A stretch of DNA of 64,000 nt from Trichoplax sp. H2 (lineage: Eukaryota). A model generated the notes under the pieces. It saw only the letters and a list, made by a program, of their open reading frames with translations, was not told where the DNA came from and ran no database searches. A program made the position numbers and the translations under genes. Below are positions 1 to 64,000 of the stretch, piece by piece (the stretch's first letter is position 1; every line of letters starts with the position of its first letter). Where the stretch lies: NCBI GenBank assembly GCA_003344405.1, contig NOWV01000140.1, positions 62,001-126,000 of the forward strand, written 5' to 3'.

Positions 1-143
1 TTACAATTCATATTGATAGTATTTTACCTCTATCGTATACTTGATCTGCTTGTAGTGCATGCATATGATACTTTAGGGATAAAACCAAAGTCTCAATTGA
101 AATGATTTTCTAACGAATAAACGTATGATGCTCCAAACTTGAA

Positions 144-1605
144 TCAAATTGCCACTATATCGATTTTACATTCAGGTGGAATATACTTCATTTTCTTTTT
201 GTCTTGAATGAAAATTTTTCCTTGGCTGAAACAAACCAAGGCAGGATAGTTTTTTTGATGACGTGTTTTATAATTAATCAACACGAAAGAATCGTCGGAG
301 TCGACAAATTCGAAATTATAGCTGCATATGAATCTGGGGGGAATTTTCTTTTCGATGTGACGAATTTTTTCTTTTAGAGCCGTCGAGTTGTAATGGTTAG
401 GGATTGCCTTGGCGCTGTCTCTCAGTAGTAAATCCTGCAACATAACAGATAAAATGCATTATTGTCATTAGCTTCTTTCAACCTGTAAAATTCTAGTAAA
501 AAGCCATGTTAAGTACGAATATAACTATACTTGTAGATGTGAATATTCCTATCATTCAGCAAGTAAATCCTACTTAGTTTAATAATTAAGAATTTTAACA
601 TAGACTAGCCATTAATCCTCAAATCACGGATTGATAAAGTTGTCAATAGCAAGTTCATGTTCATCTCTATCACTAGTTGATTTTCTCTACCAACCATCGC
701 TATCAGAAATAAATTTACTGGCATATCTTATGCTATGCTTACCACAAATACCAAATCGTAATAATATGGATCTTGTCGCTGCTGAAGGCATAATAAATAA
801 GATGGCTTTCTATCAACCATATGCAATATCCAAATAATGCTTATAGCGCTACGTAGCATCGTGAAATGTCCTAGAATAATATGATAGGAATTTAAAAGCA
901 TAAAATCGATAAGAATCAGTCTTCTATTCGTATTGTATTGCACGATTGATATGCTCTAGCTTAGGTATTGACTGAATCATGATCAAAGAATAAACGTAAA
1001 GTATGCTAGCGTAGACTTTTCATCGAAGCAACAGTAGTTCATAATACGATTATGCAGAATCAAGTATAAAAATACAGACTGCAATCGTGGAGCACCTCTC
1101 CATATTCCCGAGCTCTAATCTTAATTTCCTGATGATACCATAATTGAAGCGCTTTTACTCATTTATGCTAGTAGAAATGATCAACTTACCAATATCGGGA
1201 TTGAGAGAAACTTGAGGTAGATTTGTATCTGATTCACCTAAATAACCAGCCCTATTTCCAATAACGAATGCTTGATCACTTTTACTTATATAGCCATCCA
1301 TACTCCGGTACGCGAATTCATTATTGCGTAGAAGATCTGTAAAGATAAATATTTCATTGATCTTACTTGGCCATTAGCCAAAACTATTCCGATTAGCGGC
1401 GCATTTATATCAATTATTGTTAATACAATTAAGCAAGCATGAGATCAAGTAAAAGGAAGTAATGTCATGGAAATAAAGGAGTAAAGTAAAAATAGATACC
1501 GTATCTTTAATTAATAACAGCCAAAATAGAGTGCTTATTATACACACAGCTTTCTATTAAAAGATTCATGAGCTACTTACGATTTTTATGAAGATGAGAA
1601 CGCAT
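144..1605 (-). CDS. Family paralog P1: putative IL-1-like beta-trefoil protein, at least 196 aa, 4 coding exons
   Basis: Exons (+ coordinates) 1581-1605 (the exon extends to an acceptor at 1645), 1190-1336 (147 bp), 743-870 (128 bp), 144-434 (291 bp). All introns are GT-AG, phases 1/1/0, frame open: MRSHLHKNH LLRNNEFAYRSMDGYISKSDQAFVIGNRAGYLGESDTNLPQVSLNPDIG HFTMLRSAISIIWILHMVDRKPSYLLCLQQRQDPYYYDLVFV DLLLRDSAK...EKKIPPRFICSYNFEF...ALVCFSQGKIFIQDKKKMKYIPPECKIDIVAI*. The start may lie further upstream. The gene model is well supported; the product call is inference. Confidence 0.85.
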
Positions 1606-4600
1606 TTTTTCTTCAATTTGCCGTGGATGCACCGTTGTAAACTTCCTGTTAAAGTGCTGATATTTCAATACTTTATAAACACTATGATAGTTAAATGATT
1701 TTAGGGAAAAATGTATTTGAAATTTCTTTGTAACAATATAATCCGCTCAATAGTGTAAATTAAAACACCAATGCAAATAATAGAACTAATGGGCCTGATA
1801 ATTTTATACTCCTACAAGGTGCTAAAATGCAATGGAACGATTTCGGCAGTAGTTCTGTTTAAAATTCTTTCTTAGCGATGTAATTCTCTCAATAACGCCA
1901 ACAAAAACTAATCTAACGATCAGATTTATGAGCTTTACAGTTATCGCCTCATTGCTTTATATAATCTACTTAATATGTCAGTTTTAATTCCACTCTTGCT
2001 GTCTTCTCTATAAGGAAACGAAACTGTTGTTGTGTACCTAAAATGAAATAATTTATTAAGCGTATCCAAAAATTCATTCAATTATCACAATATTAGTTTA
2101 AACAATTGATGTTTACCGATGAGTTATCATCACTAATGTCTTCAGTAACATATAGATCCATATAAAGAATAAGCAACCCTTCCAAACCAGTCCGGAATAA
2201 AAAAATATCTTGCTTTCTCATGGCCAATAAATTTCAAAACCGAAATGGCATTTATTCTCTATGACAAAATAAAAAATGGTTCCAAGTTTGACTTCTTCCA
2301 AATTTGTCACATCTTTCACAACATGCAACGGAATGCAAACTATTTTGATGCCTATCTTGTATCCCGGCTTATAAGTCAACAATGTTTAAATGTATTAGTA
2401 TACAGAATACGTGGCGCTACTTCTCAAGTCATTTAAATAATTAATTCAATTTTAAAAATTGGGTCAATTCAACAAAAAAAGACGCCGGCAGTTTCATGAC
2501 TTAATTAGCAATAGCAGATAATCTCTTGTTCACCCATTTTACTTAGCGTGGTTTTAAATTTGAGTTGACAACACAAACTTCAACTATAGTCATTTAAATA
2601 ACTTCTACAAATTTAATATTCCATTACTGTCCGTATACTTGTAGCATAACAGGCAATAATGCAATACGTCTACGTGTTAGATTGTTTGTAAATTTAAAAT
2701 TACGAAACTAATTCAGTTTCGATTAAAGCCAAGTGAATTAGTTTAGATACCAATTTCGTAGGCAGCTCAAAGATTAGATCGTATGATTGTAATTAATCAC
2801 TTGATCGGTGATGTTCTCATGCATTTTAAAGGAGAGCCTTAAGCGATACTCATATACTTTTAGATCTAAGAATGTACGATAGCTAAGATTTTTTATTAGT
2901 ATAAAATTCCGTTCGCATATGCTCTGTAGCTGCTTGCGTAGATACCCGTAACATATAGATAGAAGATATAAATGCCAATGACTTTTAAAATAACAAGAAT
3001 TCTAGATTTGACTCTAGTGAAGACTGGTGCTAGTGTTTAACCGACGTTGGAAACAGTTTCTTCGAGTATGTTACTATAGTAAAGCAACAATGGCATAGTT
3101 GTAATATATAATGAACTCATATTAAATGTTTTACAAAGAATTTAATAACAATAGAATTTAAAAGTGCTTACATCTAAAAAAAGTAAACAAAAGATTAATT
3201 GCGTCGCAGGAAAAAAATCATGCATTACCTACAAAAAATCTATGTTAAAAAAGAACTGAGGTAACAATTAATTGTAATAGGATCTAAAATTTAATTGGTA
3301 GCGAAATAAATAACTGACACTTGTGCTAATAAGATTATAAATAAGAAATCTATGTCTAAAGATAGCGGTATCAAACTTGATCATATCTTTAATAAGATTT
3401 AAACCTGCATTTAAGTGACAATAAAATAAATAAAAAATTATCATGTCAGCAAAAATTAAACAGATAGAATTTACGTTCATGGCTTTGACTTCAGAATTGT
3501 AATCAAACTTTTACCCTATCTATAATAAGATTTAAAGCTACATCCAGCTAAGAATAAAAAAACAAATCATAACCATTTTCCGACAAAAATTATAAATAAG
3601 GAATCTATATTTTTGAACTATGATGTCAAAATTTTCATATCATAGCCACAAGATAAATTCTATTTGTTTAACCCTATTAAGTTGCGTTTCATCAGTTATT
3701 ATACAATTAAATTTACCTGTATTCAACTTCTATAGTTAAAGTGATCACAAACACAAATACAGCTCCTTCTCTCGAAAATGGTTCTATGAACGTTACCCTA
3801 CCTAAAAAAGTAAAATATGAAATTTATGATAAAATTACGTTACGTATATCATCATCCAAGTTCTAGAACACTAGAAAACAAATAGATCACGCTAGTACAT
3901 AACTTATCTAATCAGGCCCAGTACTTCCTGTACCTAAATTGATATAAAACGGCCTAAAAACAATTTTTGGAGATGTTATCCAAAAATTTTTTCTTACTTT
4001 ACTATTAGTAGATAGCATAGTTAAAGTAGCTGCAAATTTTGAAAGCATGCAGGAAAAACACTAATCACTTTCTTCTTATACTGCATTGCCTATTTAGCTG
4101 TATAAACAAAAACATTATCTAATCATGGTGTATGTATTACAGATTGCATCATTCATTGCTTCGTTCGTTTATAATCTATCATGATCAACTTAATAGTTGA
4201 TAATTATCTAGAAGTTTAGGTACATGGTCTTGCACATCCAGTTATACTTTACAATTCTAGACATATCCTGCAATCCTGTTTTCCTTCTATTAATAGATAC
4301 TACTGTCACAATAGATCTTGCTTTGGCAGCTTGCTGAGAACCACTAGCTTTTTTCTGTTACTACAGTAACTATCAAGTTATATAGTCAACAACATTGTCC
4401 GATCATAGTTTGTATCTCAGATAGGTTTCATCGTTCATTACTTCATTCGTTTGCAATTCATCATGATCAACTTAATAGTTTGCAATTAAGAACTACATGA
4501 TCTTGATTGCTTAGCTATAGGTTGCAAACAGATATATAAATATAAATCATTGCATGTATACTGTTTACCTATTATCTGCTCTCTGCAAAATATGCATAAT

Positions 4601-5674
4601 TTATAATATCCAATCAGAATTAACTTTATCATCATGCTTAAAATTAACGATAAGCAAATGCCGTGATATAGTGCGAAATATATCTTAAACTTCCTTTATT
4701 TTACTGTAAACGGATAATAAGGTTAAAGCAGCTCCGTCCTTATCATCTTGCTAATAAAATACTAACTCTTTTCTTCTTGGACCGTAAACAAAAGAATAGA
4801 CATAAAAACGTTATTAATTATTAGTTTATGTCATAAACTGTTTTACATCATTCGTTACTTGACGTATTGGCAATTAAAAAAGACCTGCTTACAAAAAATT
4901 CACTTTAATGGCTGCCAACTGTCGATTACATTTTACAATATTGCTAACTACTTTTAGAATCTGCTTACATGGCGCTGTTTGGTAAACAAATTCAAAGATA
5001 TGCTTTATTCATTTGAAATTGAATAAAAAATAGCAATATCTGTAGTTTCTAAATAGAATATTCTCAATACTTATACGCAGTCTAATAATATACTGTGCCA
5101 TACTGTATGAATGCAAAACGGATTGGCAGCAAAATATAAAATATATTAATTAAGCTGATGAGAGCGAATGATGAAGGTTTCAGCAATCAAGCATTTCTGT
5201 TACTATATAATCCTAACTTTTTTCCTTTTGTACCCTTTTCAACTTGAAAATTATATATTAAAAAGGAAACTTAATTATGGGATTTATTTTACCCGTCCGA
5301 ATAACTGCACTGCCAATAATGCAATTTAAATCACTGTAGTATACATTATTAAATCATGTAAATCATAGCCATTATTACAATTTCGACATGGAAATAATAA
5401 TCTTTTTCTTAGTTTAATTTTCATATTATACACTCATTTTATTGGCTGTAATTCTAAGTTAAGCTCAGGGTAGCCTAACAATATGTAAGATAAGAGGTAT
5501 AGGCGTGAATTGACTGGAAAATTTAGTATCTTAAGAGATAATTCCAAGAAGTCGTCTAGAAGAGTTGAAATTCGATAAATTCTAAATAAAAAGTCAGAAT
5601 AAATTTAACAGGAGAACGATGTGTTTTATTACTTTTGATTCTTCTTCTTTAGTAATAGGAGAATGGTTATGTAC

Positions 5675-5722
5675 TATGGCTATCGTGGAGTAATTATTTA
5701 TGGCTATCGTGGAGTAATTATT
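5675..5722. repeat. Perfect 24-bp tandem duplication
   Basis: tatggctatcgtggagtaattatt occurs twice in tandem. Confidence 0.95.
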
Positions 5723-6259
5723 TAATTCATGTAGAGCAGCTTTCTTTTAAAAATAATGACAACAATCCATTTTATTAGGAAATAGTAGACATTGAAGTCA
5801 TTACAAAAAACATTTACAAATTCAGCAAGGTTATCAATTATCTTGACATCAAAAATGCATAAGACTATCTTCTGGATGGAATATGGTAAATTTTTGCAAT
5901 AAGTATAACAAGTAAAAGAATAGAAATGCGTTTAGGTGACTAAGTATGTATCAAAATTCCTAATACGATATTTCTATATCGCTAAATGTAGTAATAGCTG
6001 GCTACAATTGGCAACTTAGACGGCATTATAGCTAAAATATGTGCTGTCAAAAAATATTGATTATAAAACAAAGTATATTGCTGTAGTCAGTAAAGCACTT
6101 GAGGTAAGTGCGGTCAAGAATGGTTCATAGCAATTAAATCAAATGCAATTTCCAATTTATAATAAGAGCCTTGTACATTTATCGCAAGCATGATAGTTTA
6201 AAGGTTGAATTAAAGTCTTGGATAACGTAATTTAAAAGGCAAAACAGCCAGAACTTGAA

Positions 6260-7631
6260 CTAAGTATTCACCAAAAGTATTCTGCATTCAGAAAGAATGG
6301 AGTTATATACGTATTTTATTCCATCAAGCTTTATAATCATTCTACTATTAAAACAGACTGCTTTAAATTGATATTGGTTAGGTCCATGAATCCTGCAAAT
6401 ACTCTAGACCAAGATATTTGCCGATTCGGGCAAATAGTAATCGCATTCAAAGCTACAGAAGTATTTGGATTCAATTTCCTCTTCGATACGTTGTATTTTA
6501 TTACATAGTTGATTCTCGATTATATTTACGCTATGATTCAGATACAAATCCTATATAGTACAAAATGATGACATTTAATTATTAACCCTAACAAATTTTA
6601 AAATCGCTAAGTTTAGTAAAACCTCATCAAATGTTATACAAGCACAGTATATTAATTTTTGTCAAATTTTTTAGGAATTCAGCATGTGGCACGCTAGCGA
6701 AGAAATATCAACATCGCGTTGCAATCCATAATCAAATTAAGGTTTAATAAATTTCCTAGTAGCAAGCTCAGCTTTACTGTCAATCATTAATGGATTCCTA
6801 TCTAGTTAGCAAAATTATTAATAATCTTGTTATCAAAGAGAATGAAATTCTTACCTCAAATACCATCTCATAATGAAAATGATCTTGACGCTGATGGAGG
6901 CATAAAAAGAAGATGGTCGTTTCCCAACCACTTGCAATATACAAAAGAGTGTCATATTGCTAAGTATCAATATAAAATGCTCTGCAGAAAGGATATGGGA
7001 ATGATGAAGGATGAAATGGTTAGCTCTTACTCCTATTGATGAATGGCAATGACTAACTTACTTGTATCAGGCACTTGAGTTAGATTGGCATCGATTCTAC
7101 CTACGAAACCATTATTACTTCCAATATTTATCGCTTGAATAGTTCTTTGAATATATCCATCACTACCGCGATAAGCAAATATTTCTCCAATTATGTCATC
7201 TATAACATACGAGATGGAACATTAACGTATACTGTTTATTCCTGACCATAAACCCAAAAATTAGAAACCAATTTATTCAATTCCAATCCTTTCTATGCAG
7301 TCGCTGTTCTTATCAAAGTCAATTCTTGACCGATACTATATAACTGTCCATGCTAACTTACAAATTATCTGGATATCAAGTATGAACTCGCTACCATAGT
7401 GATATATTGTGCTAATGATGAGATTAAAGCGGGAGAGAAAAAAGATCGAACAAAAAATAATTTAAGTCCTCCTACAGAGATGAAGCAGTAAAGGAGCAAG
7501 GTAATAAAGAATAAATATTAAAGATCGATTTTAAGCTGATCAAGTGCTCATTGAAAAGATTAAAGAGCAACTTACTATTCCTAACAGTATCATATTCTCC
7601 ATTATGCCAAGGATATACAGTAATTTTCTTA
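6260..7631 (-). pseudogene. Paralog P2 pseudogene (sister of P1)
   Basis: Exons 7576-7631, 7062-7199 (138 bp, DIIGEIFAYRGSDGYIQRTIQAINIGSNNGFVG...), 6855-6981 and 6260-6550. The 6855-6981 exon is 127 bp versus 128 in P1 (1-bp deletion near 6904-6912, frameshift before the conserved Cys). The 6260-6550 exon is 291 bp as in P1 but has an in-frame TAG at 6404-6406. Confidence 0.85.
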
Positions 7632-8599
7632 CTACTTGAATACTGATATCTTAATCACTTTAATTGTGAAAGCAGTAATTTTTATTTAATATCGTGATTA
7701 TGTAACTCGCTCAGGGACGACAATTAAAGCTAACGGAATTATCAGCCCTTGTGAGTCTTATAGTTTCTCTCGGCAGTTCTAGAAAATATTGCTTTATATT
7801 CCATGCCTATCTCCTCTCTTATTGTCTTATTTAATAGAAATAAAACTGTTTCAATACAGCAAATAAAGGAAAATTTATTAAAAAAGCCTTAGAGAGCTGA
7901 TTAAATAATGGCTTATACTAAGAATAAGTCGTCACAACATTCTACTGTAATATATAATCACTCCTAATATGTTTACCAAGATGCTACCTTAGCAGTCTTC
8001 TTTTCTATTATGTCAATCATTCATAAAATAAAATAGAAACTGTTTTAATTTATCATATTGCGACAGGTACTTCAACAGTATCTAAATTGCTTAACGAGAA
8101 TCATATGCCAAATTAGACACGTTATTTAAATTAACTCTGTGCTAAAACTAGACCATTGATAAGAATAATAGCTCGCCTGCAGTGAACGACGCCAAGTATC
8201 AGTTAGTATTTCAATCTCTTAAGGATTTTATGTTAACTTTGTGTTCTTCTAAATTATAGCCTATGGCACAATGTAATTCCTCAGTGATATAAATAATTTT
8301 ACAAGTAAAGAAGATCTTATTCTATAGTAATCTAATAGAGACTTGCAATATTCTATAAAGAATAAGGTTTAAAAGGCACTTGCAACCGAAAATAAAATAA
8401 ACAAATGCTGTAGTTGTTCCAGATCATTACATTGCAGTGCAAAATTGCGAACATACGAGCGTATAAATATATGTCTTCAATCAAGATAGAGTTAAGGATT
8501 ACTTTTATCCATGTGTAATAAAGATACTGAACCTCTGCTACATAGCGTTTTGTATGAAATTATGGCTACTTTACAATAGAAATCATCTAAGAAGTGAGG

Positions 8600-8770
8600 G
8601 TGTTCTTTAGATTTACCTCGTTAGGGCGAGATATCGACACCTTTTCTTCTTCACTACCGTACAAAATTTTATATAGATTACTACAGAAATGATCTATGAG
8701 CAATTGCCTAATCTAAAGAAAGGAAGTTAGATAGTCTATCGAGATTGAAAAAATCTTTTGATGCTACTAT
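8600..8770. repeat. Old, diverged fragment of the palindromic element family
   Basis: cttttcttcttcact...tatatagattactac...gagcaattgcctaatctaaagaaagg aligns with 48550-48640. Confidence 0.55.
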
Positions 8771-9798
8771 CCTCAGCTTTGACATAATATTTCAATATTA
8801 TAATTTAAAATAGCGCTATCACAACCTACGCTTGCTATTAATTTACTGCTCATATTTTCCTACGGCGAAGACAAGTTGGAATTGCATAAATGATAATTTT
8901 TCATCGGTATAAATTATCAAAGATTGAAGAACTAAAGTTAAAACGGATTCATTTCGGATTTGAAGTCTGGCCATAGAAATTATCATATCTCTCTATTATC
9001 AAGAACTGCAATAAAATGAAACTCAGCATATGTGTAAGGGCTTTTCAATAGATTTACATCGATAATAATAAGTTGCTGCCCTATCTACAGAATCAATCTT
9101 TTAGAAAGCCCAATAACTTTCGTCGTTAATTATTAGTCTAAAATATCATCACATCCAATGACTGCTCATTTAATGATTCATATGGCAGTTATTCTGTAAT
9201 TATATCTAATTCTTCATTATTTTGAGAACAAGAATGGATATTATTTTTGGACAAGTTAAACAATCAGAGTACTTTATTGATTACATTGTTGATTTGCATA
9301 AATGTAAGGATTCTGTTATTGGGTGAAAATGAACGATGATATTGCTAATTATAAAGTCTAACAGACAACATTGATTATTCAAACAGATTCCAAGCTTGAG
9401 CAATGGGTTGATATAGGTTAAATAACGTAAATAAACATTACAACAACGGATCTGGCTCACTGTAATAGGATTTCAGTTTTCATTTCTATAATGTCTATCA
9501 CATACTTGACTAATTTTAGTGTCAATTCTATTTCTTTTCGTTTCTCTTATCGTAATATACAGCATTTTTGCCATACATCAGAAAGCTATGCATAAAATTG
9601 ATATTTGAAACTTTGATTTAGGTGATAAGATAGATAATCAGCACCAATATATCTTAATTATATTATTTCTTACTGTCATATTCGTCAGACTCCATCTAGC
9701 AGGTATCGATTAGCCGTTTTATAAATTGGTTTGGGTTGTAATTGGTAAATCGATAGGGGTAAGCTTATTATTATTCATCCTTACATATATTCCATCCA

Positions 9799-12700
9799 TT
9801 AATTATCGTACTTTGTGACAGGTAAGATTGAAAAGATGCAGTCTCGTGGAATGTAGTCACTAGGTCTTTTGAATAAAGTTGCAGTACCTTGCGCAAAGAA
9901 GAAAATGGTATCATTCGGGTGATAATCGCCATCAACAAGTTGGAATGCCATTTGCGGCTCCCCCATAAAAGGCTTAAGCATGAGCATAGAAAATTTCCAG
10001 ATGACATCATAGCTTGTTAATGTCTTTATCCTATCCACTATTCGTGTGATTATATCTCTAGTATCGTCTTCTTCTATGGCAGGAACACTCTAAATATGTG
10101 AAGAAGATTTAGCTAATACTATCAACTGCCTATTTGTAAGTACTAATGAGACTGAAAATATCCATCGCACACAAGTACAAAAGATAAAAATGAAGCCAAA
10201 CTGTAAGCTTGGATAGAAATGAGTGGCTTCAATACCTGTACTTAACAAGACAATACAAAATAATTTGGATAGAAATAATAAGATAATAATTGATTTAAAT
10301 TAGCCCTTAGTAAATAACTTTTAGGGTTAAGTGTAATCATGCGTAGACCAGGGAAAAAGGGAATAGGGTAAAATAATGTCTTAAATCATGGTGTTATATT
10401 AATAAAATTAGTATTAGGATTTATGATTATTTTTTCTCGTTCTTGTATGGACGACTATTTACTCTTTCGAATTCGAATACTACCGGTAAAGAAAAATATT
10501 GTGTGTATTGAGCTAAATTTGGAAAATATTGTAAGCCGTGATAACATATTATGCAGAAAACAGTTCTATTCTAATGATGCTCAAATCTTAATAGAATGGA
10601 CTTCACTATTTCATATAACTTTTTCGACAGGGAAACACTCTTTAATGTATAATTGGCATTCCTTTTGACGAGAGTACAGGTTCGGAAAGTTAAGAATTAT
10701 GAGTATGTTCGTAAAATGCTATGCTGATAAAAATTATAATCTACAATGGTATTACAATTTCTTATAATTTTTCTGTACGAAAGAATTCGGTATTACACCA
10801 GAATCAATCTGATCGGGACTGGAAAGTTTTAAAGAATAAAGAAGCCTTTATGATGACGGTTAATTTTTAGAATTCTCTCTCAAGATTTTCTTATTTTAAT
10901 AAGTACTATAGCTTTAAAAATAACTTAATTTGGTTTAATTATAGTAGGTTTAACTTAATATCGTAACACATTGTTAACCTGACTACTTTATTCAGGTTAG
11001 AGCGTAAGAATATTCTGTAGCATAATTTTGATAAGAGTATCACGATGTTAGATTGTAATTTATGTGATATAATTAGTTAGTATAATACTCCTGCTTTAAT
11101 TATGATAAAAACTAGTAGCCAATTTTGATTACAAAGTGCAGTAGAGATAATGTTACTTCGTTATTGAATACTGTGTAAACCCAAATATTTCGATCTGGGT
11201 TCTAATTTAAGATTGTTAGTGAGCCTTAGTCTTTTTTGTATATGTCTTAGACCGTAGGGAAGTAAAATTTGTAGATTTAGTAATTTTGAGAATCTAGGGT
11301 ACAATTTATCTGATCATATGTGTTTAATGGCTAATTTTATTTAAAATAATTTAGAATAATAATTTGATAGCCTAATGCCACCAACTGCCCTAAATTCGTG
11401 AGTAAATTGTATTTTTCGTTGATAGTTTGACTTGTTAAGGCAGCAATTCTGCCCTTATTGTAATTTTTAATTGGTTTTTATAAGTTGTTTGCTAAATTTA
11501 TAAATTATTGGTGGTTTCTCCTAATTTTCCTTGAGTTAGAATTAAAAATTTGTTAGATTTACTTGAACTTTTGCGTCCATTCTTACTCTTAGATGAAACT
11601 ACTATTTAACTCTGAAAAAGAATGAAATCTTATAAAGCAACTCAAGTACAGTACATTTAATTGCAAGTAGCTTATCGATAGGGGAAAGTTCATTGCAACA
11701 AAAATGATACAGTATGTTATAAAGTGTAAAATCACAGAATATTTAAAATAATCTTGCTAACTGCGCTACAGTCTCGTATTAAAAGTGATTATTACAATTA
11801 TTTATGCAGATTAATGTTTGAATGTAATACTCATTCTTACGTAATTTATTGCAAGATCATGTATAAAAGACTGGAAATTACTTGCATTCTTATAGAATAT
11901 TTATCATTTATTTCTTTAACTTACTAAGTAGGCAACTTCGTAGTTTTTGCTTCTATGGTGTCGAACTAAGCACAATACAGCTTCTGGTCTATTCTTAGTT
12001 ATAGAAAGAAAAGCAGTTTTCTCTTCATCCATAGGTCGCATTTCAAGATGTACTAGAAATGGAAGGAAGTAACTTTAATAATTTCAAAAATATCGGAAAT
12101 AAGGAATACCGTAATCTACAATTCTTTAAACATAAGCCTGTCGTAAATTTATCTAATAATACACTATCATTTTCCCTACATTAAATTCTTATACATGATA
12201 AAATTATAAGATCAAACATTATTCATAGCTGGATAGGAAGGAATTATCTATAATTCTAAAAACTTTAAGTCTGTCATAACTATCTTATATTAAATTTTCC
12301 TGCGGTATGTTCATTTTCGTTATAAATTATGTCATCGTACGTTAATGCCTGGATGAGACGAATTATTTTTAATTTTATCACTTTTAAGCTCTTAGTGTGT
12401 AGTGGTTTTACGAATACAAGCCTTATATTAAATTAATAATGACAGAAGCAAATGCGAGATCAAATATTAGTGTTAAATTAACTTGCAGTAAAGTTAGTTT
12501 TTACCGCATGGCATAAAATGGCAAGATACTGCTGCTTACAACTCTACAAATTCATTAGCTTAAAATCCTTTTTTTTACTAAGTGTTGTTTAGGATTTTAT
12601 TCATTTATTTAGAAACAAATTATTATGATATATATTTAGCTCGTAATAATTGCACTTGACGGTATGCTAGCCTGCCATTTGCCAAACATCATGGCTGAAG

Positions 12701-13674
12701 TAGTAAATCGAATACCCGTGATCGGTATCAGTAGTGAAGTACTACGGCTCATAACTCTGCAACTTCGTTACCTTATAATTATTATTTTGACTTTATGTTA
12801 ACTTGTAAGAAAGTTAACGGTTATCTTATGTAAGAAATGGTGAAAAGCTACTGTTTACAAGTCTTTAAATTTACTAGTCTATAAATATTATTCTGATTAT
12901 AGGTTAACTTGTAGTAAAATTAATGGTTATGTCATAGAATAATGAAATGCTGCTGTCTAGATTATCTTAATGATGGATAACAGTTTTTATAAATGGAAAG
13001 GCTGCATCGCTAATAGAATATTAGTTCCATATAGCATAAAATCAAAATAATTTGCTTGCAGATAACTAGTTAAAAAGCTATACCATCGCTAAGGTATATA
13101 TATATGTTACGGCGTAACATATATACTCCTTAGCTGTAACTGGCATAGTTTAAGTTATAATGACATAGATATTGGGTAGAATACCAACATCGAAAAGAAA
13201 GCTTAATCATACCAGCTTCAGGATCCAATTTATCTATTATGCTTGAAAAAACGGCTTCAAAACCAATACTGGATCCATATGGTATAATTTCTGTACTGCG
13301 AATCAAATATTGATCATTCCACAGTAACATAACTGTTCGGGCACTAGATGCCTCAGAAACTTTCGCATGTTCATCTGCTAAAAGCCGAAATCAGAAGATG
13401 AATCTTAACAATTCCATCTTAGAATCGAAAGTATCTATAAGTAATTTCATTACTGCCATGGATACGGGTAATAATACTAGTGTAAATTTCGTCATATAAC
13501 TAATTGAATTTCCCATCTAACTAGCCAATTTATATTTTTAAGACAACAAAATTAGTGTTTGGAATTTGAGTTCTATCTCACTAATCCTACTCGAATATAG
13601 ATTTTTTAAGCATAAATTGCTGGTTGGAAAATTTTGTAACAGTTCCTAGTAAGTCTCGTCAATTTACCCGACAT
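9799..13674 (-). CDS. Family paralog P3: putative IL-1-like beta-trefoil protein, 196 aa
   Basis: Coding exons 13668-13674 (ATG TCG G), 13213-13377 (165 bp), 11925-12052 (128 bp), 9799-10089 (291 bp); GT-AG, phases 1/1/0. MSADEHAKVSEASSARTVMLLWNDQYLIRSTEIIPYGSSIGFEAVFSSIIDKLDPEAV HLEMRPMDEEKTAFLSITKNRPEAVLCLVRHHRSKNYEVAYL SVPAIEEDDTRDIITRIVDRIKTLTSYDVIWKFSMLML...YIPRDCIFSILPVTKYDN*. Confidence 0.88.
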
Positions 13675-15855
13675 ATTGAATTGTATTATAAGTATGCACA
13701 AGTACGGGCTTGAAATGGAAAAGGTTTAAAGTATTTTTGAATTTTTAGTTCTTTCCAAAGTTTTCACCTGAAAAGAATTTTACGATTTTTTTATATTCTT
13801 TAAACTAGATTGGCAGCAATTTATAGTTACAATTATATATAGTTGAGCAAATTGTAGCCTAATATTTCAAAATCAAATCGACTTTATAAAAGTAGAAATT
13901 TATATGTCTTTATGGTCTTACCGCGATATGTTTACTGACTAAAATTCAAAGCTTATCAGGCAATATGCAGCCTAAAATTGAGATTTTCCTTGATCAAGTA
14001 GATGTCTTCGGCTTGATTGACAACAAGTTATAGTAGAAAAACTTACGTCCTCATTATTTATAAAGGTCGAAAAATTTTATTTTTATTACGATACTCACTG
14101 CAGTTAAATCTCTATAATATTGATAATTAGCCTTTCATATCAATTAACCATAGCTTTTAATATCTTTTTATTCTCACTTCTCCCAGAATTATGGTTTGTG
14201 ATTTATCTAGAATATTGATTATTATAACATTACGGCAATATGAATAAGTTATAAGTCATTGGTAAAGATAGCGGTAAGCCCAAATTTTTTTAGTTTTTTA
14301 ATTAATTTTTTAACTAATCTAACGCCCGGATATCTGATGAAGGAAAAGTTTAATGATGTGGATTTTATTGTAATTTCCTTCATTAATTAATCAGTCTACG
14401 AGATCATAACAATAAAGTTAAAATTAAAGCCACGAGAAGTGTATAAAATCTCACGTAATAAATAAACTATAAATTAGAACGTGAATGTCCAGCAAGGAAA
14501 CCTGTTTTCTATACGAGCTGCCTTTGCTTTGATGAAGTATCAGTCCTAAGGTCATTTTGGTGACTTAAGAATGAAAAAAAAATTAATTATGCTTAAGGCC
14601 GCTGTACACAAGAAAGTGTTTACTGCATGATAACCTTCGTTAATAATCTGAGATACCAGTTGGCAAATCACTGCAATACGCCATTCTACAATGAAGATAC
14701 GTAGACTACAATTCAAGGCGGTATCGGTCGGTAGATATCCTTTTGCAAGGCATTTCTCATCTCGTTAGGCAACATGGATAGCTTAATCACCCATCTGTAA
14801 CTGGTCTTTTCCACTGCTTTATTATACAGTAAGTGATCCAATTTAGAATCATTCCAATTTTGTTAATTGGCGTTGGGCTATAGGTAGATTGTGTCCATTG
14901 AGTATTATTGGATATAGGGGAATAAATTATCCTTCAAAAGGCAATGTTAGACGGGAAGTACTTTATTGAAAACATTTTAAATAATTAATGATTGCATTCT
15001 GCTTTATTAGCTAATCGCTAGCCGAAATAGATATTGTTGACTTAGCTCCGTATTTCAATTCATCCATTCCATGAGAACTATCAAATATTCAAATGGTGAA
15101 AGAACAATCTTAATCTGCCACTTATAGTTTTTCAATAGAATTTTTCGAATAGATAAAAGTAAAGCATCAATAATCTGTTATTATTACCTTCAATTTGCGA
15201 TAATATGTTTGTTTAGCCATATATATAAGTAGATTATAAACATCGTCATCATGATGATCAAAAATGTCTCGAACATTCCTAAATGAATCGCCAATTACCT
15301 TAACATCTAGGGTAATAAAATTTTCTAGTATATAGTTGAAATAAAAGTCATTAAGGCAGTCAGAAATCAACGGGATAATTTGTCCTCGAACTCTTCTTTA
15401 TTATTAGTCAAAACTGTTTAGATCGCTATTTCTTTGTAACGTTTACATTTCGAATCTGATTTAAATTTGATAATAGCCCTTTAGCTAATGTGAATGCTAA
15501 CTCAATTTGGCTTTGCTTGGTGGCTTATAAAATTTTTAGCGCAGATCTTTAAGTTGCAATTTTAAAAGCAATATAAAAGTGATTATCAGTAAAAGAATGC
15601 GGACTTCAAAATTTAGAAATAGATTTCAAACGATATTGGTCTTTTTTGTTAAAATGGAGATTGCATTTTCTTTTTTTGGCGCTTTTATAAATTAATAACA
15701 CAACAGAAGTAATGTGAATTGCAGAAAATTGGCTAAAAATTTAATCTCAAGCTAACATATCAAATATTAGACGATAAAACAGGACTGAAACTTAAGTATT
15801 CAGTCATTGCATAAGAAATTGAAGCGGAAAGTTAATAAAATGCATTTGGCTTTGC

Positions 15856-16128
15856 GATGGAGGGTTCGAAGAGTCGGATAATATGGTTTTAGTAGCCATG
15901 CAGAGAATTGCACAAGGAGCCTAAGAAAAGAGGATACTTTATTGTAGATAGTAGTTAGGTACAGTGTGATAATTACGGTAGGTCAGCGTGGTAGCTGCTG
16001 TGAGTAAAATGTGAATACTAACTGTAACTAATAATGCAACTTAAGAAATCTAAGGTAGAAAACGGCAGTATTTATAGCTATGGCATTAGAACACATGCAG
16101 AGAACATGATTGTAGGATTAGATACAAC
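15856..16128. repeat. Dispersed repeat family R2, copy 1 (~275 bp)
   Basis: gatggagggttcgaagag...gccatgcagagaattgcacaaggagc...ggattagatacaaca is repeated directly at 42316-42588. Confidence 0.85.
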
Positions 16129-16629
16129 ATATACCATAACAGGTTATTGAATAACAGATGATTGTAGAAAATAGCGAGGACTGTAATAACTAAATGTAGT
16201 AAGCCAAATTTGAATGTAGAGCGAACAGACAGTAGATATGTCTAAATATAAGATCAATACAACATGTCTATAGAGTAGAATATAATTACAGTATATTCTA
16301 AATACACTACATTAGTGCTCTTAGTTATGCGTTCATAGTTGTTCACTTTGAGTTATTCTTTGGAGGTAGCTAATCTTGAATCATTAGGCAGTTGTTTAGG
16401 ATCTATATGTACTAGGTTATCCTTAAGTCTTCATTACATCTAGTGTCTTGAGGCCGCCAATAAAGTATTTGCTAACCTAGGGGTGCTAAGTCTGTCCGTG
16501 AGTTAGTGAAGTAATTAATCAGGCTAACCCAATAGTCGGTGTATTTTGTGAACTATATAGTTCTATCTTGGTCAATATATTCCGAACGATAACAGGTATG
16601 TGTTGGACTAAGTGCTAGAAAAGTAAGAA

Positions 16630-17830
16630 ATGTTTTCACTCATTCTTTATATGAAATTTAATTCGTCTTATTTCAAAAAGTCTCCACATATTCCTATATA
16701 ATGTCTCTACAAGTCTGCAATTTAATAAGACTTTACTAGCCTATACAATGCAAGTATAATAAACTTACGAGCCATTTTTTTCTAATCCGATTATATGAGA
16801 TATTCATTTATTGATATCCATTTTCACTCATTCTTTAAAAGATTTTTAGTCGTCTTATTTCAAAAAATCTCCACATGTTTATATAAAATGCCTCTATAAG
16901 TCTGCAATTTAATGAGACTTTACTAACCTACAGTATACCATGCAATGATAACAAATCTACGAGCCATTCTTTTCTAATTCGATTATCGTGGCTTTCTTAC
17001 TGATTTATAACTGAAAAGCGTTATAAGTGGTAGCCATAGCTAGAGAAGCAGTCAAAAATAATTATTAGTCAAACTATTTCTTTTCTAAAGCGATTACCAT
17101 AGCTTTCCTACTAAACTAATACTGATAAGAAGTATCAAGAGGAGAACTTGCTAGAGAGGCAATCGTAGTCACATTTCACTCATTATTTCGAAGATTTTAG
17201 GCCATTTTATTTCCGAAAAGTTACCGCATGCTTCTATATAAACTATATGCTTAGTACAAGTCTGCAATTAAATGTATGTTTCGTAATGCAGTTCCATGTA
17301 ATTGTCATCTATACTGCACCTACGGATCATTACTTTTCTAAAGTAATTGCCGTAGCTTCTTTAATAAATTAATACTAGCAAAAGGTATTAGTAGGAACAA
17401 TTGCTTGGGAAGCAACCAAGAATAAGTTTTACTGCAGCTATCCCTTTTTAAAATGCTTACCGTAGCTTTCTTACTAAATTAATACTAGCGAAAGGTATCA
17501 ACGGGAGCAATTGCTAGAGAAGCAATCAAGAATAATTTTCATTCGAACTATTCCTTTTCTAAAGCGATTACCACAGCTTTCTTGCTAAATTAATACTGAT
17601 AAAAAGTATCGGTAGGAATGATTGCTAGAGAAGCAATCAAGAATAATATTACTTTTCTAACGCGATTAACGTAGCTTTCTCTCCAAATTATTGCTATCAA
17701 GAGGTATCGGCGGGAGTAATCGCTAAAGAAGCAATCAAGAATAATTTTCACTCATTCTTTAAAATACTTTTACCCGCCTAATTTCAAAAAAATTTCATAT
17801 GTTTATATAAAACACCTCTGCAAATGTACA
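16630..17830. repeat. Composite degenerate satellite of two interleaved units
   Basis: Unit X (ttttcactcattcttt...atttcaaaaa...caagtctgcaattt) occurs at ~16630, 16820, 17173 and 17745. Unit Y (~110-120 bp; aagcgattaccatagctttc..ctaaattaatact..aaggtatc..ttgctagagaagcaatcaagaataa) occurs at ~16980, 17085, 17340, 17455, 17560 and 17660. A solitary Y+X copy is at ~35060-35230. Confidence 0.75.
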
Positions 17831-18177
17831 ATTCTATAAAATCTCGATTTCAGGAATTTTGCAAGGGAAGAGATTTTTTAATTGGTGTAGCTTGTGCTTT
17901 TTATTCTATCAAATATACCATTTAAAGATTTCTTATCATAACACGAAACATGGACTACGCGTCTATTTGAAATCTGAAAGCACCAGTAAAATTAGGAATT
18001 AGTATCTTATGTGCTACGTCATGTTCTTCTTCTCTAGCTTATCTTCTGGACTATATCTAAAAGTAACAATTAGCTGCATTATAAATTGTTGTTTAGGCAG
18101 CAAAAGGATCGATCTTAGCCAATCCGTTATAATTTATCCTTACCTACGTAACTGTATCTCTTTAATGAATCAACTTG

Positions 18178-20296
18178 TTACTTTACAGCTGGTAAGATCG
18201 AAAAGATGCTGTCTCGTGGAATGTAGTTTCTAGGTCTTTTGAACAAAGCTGCAGTCCCATGAGCAAAGAAGAAAATGGTATCATTAGGGTAATAAGCGCG
18301 ATCAACGACTTGAAATGCCATTTGCTGTTCTCCCATATAGGGCTCAAGCATGAGCATGGAAAATTTCCAAATGACATCATGGTCTGTCAGTGACTTTATC
18401 GCATCCTCCATTCGTGTGCTTATGTCTCTGGTATCGTCTTCTTCAATGATTGGAACACTCTAAATAGACGAAAGAGAATTGAGCGGATATTAGCAGCAAG
18501 CTATTTTTAATCCTAAAGACTCTAAAAATACTCAATACGTCAATTTTTGGCATGATAAAATTTAATATGACATTGTGAATTAGTCCGATTAAGAATAGGG
18601 TATCGAAAGATTTTAAAGTATAAATAATGTAGCTAAAATTATTATTTTAGTATGGTAATGACTTGGATTTCATAAAGTATGGGCATTACAACTTTACGTA
18701 GCTTGCAAACAGCTGGAAATCATAATTATTTAATTAATCCAATAGAATGAAGGTATAAAGTTATGAAACTTCGAAATAATCTAGCTAATAGTCCAAAAAA
18801 TTATATTTCCGCAATGAACTTTGCGATTTTAAGCAAGTTTACATGTATAAAAATCTTCATTCTCACGTAAGTAATGTGTCATCTAGGAAATAATTAGAAA
18901 TTTATTGGATTCCAATAAAACTCTATCAGCTATTTTTGAATCTTACTAGGAATATAACTTCATAATTTTTGCTTTTGTGGTGTCGAATTAAGCACAGTGC
19001 AGCCTCTGGCCTATTCTTAGTTAGAGAGAGGAAAGCGACTTTTTCTTTATCCATGGGTCGCATTTGGAAATGAACTAGAAAGGAAAATTTTGTTCATTCG
19101 CAATATATGAAAATAAGAGATTTATCTACGATTATACAAAACATAGGCCTGTCACAATTACATCTAATGCTTGGAAATTCCAGTAGTATGACTACTTTCA
19201 TGATACAATTTTACGATTGAATATTAATGTCAAGATAAATAGGAATTATTTAATTTTCTTTAATATTGATTAAGCTTATAGAGTGCAGTTACCAGAAAAA
19301 AGCATTTTAATCATACCAATAATCGCGATAAAAATTGTATTATCGAATCTAGTGCCCATAAAGATAGGAATGAGCTACAATGTGACAGTTATAGAATGTT
19401 ATCATTACACTTGACGATATAATAGGCAGTAGTTTGGTAATAATCATGGTAAAAACTGCAAGATTAAGTGGCAGGGGCTTTAAAAATTACTCGGGTAGTA
19501 ATTATTTACAACTTTCCAATTTTAGCTTGCAACTATTCTGCTTGACGATAGGTTAGCATGTAGCAGAATTAATGGTTGAGGTAAAAATGAATAGAAAACC
19601 GCTGCTTAAATTTTTCTAATTACACCAACGGCAATCACTAATGGTAAGGTTGAAATATTGATGTAATATTAATTCCACTTAGTATTAAATAAAAAATTAC
19701 TATTTAGAGATAACTAGTTCAAAAAGATTATAGCGTTCTTGAAAGATGTCATACCCTTTAATAGCAACTATCAAAGTCTCAATCATCACGTAAAGATGAT
19801 GAATGAGTAGCAACATCTAAATAGAGCTAAATCATACCAGCTTCAGGATCCACTTTCTCTAAAATACTAGAAAATGTGACTTCAAAACCAGCATTGGATC
19901 CATAATTCGACATTTGTCTGGTACGATTCACGTATTGATCGTTCCTTAGCAGCATAACTGTTCGGCTAGCAGCTGCTTCAGAAGCTTTCGAACTTTTATC
20001 TCCTATAAGTCAAGATTAAATTAATCAATTTTGACAGCTATAACATAGAATTGAAGGTATTTATAGTGCAATTTTATTGCAGTCATGGAGACGATTGATG
20101 GTTCTCTTGCAAATTTTTCATATAATTTAAACTGTCCATCGAACAAATCATGTATAATTGCACGATATCGAAATGAACGTTTGAATCTGAGCTTTATCTT
20201 ATTAACTCTATGCAAATATAGCGGTCTTAGGCTCAGTTTTGAAAATAAAATTTTGCAGCATATATATGGAGTAAAATCCATTAACTTACCTGACAT
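18178..20296 (-). CDS. Family paralog P4: putative IL-1-like beta-trefoil protein, 193 aa (close sister of P3)
   Basis: Coding exons 20290-20296 (ATG TCA G), 19838-20002 (165 bp), 18947-19074 (128 bp), 18178-18459 (282 bp). MSGDKSSKASEAAASRTVMLLRNDQYVNRTRQMSNYGSNAGFEVTFSSILEKVDPEAV HFQMRPMDKEKVAFLSLTKNRPEAALCLIRHHKSKNYEVIFL SVPIIEEDDTRDISTRMEDAIKSLTDHDVIWKFSMLML...SILPAVK*. Splice sites are colinear with P3. Confidence 0.88.
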
Positions 20297-22995
20297 GTTG
20301 GACTGTAATAAAGGATTGCTCAAGCACAGACTTGAAATGTTAAAGGGTTAAAGTATTCTTCAGCTTGTAGGAGAATTTAAAATTTTAACCTAAAAGAAAA
20401 GATAGAATTGTTCCTCATATTCTTAAACTAAGTAAGCAAAGTCTTTAGCTTTAGATTAGGTGCAGCTACACAAATTTTGCAGATTGTATAAAAATCAAAC
20501 CCACTTGATAAAAGAAGCAGCTTAAATATCTATTTATCTTACCACAATATGGCAACAGGCTGTAATTCAAAGTTTACTATGGTAAACGTGAAATGAAATC
20601 TAGATTTTTCTTGACCAAGTAGAACGCTTTTGCTTGTTTGTCTGCAAGTAATGGCAAAATTTTTTGCGTCTTTACTATTTATATAGATCTAAATACTGAA
20701 GCTATTGCTTCAGTTGCGAATACTTATTGCCGCTAATCTATCTATGATATTCATCATGGCTTTTGTATTTCCTATCAATTAGTCATCGTACGAACATCTC
20801 TGCATTTTCACTTCTCTTGGAAAGAGTATTTATCCTTCATAAGTAAAGGTCAATATTACTCGACATTATAATATTCAAAAGCTGCAGTAATTTGATCTTG
20901 AATCATTGCCGAAGAAAGCGGTAATTTAAACGGTTTTAGTTTATTCCATGATTTTTAACAGGTCAAGCGGTAGAATATCTAATTATAGTCAATTTCCACA
21001 ACTTGACATTATTATAATTATCTTCACTAATCTACATTTAATATATCGATCTTCGAGATTCCAATTATTTAAATTTAAAATTTATGTAATGGAAACTCAG
21101 TAAAATCTCATATAGTAAATGAATGGTGCATAAAGTGTCGATATTACACAATCGAAACCTTCACCGCTGTATTAGTTTTAATCCACTGATATAATCAAGC
21201 TCAACAGATCTTTGGATAATATAAAAATCAATAAAGTTATCTACTTATTCTTCTAGATGTTGTTGTCAACATCGACTATTACTCAATAGAATTCGTCGGT
21301 ATTCCAATCACTAATGGATAGATAGGGTCCTACTAGATATATTTTCACGGCGATAGAGAACATAAACAATTTAACTACTGGCATCAATTAAGCGCTACAT
21401 GTTACCCCATTTTACTAAATGTTATCAAAGTCAAATTATTCCAAGTTTACTAATAATACAGGATAACGTATCTATTATGTCCAGTTAGTATTATTATTCG
21501 ATATTGGAGAAAAAGTTACGCTTACAAAATAGAGTAGGAAGCTAGATGGGAATTGCTTTAATTCTAATATTTTATGAAACTGATGATATGTCACCATGAC
21601 TATAAGTAGTTGAGCACCTAGAGAAATAGACATTGTCTAACTTAATAATTCAATTCATACGTTCATTAAGAATTATTTAATATCAAAATCATGAAATAAC
21701 AATGTTATCTAATGAGAGAAATGTTTAAATGGATTTATAACAAAACAGTTTAACGGTCTATTGTAAATGTCTTCAATGTCTGACAATGCCGTTTATTTCA
21801 ATGCCAAAGATTATAAATTAAAAACCTAATTATGATGCCTGAAACGTCCAGAATATTCCAAGGTAATAGGTCCACTAATTGCCTGGACAATCATAATAAC
21901 AGAATTTCCAGCGTAAAGTTGAAGACATCCAGCCTTAACTATAGCTTAAATTTAGATACATAACTCATATTTAATGACATATGATAAATTTTCAATGAAA
22001 GCTATACAACTAGTAATAACGGAGCAACTTGGAGTAGAAGGTAGCAAAAACATATGTAGTCAAGAAATGGCTATCTTAAATAACATGTAGGGTATAACGC
22101 CGAATGTTGATGGATAGAATTATCACAATACAATTCTTAATTATCTAATGGTGGATTAAAGCCGAATGCACTAATCCACGCCCAAGCTCTTTCTTAAAAA
22201 TACGTTCAACGCCCAATGCTTACGGAAGATAAGAGCTAGCAAACTATAGATAGACTTTTATTTGTATATATTGTTAAATATAAATGGTAAAAATATCTTT
22301 AGCCAGCTTACATGTATCAATTACTTTCTAATGGTGTAGTAAGGGGCGATTTTTGACACCAATATACCGTATGCTATTTTCTACTTGAATCTGTGAGGCA
22401 TAAATAATAACTGTTATCTTATTCAACTAGTTTTATAGTCCGTAGCTTGATCACAGCCATAAAGGTATATACAGTATAGCTCTTAAAATAGGATCTCTTT
22501 TAATGGCATTGATAGCTATCTGAGTTAGTTAGTCTTGTTTATGCTACATTTCATATTCATAATTTTGTAAATGTATGAGCAATTTAATAGACGTTAACTT
22601 ATGATTGAGAATCTACACCTACAAGATGTGAGATACGGTAAATCGATCAGAATCAGTCTCTGCTGTCTCAAAGTTGCAGAAGTTTCTGAGCTTTTATCGT
22701 TAGTATACAAGGCACATGAATAGAATAATGTTCTGGTAGTTTAGTTAACAAATATTTCACATAAAAAAACTTCGTAGCTTGTTATTGTTCATTTTATTTA
22801 CTATGATAATTGTTACCATAAAGTATATTGCTGTATTGTTTTATTAGCTCTATTTCATGCCAAGATCCCTGTAGTTTTAAGTCAGATCAAGATTTCAATA
22901 CATTCATATGAACTTTATTCTGAATCGATTTTCCTTTCTATCCTTTACTTATTAGGCAAGGGTGTTTTTATGTAGGAGCGTAGACACCACAAAAC

Positions 22996-24658
22996 TCAGT
23001 CGATATTCGGAATATTATTGTCAATAGTATCAACAAAGGTTACGGTTTTATCGAGATTGAAAACGGCAATTTGCAGTTTTGTTTTGTTAGCAGTGCCCTT
23101 AATAGGTACATATTGATAAAGAATATCCAACAGTTGCCAACGGGTTTGTGTGAAAAAGCCTGATATCTACCTTGTAAATGATATCTATATGATAATAATT
23201 GTTCAACTTTTCGGCTTCCAATTGAAAAGTATCGATAGATGAATAAAGAGAATTCAGTTTCTAAATAAAGGCATTAAATTTTAGTGAGCTTCAAACTAAT
23301 GGCGTTATTATTCTAAAGAAAAAGATCTATGTTAATATAAATGGGGAAATATCACTAGATAGGCATTAAAATATTCTTACTAGTGCTTAACATTATGGAG
23401 AACAGGCACAACGATTTGACTACAAGTACGTAACAACTTATGGCTTTCTATACTAGCTGTTAAATAGTGCTATGCATTGCAATGGCGCTCTTTCCACGTG
23501 CTATTTAATTAATCACGATTATTGGAGTATGGATGGCGGCAAATTAGAAACGAAAGTAATTTATAATTTCATGAAGAAAAGTGTTCACTTTCCATTTAAA
23601 TGTAAAATATTTACAGACTTTAAGTCTAGCATATTAGGCTCCAAAATATCATCCACTGCTAGCAAGCAAATCCATATAGAAAAGGCTTAAATTCGTATAA
23701 AATTGCATACTATCATGCAATTTAAGAGTTTTGGTAACTTCTAACAACACTTGCAACATCTTTACTAATAAATTTGTATATAAATTCAAAATGAACACTG
23801 CCAATGACATCAGAATGATTAAAATCATATTAAATTTTACGATCATGGAATAAATACTAATAGCTTATACATTAAAGATTAGGAAATAGTTATAATATGC
23901 TCTAATTCCGTTTAGTTCTACATTCCTTAGAATTCTACCTTTGAATTACATCGCTACTGGTATAATATCTAGACAAGAAGTAGAATGTTATTTCTGAGGT
24001 AAATTTATTACTTACCAATATTAAGAACTTGTAGGTATCAGTACATTTTAGTCTATTTAGACACAGTAGATACGACTTTTCAGATGAGGTCATGAAAAGT
24101 CCAAATGTACTATCGGTTAAAATTAAGCAAAAATGGGCTAAAAAAAAGAAAAAACATCGAAAGAGAGGGTATTAGTCCTAACTGAAAATTGTTTCGCTGC
24201 CAACAAATACCGATTCTGTTCTATAGATTTCTATGCAATTTGTACTTTATTGCAGTGTAGGCAGGACAATCGGATGGTATTATCTTATACGAGTATATAG
24301 CATATATTAATAATGGCATAGGCTAGACTGGACTCTTGGTTACTACTGTTCGATTTAGACTATGCGGCAAATTTATCAGAACATTAGATGTCTTAATAAG
24401 ATCGAAGTTACATGACTAAATATGTCACAATTATTACTTCTTTCACTAGGCTCTTTTTGGAGAGAAATATTTGATAGGCGGAGATGGTTACATAATTATA
24501 CTCGCTGGTGTCAAGTCATACTCTTCATCAACTCAAAGCATTATGGAGTATAAGCTTTAATAGAGTTTAGGAATTGCATCTCCTCTTGCCGCCTGTTTTA
24601 AGCTAAAAATAGCCCTGACTTCCACAACGATTAAGAGAGTAATTTCTATCTTAAGCTA
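22996..24658 (-). pseudogene. Paralog P5 pseudogene
   Basis: The middle exon 24016-24137 is intact (122 bp, phase 1-0: HFCLILTDSTFGLFMTSSEKSYLLCLNRLKCTDTYKFLIL). The last exon from the acceptor at 23260 reads KLNSLYSSIDTFQLEAEKLNNYYHIDIIYKVDIRLF and then frameshifts near 23140-23150: it stops at 23099-23101, while family-like TRWQLL...IAVFNLDKTVTFVD continues in another frame. The upstream exon (~24500-24658) carries SQGYF and SIKAYT in different frames, with stops. Confidence 0.75.
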
Positions 24659-25189
24659 CTGTTATTTAAAAATGCCAGTCAATTGGTATTCCAAGGCAGA
24701 CTTTTGAGACAAAGTCTTACTCAAAGGTCAGATAGAACTTTGAATAAAACAAAATTTTTATGTTAGCGTGGAAAAATTTATCGATCACATGTCAATACAA
24801 TACTTTCCACCACAGTTGATTGACACACTACCAACATGGTAGACGTTAAGATTGTCAAATATATTGATAAATTTCCTTATTATGATAAAACATAAGAATG
24901 ATAGATATATTTGATTACTGATTGTGATCAAGCAAACATTAGTCATGCAGAGTACAATATGATTGGGATTTGAAATAATCTTATTTTATAAATAGCAAGA
25001 TCTAAAGCAGCGGTAAGAAATTCCCACAACCTCTTGATAATTGGACAATACTCATGCTTCATAAGTTTAAGCTCAAAAGAGTTCCACGATTATTCGATAC
25101 TAGGATGGTCAATAATATAAAATATGATGGACTTTAATTTTCGTATTCTTTACCTTATGTACCATTCAAACTAGGTAATATGTGCCTGC

Positions 25190-25605
25190 AAGACAGTGTA
25201 ATATTGTATTCTAAGTTGATGATATATTTAGTAATGTCAACCGTAGATGTTGCGTTCAGCATGTGATAGATATTGTCGTTAGAGGCTTAAGTATTAAATA
25301 CAGCTATCTTAGTAACTGTAATCCTTTTCAAGAGGAGCACTACGAAGCTCACACTAGAGCTTCACATGAAAGGTGTAAACTATCCTGTATTTGAGATGCT
25401 AATACTGAAGTGTGTAGTAAGTAAGGTGCTAAGACTTTAAATACGGAAAAGTATATAAGCGAGTAGTTTAGTATAGTAAGATAGTTCTTTCTCGTTAGAG
25501 GTCCTCCGCTAATCGATTACGTTGTATCTTCGTAAACGAGGTTTTGTTCGATAAATCTTAATTTTCGAAAGTTTTGAAGATTCTTGATCTATCAACCTCA
25601 CAGTG
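25190..25605. repeat. Dispersed repeat family R1, copy 1 (~415 bp)
   Basis: Reverse complement of 41772-42190, e.g. ctagagcttcacatgaaaggtgtaaactatc / gatagtttacacctttcatgtgaagctctag. Confidence 0.85.
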
Positions 25606-25899
25606 CCTGTTCTAAGCTTATACGAAGCAATCTAATACTTCTATTGGATGCCAGTAATACATATGCAATCAATACTATAAGATGCTTTGATTCGCAGACC
25701 CTTTACATTATATTATATAGTACAAAAATTGTGGTAGCAATCATCTATTCCTATACTTAACAGAAAAAATGAATACAATCTTGTTATGCTTTGAGCACAC
25801 TTAGTGATGAATAACTATAAGACCCTTTAATAAGTGAACATAGTGTTCTTAACAATGAACAATCCTAAATTAAAATTACTTTAGCTTGATCTAGTTGTA

Positions 25900-26488
25900 G
25901 AATTCATTAATAGAATTATTTAGTAGCTGAACTGGGTAACAATACTGATAATTATCTTCCTCATCGGCTGAAATTAGGTTATAAAGTTTAAACTAGGAAG
26001 GAAATGTGGTGGAAAACTGAAACAGTAAATCATGAAATCTATTTCCTCTTAATAGATCCTGGATCAACATTACATTATTTAACGTACTACATTAACTAAA
26101 TAATGATTTAACTTGATTATTAGGTTTAATTGAAGGAGGCATATATCTTATGGAATCACTACAATTTAGTCATACTGTCGAAGGATAGAGAAAATAGCCT
26201 CAAACTACGTAGGAAGAAAGCTAGTTTCTAATACTAAATACAATTACCCTTTTCGATTATGTTATCATAGTGATAAATATAGGCGTTTGAAAAGATAAAT
26301 TTCACTTGTAGAGCATATCTTACTATCATCAAAATTTTCTTTCTTCCTGATTTTACGAATACCGTCATCAAATTTTACTTCACAAAGTTAGTTCGGTAAC
26401 TTGTCGTATTTAAGACGGTCATTGAAAGACGCATTGAAGATCTCCTCACCTCGACAGAAATAGTAATAGCCAAATTGTATAGCAACAT
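25900..26488 (-). pseudogene. Paralog P6: heavily decayed relic (tentative)
   Basis: AG/GT-bounded 126-bp phase 1-1 segment 26363-26488 reads DVAIQFGYYYFCRGEEIFNASFNDRLKYDKLPN*LCEVKFDD (compare P7 GHYFERSDELYD...GLDEV). Downstream fragments are VKFIF (~26300) and, from an acceptor at 26058, DLLRG...YPVQLL, with several stops. Confidence 0.45.
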
Positions 26489-27294
26489 CTGTAAGGAGTT
26501 TCTAAACTGCAGTATAATAGAATTGCGAAGTACTAAATATTAAATTCGTTTTAAAACAGTAAAATTATCTCCAATATATGCTGCATAGTTTATTATACCA
26601 ACATGCCAAATTATTATTTCCATAGAGAATAAAAGAATTGAAAATAGTCTTATATGATAAAAATTGAACTCATTCTAAAGCTTGTACAGTATCTGGTAGA
26701 TGAGACTTTATTTCATTGATTCCTACAATTATGTCAACGTATTAAATACAAAATTTGCTAAATGGAATACAGCATACTCAAGTACCGCATCATTGATTTT
26801 ACTTGAACAAGGTCAATTCATTTTTCTAGTTTCAATTCAATATACGAGTGGGATAATGAAATTATTTTTAATAATTATAAGCATTGTAGACTTTATTAGG
26901 ATACACAGAATTTGAAATCATTTCATGCGAAGCAAATAATTTATACGGCTTCTAATTAAGATGAATAAAATTCCGTAATTTACCAGATTTAACATATTCC
27001 CTATATTCGTCAATTATTTTTACGCTTCAAGTTCTAACTTGAAATCAATGGACGCAAGCAACGTATTAACTACAATTTCTCTCCATCACAAGTGCCGGCG
27101 ATAGCATAGCAATTATTACTAAACTTTGAATCTATAATTCATGTAATTTTTAAAGATCTCTTGCTTGTGTGGAGGATATCAGAAGATAATAGTATTTAAC
27201 TTGATATCAGCAACATTTATGTTCATACAGTACTATTATTAATGACTATACAGTACCATACTTGTCTAAAGAAGAGTAAATAACTCTCCAACAA

Positions 27295-28315
27295 TGTAAT
27301 GATATCTTAGGCCATTTAAAATCATTTTAATTTCCATTCTATTACTTTGGTATACCGCTTCTTAAAGTTAATTAGTAAATTGCAGGTAAAAGAATAAAAA
27401 CCAAGATTATTTATAGTTATGGTTATAGTATGCTTAAATTTAATCATCATAACTTACAATACAATTTTTAAGAGGAAAAATGAATAAAAACCATACAACT
27501 ATACAAAACATACATTATAGTAAGTAATTAGTTTAATAGCGTTACCAAGAATCAATTATTGAATCAGACATTTGTGGACTTACAAGAGATTGTCAGTAGT
27601 GAACAACTGTATAGAAATATTTGATGAATCAGTAGTAGCAAACTTAGCTGCCATTTAGAGAATTACACTAAGATTTGGTAGAATATAGATCTTTTATTAT
27701 AGGCTATAGTGCGGATACGATCTTGTCGTTACTGTAGAGTTTGTAAGCTGTCTGGAAGTGACTTGAGATAATTCTAGCACTTTCTCTCGATCACAAATGG
27801 TACCGAAAATATAACGATCATTACTAACGTTTTAATTTGTTATTCATGTTATTTTTCAAAGATCTGTTTCGTATTTTAGAGAGTAACAGAAGACAATGAT
27901 ATCTAATTTGATATATAGATAGTGTTTACATTTCTTTTGTTGTCAATAAAGATAGTATGATATTTCTAAAAATTAACCTTTAACCTAAATTATAATGGTG
28001 GTACGTCAGATGAAGACAATCATAACGACTGTCAGAAGTATACACTACGCTATTTTATGCTCTACTTTTTAAAGAAAAGCATATGAATATCCATTATCGT
28101 GATAATATTTTAGGCCATTTAAAGACCACAGTAATCGCCAATAAATTGCCTTACCCTCTCATATAATATTAATCAGTGAATACTTAGTATAAAAGCTACA
28201 AATTAGGGCTACTTACGCAACTTTATAGTTAAAGTATGTTTAGTTTTAATCATCAAGGTTTACAATCATTTTTCAGAGGAAAAGTGAATAAAACCCGTAC
28301 AACTATAAGTAACTA
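27295..28315. repeat. Diverged ~220-bp local duplication (27295-27520 and 28095-28315)
   Basis: Colinear shared blocks taggccatttaaa, tttaatcatca and agaggaaaa.tgaataaaa.cc.tacaactata. Confidence 0.6.
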
Positions 28316-29167
28316 ATAATAGCTAGCTATTAATAAGCATACGTGTATTAGCCGAGATCGGATTTTAGCCGTGTCATATGCAGTATACGTGTATGCTACA
28401 CAAAAAATTACATGAAACTGTGGGTTTTAATATTTTACATAGTAACATATTTCGTAGTCACTATAATTCAACATACTACCAATCCAACAAATATATCCTT
28501 TAAAGAGTGTTTGTTACGTTTGTATAACTTCTACATTACGATAATTATAAGATATCACTGGTATGAGTACTTGTTGTTCTAGGACATGTTGTACGCATTG
28601 ATGCTATATTGCATAAACATAAGGAGAGTATGTGTATAGAATAGGATTAGCGTATAAATAAGTTGCAGAGTTAAGAATATAGTTCGTTACGAATTATGGG
28701 TAACGAGTACTCTTTGATATCTACGCCTTGAACCAGCATATGCGAAAAGACTGGTAGAACTTTTACCAAGTCGCAACAGTGTCTATAAATATTAGGGTTA
28801 AATTATGCTAAATAAGAAAAGAGAATTTTAAGTTTGCAATTTTAGTAAATACTTGAAGCATTGCTGATACTACTCTGTTATCATTGCCCTAGACACAATT
28901 ACTTTATATACTTTTTTAGGAATTATCAAAGTACTTTATTTTAATATCGAATATAGATAGCCATCATTGACGGCATTTAAGTATACGTAGACATACACCA
29001 CCGGTATTATTGTTCATGAAGTTTCTTACTGAGTATTTCGATTATTTCATTATGAAATGCTAAAACTCTATCATATCAATTTATGTTTATCAGCTATAGC
29101 AAAGAGCTGAGAAGGGTTGATAATTATTTCCTAATCGTTCCTCGATGAATTATATGATCGATCGTTA

Positions 29168-30611
29168 TTAGTCCATGACCAATCTTATATCACTTTCAGG
29201 TGGTGTAAAACCCATCACACGATCTACCAATCGAACTTTTCCATCAGCATCGAAGGCTACCAATTTGATAGTTTTGTCACTGCTACTTTCGTTGCTATTA
29301 CTTTCCTTACTAGCGGCTATCAATTGGACTATAGTCGATCGTGCGTCTTTATTTTTACAAGTATTGTACGATCGGTAAAATAACCAGACAATCTTATCTG
29401 ACTCTTTCTTATTCCATTCTTTAAATATTTTCGTGATTTCCGATATATCTCTGTCTATTTTCTATAGCATGTAAGAATTATTTTAAATCAGAAAATAACA
29501 GTAGGTAATGATGGAAATACTTTACTGCGGTACTTATTCGTAGATTATTATTATCATGGCTAAATAATACTAAAGTCAAACAACTATGAAATACTTTAAA
29601 TGCATTTCATTTTTTTATGATACTATTCTATTAAACTTTACCGAACCCTGTTACATTCAATCTGTGATAGAAAAATTTATTAAGATTAGCTGATGTCTTA
29701 TTATAAATGAAAAAACCACGAAAGGATCTGATTCTAAATATCAAATTAATCATATTACTTTTTCTAAATAACTTCGAAAATTTTATTACGGTATACAATC
29801 GTAAGGTTATACAGAAAACTAAAACTCAGTCATTTTTTAGACATACACCTCGTACTGTGTTTTAAGTTGATTCATAAAATACAGTAAATATAGCTAGCAA
29901 TCAACATTGTAAGCATAAGTGAACTGCTTAAGTATGTATATTGCACCATTGTGCAGGATTGCCTAACAGAGGTATTTCCATCACAGACTTACCACAAAGA
30001 TCGGATCATAACTACTCGTATTTTCTTTGATTTTAATCAAGCATAGCAGATATTCAGGATCAGATTCAAGGATGATACGTGAATTAGCAATATTGACTTG
30101 TTGAAATACGAATTCAGCTATAGTAAATTGATTATCAATGAAAATATATTTTTAAATTGGTTTTAAAGTTTACAATAAAAATAATTTGACCAATTAAATG
30201 GAATAATTGATCGATCTAAGAAGAGACATTTACCATGGTCGGGATTTTCATCAACCTCATCTAATCCGTCAGCAAAAGAAGCAGAACAGGCAGTAAGAGG
30301 ATTGAGATCATACAATTCATCACTTCGTTCGAAGTAATGTCCATCTACTTCAAAGTATGCTTCTTTCGGGACAGTGACCAATTCTAGAGTAGAATATCAA
30401 ATTGAGTTTGTTAGTGTCAAATTAGATGTTCTATTTCTGTTCCACGATTGTTTTTAATAGTAGCCAATTAATTCTACGTAAATAAATGCTGACAACTTTA
30501 AACCATTAACAAATCAATTATTTACTCGTGTCGCCATAAATCACATATTAATACTTTTTGTGGACTGAAAAATTAGCAAATAACCAAATCACCTGTAGAA
30601 GTAGCTTCCAT
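29168..30611 (-). CDS. Family paralog P7: putative IL-1-like beta-trefoil protein, 195 aa
   Basis: Coding exons 30593-30611, 30234-30383 (150 bp), 29993-30117 (125 bp), 29168-29461 (294 bp). MEATSTE LVTVPKEAYFEVDGHYFERSDELYDLNPLTACSASFADGLDEVDENPDHA EFVFQQVNIANSRIILESDPEYLLCLIKIKENTSSYDPIFV KIDRDISEITKIFKEWNKKESDKIVWLFYRSYNTCKNKDARSTIVQLIAASKESNSNESSSDKTIKLVAFDADGKVRLVDRVMGFTPPESDIRLVMD*. An in-frame TGA upstream of the ATG supports the start. Confidence 0.88.
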
Positions 30612-32487
30612 CTTGTTCAAGTATGCGAAGATTGTAAATTGATATCAAATGAAATAGAACTCATCAATCGAAAAGGACAAACCAGTTGAGAAAATTTTCT
30701 ATGTGATCCGCTATTTATATTCTTTACGAATTTGGTAAAGTTAGGGAGCTAAGTTCAGCTATTTATACTGTCGCAATCGAGTAAATTATGTACTGTACAT
30801 GACTCAATAAGGCAATATAAATAGGATAGTCGACAATCATCAAATAGCTTCTGTAAACTGCATTGTATTTTCAGAGACTAATTAATCCATTACCTAAATG
30901 TCTGTTATTAAATATTCACTTGATAAAACCTCGTGATAAGCTCACGATCTCCACTTTTAATAATACTCAGAAATTAATTAATTAGGTACATGATTCTTCC
31001 ATTGAAACTCTTATTTGCTGTTGAATTTGATTGATGACTTAAAATAATATTATTGTTCTTTCAAATTAAAGGGCCTTGCTTGAAAATTAAACGATATGAT
31101 AATAAATCACGGTGAAACCAATAAATATTGATCCATTTCTACAACCTTATAGGTTTCCAGGTAACAATTATTCAATTATTTTTATTGTTAATTACATTCA
31201 TTCAAGCTTATTCATAACGCTCCTTAATTGAATACCTCTTACTCTATCATTACCTGACAACAGATCAGCTAGAACATATATGGATTAGTTTTAATTAAAC
31301 TTCTATAAATTTATCATAAAAAGTATGACAAACTAAGCAAAATCAACTAACTTCTATCAAGATCGCACCAGTACCTGCAGATAGAGCTACGAAGGATAAA
31401 TTTATAAATGCTGCATGACATAGGTTGAAAACTAATTAAGTTCTTTAAATGTTTGCAAAATTAGGTCAATTACTAGAATCGGCTGCAGAAAAGCTAGAAT
31501 AAGCATAACCTGTTTGTAAAATAAACGAAAGAATAGCAACGAAAACCATGTCCGCAAGTTATTAAAGTAATCAAATATGACTGAAGGTTAAGAAGATAAA
31601 ATCGCTATTAAAGTAGCTTAGTTACACCAAACGATAATTATATTGAGGTCATTGAAAGTTTCTTAATTTAAATTAAAATAAATATGAAGAAATTATTATT
31701 AAACAACATCAATTCGGCCACGCTTTATTGTATTCATGAATGCTTTTGGAGAAGGAATAGTTAGAGAAATCTTTATTAAAGTAACCAAGTGATAATCAAT
31801 TCTATGCATCTATTTTATCGTTATCCTGTCCTGTAGACTAGAGCTATGCTTATACAATAAATTACTATGCGCACATAAGTAATTACTGTATATCACACTA
31901 TCATTGGTGATAGTTTTTAACATTTAATCAAGCTGAACTAATCGGGAAGTATTAACCGTTAGGTATTGAGCAATAATAGAAACTGAAAGCTACACCGGCA
32001 CATTTTCATAAAATAATCAAGTAGTTTCAGCTATCATGAACAAAGACAATCTTTAGAGTAACTATCATTAAAGTAATAAATTTGGGCGTATTTCATTGTT
32101 AACAAAACTTCTAATTTAAAGGTAATTTAAAAGAATCAATAAGTAATTGAATCAAATGCAATGGAAGCTACATATTCGCTATAACTGATAATGCCTATAA
32201 ATTATGTTAGTTAACATGTACATTAGGTGTTGTAATAACATCATTTACCACTATTCTGTCCATTCTAAATCATATTCTCACAAAGTAATCATCTTAGGCA
32301 GATCAAATTTGAAAATAGTTTTATTACAGAGTTAAAAATGAGTAGAGCAATCATTAATTAGTACAAGAATTTGATGTACACTTAAGAGTATCTTGCGTTA
32401 AAAAACTGGCATAAGATTTATGTGACTTACTATACTGTGAAGATACCCAACATCTACTGTATTTGTTACGGTAAAAGTGAGCATTAG

Positions 32488-32695
32488 GCGAATGCGCGCC
32501 TTCGACGTAAGGTGCGCGCATTCTCCATAATCATGGTAAATGCGCGCTTTAGCTGGAAATGTGCACTTTCTCCAACATATTGGTTAATGCGCGCTTTCTG
32601 CAGATAAAGCGCGCATTACATGAAATAATGCGCACTTTCACCTATTATTCTGGTAAAAGCGTGCATTACCCGAAATATTTGCGCACTTTCACTTA
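32488..32695. repeat. GC-rich array of alternating aatgcgcgc / gcgcgcatt inverted motifs
   Basis: About 9 variants of (a)atgcgcgc, gcgcgcatt and gcgcactttc spaced ~20-25 bp apart, e.g. the hairpin gaatgcgcgcctt-cgacgt-aaggtgcgcgcattc. Confidence 0.8.
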
Positions 32696-33857
32696 TATAC
32701 TATTCGAAATTAATAGAAGAGTCTTGATATTTTACGCAACTGATTCGTACTGTAAAACATATTGATGAACTGTTTGAGGAAAGTTCTACAGTTTGATGAC
32801 TCAAGCATGATAGTAGGCAGCGAAATTGCCGTAATTAGATTACTGCAGAAATGAGCTTTGACTACAATAACCTTCAAATAGGCAATATCGAATCTAGGTA
32901 CAGCATAGCACAGACAAGCCTAACTATAGTTTGCAATACAAAATAATATATTACGCGGACTGCATAATGCGAAAGAGGACTAATAATTATATATAAGCTG
33001 ACTCATAATGGGTAAGTCAAAAGTCGCCTTACTCAAAATTAGGAACAGAAAGTGTAAGGTAATTGTCCCCAAAAATCTAGCAGATTGATCACAATTGATG
33101 GCAACAGGTTTCTTAAATCAAAAGCAAAATCTTGAGATAAACAGCCACAGAAGCTGGGCCAACAATTTATTGATAATACAACTAAATCACACTGAAAGCT
33201 AGAGCAGTTATAGTCACCTAATCAGTAAATGATAGAATTGCTACGTTATTCGTAAGCAGTCTTAGTCTTAATGTTAAGTTTTATGGATAGTCAAATAGTT
33301 AATAACAAAGCCCTACTTCATCGTCAATAAGATCTGCACTTCGAACATAGAAAATATGCAAGAAAAATTATCTCTAAGGAAGTATAATAACACTAAATAA
33401 AACGCACAATGGTGCATTTCAGCATTAATTTTGCTCTTGGAATTGACAGATGAATGATAAATAATTATCAGTGTAAAAATGACCAATAGTTCATTTAAGT
33501 CCTATAAACTCTCGCTACATAAACTATAATTATCAAGCAAATTTAACATCAATACGATTGATCTCGTTAAGTGGAAATCAAAGAATGTTACATTCATGTA
33601 CATAACACTAAAGTAGATTTCAAAGCTGGTCCATTACTAATCAGAACGATCGAAATCTTGCGTATCAATAATTATTTTTTGAATAATTTATTCAAAATTA
33701 TACGACCAGAGTATTACTAATTTAGGGTATTTTATGAAGTAAAGATAATTAAGATGCTCTAATTAGATCCAAAATTGTATATATCTACAACCAAAGTGCG
33801 ATCTTTAACAGTTTTAATAACTGTTTGTCACGATATCATAATCAAGACGTAAATATA

Positions 33858-34015
33858 GGATGTTTTGCGTCAAGATATTGTGATAATCGGTATTTAATAT
33901 TAAAGTTCAGCGATAATGGATGCCGTGGGTTAAGATATTGTGATAATTTATTGATACTTAACTTTAAATTTTAGTGATAATGGATATTTTGTGTTAAGAA
34001 ATTGTGATAATTGAT
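33858..34015. repeat. Degenerate tandem repeat, ~60-bp unit x3
   Basis: ggat....gtg/gcgt.aaga(t)attgtgataat recurs at ~33858, 33918 and 33981. Confidence 0.65.
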
Positions 34016-35780
34016 GTTGTAGATATGTTCTTGTAGTTTATTTGTAAATTTTAGAAAGCATACAAATATATAGTAGATAGGCAAAAGAGAGAGAAGAATA
34101 AATTAATTCTTTCTACTTATCTTCTATACTGGGTTCTTGTAGACTTTGCTTCGGAATACGAATAGGGAATAACTACTAAGTATAGTGAAGTTACTTGAGT
34201 AGAAGCGCCTAACGTACAATTATTGATAGTGTATATAGTAGTTATATTATATTAGCAGTAGAGCCGGGAAAGTTTACATAGAGAAAGAATTTTTAAGTTT
34301 CAATTGTGTTTGTAACAACTTTAAATACTGTGAGCTAGGTAGAGAGTTTATTTATACCTTTTGACTATAGCAGAGTAGTATGGAGTTGTTAGCTAATAGG
34401 CGTTTCATCACTGTAACCGTTTCCATCATGTGAAAGCAATCTTTATGGGTGCTTCAAAAAAGACTTGAAATTTAATTTTAAGCGCCAGAATCAAAGACCT
34501 TGCAAGAAATAATAAATACTTAGTGTTTTATTTGCTCACGCAAATTATCTGTAGATGAACTAGCAATAAAGAATTGACAAATAAGAACCATTGAAACAGT
34601 TGCATTTATTGCATTTTTAGATTGCGTAGACAAGCTTACTTTACAAAATGGCTAATAACTTTTTAGAAAAAATACGAAGTAATTTTACATAATGTCGTGT
34701 TTGGAAATATCCACACACTTTGTTTAACCGTGCAATAATATAGAAGGAAGAATAAATTCCTAATTTAATATTCTGTCTCTACTGGATTCGTCTTAGGATA
34801 TCACACTAATCTTCCTGGTTACGAATAGACGATTTTTGAAAAGTTAAGAATGTAATCACAGGTACAATCAGGCATTCGCGGACTTTAGATGATAATCAAT
34901 AATTCAAAGCTGAGTATTATTTAAAATAAGCCGAACAGTATTAGTTTATAATTTGACCGATCCATCTTATTAATTCTTAACCATAATTATCTAGTTCTGT
35001 ATTATAAGGTAGAATGATTGTCCATACACAGCACGACTTCGAACTATTCCATTTCAAAACTAATTGCTATGGCTTTCTTCTAGTTATTAAATGACTACTA
35101 GCAGCAGCTGTCAGTAGAAACAGTTGCTAAATTAGCAATCAAGAATAAATTTTATTCATTTTTTAAAAGATTATTGATCATATTTGTAATAATTGCAACA
35201 AACATTCTATTAAATGTCTCCAAAGTTTACAAACCGCATATACGCGTATATCACATAAATAAAAACAATTTTGACTTTAAATGATTGCAAGTAACAGTTT
35301 CCGTAGTCACTGTATATAAAATTACTTTTATTTTATGAGCTATATATTCTAAAGAACATAAATACATATTAGGTTAAATTAAGCTTGATAATAAATTGAA
35401 TTTTGTCTCTCAAGAATATATATAGATAATAATTTGAAATTATGCTTGTAAAATTCAAATTGTGATTTAGATAATATTATGGACATTACTGATACCACAT
35501 TACTGTCGCTTTCCAAGACATAATTATCTTTATGCTTCATTAAGAATTAACATCATACTTTAACTTAATATCTAAGAAATAAACCATCGTTCGAGGTATT
35601 CTATCACACAGATATCCGCTTTCGCTATTAACAACGGTGCTTGAAGAGCAATTTGATTACTACGTTATTGAAATACTAAATCTTAATTATTATAGTTTAC
35701 GTTTGTTAGCTATAGCAAGTAGCTGAGAAGAAATAAATAAATTTTCTCTTGATTGTTCTTCAATGGAATATCGACTATGA

Positions 35781-36833
35781 TTATCGTACGACTAATATTA
35801 GGTCACTTTCAGCCGGCATAAAATCTATAATACGATTTACCAATCGAACTTTCCCATCAGTATCAAAGGATACTAATTTAGTTCTATTTTGTCCAATAGT
35901 TAAGTGGACTATCGTCGATCGTGAATCCAGATCATAGTATTGTAGATTGAATAACCAGATAATAGTCTCCGGATCTTTCTTATTCCATTTTTTAAATATT
36001 TTTGTAATATTCTCAATATCTCTATCTATTTCCTATAACATTCACGAATCAATGCAAATCAGAAAATGACAATAGATAGTAGCAGAAGTACTTTGCTGCT
36101 TGTACTGTATTTTAACTTCATCAATAAAATGCTGTAAACACAAGTATAGCTAGAAATGAATATTGTAGGCAAGTAGAACTTCCTACGTATACTTATTATT
36201 CAGTATTTTCATCACAAACTTACCACAAAGATTGCATCATATTTACTCTCTTCAATTTTTTTTAGGCATAGCAGAAGTTTAGGTTCAGATTGTAGAATGA
36301 TGCGTGAGTAAGTATTATCCACTAATTTAAATTCGAATTCAGCTATAATTAATTGATAATAAATGAAAGCACATATTTTAAATTGATTGTACAGTTTATA
36401 ATGATAAAATTTGAGGAATTAAATTGAATAATCGATCGATGTAAGAATCGATATTTTACCAGGAGAGGAAAGACTATTAACTTCCTCCAGTCCGTTAACA
36501 CGAGTAGAATAATATGCCTTTAAGCACCCCAGATTATATGGTTTATTGCTCCTTATTAAGTAACTGGAATTATGTCCTGTTTCAATTAGCATTTTTTTAC
36601 AAGAGCCTATTGAATCTAGAATAGGATACCAAACAGAGTTTATTAGTATCGGATTAGCGCTGTCCTATTCTCATTTCAATACGGAGACATTTAAATCTAC
36701 ACAAATACCGGTAATGTTGAGCATTACCAAACAAGAATGCACTTTTACAGCTATATATTATATAACAGGTTGATACATTTTTGTAAATTAGAAATTAGCC
36801 ATTAAACAGTTTACCAGCAGAGATAAGCTTCAT
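35781..36833 (-). CDS. Family paralog P8: putative IL-1-like beta-trefoil protein, 181 aa (sister of P7)
   Basis: Coding exons 36815-36833, 36460-36615 (156 bp), 36224-36342 (119 bp), 35781-36032 (252 bp). MKLISAD SIGSCKKMLIETGHNSSYLIRSNKPYNLGCLKAYYSTRVNGLEEVNSLSSPA EFEFKLVDNTYSRIILQSEPKLLLCLKKIEESKYDAIFV EIDRDIENITKIFKKWNKKDPETIIWLFNLQYYDLDSRSTIVHLTIGQNRTKLVSFDTDGKVRLVNRIIDFMPAESDLILVVR*. Confidence 0.88.
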
Positions 36834-37908
36834 CTTGTTCAAGTATAAGTAGAGAATAAATTGAAATCAAATGAAATAACGCTCGGCAATCGAAATGGAC
36901 AAGATAGGCCAGAAAATTGTATGTATGATCCACTATTTGTATCCTCGATTAAATTTGATGAAGTTAGACTGCTAAGATTCGCTATTTATACAGTCGGAGA
37001 TTTCCCAATTCACGCATTTTACTTACTGTCAATCTAGTGCATGACCTAATAAGGTAAAATTAGTATCAATAAGCTTACTTATTGTTATATTTTTAGAAAC
37101 TTGTTCTTCAACCAATTAAATGTTTAATCCTTTCAAAATTCACATGATAAAGATATGGCAGATACGTATGTGGTTTACTTGATTTAAAGCTACTATATTC
37201 CCTTATAATCGCCGCTTACAATGATCTACAATAGAAAAAAACCTCATGATAAGCTTAAGATCTTTACTCTTAATAATTCTCAGAAATCAATAAAGCAGGC
37301 ACATGACACTTCCATTTAAACTATTTTTAATTTTCAAACTGATTGGTAGCTTCAAATTATTGTTCCATTAAACTAAAAAGGTTAACTCGACAGTTAAATA
37401 ATAAGGTAAATTCACGGTGATCATCAATAAATATTGCTTCATTTCCACGATCTTATAGGTTAACATAGAATAAACATTAAATCTCTTTATCGTTTTATTG
37501 TATCAGCATAAGCTCTTTTGTGAATCCTTTTAATTAAAGAATTCTTACTCAATCTTTATCTTGCAGTTGATAAATTCGAGCATACACGCATGGAATCGTG
37601 ATATTTAATTTCTACGCATTTATCAAAGATAACGTAAATTTTCTTAAATGAGATAAAAGAAAGCGAGAATAAGCATGACCTGCATGTGAAATAGGATTAA
37701 TAATAGCTAACAAAGTCACATTTCATTAACGTAAATCAACTGTGACAGAAAGCAATTAAGATAAAATCGATATTAAAATAGCCTAATAAGAGCAAATGAT
37801 GCTTATACTAATGTAGTAAAGAAAGTTCCTAATTTAATTTAAATAAATTTAATGATATTATTATAAAATAATATGTATGTAATGAAATGAAATGTGTAGA
37901 GATCAAGC

Positions 37909-37928
37909 NNNNNNNNNNNNNNNNNNNN
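37909..37928. other. Assembly gap (20 N)
   Basis: Run of 20 n characters. Confidence 1.
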
Positions 37929-38316
37929 AGTATTCGCGAGTATTGACAGTTGATGTTTTAGCGTCAGATTGTACTGTAACTGTACGAGTATAGACTACCT
38001 TACAGTACTTTATCGTCATGTTATAAATCCCCTTTCTCTAAGGATAGGGTTTTGCTACTAAGTCAAATTTCTTTACAATTTGAATAGACGATCAAACGCC
38101 CTTTCTTTAGATTAGGCATTTGCTCTATAGGGCTACTTGTATAGTAATCTATATAATACCTTGTAAAATAATGAAGAAGAAAAGATGGCGACATGATGAT
38201 TTGGCAGGGTAAAACTTAAAGACGCTATCACTTTCTAGGTATTTTGTATAGTAAAATAATACTAATTACATACTAAAAACTACAAAGGACTCTACTTTTA
38301 GTCCTTTTACTACAAT
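37929..38316. mobile_element. Second copy (one arm) of the palindromic element, abutting the assembly gap
   Basis: agtattcgcgagtattgacagttgatg...gtccttttactacaat is near-identical to 48928-49308 and is the reverse complement of 48421-48806. Confidence 0.8.
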
Positions 38317-41300
38317 GTAATAAATGAGTCTCACAATAACTAGCTCAGTCAAATTGCATTTCGAATATGCTTTTACTACAAGGTATTAGAAATAGTAGAG
38401 CAATAATTAATTACTACAAGAATCTAGTCTAAAATCTAAAGTATTCCGAGCTCAAAGCAAAGCGACGTCTCTTTCCTCTGTGAGCTCATCTCTGCAGTTC
38501 TAATAAACATTTCGTTAAATCAGTTTATGACAACTTGATTTATCTACAATCAGATATGAGTTATCAAACAAAATATTTTTTTCTAATAGTACATCATTAC
38601 TTTCTACAATCTAAATCATTTTGCTTAAGATGTCACTACTCTTCTATTAACGTCTAGGCTCTTTCTTCGAAGGACATCTTAACAACTACAGTGTTTCTAG
38701 CTACATAAATCTTGTACCATAATTAGTCAACTGGTTAATATTAGGTCATCAACAATTTCTAATATAGTAATTAGCAGTCATCTAATATTTGCTTCACGGT
38801 AATATCTATTCAAGGCGACCTAACTATATCAAATATAACTATCCGTATAATCAACTACGGATGCATCACTACAATAACCAGACACACTTTATTGTAATTA
38901 CGTCTACAGTCATTACGTAAAAATGCCCTACTTGATAGACAGTATGAGCTATTAGCTCTTACTCTCCCTTTAAGGTATTGAAAATGACGGCTTATATACG
39001 TATGCTATTCACACTTGCTATGCAATATAATCATAAATTGTAGGACATTAGATTAATGAATATAAATATTACAATCTCCAATTAAAATTTAGATTGAGGA
39101 AGTGTAAAATGACACATTTTTTAGAATCCTGTAAATAATTAAAATCAGTCGCTATTATTATGTAACCAGCCACAACAGCAACTTTGCAATATGCAAAATT
39201 TAGGCAATATCTAATTAATGTAAACATACAATAAAAATTTATCTAACACTAAAATAATGTATAGTAATGCATCATATTAATGCATCGCAAGTTAACAAAT
39301 ATATCGCTACTTATGATTGAAAACTGTAAGAGTGTTTTATTATCTTGAGCAATTTAATTCGAAAGATAGCTATTAGGATTACTAGCTTATCGCATAACAA
39401 AGCGGTACTTTATCGAAAATGTGATTAATATACCGATGATAGAAAGTACGCAAAAGGAATCTTTATAAACAAAAAGGAAGCATAACCGTATTAAATTAAA
39501 TCCGCAAATGTGCTTTTTATTGTTTCCTAACTTCCATTGGAATCAATAAGAGATTGCAATAATCCTACAATCAAAAATTAAAAGTAGATTTCATGCTGAT
39601 CCATTGGCGATAAAAATAAGTTGAAATCTTATAATAATAATTCACTCAAAAATTACCAGATCAGTCTGCTATGAATTAAGGGTATCTTATTCAAAGTAAG
39701 ACAAGTTCGGTGTTGAAAATAAGATCTAATTTTAGATTTGTCTGCTATTTAAATTATATAATCATAATCACTGATAATTTTAATGCAATTTTTTATTTAA
39801 GTCCTCTAGAATGTAAATCTATTCGATTTTGACTATAATAAAGTAGTTTGGTGACTGGAGTATGCGTATGCTTGAGATTATTAATTAGGTTATAGATTCC
39901 ATTGATTATTATTTGGTATGTTCCCAATGTTATTGGTGATAAATTATCGGCCTTTATGCTATTTGTGAGAAGTTATAACTTTGATAGGTAGTTATAGAAC
40001 GGCATTAATAATCAATAAATTGTTTACTGTTTTAATTATGCAACAGTACAGAAATAGGAGTAAAGTCGTAATATAATATTTTACCTCTATTGAAGTCAAC
40101 TGAGGATGTTTCACTTATCTTATGGTTATAAAACAGATGGTTTTGAAAAAATAACAATATCTATGATATTTTTATTATGCTATATGCCGCAGAAGTTAGG
40201 CATATTTTGATTAAAAGATTGCTTCAGAAATAGGACTGAATAAGGTTTGACGTTAATCAGTAAAGAGTTTGAATAGTAAAATACTTGCGATAGCTATAAT
40301 AGTAGCTGTTTTCTACTTTTTTAGCTGTTCTCTTACTCTATATACTTATTTTATAAATATTCTAAAGGAATAAATACTGTTCATTATTTGCATCATAATT
40401 TAGTATTATTAGATGCGAGTATTGCAGCAGATAAATATCAATTAGTGAATCCGTAATAAATATTAAATTTCTTTCGCCAATTTATCAGACTCTATCACAG
40501 ATGCTAACATTGAATCATTAATATGAAGGCTTAATTTGAAATTAAGTTAAAGAAATAGCCAAGTATCATCTCAAAGCAGGCCATAAAATACTGTTTTTTG
40601 TGAGTTGGAATAAACAGTAGTGCTCTATTTGAACATCGAGCATATATAAGGAAGATATTCATAGACTAGAAATATTAGTTAGAACTTAGAAATAGATCTA
40701 CTTATTATATCGCTTTCTTATTTTAAACTAGCTTATTTAAACTTGAAAATTTTATAAACTGTAATGAAGCGGACTTTTATCTCTATTCAGTTTGTCTAGC
40801 TTTATTGTGAGATGTAGAAGTAGGATGGAATAAGATGCAGTCCATTTTATTACACTGCTACTATGGCAATCTTTTATTGTTGGAAAGGCGGTTGAAAGTA
40901 ATAGATCATGTCATACTATACTGTGGTATACTAGAAGATAGTGTTCCGTGCACATGATGAATAATGATGTAATATAACTGCTAACGAAAATTTGTAGCAT
41001 TCATCTGAGATTTTATTAGCTGAGAAGAATTATTTCTTAGGTATAGAGTTATAACAGAAATCGAAATTGTAGTGTTTACTTCTAAATATGGCTTAGTCAA
41101 TTCTTTATAAAAGGCTATTTCCACGACACTGTAGCATAAATACCGATACTTTAGTAATTTACTCTGTAGAAATTATTTTATACTCTAGTTATATCGTGTC
41201 GTAAAATTACCAAAATAGAAGTAAGCTATTCTCATTACTCAATCGCATTTATGAATAATTTTCACTTGCTATACTTTCATTATAAAAGGTATCTTGATGC

Positions 41301-41771
41301 ATCTCTCTCTTTAATTCGCTCTGTTTGTCATATGGTAAGCTTGCATGCGTTATCTTTTCTACTTTCGGATAGCTCTTAGACTCACTTATGGGCAGTTTGC
41401 AAAATGACCGACTTCGCATACGGTCACGTTCATATATACAATATAGCATTATGTGGCTTTTCTTCTCAAAACAACTGCAATAAAAACTACTTTTCACTTA
41501 TTTAAATCTATTGTAATTCCTCCAAGTATAATGTATACGTTATAATATCTTCACCAAATATCACACAGACTATACTGGCACTTTATTATTGTAACTAAGA
41601 CTGAAAGCTAGAAGAGTTATCAGTAGGACCATAAAGTAAATCGGCATTTATAGTCAACATGATTTTAGTTGGAAAATAGCCAAGAAAAATTATGCAGTAC
41701 TTTTGAAACTAAGAATAATTGCTGGTGAAACTTCATAATAACGTATCAATGATGTAATTAAGTAATATTCA

Positions 41772-42190
41772 ACTGTGAGGTTGATAGATCAAGCATCTTC
41801 AAAACTTTCGAAAATTAAGATTTATTGAACAAAACCTCCTTTACGAAGATACAACGTAATCGATTAGCTGAGGACCTCTAACGAGAAAGAACTATCTTAC
41901 TATACTAAACTACTCGCTTATATACTTTTCCGTGTTTACAGTCTTAGCACCTTACTTAATACACACTTCAGTATTAGCATCTCAAATACACGATAGTTTA
42001 CACCTTTCATGTGAAGCTCTAGTGTGAGCACTGTAGCGCTGCTCTTCAGAAGGATTACAGTTACTAAGCTAGCTATATTTAATACTCAAGCTTCGAACGA
42101 GAATATCTATCACATGTTGAACACAACACCTACGGTAGACATTACTAAATATACCACCAACTTAGAATTCAATATTACACTGTCTTACAT
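41772..42190. repeat. Dispersed repeat family R1, copy 2 (inverted relative to copy 1)
   Basis: High-identity inverted match to 25190-25605. Confidence 0.85.
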
Positions 42191-42315
42191 GAACGCTCGA
42201 GAAAGTTTCATCGGAACAGTAAAAGATGCAGTTTTTTATCTATAGAAATAATCTGGAGTTAGAAAATAGTTATGTAGAATCATTCCTTATGAATTTAAAA
42301 TTATAGCCAAACTGT

Positions 42316-42588
42316 GATGGAGGGTTCGAAGAGGCAGATAATGTGGTTTTAGTTGCCATGCAGAGAATTGCACAAGGAGCTTAAGAAGAGAGGATACTAA
42401 ATTGTAGATATTAGTTAGGTACAATGTGATAATTACGGTAGATCAGCGTGGTAGCTGCCGTGAGTAAAGTGTGAATACTAACTGTGACTAATAATGCAAC
42501 TTAAAATTCTAAGGTAGAAAACGGCGGTATTTATAGCTATGGCATTAGAACACATTTAGAGAACATGATTGTAGGATTAGATACAACA
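42316..42588. repeat. Dispersed repeat family R2, copy 2
   Basis: High-identity direct match to 15856-16128. Confidence 0.85.
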
Positions 42589-44850
42589 CTAGTGCAAACT
42601 CCCGTCGCTTTGCTGACGGTTTACATGTAAATGTATCTGTATTTAATAGCAATACAAAATGTCTATATTTAAGAGTACATTACAGTTACAGTACAATCGA
42701 AATACACTACACAAACAAACTAAACTTACACTTTATTAATAATACTAGTAAAATTCCAGTTCAAATGAACAGGTAAATATTCAACACAAAGCAAGACATT
42801 AAAAGAAAATTTACAGCAAAATTATTTCTTACTACTGTACAAGTGTACATATGTTTGCTCTATAAGAGTAATTAAACTTATTTCAGTATACGCATTATAT
42901 TACCTCTAATCGAGCACACTGGTCATGGTACGTCGCTTACTTGCTTACTGGGTTTAACATGTTTCCTTATATGATCTAGATTGAGACTATAGTATACAAA
43001 ATTTGTTGCCATTTTTTATGTCAGAGTTTTTTTCTTACAAAGTCCGAATGTTAGAAAACATTCTTATAGGCAGTTTATTATAAGTGCATTCTATCCATAA
43101 AGTAGTTCATGATTCGAAAATAACCAAGCAGAATTATTCGTTAAACTGAACTAATATCAGTAAAATTAAGTAGCAATCTTCATCAATGCTAAGATTAAGC
43201 TAGGAGAATTATTGATAAAGCCTTACATTAAACTGATATTTATGTATTAGGTGCAATTTTTGTAGTAGTAAGAATGAAACCGAAAATAATCATGCCATAA
43301 GAATAGAAAGTAATAGCTAGAGAGACTATGCCACCATTCTATCATCAATATAACTGCCTGAGTACTAGATATTCTGGATGTTGGTAATGATTTCTATTGG
43401 CAACAGAATTTATTAACCCTTCTCCCATTAACAAGCTGGTAGATATCATAAGCTACTTGTAATCGGTTATATGTACAATTATGGTAATTTAGCGACTATA
43501 AGTTTGTAGAGATTGAATCATGTTATGATCATTATATGTTCTGTAATAAGGAACCAACAGAATAACTATCTTCTATAGAAATGTTGTAGCTTCTTGACGT
43601 GACAAAAATGGGGCTGCTACGTCGTCACATCTTCAATAATAAATTGTTAACGAATGAAATATATCGATGGTTCATTTTTTAAAATCGTTCGCATGCTCGC
43701 AAATAGCTTTCAAATCCATAAAAGCAATATAAATTCCGCCATTGTCAATCATACAGTATAGTAAGAAGACATCGATTACAACCATCATTAGATCCTCGTA
43801 CGGAAAATATGCCGTCTTACTAATTACGATAGAGAAATGAAGACAAAATATTACAGTTTCTCATCATCAAATATATTGAAAGTAATTTTTAATAGCCTCG
43901 AGTCACCATTATGATTTTGTTAGATGTTGTTATATATTGTACTAGCATACTCAGTCTAGATGTTTGAGAATTCGTTAACGCGTTGTTAAAGCGCCAAGTG
44001 ATGCATTAGTTGGCGGTTAAATTTCATGCTTTATTTTATGAGTTTACTTCATACTGAACGTGATTGAGTCAGTAATTCCATCATCATTTTATATCTACAA
44101 ATATTCTTATAATTTATTTTTGTGCATGTTATATTTTAAATAGCATACGATACAGCTTTATAAAGTCCCTATGCACTGCATAGTCAAAGAAAGATATAAG
44201 TGCCCAGCATACACTATTTTCTTTGATTCGATAACGTATAAAATAAAAGTTATTGGCTGATTGCAATTACAATAAAGTTTGGTCCATGTTTTCCTACAAT
44301 ATACTTGACAATAAAGAATAAATAATGATAAAAACAAGTTACTAAAACCACAAAAAGCAAAATAAAGAGTTTAAAACAAAAGGAAAATTATAATTAAAAC
44401 TATTCACCGACATTCTAGAAAATAGAGAGGATAAGCTGACTGTATGCTGTGCTTAATTAATCTAATGTTTAGTATGCGAAATAACTAAGCACTTGTACTA
44501 GTTCACCATTTTTTAATACATTATACACGCAAGTTTAAGTAGCCTAAAAACATATAATTTCATTAAAGTTGCGATAGCACAATGAAAAATCAGATAGCCT
44601 ATTGCTGTTGCTTAGGCAATAAATAAATATAGTTAAAACAGGAACTCTTATAAAAATTCAGCGGGAGGACTTAATTGTTGTATCAAAGCCCTCGATAAAA
44701 TAACAACGTGTACACCATTGCTACGAGAATATACTTTTACAGCCACTCCAGTTGCTATAATATCATAAAAATTAGAAATTTAGCCTTTTGTATCAGCTTT
44801 TACATAACACGACCTAAATTTATGTTTGTTCTGCTTAATGAATTGAAATT

Positions 44851-46588
44851 TTAAGCCGTAGATAGAAATATTGTGCTTTCGGGAGGCAAATATTTATTAC
44901 GCTTCAAAGATTTGAGACAGACATTTCCGTTAGCTCTAAAGCAGACTATCTTCATTGAATCGTTGCGGCATACGAGCAGACGGATTGGAGTTAATCCATC
45001 ATGTCTTGATAAGTATTCGATATTAAATTTCCAAATTATAACAATACCATTTCGCTCTTCAATTTCACTGAACTTCTACAACAGTGAAGGCAAGACCTCG
45101 TGTATATCCTATATGACGACAGTGGAGTCAAAATAAACCACTTTACTTCTAAGCAATCTACGTATATATATATATACATTGATTACAAAGTATTCCATAT
45201 TGTAGAAACGTCTAATTAATCATTTCTCATCTACAAATTACTACGTAAATCCATCGATATTCGTTTTTCTTGTGACTCACTTTCCTTAAGCAAAGCAGCT
45301 GTGTAGGGACCAATTTTGAATTTACTGCTTCAATGCAATGGCTGATATTATCGTCGATACTTTTAGACGTGAATCGTACTATAAATTGAAACGGCAAATT
45401 TTTTTGAAAATTTAGGCAACGACTAATCAGCAATAATTTTAGCTTTCTACTGAAGTGCATTAGAGACCGATAGAATTTGCGGTGTGGTATACAATAGTCT
45501 ACGTAGACATGCATTGATAAAATTAGAATATCAATAAATTAAATGCATGATGTGCTAGTGTGAGATAAATGTTTCTTCATATATTTATTATGATAATGTG
45601 AATAAAGTAAGTGAATATTATAATATTAAGCAATGTAGTACATTCTGGACACTTGCGCTTCCATAAATCTCGAAAAGCTAAAATTACTAAAAGTTTTAAA
45701 GTGGAGTATGTTACAATCCACCTAAGGGATAAATATTTCGCTGAAATACTATAACTGCCTCTTAATTAAACAAGAATAAAACGTTCAATCTGAGATAGTT
45801 ACCAGTAGTTGTTTCTTCACCGTATTTATATATTCCCGCAAATGTGCAACCATGAGCTGTCAGTGATCCAAGATCATGCATATAGTAATTATCACACCAT
45901 GTCAAGTAACTTCTTAACCGTTGACTGTAAATGTAACAGCCGCAGAAGTCTGATGTAGATGATCTATCAAGTGTATCTCTATTACACATTAAGCTTGTTT
46001 ATTGAACAGATTTTGCAGACTTCTGGCTTCTAAAGTGATACTTTTTAATGAATTTTAAGCTAATAAGAAGCAGACAGCAGAAGGTAACGACACCTAGCGA
46101 AGTTTCTGAGGTTCTGATAAGAGTACCTACGTTGGAAACGAATAATAATGATGATTTAGCAACTAACAAATGAAAAAATTATCTCTTCAATAATTAGAGG
46201 AAAAACCAAAATGAAAAACGATTACAGGTAAGTCTTTATTATCGATTACTTTACACAGTTACTTTGACGTAAGGTAAGCATTAAAACTACGTGGTATTAA
46301 TTAAAATCTAATTCTAGCAAGCAATCTGTTATCGCATCAGCAGAAATTTTAACCTTAACATCTATTTAAAGCTATTTCATGTAAGCTACACAGCTGTATA
46401 CTAGAAAGGGTAATATATGCTACGAAGTCAATAAGCAATGGACTTAATCTGAATACAATTTAATTTAATTTAAAAATATGTTAATAAACTCTATAAATTG
46501 AGAAATAGCAGTTGATCAATGCTACTTTACCTTGGCTGATCGTATCATTACTATTCGTTAACACGTCAAGAATTCGATATGCAGACAT
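44851..46588 (-). CDS. Family paralog P9: Cys-rich member with an in-frame TAG in the last exon (pseudogene or splice-rescued)
   Basis: Exons 46531-46588 (MSAYRILDVLTNSNDTISQ, tentative), 45803-45949 (147 bp, acceptor tentative; DFCGCYIYSQRLRSYLTWCDNYYMHDLGSLTAHGCTFAGIYKYGEETTT), 45242-45378 (137 bp; VRFTSKSIDDNISHCIEAVNSKLVPTQLLCLRKVSHKKNEYRWIYV), 44851-45108 (DIHEVLPSLL*KFSEIEERNGIVIIWKFNIEYLSRHDGLTPIRLLVCRNDSMKIVCFRANGNVCLKSLKRNKYLPPESTIFLSTA*). The TAG is at 45076-45078. Confidence 0.7.
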
Positions 46589-48416
46589 TTAACTACTTTA
46601 GCCTCGATGAAGTTCAGTTTTCGTATAAGAGAGGAAAAAGCTATTGGTTTAAGTGAGCTTGGAAAAAGACTGCACTGCAGTAGCGGTTGCCAGACTAAGA
46701 TTGAGATTAAGCACTCAGATTAGTTATCTTGATCTATTAACAAGACGGGGAAACATAGAGGTTTGAATGAACTAGGACAAAGATTTACACTGTAATAGAG
46801 CTTACTAGACTAAAGATAAACCTACAGCGATCATCATTCATTTATACTCTACTACCACTTTAATCCGTTATAGTTATGCTAATTAATCAATCAACATAAT
46901 TTGCATAGTTTGACAACTTTGATGGATGAGTCATAACGGAAATTAAGAGAAAATCTAGCTAAGAGAATTTTTTCTAGTCACACAGCCTGATGTGAGTTCA
47001 CGATCTTTTGGATGCCTGTTTAAGGCGTCCTCAGTTTTGAATTTTGATTGCTAGCTCAAGTTATGGCAAGCTGTTAGAAGACTATGATGCTGAGATACAT
47101 GCAGTACAGTTACTTTCGTTAGGAAAACTTTGGCGAAAGTCTGCAACTTAACTCTTCAAACAGACATAGGATTACTATATATGTACATGCAGAAGGTCTA
47201 TAATAACGAACGTTTGCATTCAATTTGCATAATTTATATTAAATAATAAAATATTAATCAGTAAGCGTTGAAGTATCAGTACCTCTGTCTTCGTGCTAGA
47301 TCAAGAACTTTGATGACCCAATGGACATAAAGTAAAAGTATAGCTTTAGTATGGGAAAGAAGAGGTTAAATAAACAAAATTATGGAGAAAATTTGCATAT
47401 AGTGTCATATAATGCGAGTCCAAACTATCAGATATCCTGATGGGCCTAATGTCTCAGTATGAGAAGAAATATTTCAATATCAGCCTGATCACTCCAAGAA
47501 AAGATAAGTAGGAAAATCTTGGCAATCAGGTCTTTGAGGTAACTTTTTCGCCTAATCCTGAAATATTGATGTAGTGCAGCCCAAATATAGCTTAAGATTA
47601 TATATACACTTATACAGTATGTGTGAATATCGTGCATGACGTAATTACTAGGCTAATTAAGATAGATACGCTTGTATAGGTGCTAGATCGTAGAGTGAGA
47701 TTAAATATGTGAGGATTTGTATTAGTAATTGCAATACGGATTGTAAAAGTTATTAGTCATACTGTTTGGCACCTCCAGGTACGCTAGAGGTGTGATGTTA
47801 GCCTTATTAAGGTAGATAACGATTTATGTGTCACGAAGATACTCTGTACACAATTGTATATAAGCAGGAGATTTTATCTCCGAAGACAGAGTAGCCATAG
47901 ATAATCTAGTCCTTGGTAGAAGACGTAATTATTGTAATAAAGTGATTTTCCTTCAAGTTGTGGAAGTCGTTGCGTTTCGATAGACACTTTATTACAACTA
48001 ACCATCTCACTGTAGTGATTTTCGTTGCAGATACTTAAGCTAGAAAAATACGTAACGAAATCTAACTTACATACTACTTCAAGCCAGCATGTGATAAGTG
48101 AGCTGGATTTTACGTAGGAAAATAGAATCACGTTTTTAAAGATATCCACGATAAATTATCGATTCATAGACCAAATTTGTTACGGTATAAAGTAAAATTA
48201 AAGTTCAGCTATGTGAAATGAATATTTAATGTTTTGGAAAATACATTATCATAAATTAAGGTTACTCACTCCTTTATAAAATATTTGAATCGAAAGTAAA
48301 TAAACTGTACGTGCGTGAATGATGTGATATTAGTTATACAATAAGCTCTTCAATACCAGATAACATATCCTTACAACAAGAGAATTTAAAGTACTATCAT
48401 GCCACTTTTGCGGAAG

Positions 48417-49308
48417 ATTGTGTAGTAAAAGGACTAAAAGTAGAGTCCTTTATAGTTTTTAGTATGTAATTAGTATTATTTTACTATACAAAATACCTAC
48501 AAAGTGATAGTGTCTTTAAGTTTTACCCTGCCAAATCATCATGTCGCCATCTTTTCTTCTTCATTATTTTACAAGGTATTATATAGATTACTATACAAGT
48601 AGCCCTATAGAGCAAATGCCTAATCTAAAGAAAGGGCGTTTGATCGTCTATTCAAATTGTAAAGAAATTTGACTTAGTAGCAAAACCCTATCCTTAGAGA
48701 AAGGGGATTTATAACATGACGATAAAGTACTGTAATGTAGTCTATACTCGTACAGTTACAGTACAATCTGACGCTAAAACATCAACTGTCAATACTCGCG
48801 AATACTAAGCGATACTAATGTCAGAAAAGTAGTCGTAATAGTCATATAAATTTTTTTGATAAGCATCGCGATTACTAAATAAATTTATATGACTATTATG
48901 ACTACTTTTCTGACATTAGTATCGCTTAGTATTCGCGAGTATTGGCAGTTGATGTTTTAGCGTCAGATTGTACGATAACTGTACGATTATAGACTACATT
49001 ACAGTACTTTACCGTCATATTATAAATCCCCTTTCTCTAAGGATAGGGTTTTGCTACTAAGTCAAATTCCTTTACAATTTGAATAGACGATCAAACGCCC
49101 TTTCTTTAGGTTAGGCAATTGCTCTCGGGTTACTTTTATAGTAATCTATATAATACCTTGTAAAATAATGAAGAAAAGATAGCGACATGATGATTTGGCA
49201 GGGTAAAACTTAAAACACTCTCACTTTCTAGGTATTTTCTATAGTAAAATAGTACTAGTTACGTACTAAAAGCTATAAAGTACTCTACTTTTAGTCCTTT
49301 ACTACAAT
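48417..49308. mobile_element. ~890-bp palindromic foldback/MITE-like non-autonomous element
   Basis: The left arm (~48421-48855, tgtagtaaaaggactaaaagtagag...) is the near-perfect reverse complement of the right arm (~48879-49306, ...ctctacttttagtcctttactaca), with a spacer of ~25 bp. No ORF. Further copies occur at 37929-38316 and, diverged, at ~8600-8770. Confidence 0.8.
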
Positions 49309-50897
49309 AGCTTGTCCAATTTTTAGACTAGAAGAATATTTACAGCCATACTATATCTACTTTGAAAGGTAGAACTTTACATACTTCTCATATTTAAAGA
49401 AAATTCAAACGCCTATGTAATTTTTATTATGGCGAGGTGGCTGTTTAATTAGTCGATTTGATTACACTCTCTTTAATAAGAGCAGATATGTCTACAGAAT
49501 CAAGTGGGACAAATACTTGTCCTATTCTTACAAATATGAAATATTTCCTATGGTAGACGATTTATTAATTTTTTCTCTTTTATCTTCATTATATAAATCG
49601 TTTTTGCTTGGATTAAGATCTCATTTACCGACTTACATTGCACTTTTATGGATTAAACAAGAATATCTGATTATGCAGAGTGCGCTATATTCGCCTTCAT
49701 CATATTAAACTAATTGACTAACTAGCAATACATTTTAACATTTTGCTGCTATTAAAAGATGAACTTAGTGTAATTGTTACTAGGTTAGCATAGTAACAAC
49801 TAGTCATATAAGAATTCGATTCTCTCATCAAAATAGAATTAAAATACAACATTCACTAATAGCATAACAAAAGTAAGATTTTATTATTGAATTTGAAGAA
49901 AATAATTAGAGCAAACTCTACAAACGTACACCCTATTGATATAAAACTTTGTATAGTGTAGATCAGTAATTAGATTTTCAGATCGAAATTATGTTAAAAA
50001 AGGCAACTGGTATTAAAAATATAAACAGCAATCAGGATTCAAAAGTTTTTCATTTAAGGTATCAGACTCGTAAGCTAGAATAATATCCACCATTTTATAC
50101 TTTGCTATGAAAAAACGAGCAAAGAATTAAAAAGTGAGTAAGATAATTATCATTTTTATAAACATTTTAGATATCTAGACTTGTACAATAGTTGATCATA
50201 CTGTTATGATCTATTTCCATTGCCCATTAAGATGAACCATAATTGTTACAGTTTGTATTTCAGGATTATCCGTACAATTTATTCTTTATAATAGACTTAC
50301 GGACTTTATTACTCATTATATTGATTATGATGCTTCTGCAGATTGCGAGTGTAGTGTAACATTGAGGGGAAAAAAGATAAATACGAGAAAAAATGGTCAT
50401 TAGCATAGTTTTGATTAAGAAACCGGGTTATAACATCCCAAAAAGATGTAATCTGATAGAATAATGCTAGTAAAGTAAAATAGATAAAGCATACAAGCTT
50501 GCTGATTATCTAGCAGAACTAACTAATAAAGTACCAAATTAAGAACAAGTTTGTCTTGCAATTTAAGAGGTAGATGACTGGAGGTTTGTTTGCAAAGAAG
50601 GAAGAACAATTAGGATACAATAGTTTAATTCTATATAATGATTTCTCTAGGATATAATAAGTTAAAGTGATAAATCAAATTTTACTGAGTAAATTATTTA
50701 ATTCATGCCATATATCTATGCAATAATGCTACAGTGTAACTAAAAGTAGCCGATACAGTTTATAATTATTACCAACACATGAAACAAGAAGTCTATATCT
50801 TTTAATCATTATGATTTGTCCAGAACATTATTTAGAAGCTGCCGCTATGGAATAACAATTTATTCTTAATTGATTTTCAATGACTGACTCATCACAA

Positions 50898-52492
50898 TTA
50901 AATCTTGACCATTCTTATACTGCTTTCAACTGGCATGAAACCCAAATTTTCATTAATTAATAGAACTTTCCCATCAGTATAAAAGCATAGCAACTTTTTA
51001 CCATCACTTATATTAACTAACAATTGGACTTCGGTCGATTCACAATATGGGTGATTTGGGCTATATGGCTCAGAGGAATATATAATAAATTCCCAAAGAA
51101 TAGAATCTTTGTTTTCTCTATTCCATTTCTTAAAGGTTTCTATAACGGTCTTTATATCGTCATTCAGTTTCTGTAAACCACCAATTAATCATTTTAGATC
51201 ATAAAATGGCCGTGTAAACGACTAAAAGTTCATATGTTGATCAATGGCACTTATTCGAGAGATATTATTACATAGCTAGCAGACTACTACTAAAATCATA
51301 ACATAAAATATATTTTCGATATACAGAACCATAGAATGATATTTTGCTATGTTATAATAAGCAGCGTAATAGCTCCAAAAATTTGATTCCATTTACTATA
51401 TATTTGCAGAATATGATTATAAACCTATTAACCGTCTTTTATATTAAATTTAATCTTCCGTAGAAATAATAGTAACAATATATTTACGTACTGTAATAAT
51501 GAACAGTTGCAGAAAAATTTGACTCCCATAACACAAAATTGAGCCATTTTTTCGTCTAAATCATTTAGCAAAGGTCTTGTAGCGTCTCTAACTATAACTT
51601 GATGATTATTGTAAGACAATAAATAATCGTATTTATTCACTGATATCGCCATAGTATCTTGTCTTAGTAAGTAAAATACTGCAGATATACCTAACTACTC
51701 GGTAGATTATTTTCGTTGTAAACTTACCACAAAGATCAACTCATATTCAGATTTATTTATTTTCTTCATGCACATCATCAATTTGGGATCAGAAGTTAGA
51801 ATAACCACAGAGTTAGCTATGTCCTCAGATTTGAATATAAATTGAGCTATGGTTTGATTGATAAATTGGAAATTGATCAGGCTCTGCGTAATAAGAAACT
51901 GTTTCAATTCAATTATTAATCTATAGCTGTTAGGAATAGTATTTACCGCAGCTGGGCTTTTCCTCAAGTTCATCCAATCCTTTAGCATATTTAGCAGTAT
52001 ACGCTGTAAGATGCTTGAAATTAAATTCGTGGTCGCTTTGCGCTAAGTAATAACCCAGCGAATTAAGATATACTTTTGTTTGGGTGCTGGCAAATTCTGA
52101 AACGATATTTTTATCATATCAAGCCACATGTTGCTTAATCAGCCATTATATTGCAACTGAAATGCACTGAATTCATAAATTCATAATTATATATGTAAGA
52201 TTTTTCCTAAAAAGTGTAGTATTCAATCTGCCTTCATTTTATAAAAAGTGCAATTTGAAATGCTGTTGATCATTGTTGACAAGGTATGTTAAATAATACG
52301 ATTCATCTATATATTTTTAAAGAAATTGAAGGTTACTTGATTAAAATCAGCAGCAGTAAGAGCAATTTACTATTAATTTAGCCAAATTAGTTACGATTTG
52401 CCAAATTAGCTTATCTTTAGAAAATAATGGATCAACTTTTTTGGGGTACAAACTAAATAGTAAACCAATTTACCTTTAGAAAAATTTTCCAT
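50898..52492 (-). CDS. Family paralog P10: putative IL-1-like beta-trefoil protein, 186 aa
   Basis: Coding exons 52474-52492, 51947-52096 (150 bp), 51728-51846 (119 bp), 50898-51170 (273 bp). MENFSKE FASTQTKVYLNSLGYYLAQSDHEFNFKHLTAYTAKYAKGLDELEEKPSCA QFIFKSEDIANSVVILTSDPKLMMCMKKINKSEYELIFV KLNDDIKTVIETFKKWNRENKDSILWEFIIYSSEPYSPNHPYCESTEVQLLVNISDGKKLLCFYTDGKVLLINENLGFMPVESSIRMVKI*. Confidence 0.88.
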
Positions 52493-54504
52493 GTTGTTTA
52501 ATTTGGTACAGAAAGTAAGCTGATATCAAACCAAGTAAAGTTAAAGGAGATAGGCGACGAAATTGATCTACTTAACCCGCTAATTAAAATCTTGATTGAA
52601 AAGGCAAAATTAGAAAGGAACGACCCTCTATTTATAATAATTTCATTTCCAAGTATTTCAGTACAAGGCTTTTAAAAGATCAATACGGCAGTAATAGAAT
52701 AGCATATAATTTTTCAAAATATTTGCGTAACGAAATAATACGCGTATTATTTTAATAAATAGCAAGATATTTTAGAAATTCGTTTGCCTTATTTTAATTT
52801 CTTTTCTTCAGGAATAATTTGTATAGTAAACGCAAATAAAGTAGTTTAGGTGCTAATTTTATTTAATGTTCTAAATATGTCACATACTTGCAAACTACAA
52901 TGGTCAGAAACAGAGGATATACATCGCATGATAACGTTAAGATCGATGACCTTTTTAATGACCGACAGCCAATAAATACGGGCGTATAATTATTTCTATT
53001 CTACGCTTAACATTGTATCTAATTTAATTGGTTTTATTGAATTCCTTTTTACGAAGCTGAAAAAAGGCATGTCTATAAAATAATAAAGTTAGGAGAAAAA
53101 ATCACTGTGAAATGTCGTAATTGTGTCAATATTTCCAAAACTTAATTGTTTGTAATTAGTCGTAGGCGGTCAATTTTCCCTTTGCGAGTATAACAGCACC
53201 TAAAGTTACTTTAATTTTAATTTAATATAACTATCACTTGATACTGAAATAGAATTAGATTAGTATGTATATCCGCATACTGGTTAATCCTATTTTAAGC
53301 CAGTAATGAGATCATGATAAGTATAGCAGTGATACAATCCCGATTTATGTCAAAAACTGTCGCAAAAATAATGAATTAACACAGACTATGTGAAGAATAC
53401 TATCTAGCTAGCAGCAAATGGAAAACTGCTGATGATGTATCAAACTTCCTCATTAGTAAATAGGAAAATAATTTTCTATAGTCTTAAATTGTCATAGGAT
53501 AACATCAATTTCATGGTTCGATTGTAAATTAGCTAGATGAATCATAACTGACATTAAATATATAGCATATTCAAATTTGGCAAAAAAAGCTATAGGATTT
53601 ATTATTAGCAGGCGTAGCAGTAAGTTAGTCGGTTACTTTATTTTCGAAAATAACCTCAATCTGAGAAAGGTATCTAGGGAAGTTAAAAGAATCATTAAAT
53701 AATAATATAATACAACACACACTCTATCGTTAATATGGCTAACATTACGTATACTAAAAGCACGTAAAGGAATTTTTTTATCGAGATTAGCATTATCTTC
53801 GATATTGCGTACATTTCATCTTTCATTAGATTCTTAGATGAGATTTAAAATTAAAGAAAAATATTTTCATTTAAATTTTCTGCCGCTTTTAGTCTTGTGC
53901 AAACAGTTGGCTACCGATGTTTTAAATGGGTAATTACATTTCTTTTCATCCTTTTAAAACTTTGATCGCTTTATAGGAGAATTATAGATATGTTATTAAA
54001 GTTAATGAATGGATTTGCGCAACTAATATAAAGGCATATGGATATATCCTTTAAACGAAGAGAAATAGTGATTGACAGAGAATAAATATAGAGAAAAATG
54101 AAGAAAGAAAGGAAAGAACTAAATAGACAAAGATATCGATGATATTGATGGATTTTTTGTTAAATAATTAAATAGTCATGAACAAGCTAATGATTTCAAC
54201 GCCACTCTCGCTAGATAATCTCCTAGAACCGCTTCTAGTTCATAAAGAGCTAGAGGATTCGTAAATATAGACATTGTTTACAGTCAAGTCAACTCAAAAT
54301 TCATTGGATAGGAAATAAATTAAAAGAGTTGCAATTTAAACTCCAAATAATTACAAACCTTTTTATAATACTTATGATAGTTCATCAGGTTCATTTACAG
54401 TGAAAGTTAGCTAGATTGATCTATGCATCTACCATAAGAACAAATTATATATGTAGTTTATCATTGATGCTATATTTTTGGCTTAAAGTAGATTAATGCG
54501 TATA

Positions 54505-54930
54505 AGTAAATCATTTATGCTAGGTTTCTTTGCTTAAAGATGAATTATTGAGGAGAATAATGTAACTAGGATATGGTCAATTGCTAAAGGAACATATAGA
54601 TCTACAACAGAAACAAATTATTAATGCAAGTAATCACTTATATAACTTTTCCTAGCTGATGGAAAAATTGCAAGAGTGAATAATTAGGAACTAGTCTTTA
54701 GCTAAAGAAACATATAGATCCACAATAAAAAGCTACAGGACTTGCATTTAATCCTTGTTATGATTTTTTTTTCTTAAAAATAAACTACAGCGATGAACAA
54801 TTAGGAAATGATTAATAACAAGACAAATATTTAGATCCACAATAATAAACTATGCGTGCAGTTTGATCATTTACGTGATTTTTCCTAGCTTAAAAGCAAA
54901 CTACAAGGGTGGATAATTGGAAATTGGTCA
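54505..54930. repeat. Degenerate tandem repeat, ~120-bp unit x3-4
   Basis: catatagatctacaa / catatagatccacaata / tttagatccacaata occur at ~54593, 54711 and 54830. ttttcctagct and aattaggaa recur with the same period. Confidence 0.65.
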
Positions 54931-56500
54931 AAACTCGTAACGTAAGTAAGGCAGGCATCATATAACCGTTACTACGTACGAGTATATAAAGTTAATCAAC
55001 TTTGGCTGAAATAAGTTAACAGTACCGTCACTATGAATGATTTAGTTTGATAGTTAGTATGTGCAATCTTTGCTTTAATAAGTAATATTTTTAATTAGCG
55101 GTAATTGTGAACTTGTTTTAAATTAGTTTCTCTCAAACTATAATGAAATCTAACATAGTTTACCTAAAAATTGTACAGTAAGTCTATTAAGGCACTAATA
55201 CAGTTTAATAGAGGACTGTAAGACAAAGTAGGCATTTAAATTAGACCCGAAATTTAAAATTTCAATCACACTTTTATTATGTGTACTTCGCAGCATTGAA
55301 CCATTTTATGATCAATTATAAAAGAAAAACAGAAAGTATTACCATGTTTGGAAATTAATTCTAGTATTATGCACAAAAATGCTTCGATTCAACTAAATTT
55401 GTAGGCATTTGCTGCCAGTTGAGCAATGTAATTACAAGAAATTTAGAGATTTGACTATTAATGTCGGCGCAATAAAATAATGATATTCGATAAAATTTTG
55501 TCCACTTTTTATCGTCTGATAGCTTAGGCTACAGGTAGCTACGCTAGATAAAAGGAAAATAAATTACAACATTAACAGTATTTTATGGAAAATAACACAG
55601 ACATTACCGCTTAAAAAATTTTACTCTGAGCCAAACCTTTCCAGTCAGACCATTCCAGCCTTCTGTTCATTTGCAAGGAACTAGCAGTAAATCTATTTAT
55701 CTCATAATGGGTGAATTTATTTTATAGAATTGATAATGTAAATTTGTAATTAAAATCAAATGTAGATGGTAGAAACTTAAACTATTGCAACGATAATCTA
55801 CGGCTTCAAGATTTAGTCTGTAATGACCATAAATGAGATGTAAATGCCGGAAAACTGCAATTCATTGCCTTAATTCCCTGCTGCGAATGATTAAGAGGAT
55901 ATGTAATATCGTTTTCACAGTAATTTTAGTCCACAGAGGAATCCAGTACTATAAAAGCTTTTTATTACAAGGTTCTAAAGAATAGTACAGCAATTAATTA
56001 CTCACAAGAATCTAGTCTAAAGTAATCTGAGCTCAATTAGATATCAAATCTTTTTCCCTCCTTTACGCTCAGATTTGTACACCTTATATACTTTTCTCTG
56101 AATCTATTTAAGGCAGTAACATCGTCTACAATCAGACATGAATCATCACTACATTTTACAGTATTAATCAAACTGCTTACAATATTATTACTTTACCATT
56201 AATGTCCAACACCGTAAGGTATTGGGCATCTTTACAATCTTAGTATTTCAAGTCGTATAACGTCCTGTACCATAATTAGTTAACAGCTATATTAGTGAAT
56301 AACACTTTCTAATATAGTAGTTACCAGTCACCTAAATCTAGCAGCACAAGAATATCTATTTTTAGAAACTTAACTATTCTAAATATAGTACACAACACAA
56401 TCAAATATAGCTATCGCTACAAGCAAATATAGGGTGCATCACTACAGGATATTAGACGCCTCAAGATTTATAGATTAATTGTTATTACTTATAGAATGAT

Positions 56501-58072
56501 TTAATCCTCGACCAAATACACTCTACTTTCAGGCGGAAGATGACTATATTTTAGATTGATAAATTGGACTGTTCCATCAGGATTAAAGCAAACGACCTTC
56601 TTACTGCCACTTTGTGTTTCGATAAGGTTTAATTCAGTTAATCCATCATGTGATTTGCTGTATTCGAAGATGAATTCCGTGATCAAGTTAATGCCAGTTG
56701 TTTTTTTCACTTCCTTCAATTGTTTTGAAAATGATTTCATATCTTCATTGACTTCCTGTATCATAGTAAAAAAATAGAAAGCGATCATTTAGATTATCTC
56801 ATTTATGTTATTTCAGCATGAAACTTCCATAATTGGCTTAGATATTTTTTCATTGCATTGCAATATTCTAGTCAAGTACGAAATTAAAATTTAAATTTAC
56901 ACGAGCTCTTGATTAAACTGATCTAAATATTATTTTTTATGCAATTTATCTATAGATCAATTAAAAGCATTGAGTGTTAGACTCGCGCAAATTATTTCTC
57001 TTCTTCTAACTTACCACAAAAAGCAATTCATATTTGTTGCCCTTTATTTCTTTTAAACCAAGTACACGTTTGTTATCAGATAATAAGACAAGAGCCCAAT
57101 AGGAATTGTCGTATTCTTCAATTTCAAATTTAGCTGTAAATTGAAAGGACAAAATTTCTGCTTAGTATTTATATGAAATATGTGTAACTTCCGTCCCAAT
57201 TTGATTAAAAGTCGAATCTAAAGTACAGTAGAATGATCAATTTCAGATATTTACCAAATTCAGCCTGTCCATCAATGCCATCTAATCCGTCTATCAGATT
57301 AGATTTGTACACAACGAATGGCCCAAGAGTATCCTTTTCACTTTTACTTATTACGTAGCCGCCGATTGATCTCACCAAGAATTTTTTCGGAGTAACACTG
57401 AATCTCTGTACAGCATTGGTATAACCTAAAATTAAAACATTCTTCGTATTAATAACTTATTGCTTTTGAAGTCTACTCTGTTCTCTATTTTTCTTCATCA
57501 TTTGATAATGCTACCAATAAGATTAAAAGTTCTTACTCTTGCGAACGATCTTAAAAAAGAGCCTGGAAAATTCAATTATGTTTGCGACAATTGTAGCAAA
57601 ATAATGATGATAATTCTTCCGTTCTGCGTAGAAAAGAAATGGATACTTTAAGAACGAGTTATACAAAGCTATGGCTAATGAGACAACACAAAATTAAAGG
57701 AAGATCAGTTAAATTTCATGATATAGATTGGGACTCATCTTGATTAAATAAAATTGTACTGCTTCCGCTATTTCTGTTTATCTAGTAATATCGTACAGTT
57801 AAAGCAATCTAAATTTTACTATATTTTTGTAAATATATTAATTTAATTGATTTCTCGTTTAAAACAATTGAAAAGTTTACGCGTATATTGCATATTTAGT
57901 AATTCACTAGAGACATTTAAACACGCAGAAAAAGTATATTTGTCTTCTTCTGTTTTAGACTATCTGAATAGAAGGATAGTTAATTATTATTCAGTCGTAG
58001 GAGTTAGCTTAAAATTATTAATAATACCTGATATATTATGGATTTACCTTGCAGTACTTGTACGTGGCCCAT
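56501..58072 (-). CDS. Family paralog P11: putative IL-1-like beta-trefoil protein, 189 aa
   Basis: Coding exons 58048-58072 (MGHVQVLQG), 57255-57425 (171 bp; YTNAVQRFSVTPKKFLVRSIGGYVISKSEKDTLGPFVVYKSNLIDGLDGIDGQAEF), 57015-57133 (119 bp; AKFEIEEYDNSYWALVLLSDNKRVLGLKEIKGNKYELLFV), 56501-56755 (255 bp; EVNEDMKSFSKQLKEVKKTTGINLITEFIFEYSKSHDGLTELNLIETQSGSKKVVCFNPDGTVQFINLKYSHLPPESRVYLVED*). Confidence 0.85.
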
Positions 58073-61000
58073 GGAGATAGAATAGAGTAGCAGTTTTTTA
58101 ATTTAGTGCAATAGGTTAAATTTGGCAATGATCCAAAAATTTGAAGGATACCTGATGATTAAGATTGGATTGGCTTCTAGGAACACTACAAATGGAGTTG
58201 CAGCCAAATTGAAGAAATGACGATCAGATTGTGCCTTATATATGTTACGGTATATTCAATATACATATTCCAACGACCTTTACATTTAAAGCGGCATTTT
58301 TCTAGTTATCCAAATTTTTGTGAAACAGTTTTATCCTTACCATATTTGGATATCGCTAAGTTGTTCCACCTAAATTCCCAAGGACAAGAGCAGTCTATTT
58401 TAATGGATTGAAACAAAAGACGGATAGAATTGTACTAAGCTGTTAAATTCCATGCATACAGATCTTCTAACGTAAACACTCCGAAAGAAAGCAAAATTAG
58501 GGAGTAACTATAAATTATTATATCTAGAATGGAAATGTGTTCTATACATCGAATAAGATTTATCTATGCGTTAGATGTGCGTATGATTATTAAAATATTA
58601 CAGAGAACAGGCTCTTTAATAGCTTAATTAAAGTTCTTCTGTGGTAAATACTACACAAGAAAGCAGTATCACGATATTACTATAAATTGTTACGTAGATG
58701 ATTGTAAATTTATTCTATATATATTGCATAAGATCTATCTATGCATCCAATGCGCGTATGATAATCATTGTATTACAGATAATAACCTTAATAATTAAAG
58801 GTCTACTTAAGATCTTGCATTCTTTCAGTTCCTGAAGAATGAATTCTATAAAATTTAAAAGGCCCCACATTACGCATTCGATTCGTACTACTTACTAATA
58901 TTTCATTCAATCCAACTTACATTATAGAATTCGAGACTGTTGAGCTAACAGCGGTAAATTTGTGAGTAAACAAGAGGATTTCATTCTAAAACTATCTCAA
59001 TACAACCTTGGAAATCGTTAATTGTTGTCATAGCTTTGGTTTACTAAGCTTTTATTGCCACTGAAACTGTTTGTATATGGAATTAAGCAAAATTAGGAAT
59101 CAGAGAGAAGATTGCTGGTGGATTGTCAGTAACCTAATTGAGCACCTGCAGCTCTATCTATAGTTATTAAAATATAAAATGAAAAATTTTGCAACACTTG
59201 CACTACAATAATAAAATATCCAATAGTAACTACATTAATAAAGTCATTAGATTAATTAAGAGTTAATTGATTTCATAACCTAGAGTCTAATCCTGTTGCC
59301 AAACTTATTACTTTCTTAAGATGGATTTGTTTAAATCTCTATTGATTATAGCTATCAAAATTCCAGCAGCCGCAAAGGGATTACAGCATACACTACATAG
59401 ATATGATCTTAATCTATGATAGTTTAAACACTCTTTAGTGTATAAGTGTTGGCAGTCTTCAAATATTTAGCAATGTTGAATATCTAAAACGGACTGTATA
59501 CGTAAGCAGTTCTCTGTTAATATTTATCAATATCAACTAATGTGCATAAACACTAATACAATGCTAGCGACATTACATGCTATTGGTATATTGAACTGAT
59601 CAGTATGTTTAGTCCTTAATATGGACCCACTGCATTATAATTCTCCCTTAATTATAGCTTGTTTTACAGTTCTCTTCCGCCCTAAAATATCAACGTAGAC
59701 TATTGTACTAATTCTCTTTTATCTTACCGTTGCTTTTGTTATCCGATACCAATATGGACTTGCTCACTTGTCTTGACCGTATCTATCATTCCATTGATCA
59801 AAATAACATTATCCTTTAACAGCCCATATACCGCGATAATTATTTCATATTGCGCAAATTAATAGCTGTATAACACTACTTTTATCTTTCATAGGTGAGT
59901 TTGCATTCAAGTTACTGTATATTCATGGATTCAGGGCTATTCTAGTCAACGTGACTATTCCAACCTTAACTTTAGATTACATCATTTGTAATAAACAATC
60001 TTGTTAACCGCTATTTATACTTCTGGCAGTAGTTTTGTCATTTACTTATTGTGATGCCATCAATTTAATTGTATGCTCTAAATGGCATTGCTTTTAATTG
60101 TCTATTTTACCACAATTAATCAATAGGTTATTATAATACCTTATTCATTATTTTACAGAAAACGCTGATTTACAAGGTCCTAAATCAATTTTATTAATAT
60201 CTAAATTTTTCCATTATAGCCCATGATTGGGTTAATGTTTTACGTCTATAAGGAATGATGAAATAGACGTTACAAAGTCCTACCATGCTATACTATTCAT
60301 TCGAATTCTATTGCTAAACTGATGACAAGGTAGCATTCAAGGTTATAGCTTAGAATTAAGTTATCTACAAAATCTATTTTTAATCAACTGGAAACAGAAT
60401 TTTGGATAATATTGTAAATTATATCTAGTAGTTGATAATTAAAAAGGATAAGACGTATAATAAGCCAGGCGCAAGAAAGGCTTAAACAGCAGTAGTATAA
60501 CAGCAAACAGGCTACCAAGAAATAGAATGTTATAAAGAAATCAAAACGATAATTAGCTGTCTATAACAATCAGAATATCCAGGTTTAGCCTGTCGGTTAG
60601 CAGAAACTCAACAATGAAACGTTATAATAGATAATATATTCCTTCATGCTTTTGGTTCGATTAAATACAGCAAGCTTGTAGGCTAGAAACTTTATCCACT
60701 GGTGAATAATTCAAAGATAATTATTTATCGATGATGATTTTTCACTTTGGCTATCTTTTCTTGAGCCGTAAGTCACATTGATGATATCAGCGTTAACGTT
60801 TTTTCTTCGTGCTTTTTCGTGATATACGCATATAATAAGATTCAGCATGTCAATAATGCATTCGAAAATTCGATTTTGATCATTAGCGCTCTTGTATTAT
60901 AGAGCTAACTTTGATATTATTCAGTTAAATTGTTATTTAAAATGAAGTTAGGTATAAACTATTATAATCTATTCGAGACTAGATGTAGCTATACGTTTTT

Positions 61001-61244
61001 TAATTTTAAAATAAAGGGTAGGTTATTGTATTTCATTAAAAGTAACAATTCAGCTAGAGAACATAATCATTAAACTGGTCGATGATAAATGCTAGAGTTA
61101 ACGTCTAGAAATCATTAGATTTAAGCTGTTTTGCAGCCAACAGGTAGTATCATTGCCCTTTGTGTTTTTATGCTCAGAAAAACTGTTTCGGATATGAGAC
61201 TAATTCAATAAATGAATTAAACCTGGATAGAAAGAATTTGCTAT

Positions 61245-62863
61245 TTAAACTGCAGCTAAATTCAATACGCATTGAGTTGCAATTTGACTAACAACAAAAT
61301 CTGATAAATGAGCAGTTGCGTTCTGATCGAAATATACCGAATTTCGAGATGTATGCTGTGATGTATCGCCAACTGTAGAACCATTCACTAATAAGCAAAC
61401 TTTAGTAAAATCAGAATTCGGGCTTGGCGTATATAGCTGGAATAAGCAAATAATATTCATATTAATTTTTTTAATTTCTTTTTCTAAAGCGTCTTTACTT
61501 AGAAATGGAGGTAATTCCTATAAAGAAGCAAAGACGAAAATTTAGATTTAGTATACCAAGAAAAGAAATTTTATTACATGATTTTATAGTTAATATAGTA
61601 TAGATTTTTTAACAATCGTTATCTCTTATATTGATTAATCAAATTTTGCTAGACCTCTTTCTTTTCTCAATTATGATTTAATATTATGGGCAATTTTAAT
61701 AAGACACACGAACAATAATAGAACAGTATTCGTACATTCTGTCGTTTAACCCAGCCAACCTGTCTTGTAACTTTCAAATAATTATCATTTCTCTACTAAT
61801 GCTAGTTTTTGTACTAATATTTTAGGTATTACCATTCCTGTACTGTCTTAGAGACAAGGCTTTTATCAAGTCGTATAACTTTCTTTAGCCGGTCAGAACT
61901 ACGACTATAACTACTATTGATGATGATAGCTTCTCCTTATACCAAATAGCAATGTTCTTCTAATTTTTGTAGTACTGTTAGTAAAATTACTATTCTGGTT
62001 CTTAATTTAGTTTTATTATACACAAAGCATGCTCATATCTCTCATAAAATTAATAATTTTTTATTTAATATGGCTATCGCCACATTGAAGATTCCTTATT
62101 AAAAATAAATGTATCGCCATAGAATTGAACGTCGGTTTTATTTTTACGATCAGTAAGGTATTATTTTTAACACAAATAGTAGAAAATAATTTAAAAATAT
62201 ATTATGTTAAAAAACATTATCAGAACTTACTGTAAAGATAATATTAAAATCATCTTTTCCTTTACGCTCAAGGCCAAAGACTGCTCTTCGATCAGATCCC
62301 AAAGTAATATAGCTATAAGTATTATCTATGTCCCAAACCTGGTAACGAGCTGATGATTGGAATTTGTAAAGTAAATAATCCTTTCAATATTAAGATTTTG
62401 AATTTGCATTCATACAGTGTATGATTTCCATCTAGATATAACGCCTGTAATTACCGTATCTCTATCTGTTTTACTATATCGCCTTTAGATCACCATAAAC
62501 TGAAAGTGAAGATTTAAGAGATTTGATTATTCTATCAACAGTTCTTACTTTCCGCTAAATTTTGATCCACTTCATCGAAGGATTTGGTATAAATCGCACT
62601 ATAAATAATGTACCCATGATCAACGTGAGTATTGCTAGTGCAAGCTATAAATTGACCGGAATTTTCTAATGCGATTCCTTCATATTTAGGAGTCCCTAGA
62701 ATAATTCACATGGTAGAAGCAAAACATATGATATCCACGTTAATAAAGTTTGATTATGACAATGGAGCAGTTATTAATGGCTATAGCAAAATAAAAATTA
62801 AATTATACGTTGATTAGGTACAGCAGCCGCTTCGCCTTTGGCTGAATGCCAAATTGAAAACAT
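61245..62863 (-). CDS. Family paralog P12: divergent putative IL-1-like beta-trefoil protein, ~197 aa
   Basis: Exons 62809-62863 (MFSIWHSAKGEAAAVPNQ, tentative, weak GTATAA donor), 62549-62695 (147 bp; TPKYEGIALENSGQFIACTSNTHVDHGYIIYSAIYTKSFDEVDQNLAE), 62231-62349 (119 bp; RYQVWDIDNTYSYITLGSDRRAVFGLERKGKDDFNIIFT), 61245-61517 (273 bp; ELPPFLSKDALEKEIKKINMNIICLFQLY...SVYFDQNATAHLSDFVVSQIATQCVLNLAAV*). Same 1/1/0 phases as the other paralogs. Confidence 0.8.
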
Positions 62864-64000
62864 TTAAATATAGCTGTTCATTAAATACCCTTTAAGCTGG
62901 TTATTATATGCAAGTATTTAAAGTAGCCTCGCTACTATATAACTCTTAAAATCATAGATATAGAATGCGATGCTGTCTATCTCTATAATTAAAAGTACTG
63001 TACTTCGATCAAGATATTAGCGTGGAGTGAGAATGCTAATTTGTGCTAGACTGAATCCTACAAGCACATAGTCTAGTGCTTATGTAATACATGATTATTA
63101 ATCAAAGATATCGCGACAAAGCCTTTTGATAAAATTAATATTACTGCAGTTTAGGCTACAAAGCACTTTTTACAAGTATGTTGTTGCTACTGAAAGAAGC
63201 TATAAATTTTTTCTAGTCTAATTTGACTTGATAAAATGATTCTTAATCTGCTATAATTCGATTTTATACTGTTCTAGTATGGTAGTATTTCGTTGATATT
63301 ATAAGACATTTTAATATTATGGCAATTTACAAGCATTAATGAATCTAGTGGTAGGCCATAAGTTATTAGTAGATTTCTCGATCTTACTAATTTCAACTTC
63401 TATCAAACAGCATTTGATAGAGTGAGCAAGCACGGCAATATTCGGTCAATTTAGTGTAGATAAATACAGTCTATTGATGGCTTATCACTCTATCATGATT
63501 CATCATATACGAAACTGTTATGATGGCATTTCAACGACAACTAAAAGAATGGTGGCCCAAAGATTATTCATTTGTAGACTAACCCTTGATATCTTCACAA
63601 CTACATCCAATAAGATACTGCTTGGTTGAACGAAAAAGTTATATCCCGATATATGTGCGCACACCAATAGACAAAATAAGATTCTTGATAGCTTTATAAC
63701 AACATGCGTTCTACAAAATAAGCCTATTATAGCACTTTAGCTACCAACAGGATCAATATTGACTGTATTTTTACCATTTTTAATTTGAAGTATGTTAGAG
63801 ACAGCGACCGGACTTTTTGTGTTATAGACTATTATCAATATTATTGTATTTTATTAATATTCAGTCGCTTAGCGGTAGTGTACGGTTAAATTAGACAGAT
63901 GATAGCAGTGTTCTATTGGGCAACTACAAGATTTATTAGCTAAACGTAAAGAAAATGGTCGTTATGTTAAAATTTGATATAACTGAGGATAAAAGTGTAC

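What the first reader, a model, noticed from the sequence alone, without database searches (positions are those of the whole stretch)
144..62863. Tandem cluster of ~12 leaderless genes with interleukin-1-family (beta-trefoil) architecture in an apparently invertebrate genome
Seen in sequence: 12 same-strand paralogs fill the whole window, and the well-preserved ones share intron phases 1/1/0. Core exons are 138-171, 119-137 and 252-294 bp, and the products are 181-197 aa. Established (from memory): the last three coding exons of human IL1B are 165/131/213 bp with phases 1/1/0, and IL-1 family genes sit in a tandem cluster. Motifs fall in the corresponding exons. P8 PYNLGCLKAYY parallels IL-1b GPYELKALHL. 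The exon-start x-[EQKH]-F-x-[FM] parallels VVFSMSF. YLLCL followed by a Y-[DE]-x-I-F-V exon end parallels LYLSC...PTLQLE. P7 WLFYRSY...RSTIVQL parallels IL-36-type FLFYR...TSTLES, and P1 EKKIPPRF parallels KKKMEKRF. Inference: a lineage-specific expansion of IL-1-like cytokines/alarmins, too diverged for BLAST and invisible to ORF callers. Caveats: the vertebrate F-E-S-x-x-x-P-x-W signature is absent, and FGFs (also beta-trefoil) share the 1/0 intron pair.
Basis: partly seen in the sequence, partly recalled or inferred. Interest (0 to 1): 0.95.

Follow-up and report, generated by a model that had tools for sequence, protein, structure and literature searches.

The report
Placozoan leaderless beta-trefoil gene cluster
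A tandem cluster of Trichoplax genes encodes an undescribed family of small beta-trefoil proteins without signal peptides whose exon layout resembles that of IL-1 and FGF cytokine genes, but nothing yet shows that they are interleukin-1s.

Summary
The window comes from Trichoplax sp. H2 (Placozoa) and is filled by 12 minus-strand paralogous loci. Nine look intact and three are decayed. The intact genes have a short first coding exon and three core exons, with intron phases 1/1/0. Contigs from three public studies carry exactly the predicted splice joints for three genes. AlphaFold2 with a paralog alignment gives confident 12-strand beta-trefoils for two paralogs (pLDDT 88, pTM 0.84-0.85), and every strong structural match is a beta-trefoil. 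The two introns inside the domain lie just before strand 4 (phase 1) and at the end of strand 7 (phase 0). As I recall, both IL-1 and FGF genes have this arrangement. IL-1 membership is not shown. There is no Pfam, PDB or profile hit to IL-1 or FGF, and the (F/L)ES motif of strand 9 is absent. There is no PDZ domain. IL-18, IL-33 and IL-1alpha score no better than lectins, FGFs and designed trefoils. A published survey found no transmembrane TIR receptor in this species. A profile search of 1.84 billion proteins found the family only in placozoans. My best reading is a lineage-specific, transcribed family of leaderless trefoils, possibly an offshoot of the FGF/IL-1 stock, with unknown partner.

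The parts
144..1605 (-). G1, intact paralog. E2 1336-1190 (147 nt), E3 870-743 (128), E4 434-144 (291 with stop). Candidate E1 1605-1581 is unverified.
   Evidence: HMM hits to all three core exons; canonical splice sites and phases; E1 candidate. No public protein was retrieved for it.
6263..7221 (-). G2, decayed copy. E2 7199-7062 (138 nt). E3 ends at 6855 and has no phase-1 acceptor in frame. E4 is split over two frames (6407-6550 and 6263-6403).
9799..13674 (-). G3 = TrispH2_008886 (P0002, 196 aa). E1 coding 13674-13668 (7 nt), E2 13377-13213 (165), E3 12052-11925 (128), E4 10089-9799 (291).
   Evidence: Protein mapping; splice sites; name.
18178..20296 (-). G4, counterpart of T. adhaerens TRIADDRAFT_61700 (P0003, 193 aa, one residue different). 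E1 coding 20296-20290 (7 nt), E2 20002-19838 (165), E3 19074-18947 (128), E4 18459-18178 (282).
   Evidence: Mapping; sequence. All three introns appear as joints in contigs of runs X4 and X7, and one also in X9.
22999..24171 (-). G5, remnant. E3 24137-24016 (122 nt) has good splice sites. Only a faint E4-like trace is left at 22999-23166.
29168..30611 (-). G6 = TrispH2_008888, identical to T. adhaerens B3SBQ7 (P0005, 195 aa). E1 coding 30611-30593 (19 nt), E2 30383-30234 (150), E3 30117-29993 (125), E4 29461-29168 (294).
   Evidence: All three introns appear as joints in X4, X7 and X9. AF2 model m1656180232db has pLDDT 87.8.
35781..36833 (-). G7 = TrispH2_008889 (P0001, 167 aa as annotated). 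My model is 181 aa: E1 coding 36833-36815 (19 nt), E2 36615-36460 (156), E3 36342-36224 (119), E4 36032-35781 (252).
   Evidence: Joints 36615/36815 (X4, X9) and 36031/36223 (X4) are. AF2 model m8210b39fec49 has pLDDT 88.1.
44851..45949 (-). G8, divergent and apparently intact, with no public gene model. E2 45949-45803 (147, tentative), E3 45378-45242 (137), E4 45075-44851 (225).
   Evidence: HMM E4 hit 1.4e-21 and E3 hit 0.012; splice candidates.
47877..48155 (-). E3-like fragment ending in a stop straight after the LLCL-type motif; a decayed copy.
   Evidence: not found by the HMM at E up to 5.
50898..52492 (-). G9 = TrispH2_008890 (P0013, 186 aa). E1 coding 52492-52474 (19 nt), E2 52096-51947 (150), E3 51846-51728 (119), E4 51170-50898 (273).
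56501..57425 (-). G10 = TrispH2_008891 (P0015). E2 57425-57255 (171), E3 57133-57015 (119), E4 56755-56501 (255). The public model adds two upstream exons (58072-58049 and 57624-57535) that I could not verify.
61245..62695 (-). G11 = TrispH2_008892 (P0004, 191 aa). E2 about 62695-62549 (147), E3 62349-62231 (119), E4 61517-61245 (273). The exon for the first 13 residues was not located.

Best explanation
The window is a tandem array, in the placozoan Trichoplax sp. H2, of a placozoan-restricted gene family.

Shown: Each intact gene has a very short first coding exon and three core exons. It encodes a soluble protein of about 181-196 aa with no signal peptide. The protein folds as a single 12-strand beta-trefoil with helical inserts in the three symmetry-related loops b3-b4, b7-b8 and b11-b12. 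The genes are transcribed, spliced as modelled, and under purifying selection.

Inferred: The two introns inside the domain lie just before strand 4 (phase 1) and at the end of strand 7 (phase 0). The central exon therefore encodes strands 4-7, the layout I recall for both FGF and IL-1 genes. The family is thus most likely a lineage-specific, fast-diverging offshoot of the same leaderless 'cytokine-type' trefoil stock, and not a ricin-type lectin.

Inferred mechanism: The protein is a cytosolic binding module. It acts inside the cell, or after release without a signal peptide or on cell damage. Paralog diversification tunes its partner specificity. The conserved acidic motif in the b3-b4 loop and the P-x-[EDQ]-[SCT] motif in the b11-b12 loop are candidate parts of the binding or processing surface. 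The partner is unknown. A classical Ig-TIR IL-1 receptor is not known in this animal.
For: Identity and organism.

Family and gene models.

Splicing: canonical joints at the predicted boundaries for G4, G6 and G7 in contigs of 3 studies.

Constraint: dN/dS is 0.31 for G3 versus G4 over 191 codons.

No leader: the highest 10-residue hydropathy in the N-termini of supported models is 1.3.

Fold:
- AF2 gives pLDDT 87.8 and pTM 0.84, and pLDDT 88.1 and pTM 0.85, with 12 DSSP strands in both models.
- Searches give the same picture.

Strand map: in P0001 the tight hairpins are 10-21/24-33, 66-75/78-86 and 136-140/145-150. Intron 2 (codon 45) then lies 2 residues before strand 4 (47-51). Intron 3 (84|85) lies at the end of strand 7 (78-86).

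Literature:
- The ancestral Fgf gene had two conserved core introns (PMC11733497, passages).

Not lectin-like in sequence: one QxW motif in 1 of 15 rows.

Distribution: the profile search of 1.84 billion representatives gave 11 hits at E up to 1e-3. Eight are Trichoplax proteins, two are unnamed ENA fragments, and one is a skate hemicentin-like protein matched on a 30-residue repeat.
Against: - The IL-1 and FGF side of the intron comparison rests on recalled exon sizes and strand positions. No IL-1 or FGF sequence or coordinate set could be obtained. No residue-level structural alignment was available.
- There is no sequence or profile similarity to any known trefoil family.
- Structure does not separate the superfamilies. 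FGF1 (12.3), IL-18 (12.0), HA33 (12.6), Bombyx 30K proteins (12.7) and lectins are tied.
- The models rest on a 15-row alignment made mostly of paralogs. Single-sequence ESM Atlas models of the same proteins are poor, with pLDDT 0.32.
- No functional, localisation or induction data exist.
- The runs used for splicing are only guessed to be RNA.
- Two matching intron positions could be coincidence in a threefold-symmetric fold.
Confidence: 0.45

Rival explanations
1. These are true IL-1 superfamily members: IL-1anc-type genes that lost the PDZ domain and expanded in placozoans. They would act as leaderless cytokines or alarmins, released on damage and perhaps processed by caspases.
For: - Leaderless trefoil.
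- Tandem cluster.
- Three introns of phase 1/1/0, as I recall for the last exons of IL1B.
- Central exon of 119-137 nt, nearer the 131 nt I recall for IL1B than the 104 nt I recall for FGFs.
- Long b3-b4, b7-b8 and b11-b12 loops with a short helix in b3-b4.
- A D-x-x-D site in the b3-b4 loop in 6 of 10 sequences, exactly DEVD in 3 of 10.
- IL-1anc was found by structure only, a subset lacks PDZ, and the authors say very divergent members may have been missed (PMC13736523, sections 6 and 7 read).
Against: - No Pfam IL1 hit at E up to 10.
- (F/L)ES in strand 9 is in 0 of 13 sequences.
- No PDZ domain.
- IL-1 proteins are never the best structural match.
- FGF shares the two core introns.
- No transmembrane TIR protein was reported in Trichoplax sp. 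H2 (PMC6321704, section 5).
- The acidic site lies inside the trefoil, so cutting there would break the fold, not release it.
Confidence: 0.15
2. This is an unrelated placozoan invention on the common beta-trefoil scaffold: cytoplasmic defence or storage proteins such as a lectin-like binder, a protease inhibitor or an antifeedant. Fungi keep leaderless trefoil lectins and inhibitors in the same way. The intron match to cytokine genes would be coincidental.
For: - The highest-ranking structural matches include many lectins, toxin sugar-binding domains and fungal protease inhibitors. Examples are HA33, CNL, MOA, SSA, Cry35/Bin/Tpp N-domains, cospin and clitocypin.
- The family is lineage-restricted, tandemly expanded and fast-diverging. 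Exon-4 identity is 13-55%, as is usual for defence genes.
- No receptor for IL-1 or FGF is known in placozoans. For IL-1 this rests; for FGFR it is recalled.
Against: - No QxW repeats.
- No conserved disulfide pattern.
- Both core introns fall at the strand positions and phases I recall for FGF and IL-1 genes.
Confidence: 0.3
3. This is not a working gene family: decayed repeats or mis-assembled ORFs.
For: Three of the 12 loci are decayed.
Against: - Spliced contigs from three studies.
- dN/dS of 0.31.
- Conserved canonical splice sites in nine loci.
- Near-identical genes in T. adhaerens.
Confidence: 0.02

Closest known systems
IL-1 superfamily, including the IL-1anc proteins of cnidarians and bilaterians (Fontenla-Iglesias et al. 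2026, PMC13736523)
   Same: - Leaderless 12-strand beta-trefoil.
- Two central introns of fixed phase inside the trefoil.
- A phase-1 intron just upstream of the domain.
- Long b3-b4, b7-b8 and b11-b12 loops.
- Tandem duplication.
- Detectable only by structure.
   Different: - No Pfam IL1 match.
- No (F/L)ES in strand 9.
- No PDZ domain or pro-domain; only 6-14 residues precede strand 1.
- An 11-14-residue helix in the b7-b8 loop.
- No Ig-TIR receptor reported in the species.
- The phylum is not mentioned in the main text of either version of that paper.
FGF family, especially the leaderless FGF1/FGF2 and the intracellular FGF11-14 (FHF)
   Same: - Beta-trefoil.
- Two conserved core introns (PMC11733497), at positions and phases 1/0 that I recall as the same.
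- Some members have no signal peptide.
   Different: - No Pfam FGF match.
- The central exon is 119-137 nt, not the 104 nt I recall.
- There is an extra phase-1 intron before strand 1.
- The loops are much longer and carry helices.
- The genes form a tandem cluster.
Cytoplasmic ricin-B-like lectins and trefoil protease inhibitors of fungi (CNL, MOA, SSA, cospin, clitocypin), and toxin lectin domains (HA33, Cry35/Bin)
   Different: No QxW repeats and no sequence link. I know of no shared gene structure.
Bombyx 30K lipoproteins and ENF-binding protein
   Different: These are secreted haemolymph proteins with a separate N-terminal helical domain. There is no sequence link.

Membership tests
IL-1 superfamily (incl. 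IL-1anc) | 12-strand beta-trefoil fold | tested here: met
   AF2 models have pLDDT 88 and 12 strands. All listed structural matches are trefoils.
IL-1 superfamily (incl. IL-1anc) | Sequence match to the IL-1 profile (Pfam PF00340) | tested here: not met
   No IL1 hit at E up to 10 for 10 exon peptides or 9 full proteins. No IL-1 chain appeared in the PDB sequence or profile searches. None appeared in the 1.84-billion-protein profile search.
IL-1 superfamily (incl. IL-1anc) | (F/L)ES motif in strand 9 | tested here: not met
   Present in 0 of 13 sequences that cover strand 9. The only [FL]ES in the family lies in strand 5 of P0005.
IL-1 superfamily (incl. IL-1anc) | Two central trefoil introns with conserved phase and position | tested here: inconclusive
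   On the placozoan side, phases 1 and 0 hold in 9 of 9 intact loci, before strand 4 and at the end of strand 7. The IL-1 side is recalled. The paper states conservation but gives no numbers in its text, and its figure and supplements were not visible.
IL-1superfamily (IL-1anc subtype) | N-terminal PDZ domain | tested here: not met
   No PDZ hit in any member. Transcript contigs end about 130-170 nt upstream of the start codon. The paper notes that a subset of IL-1anc lacks PDZ.
IL-1 superfamily (incl. IL-1anc) | Structurally closer to IL-1 than to other trefoils | tested here: inconclusive
IL-1 superfamily (incl. IL-1anc) | Cognate Ig-TIR receptor in the genome; linkage to IL-1R, GCC2, ESD or TRAF3 | not testable with these tools
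   No genome is held for this window. Kamm et al. 2019 report no TIR protein with a transmembrane segment in this species. The window holds nothing but the cluster.
IL-1 superfamily (incl. IL-1anc) | Induction on immune challenge, caspase processing, non-classical release | not testable with these tools
   These need experiments.
FGF family | Sequence match to the FGF profile (Pfam PF00167) | tested here: not met
   No FGF hit at E up to 10.
FGF family | Two conserved core introns (ici1, ici2) | tested here: inconclusive
   Two core introns are present in all intact loci. Equivalence to the FGF positions and phases is recalled. The conservation itself is stated in PMC11733497.
Ricin-B-type lectins | QxW repeat in each trefoil subdomain | tested here: not met
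   One QxW in 1 of 15 rows. No Ricin_B_lectin hit in Pfam.

The most novel reading that the evidence does not exclude
The cluster is the placozoan branch of the leaderless FGF/IL-1 'cytokine' trefoil lineage. It keeps the ancestral exon layout (strands 1-3 | 4-7 | 8-12, phases 1 and 0) in an animal that has neither an Ig-TIR receptor nor, as I recall, an FGF receptor. It would then show the state of these cytokines before their receptors existed: intracellular or damage-released trefoil binders. That would move the origin of the IL-1/FGF ligand stock to before the split of placozoans from cnidarians plus bilaterians.
Probability: 0.3. Interest if true: 0.85.

Novelty: new variant of a known kind. 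Interest (0 to 1): 0.62.

Why it matters
IL-1 homologues outside vertebrates were recognised only recently and only through predicted structures. In the 2026 paper they reach cnidarians, were not found in sponges or ctenophores, and placozoans are not mentioned in the text I read. This cluster is a transcribed, expanded family of leaderless trefoils in a placozoan. Its exon layout looks like that of IL-1 and FGF genes. It therefore offers a concrete test of whether the ligand scaffold is older than its receptors, and of what such proteins did first. Even if the family proves unrelated, it is a sizeable placozoan-specific family of unknown role. At least 11 intact genes exist in Trichoplax sp. 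H2. Single-sequence structure predictors and all sequence libraries used here fail to classify it.

Tried and rejected
- **Strand map.** An alternative map would make the 22-32 strand of P0005 a hairpin (b2+b3) and the 126-130 strand an extra element. The introns would then fall at trefoil-unit borders. I rejected it after the P0001 model showed three long hairpins with tight turns and exactly 12 strands.
- **Internal repeats.** A self-comparison of the family profile with hhalign found no internal repeat.
- **ESM Atlas.** No usable feature hit for P0005 or P0002, and its own models are poor.
- **Word-index protein search.** The search with P0001 found only P0001 itself.
- **PDB sequence searches.** They gave only chance-level hits: PDR16 at E 1.3 and trans-sialidase at E 0.28.
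- **IL-1 in the wide VIA search.** No IL-1 chain was among the 50 rows shown for the P0005 model. IL-1 chains did appear.
- **Foldseek with the P0001 model.** No match at E up to 1e-3.
- **Sequencing runs.** No RNA holder is listed on record. The runs I laid are only guessed to be RNA. G5 and the intergenic stretches had little or no cover.
- **Other features of the window.** Rfam and tRNA scans found nothing. Fourteen other ORFs gave no Pfam family above threshold.
- **Searches that could not run.** The whole genome is not held.
- **Literature.** Searches for the gene identifiers (0 papers) and for Trichoplax plus trefoil (11 papers, none on this family by title or abstract) found no description of the family.
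- **Gaps in the papers read.** Supplements and figures of PMC13736523 could not be seen, including the list of 39 genomes and the intron figure. They may show whether a placozoan was screened and what the IL-1 phases are.
- **Not used.** Complex prediction, because I make no binding claim.
Full report
**What the window is.** GC content is about 30% throughout. No genome is held for the window. The last exon of one gene is 100% identical to hypothetical protein TrispH2_008889 of Trichoplax sp. H2, on a 198,103-bp contig. Other exons match TrispH2_008886, 008888, 008890, 008891 and 008892, and T. adhaerens TRIADDRAFT_61700, 61702 and 61703. These proteins map exon by exon onto the minus strand. 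The window is therefore placozoan.

**Checking the observation.**
- Self-tblastn and iterated exon HMMs showed a real paralog family.
- An HMM built from 15 family rows gave 34 hits in the six-frame segments. Thirty-three are on the minus strand, and the single plus-strand hit is weak and antisense to an exon.
- The hits group into 11 loci. A truncated exon-3-like fragment at 47877-48155 makes 12.
- Nine loci have all three core exons with canonical acceptors and gtaag-type donors.
- G2 has a broken last exon. G5 keeps only exon 3. The fragment ends in a stop.
- Core exons measure 138-171, 119-137 and 225-294 nt.
- The E2/E3 intron is phase 1 and the E3/E4 intron is phase 0 in 9 of 9 intact loci.
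- The first coding exon is tiny: 19 nt in G6, G7 and G9, and 7 nt in G3 and G4. It ends in phase 1 in all five.
- Products are 181-196 aa.
However, six of the genes are already annotated as hypothetical proteins, so they are not invisible to gene callers. G8 has no gene number.
- The cluster continues beyond the window. TrispH2_008893 is a member that does not map here. One more member, TrispH2_004079, lies on another contig.

**Are they real genes?**
- No run is on record as RNA. Even so, contigs of runs from three studies laid on 17900-37800 carry joints with GT..AG ends exactly at my exon borders.
- G4 shows 18459/18947, 19074/19838 and 20001/20289.
- G6 shows 29461/29993, 30117/30234 and 30383/30593.
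- G7 shows 36031/36223 and 36615/36815.
- The last joint supports an upstream start for G7 (36833), giving 181 aa instead of the annotated 167.
- G3 versus G4, over 191 codons at 70.7% identity, gives dN 0.173, dS 0.564 and a ratio of 0.31.
- The N-termini have no hydrophobic stretch, and nowhere does a 19-residue window exceed 1.5.

**Fold.**
- Single-sequence routes fail. Pfam finds nothing relevant. PDB sequence searches find nothing. The ESM Atlas holds poor models with pLDDT 0.32.
- With a 15-row alignment of family members, AlphaFold2 gave pLDDT 87.8 and pTM 0.84 for P0005. It gave pLDDT 88.1 and pTM 0.85 for P0001.
- Both models have 12 strands plus helices.
- In Foldseek against PDB, every row I recognise among the top rows is a beta-trefoil. 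Examples are botulinum Hc and HA33, FGF12, IL-18, Bombyx lipoproteins, ThreeFoil, Symfoil, the IP3 receptor and CBM42.

**Which trefoil?** Structure cannot say.
- For the P0005 model the scores are Symfoil 12.8, Bombyx 30K proteins 12.7, HA33 12.6, FGF1 12.3, IL-18 12.0 (rmsd 3.2 A, 134 residues) and fascin 11.9.
- For the P0001 model they are Symfoil 10.5, Bin/Cry35 10.3, IL-33 9.6, IL-1alpha 9.1 and FGF10 8.5.
- Foldseek ranks IL-1beta 30th, with no match at E up to 1e-3.
- Sequence gives nothing either. A profile search of 1.84 billion representatives returned 11 proteins at E up to 1e-3. Eight are Trichoplax proteins, two are unnamed ENA fragments, and one is a skate hemicentin-like protein matched three times on a 30-residue stretch, which I take as spurious.

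**Introns on the structure.**
- In P0001 the strands are 2-5, 10-21, 24-33, 47-51, 57-61, 66-75, 78-86, 112-119, 123-130, 136-140, 145-150 and 161-165.
- Tight hairpin turns lie at 22-23, 76-77 and 141-144. Helices lie at 35-37, 90-100 and 158-160.
- The three hairpins are b2/b3, b6/b7 and b10/b11 of a trefoil. The three helices sit in the symmetry-related loops b3-b4, b7-b8 and b11-b12.
- Intron 2 splits codon 45, two residues before b4. Intron 3 lies between residues 84 and 85, at the end of b7 (mapping).
- P0005 gives the same picture: codon 57 lies before strand 58-63, and 98|99 lies at the end of strand 92-99.
- The exons therefore encode b1-b3, b4-b7 and b8-b12.
- From memory, human IL1B has last coding exons of 165, 131 and 213 nt. 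By arithmetic that gives phases 1/1/0 and a central exon that starts at b4 and ends in b7. FGF genes have a 104-nt central exon with the same borders and phases 1/0.
- The papers I read confirm only part of this. IL-1 superfamily genes, IL-1anc included, share two central trefoil introns of conserved phase (PMC13736523, section 7). The ancestral Fgf gene had two conserved core introns (PMC11733497, passages).
- The match is therefore suggestive of descent from the FGF/IL-1 stock. It is not proven here, and it does not separate IL-1 from FGF.

**IL-1 features tested.**
- The (F/L)ES motif in strand 9 is in 0 of 13 sequences.
- No PDZ domain is present.
- There is no pro-domain.
- Kamm et al. 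2019 found 16 TIR proteins in Trichoplax sp. H2 but none with a transmembrane segment (PMC6321704, section 5).
- Fontenla-Iglesias et al. 2026 found IL-1anc from cnidarians to vertebrates and none in sponges or ctenophores. The words placozoa and Trichoplax do not occur in the main text of either the journal or the preprint version. I could not see their supplements.

**Conserved features of the family**.
- An acidic site in the b3-b4 loop just before intron 2 reads D-x-x-D in 6 of 10 sequences, and exactly DEVD in 3 of 10.
- The b11-b12 loop carries P-x-[EDQ]-[SCT] in 12 of 13 sequences.
- Strand 8 is I-I-W-x-F-like.
- QxW lectin repeats are lacking.

**Conclusion.** The shown part is a transcribed, constrained, placozoan-only tandem family of leaderless single-domain beta-trefoils. 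The inferred part is that their exon layout points to the FGF/IL-1 type of trefoil gene. On that reading they act as cytosolic or unconventionally released binding proteins with an unknown partner. Calling them interleukin-1s is not warranted: two defining features that I could test fail, and the rest are inconclusive or untestable here.

Noticed in passing
window 25186-25602: A stretch of about 415 bp has very high summed contig depth in all four runs (103-490). Many different loose ends occur at both borders (25186/25190 and 25600-25604). It therefore sits in many different transcripts or copies and is probably a dispersed repeat. No Rfam family matches it.
   Followed up: partly
window 36815-36833 and P0001: The public model of TrispH2_008889 starts at an internal Met (167 aa). 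Contigs of two runs join 36615 to 36815, which supports a 19-nt upstream coding exon and a 181-aa product.
   Followed up: yes
window 57535-58072 (P0015, P0010): The public models of TrispH2_008891 and TRIADDRAFT_61703 add 38 N-terminal residues from two upstream exons. These include the only mildly hydrophobic N-terminal stretch in the family. I could not check them against transcripts, and they may be a mis-annotation.
   Followed up: no
P0005 residues 47-52 and aligned columns in the family: A caspase-type acidic tetrapeptide sits in a short helix of the b3-b4 loop, directly before intron 2. It reads D-x-x-D in 6 of 10 sequences and DEVD in 3 of 10. It is inside the fold, so cleavage there would split the trefoil.
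   Followed up: partly
window 18056-18144 and 20386-20541: Run X9 shows two further joints. One is an 87-nt skip with GT..AG ends just downstream of the G4 stop codon, possibly a 3'UTR intron. The other is a 154-nt skip with non-canonical ends upstream of the G4 start.
   Followed up: no
P0009 (skate hemicentin-2-like, 1554 aa): This was the only non-placozoan named hit of the profile search (E 9e-8). It comes from three short matches of profile positions 63-92 to repeated domains. It looks like a motif coincidence, not homology.
   Followed up: no
window 37909-37928: A run of 20 N marks an assembly gap between G7 and G8.
   Followed up: no
P0005, P0002 (ESM Atlas records): Single-sequence language-model structures of these proteins are near-random (pLDDT 0.32). 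A 15-row alignment of paralogs is enough for AlphaFold2 to reach pLDDT 88. Lineage-specific paralog clusters may be a general way to rescue such orphan families.
   Followed up: partly
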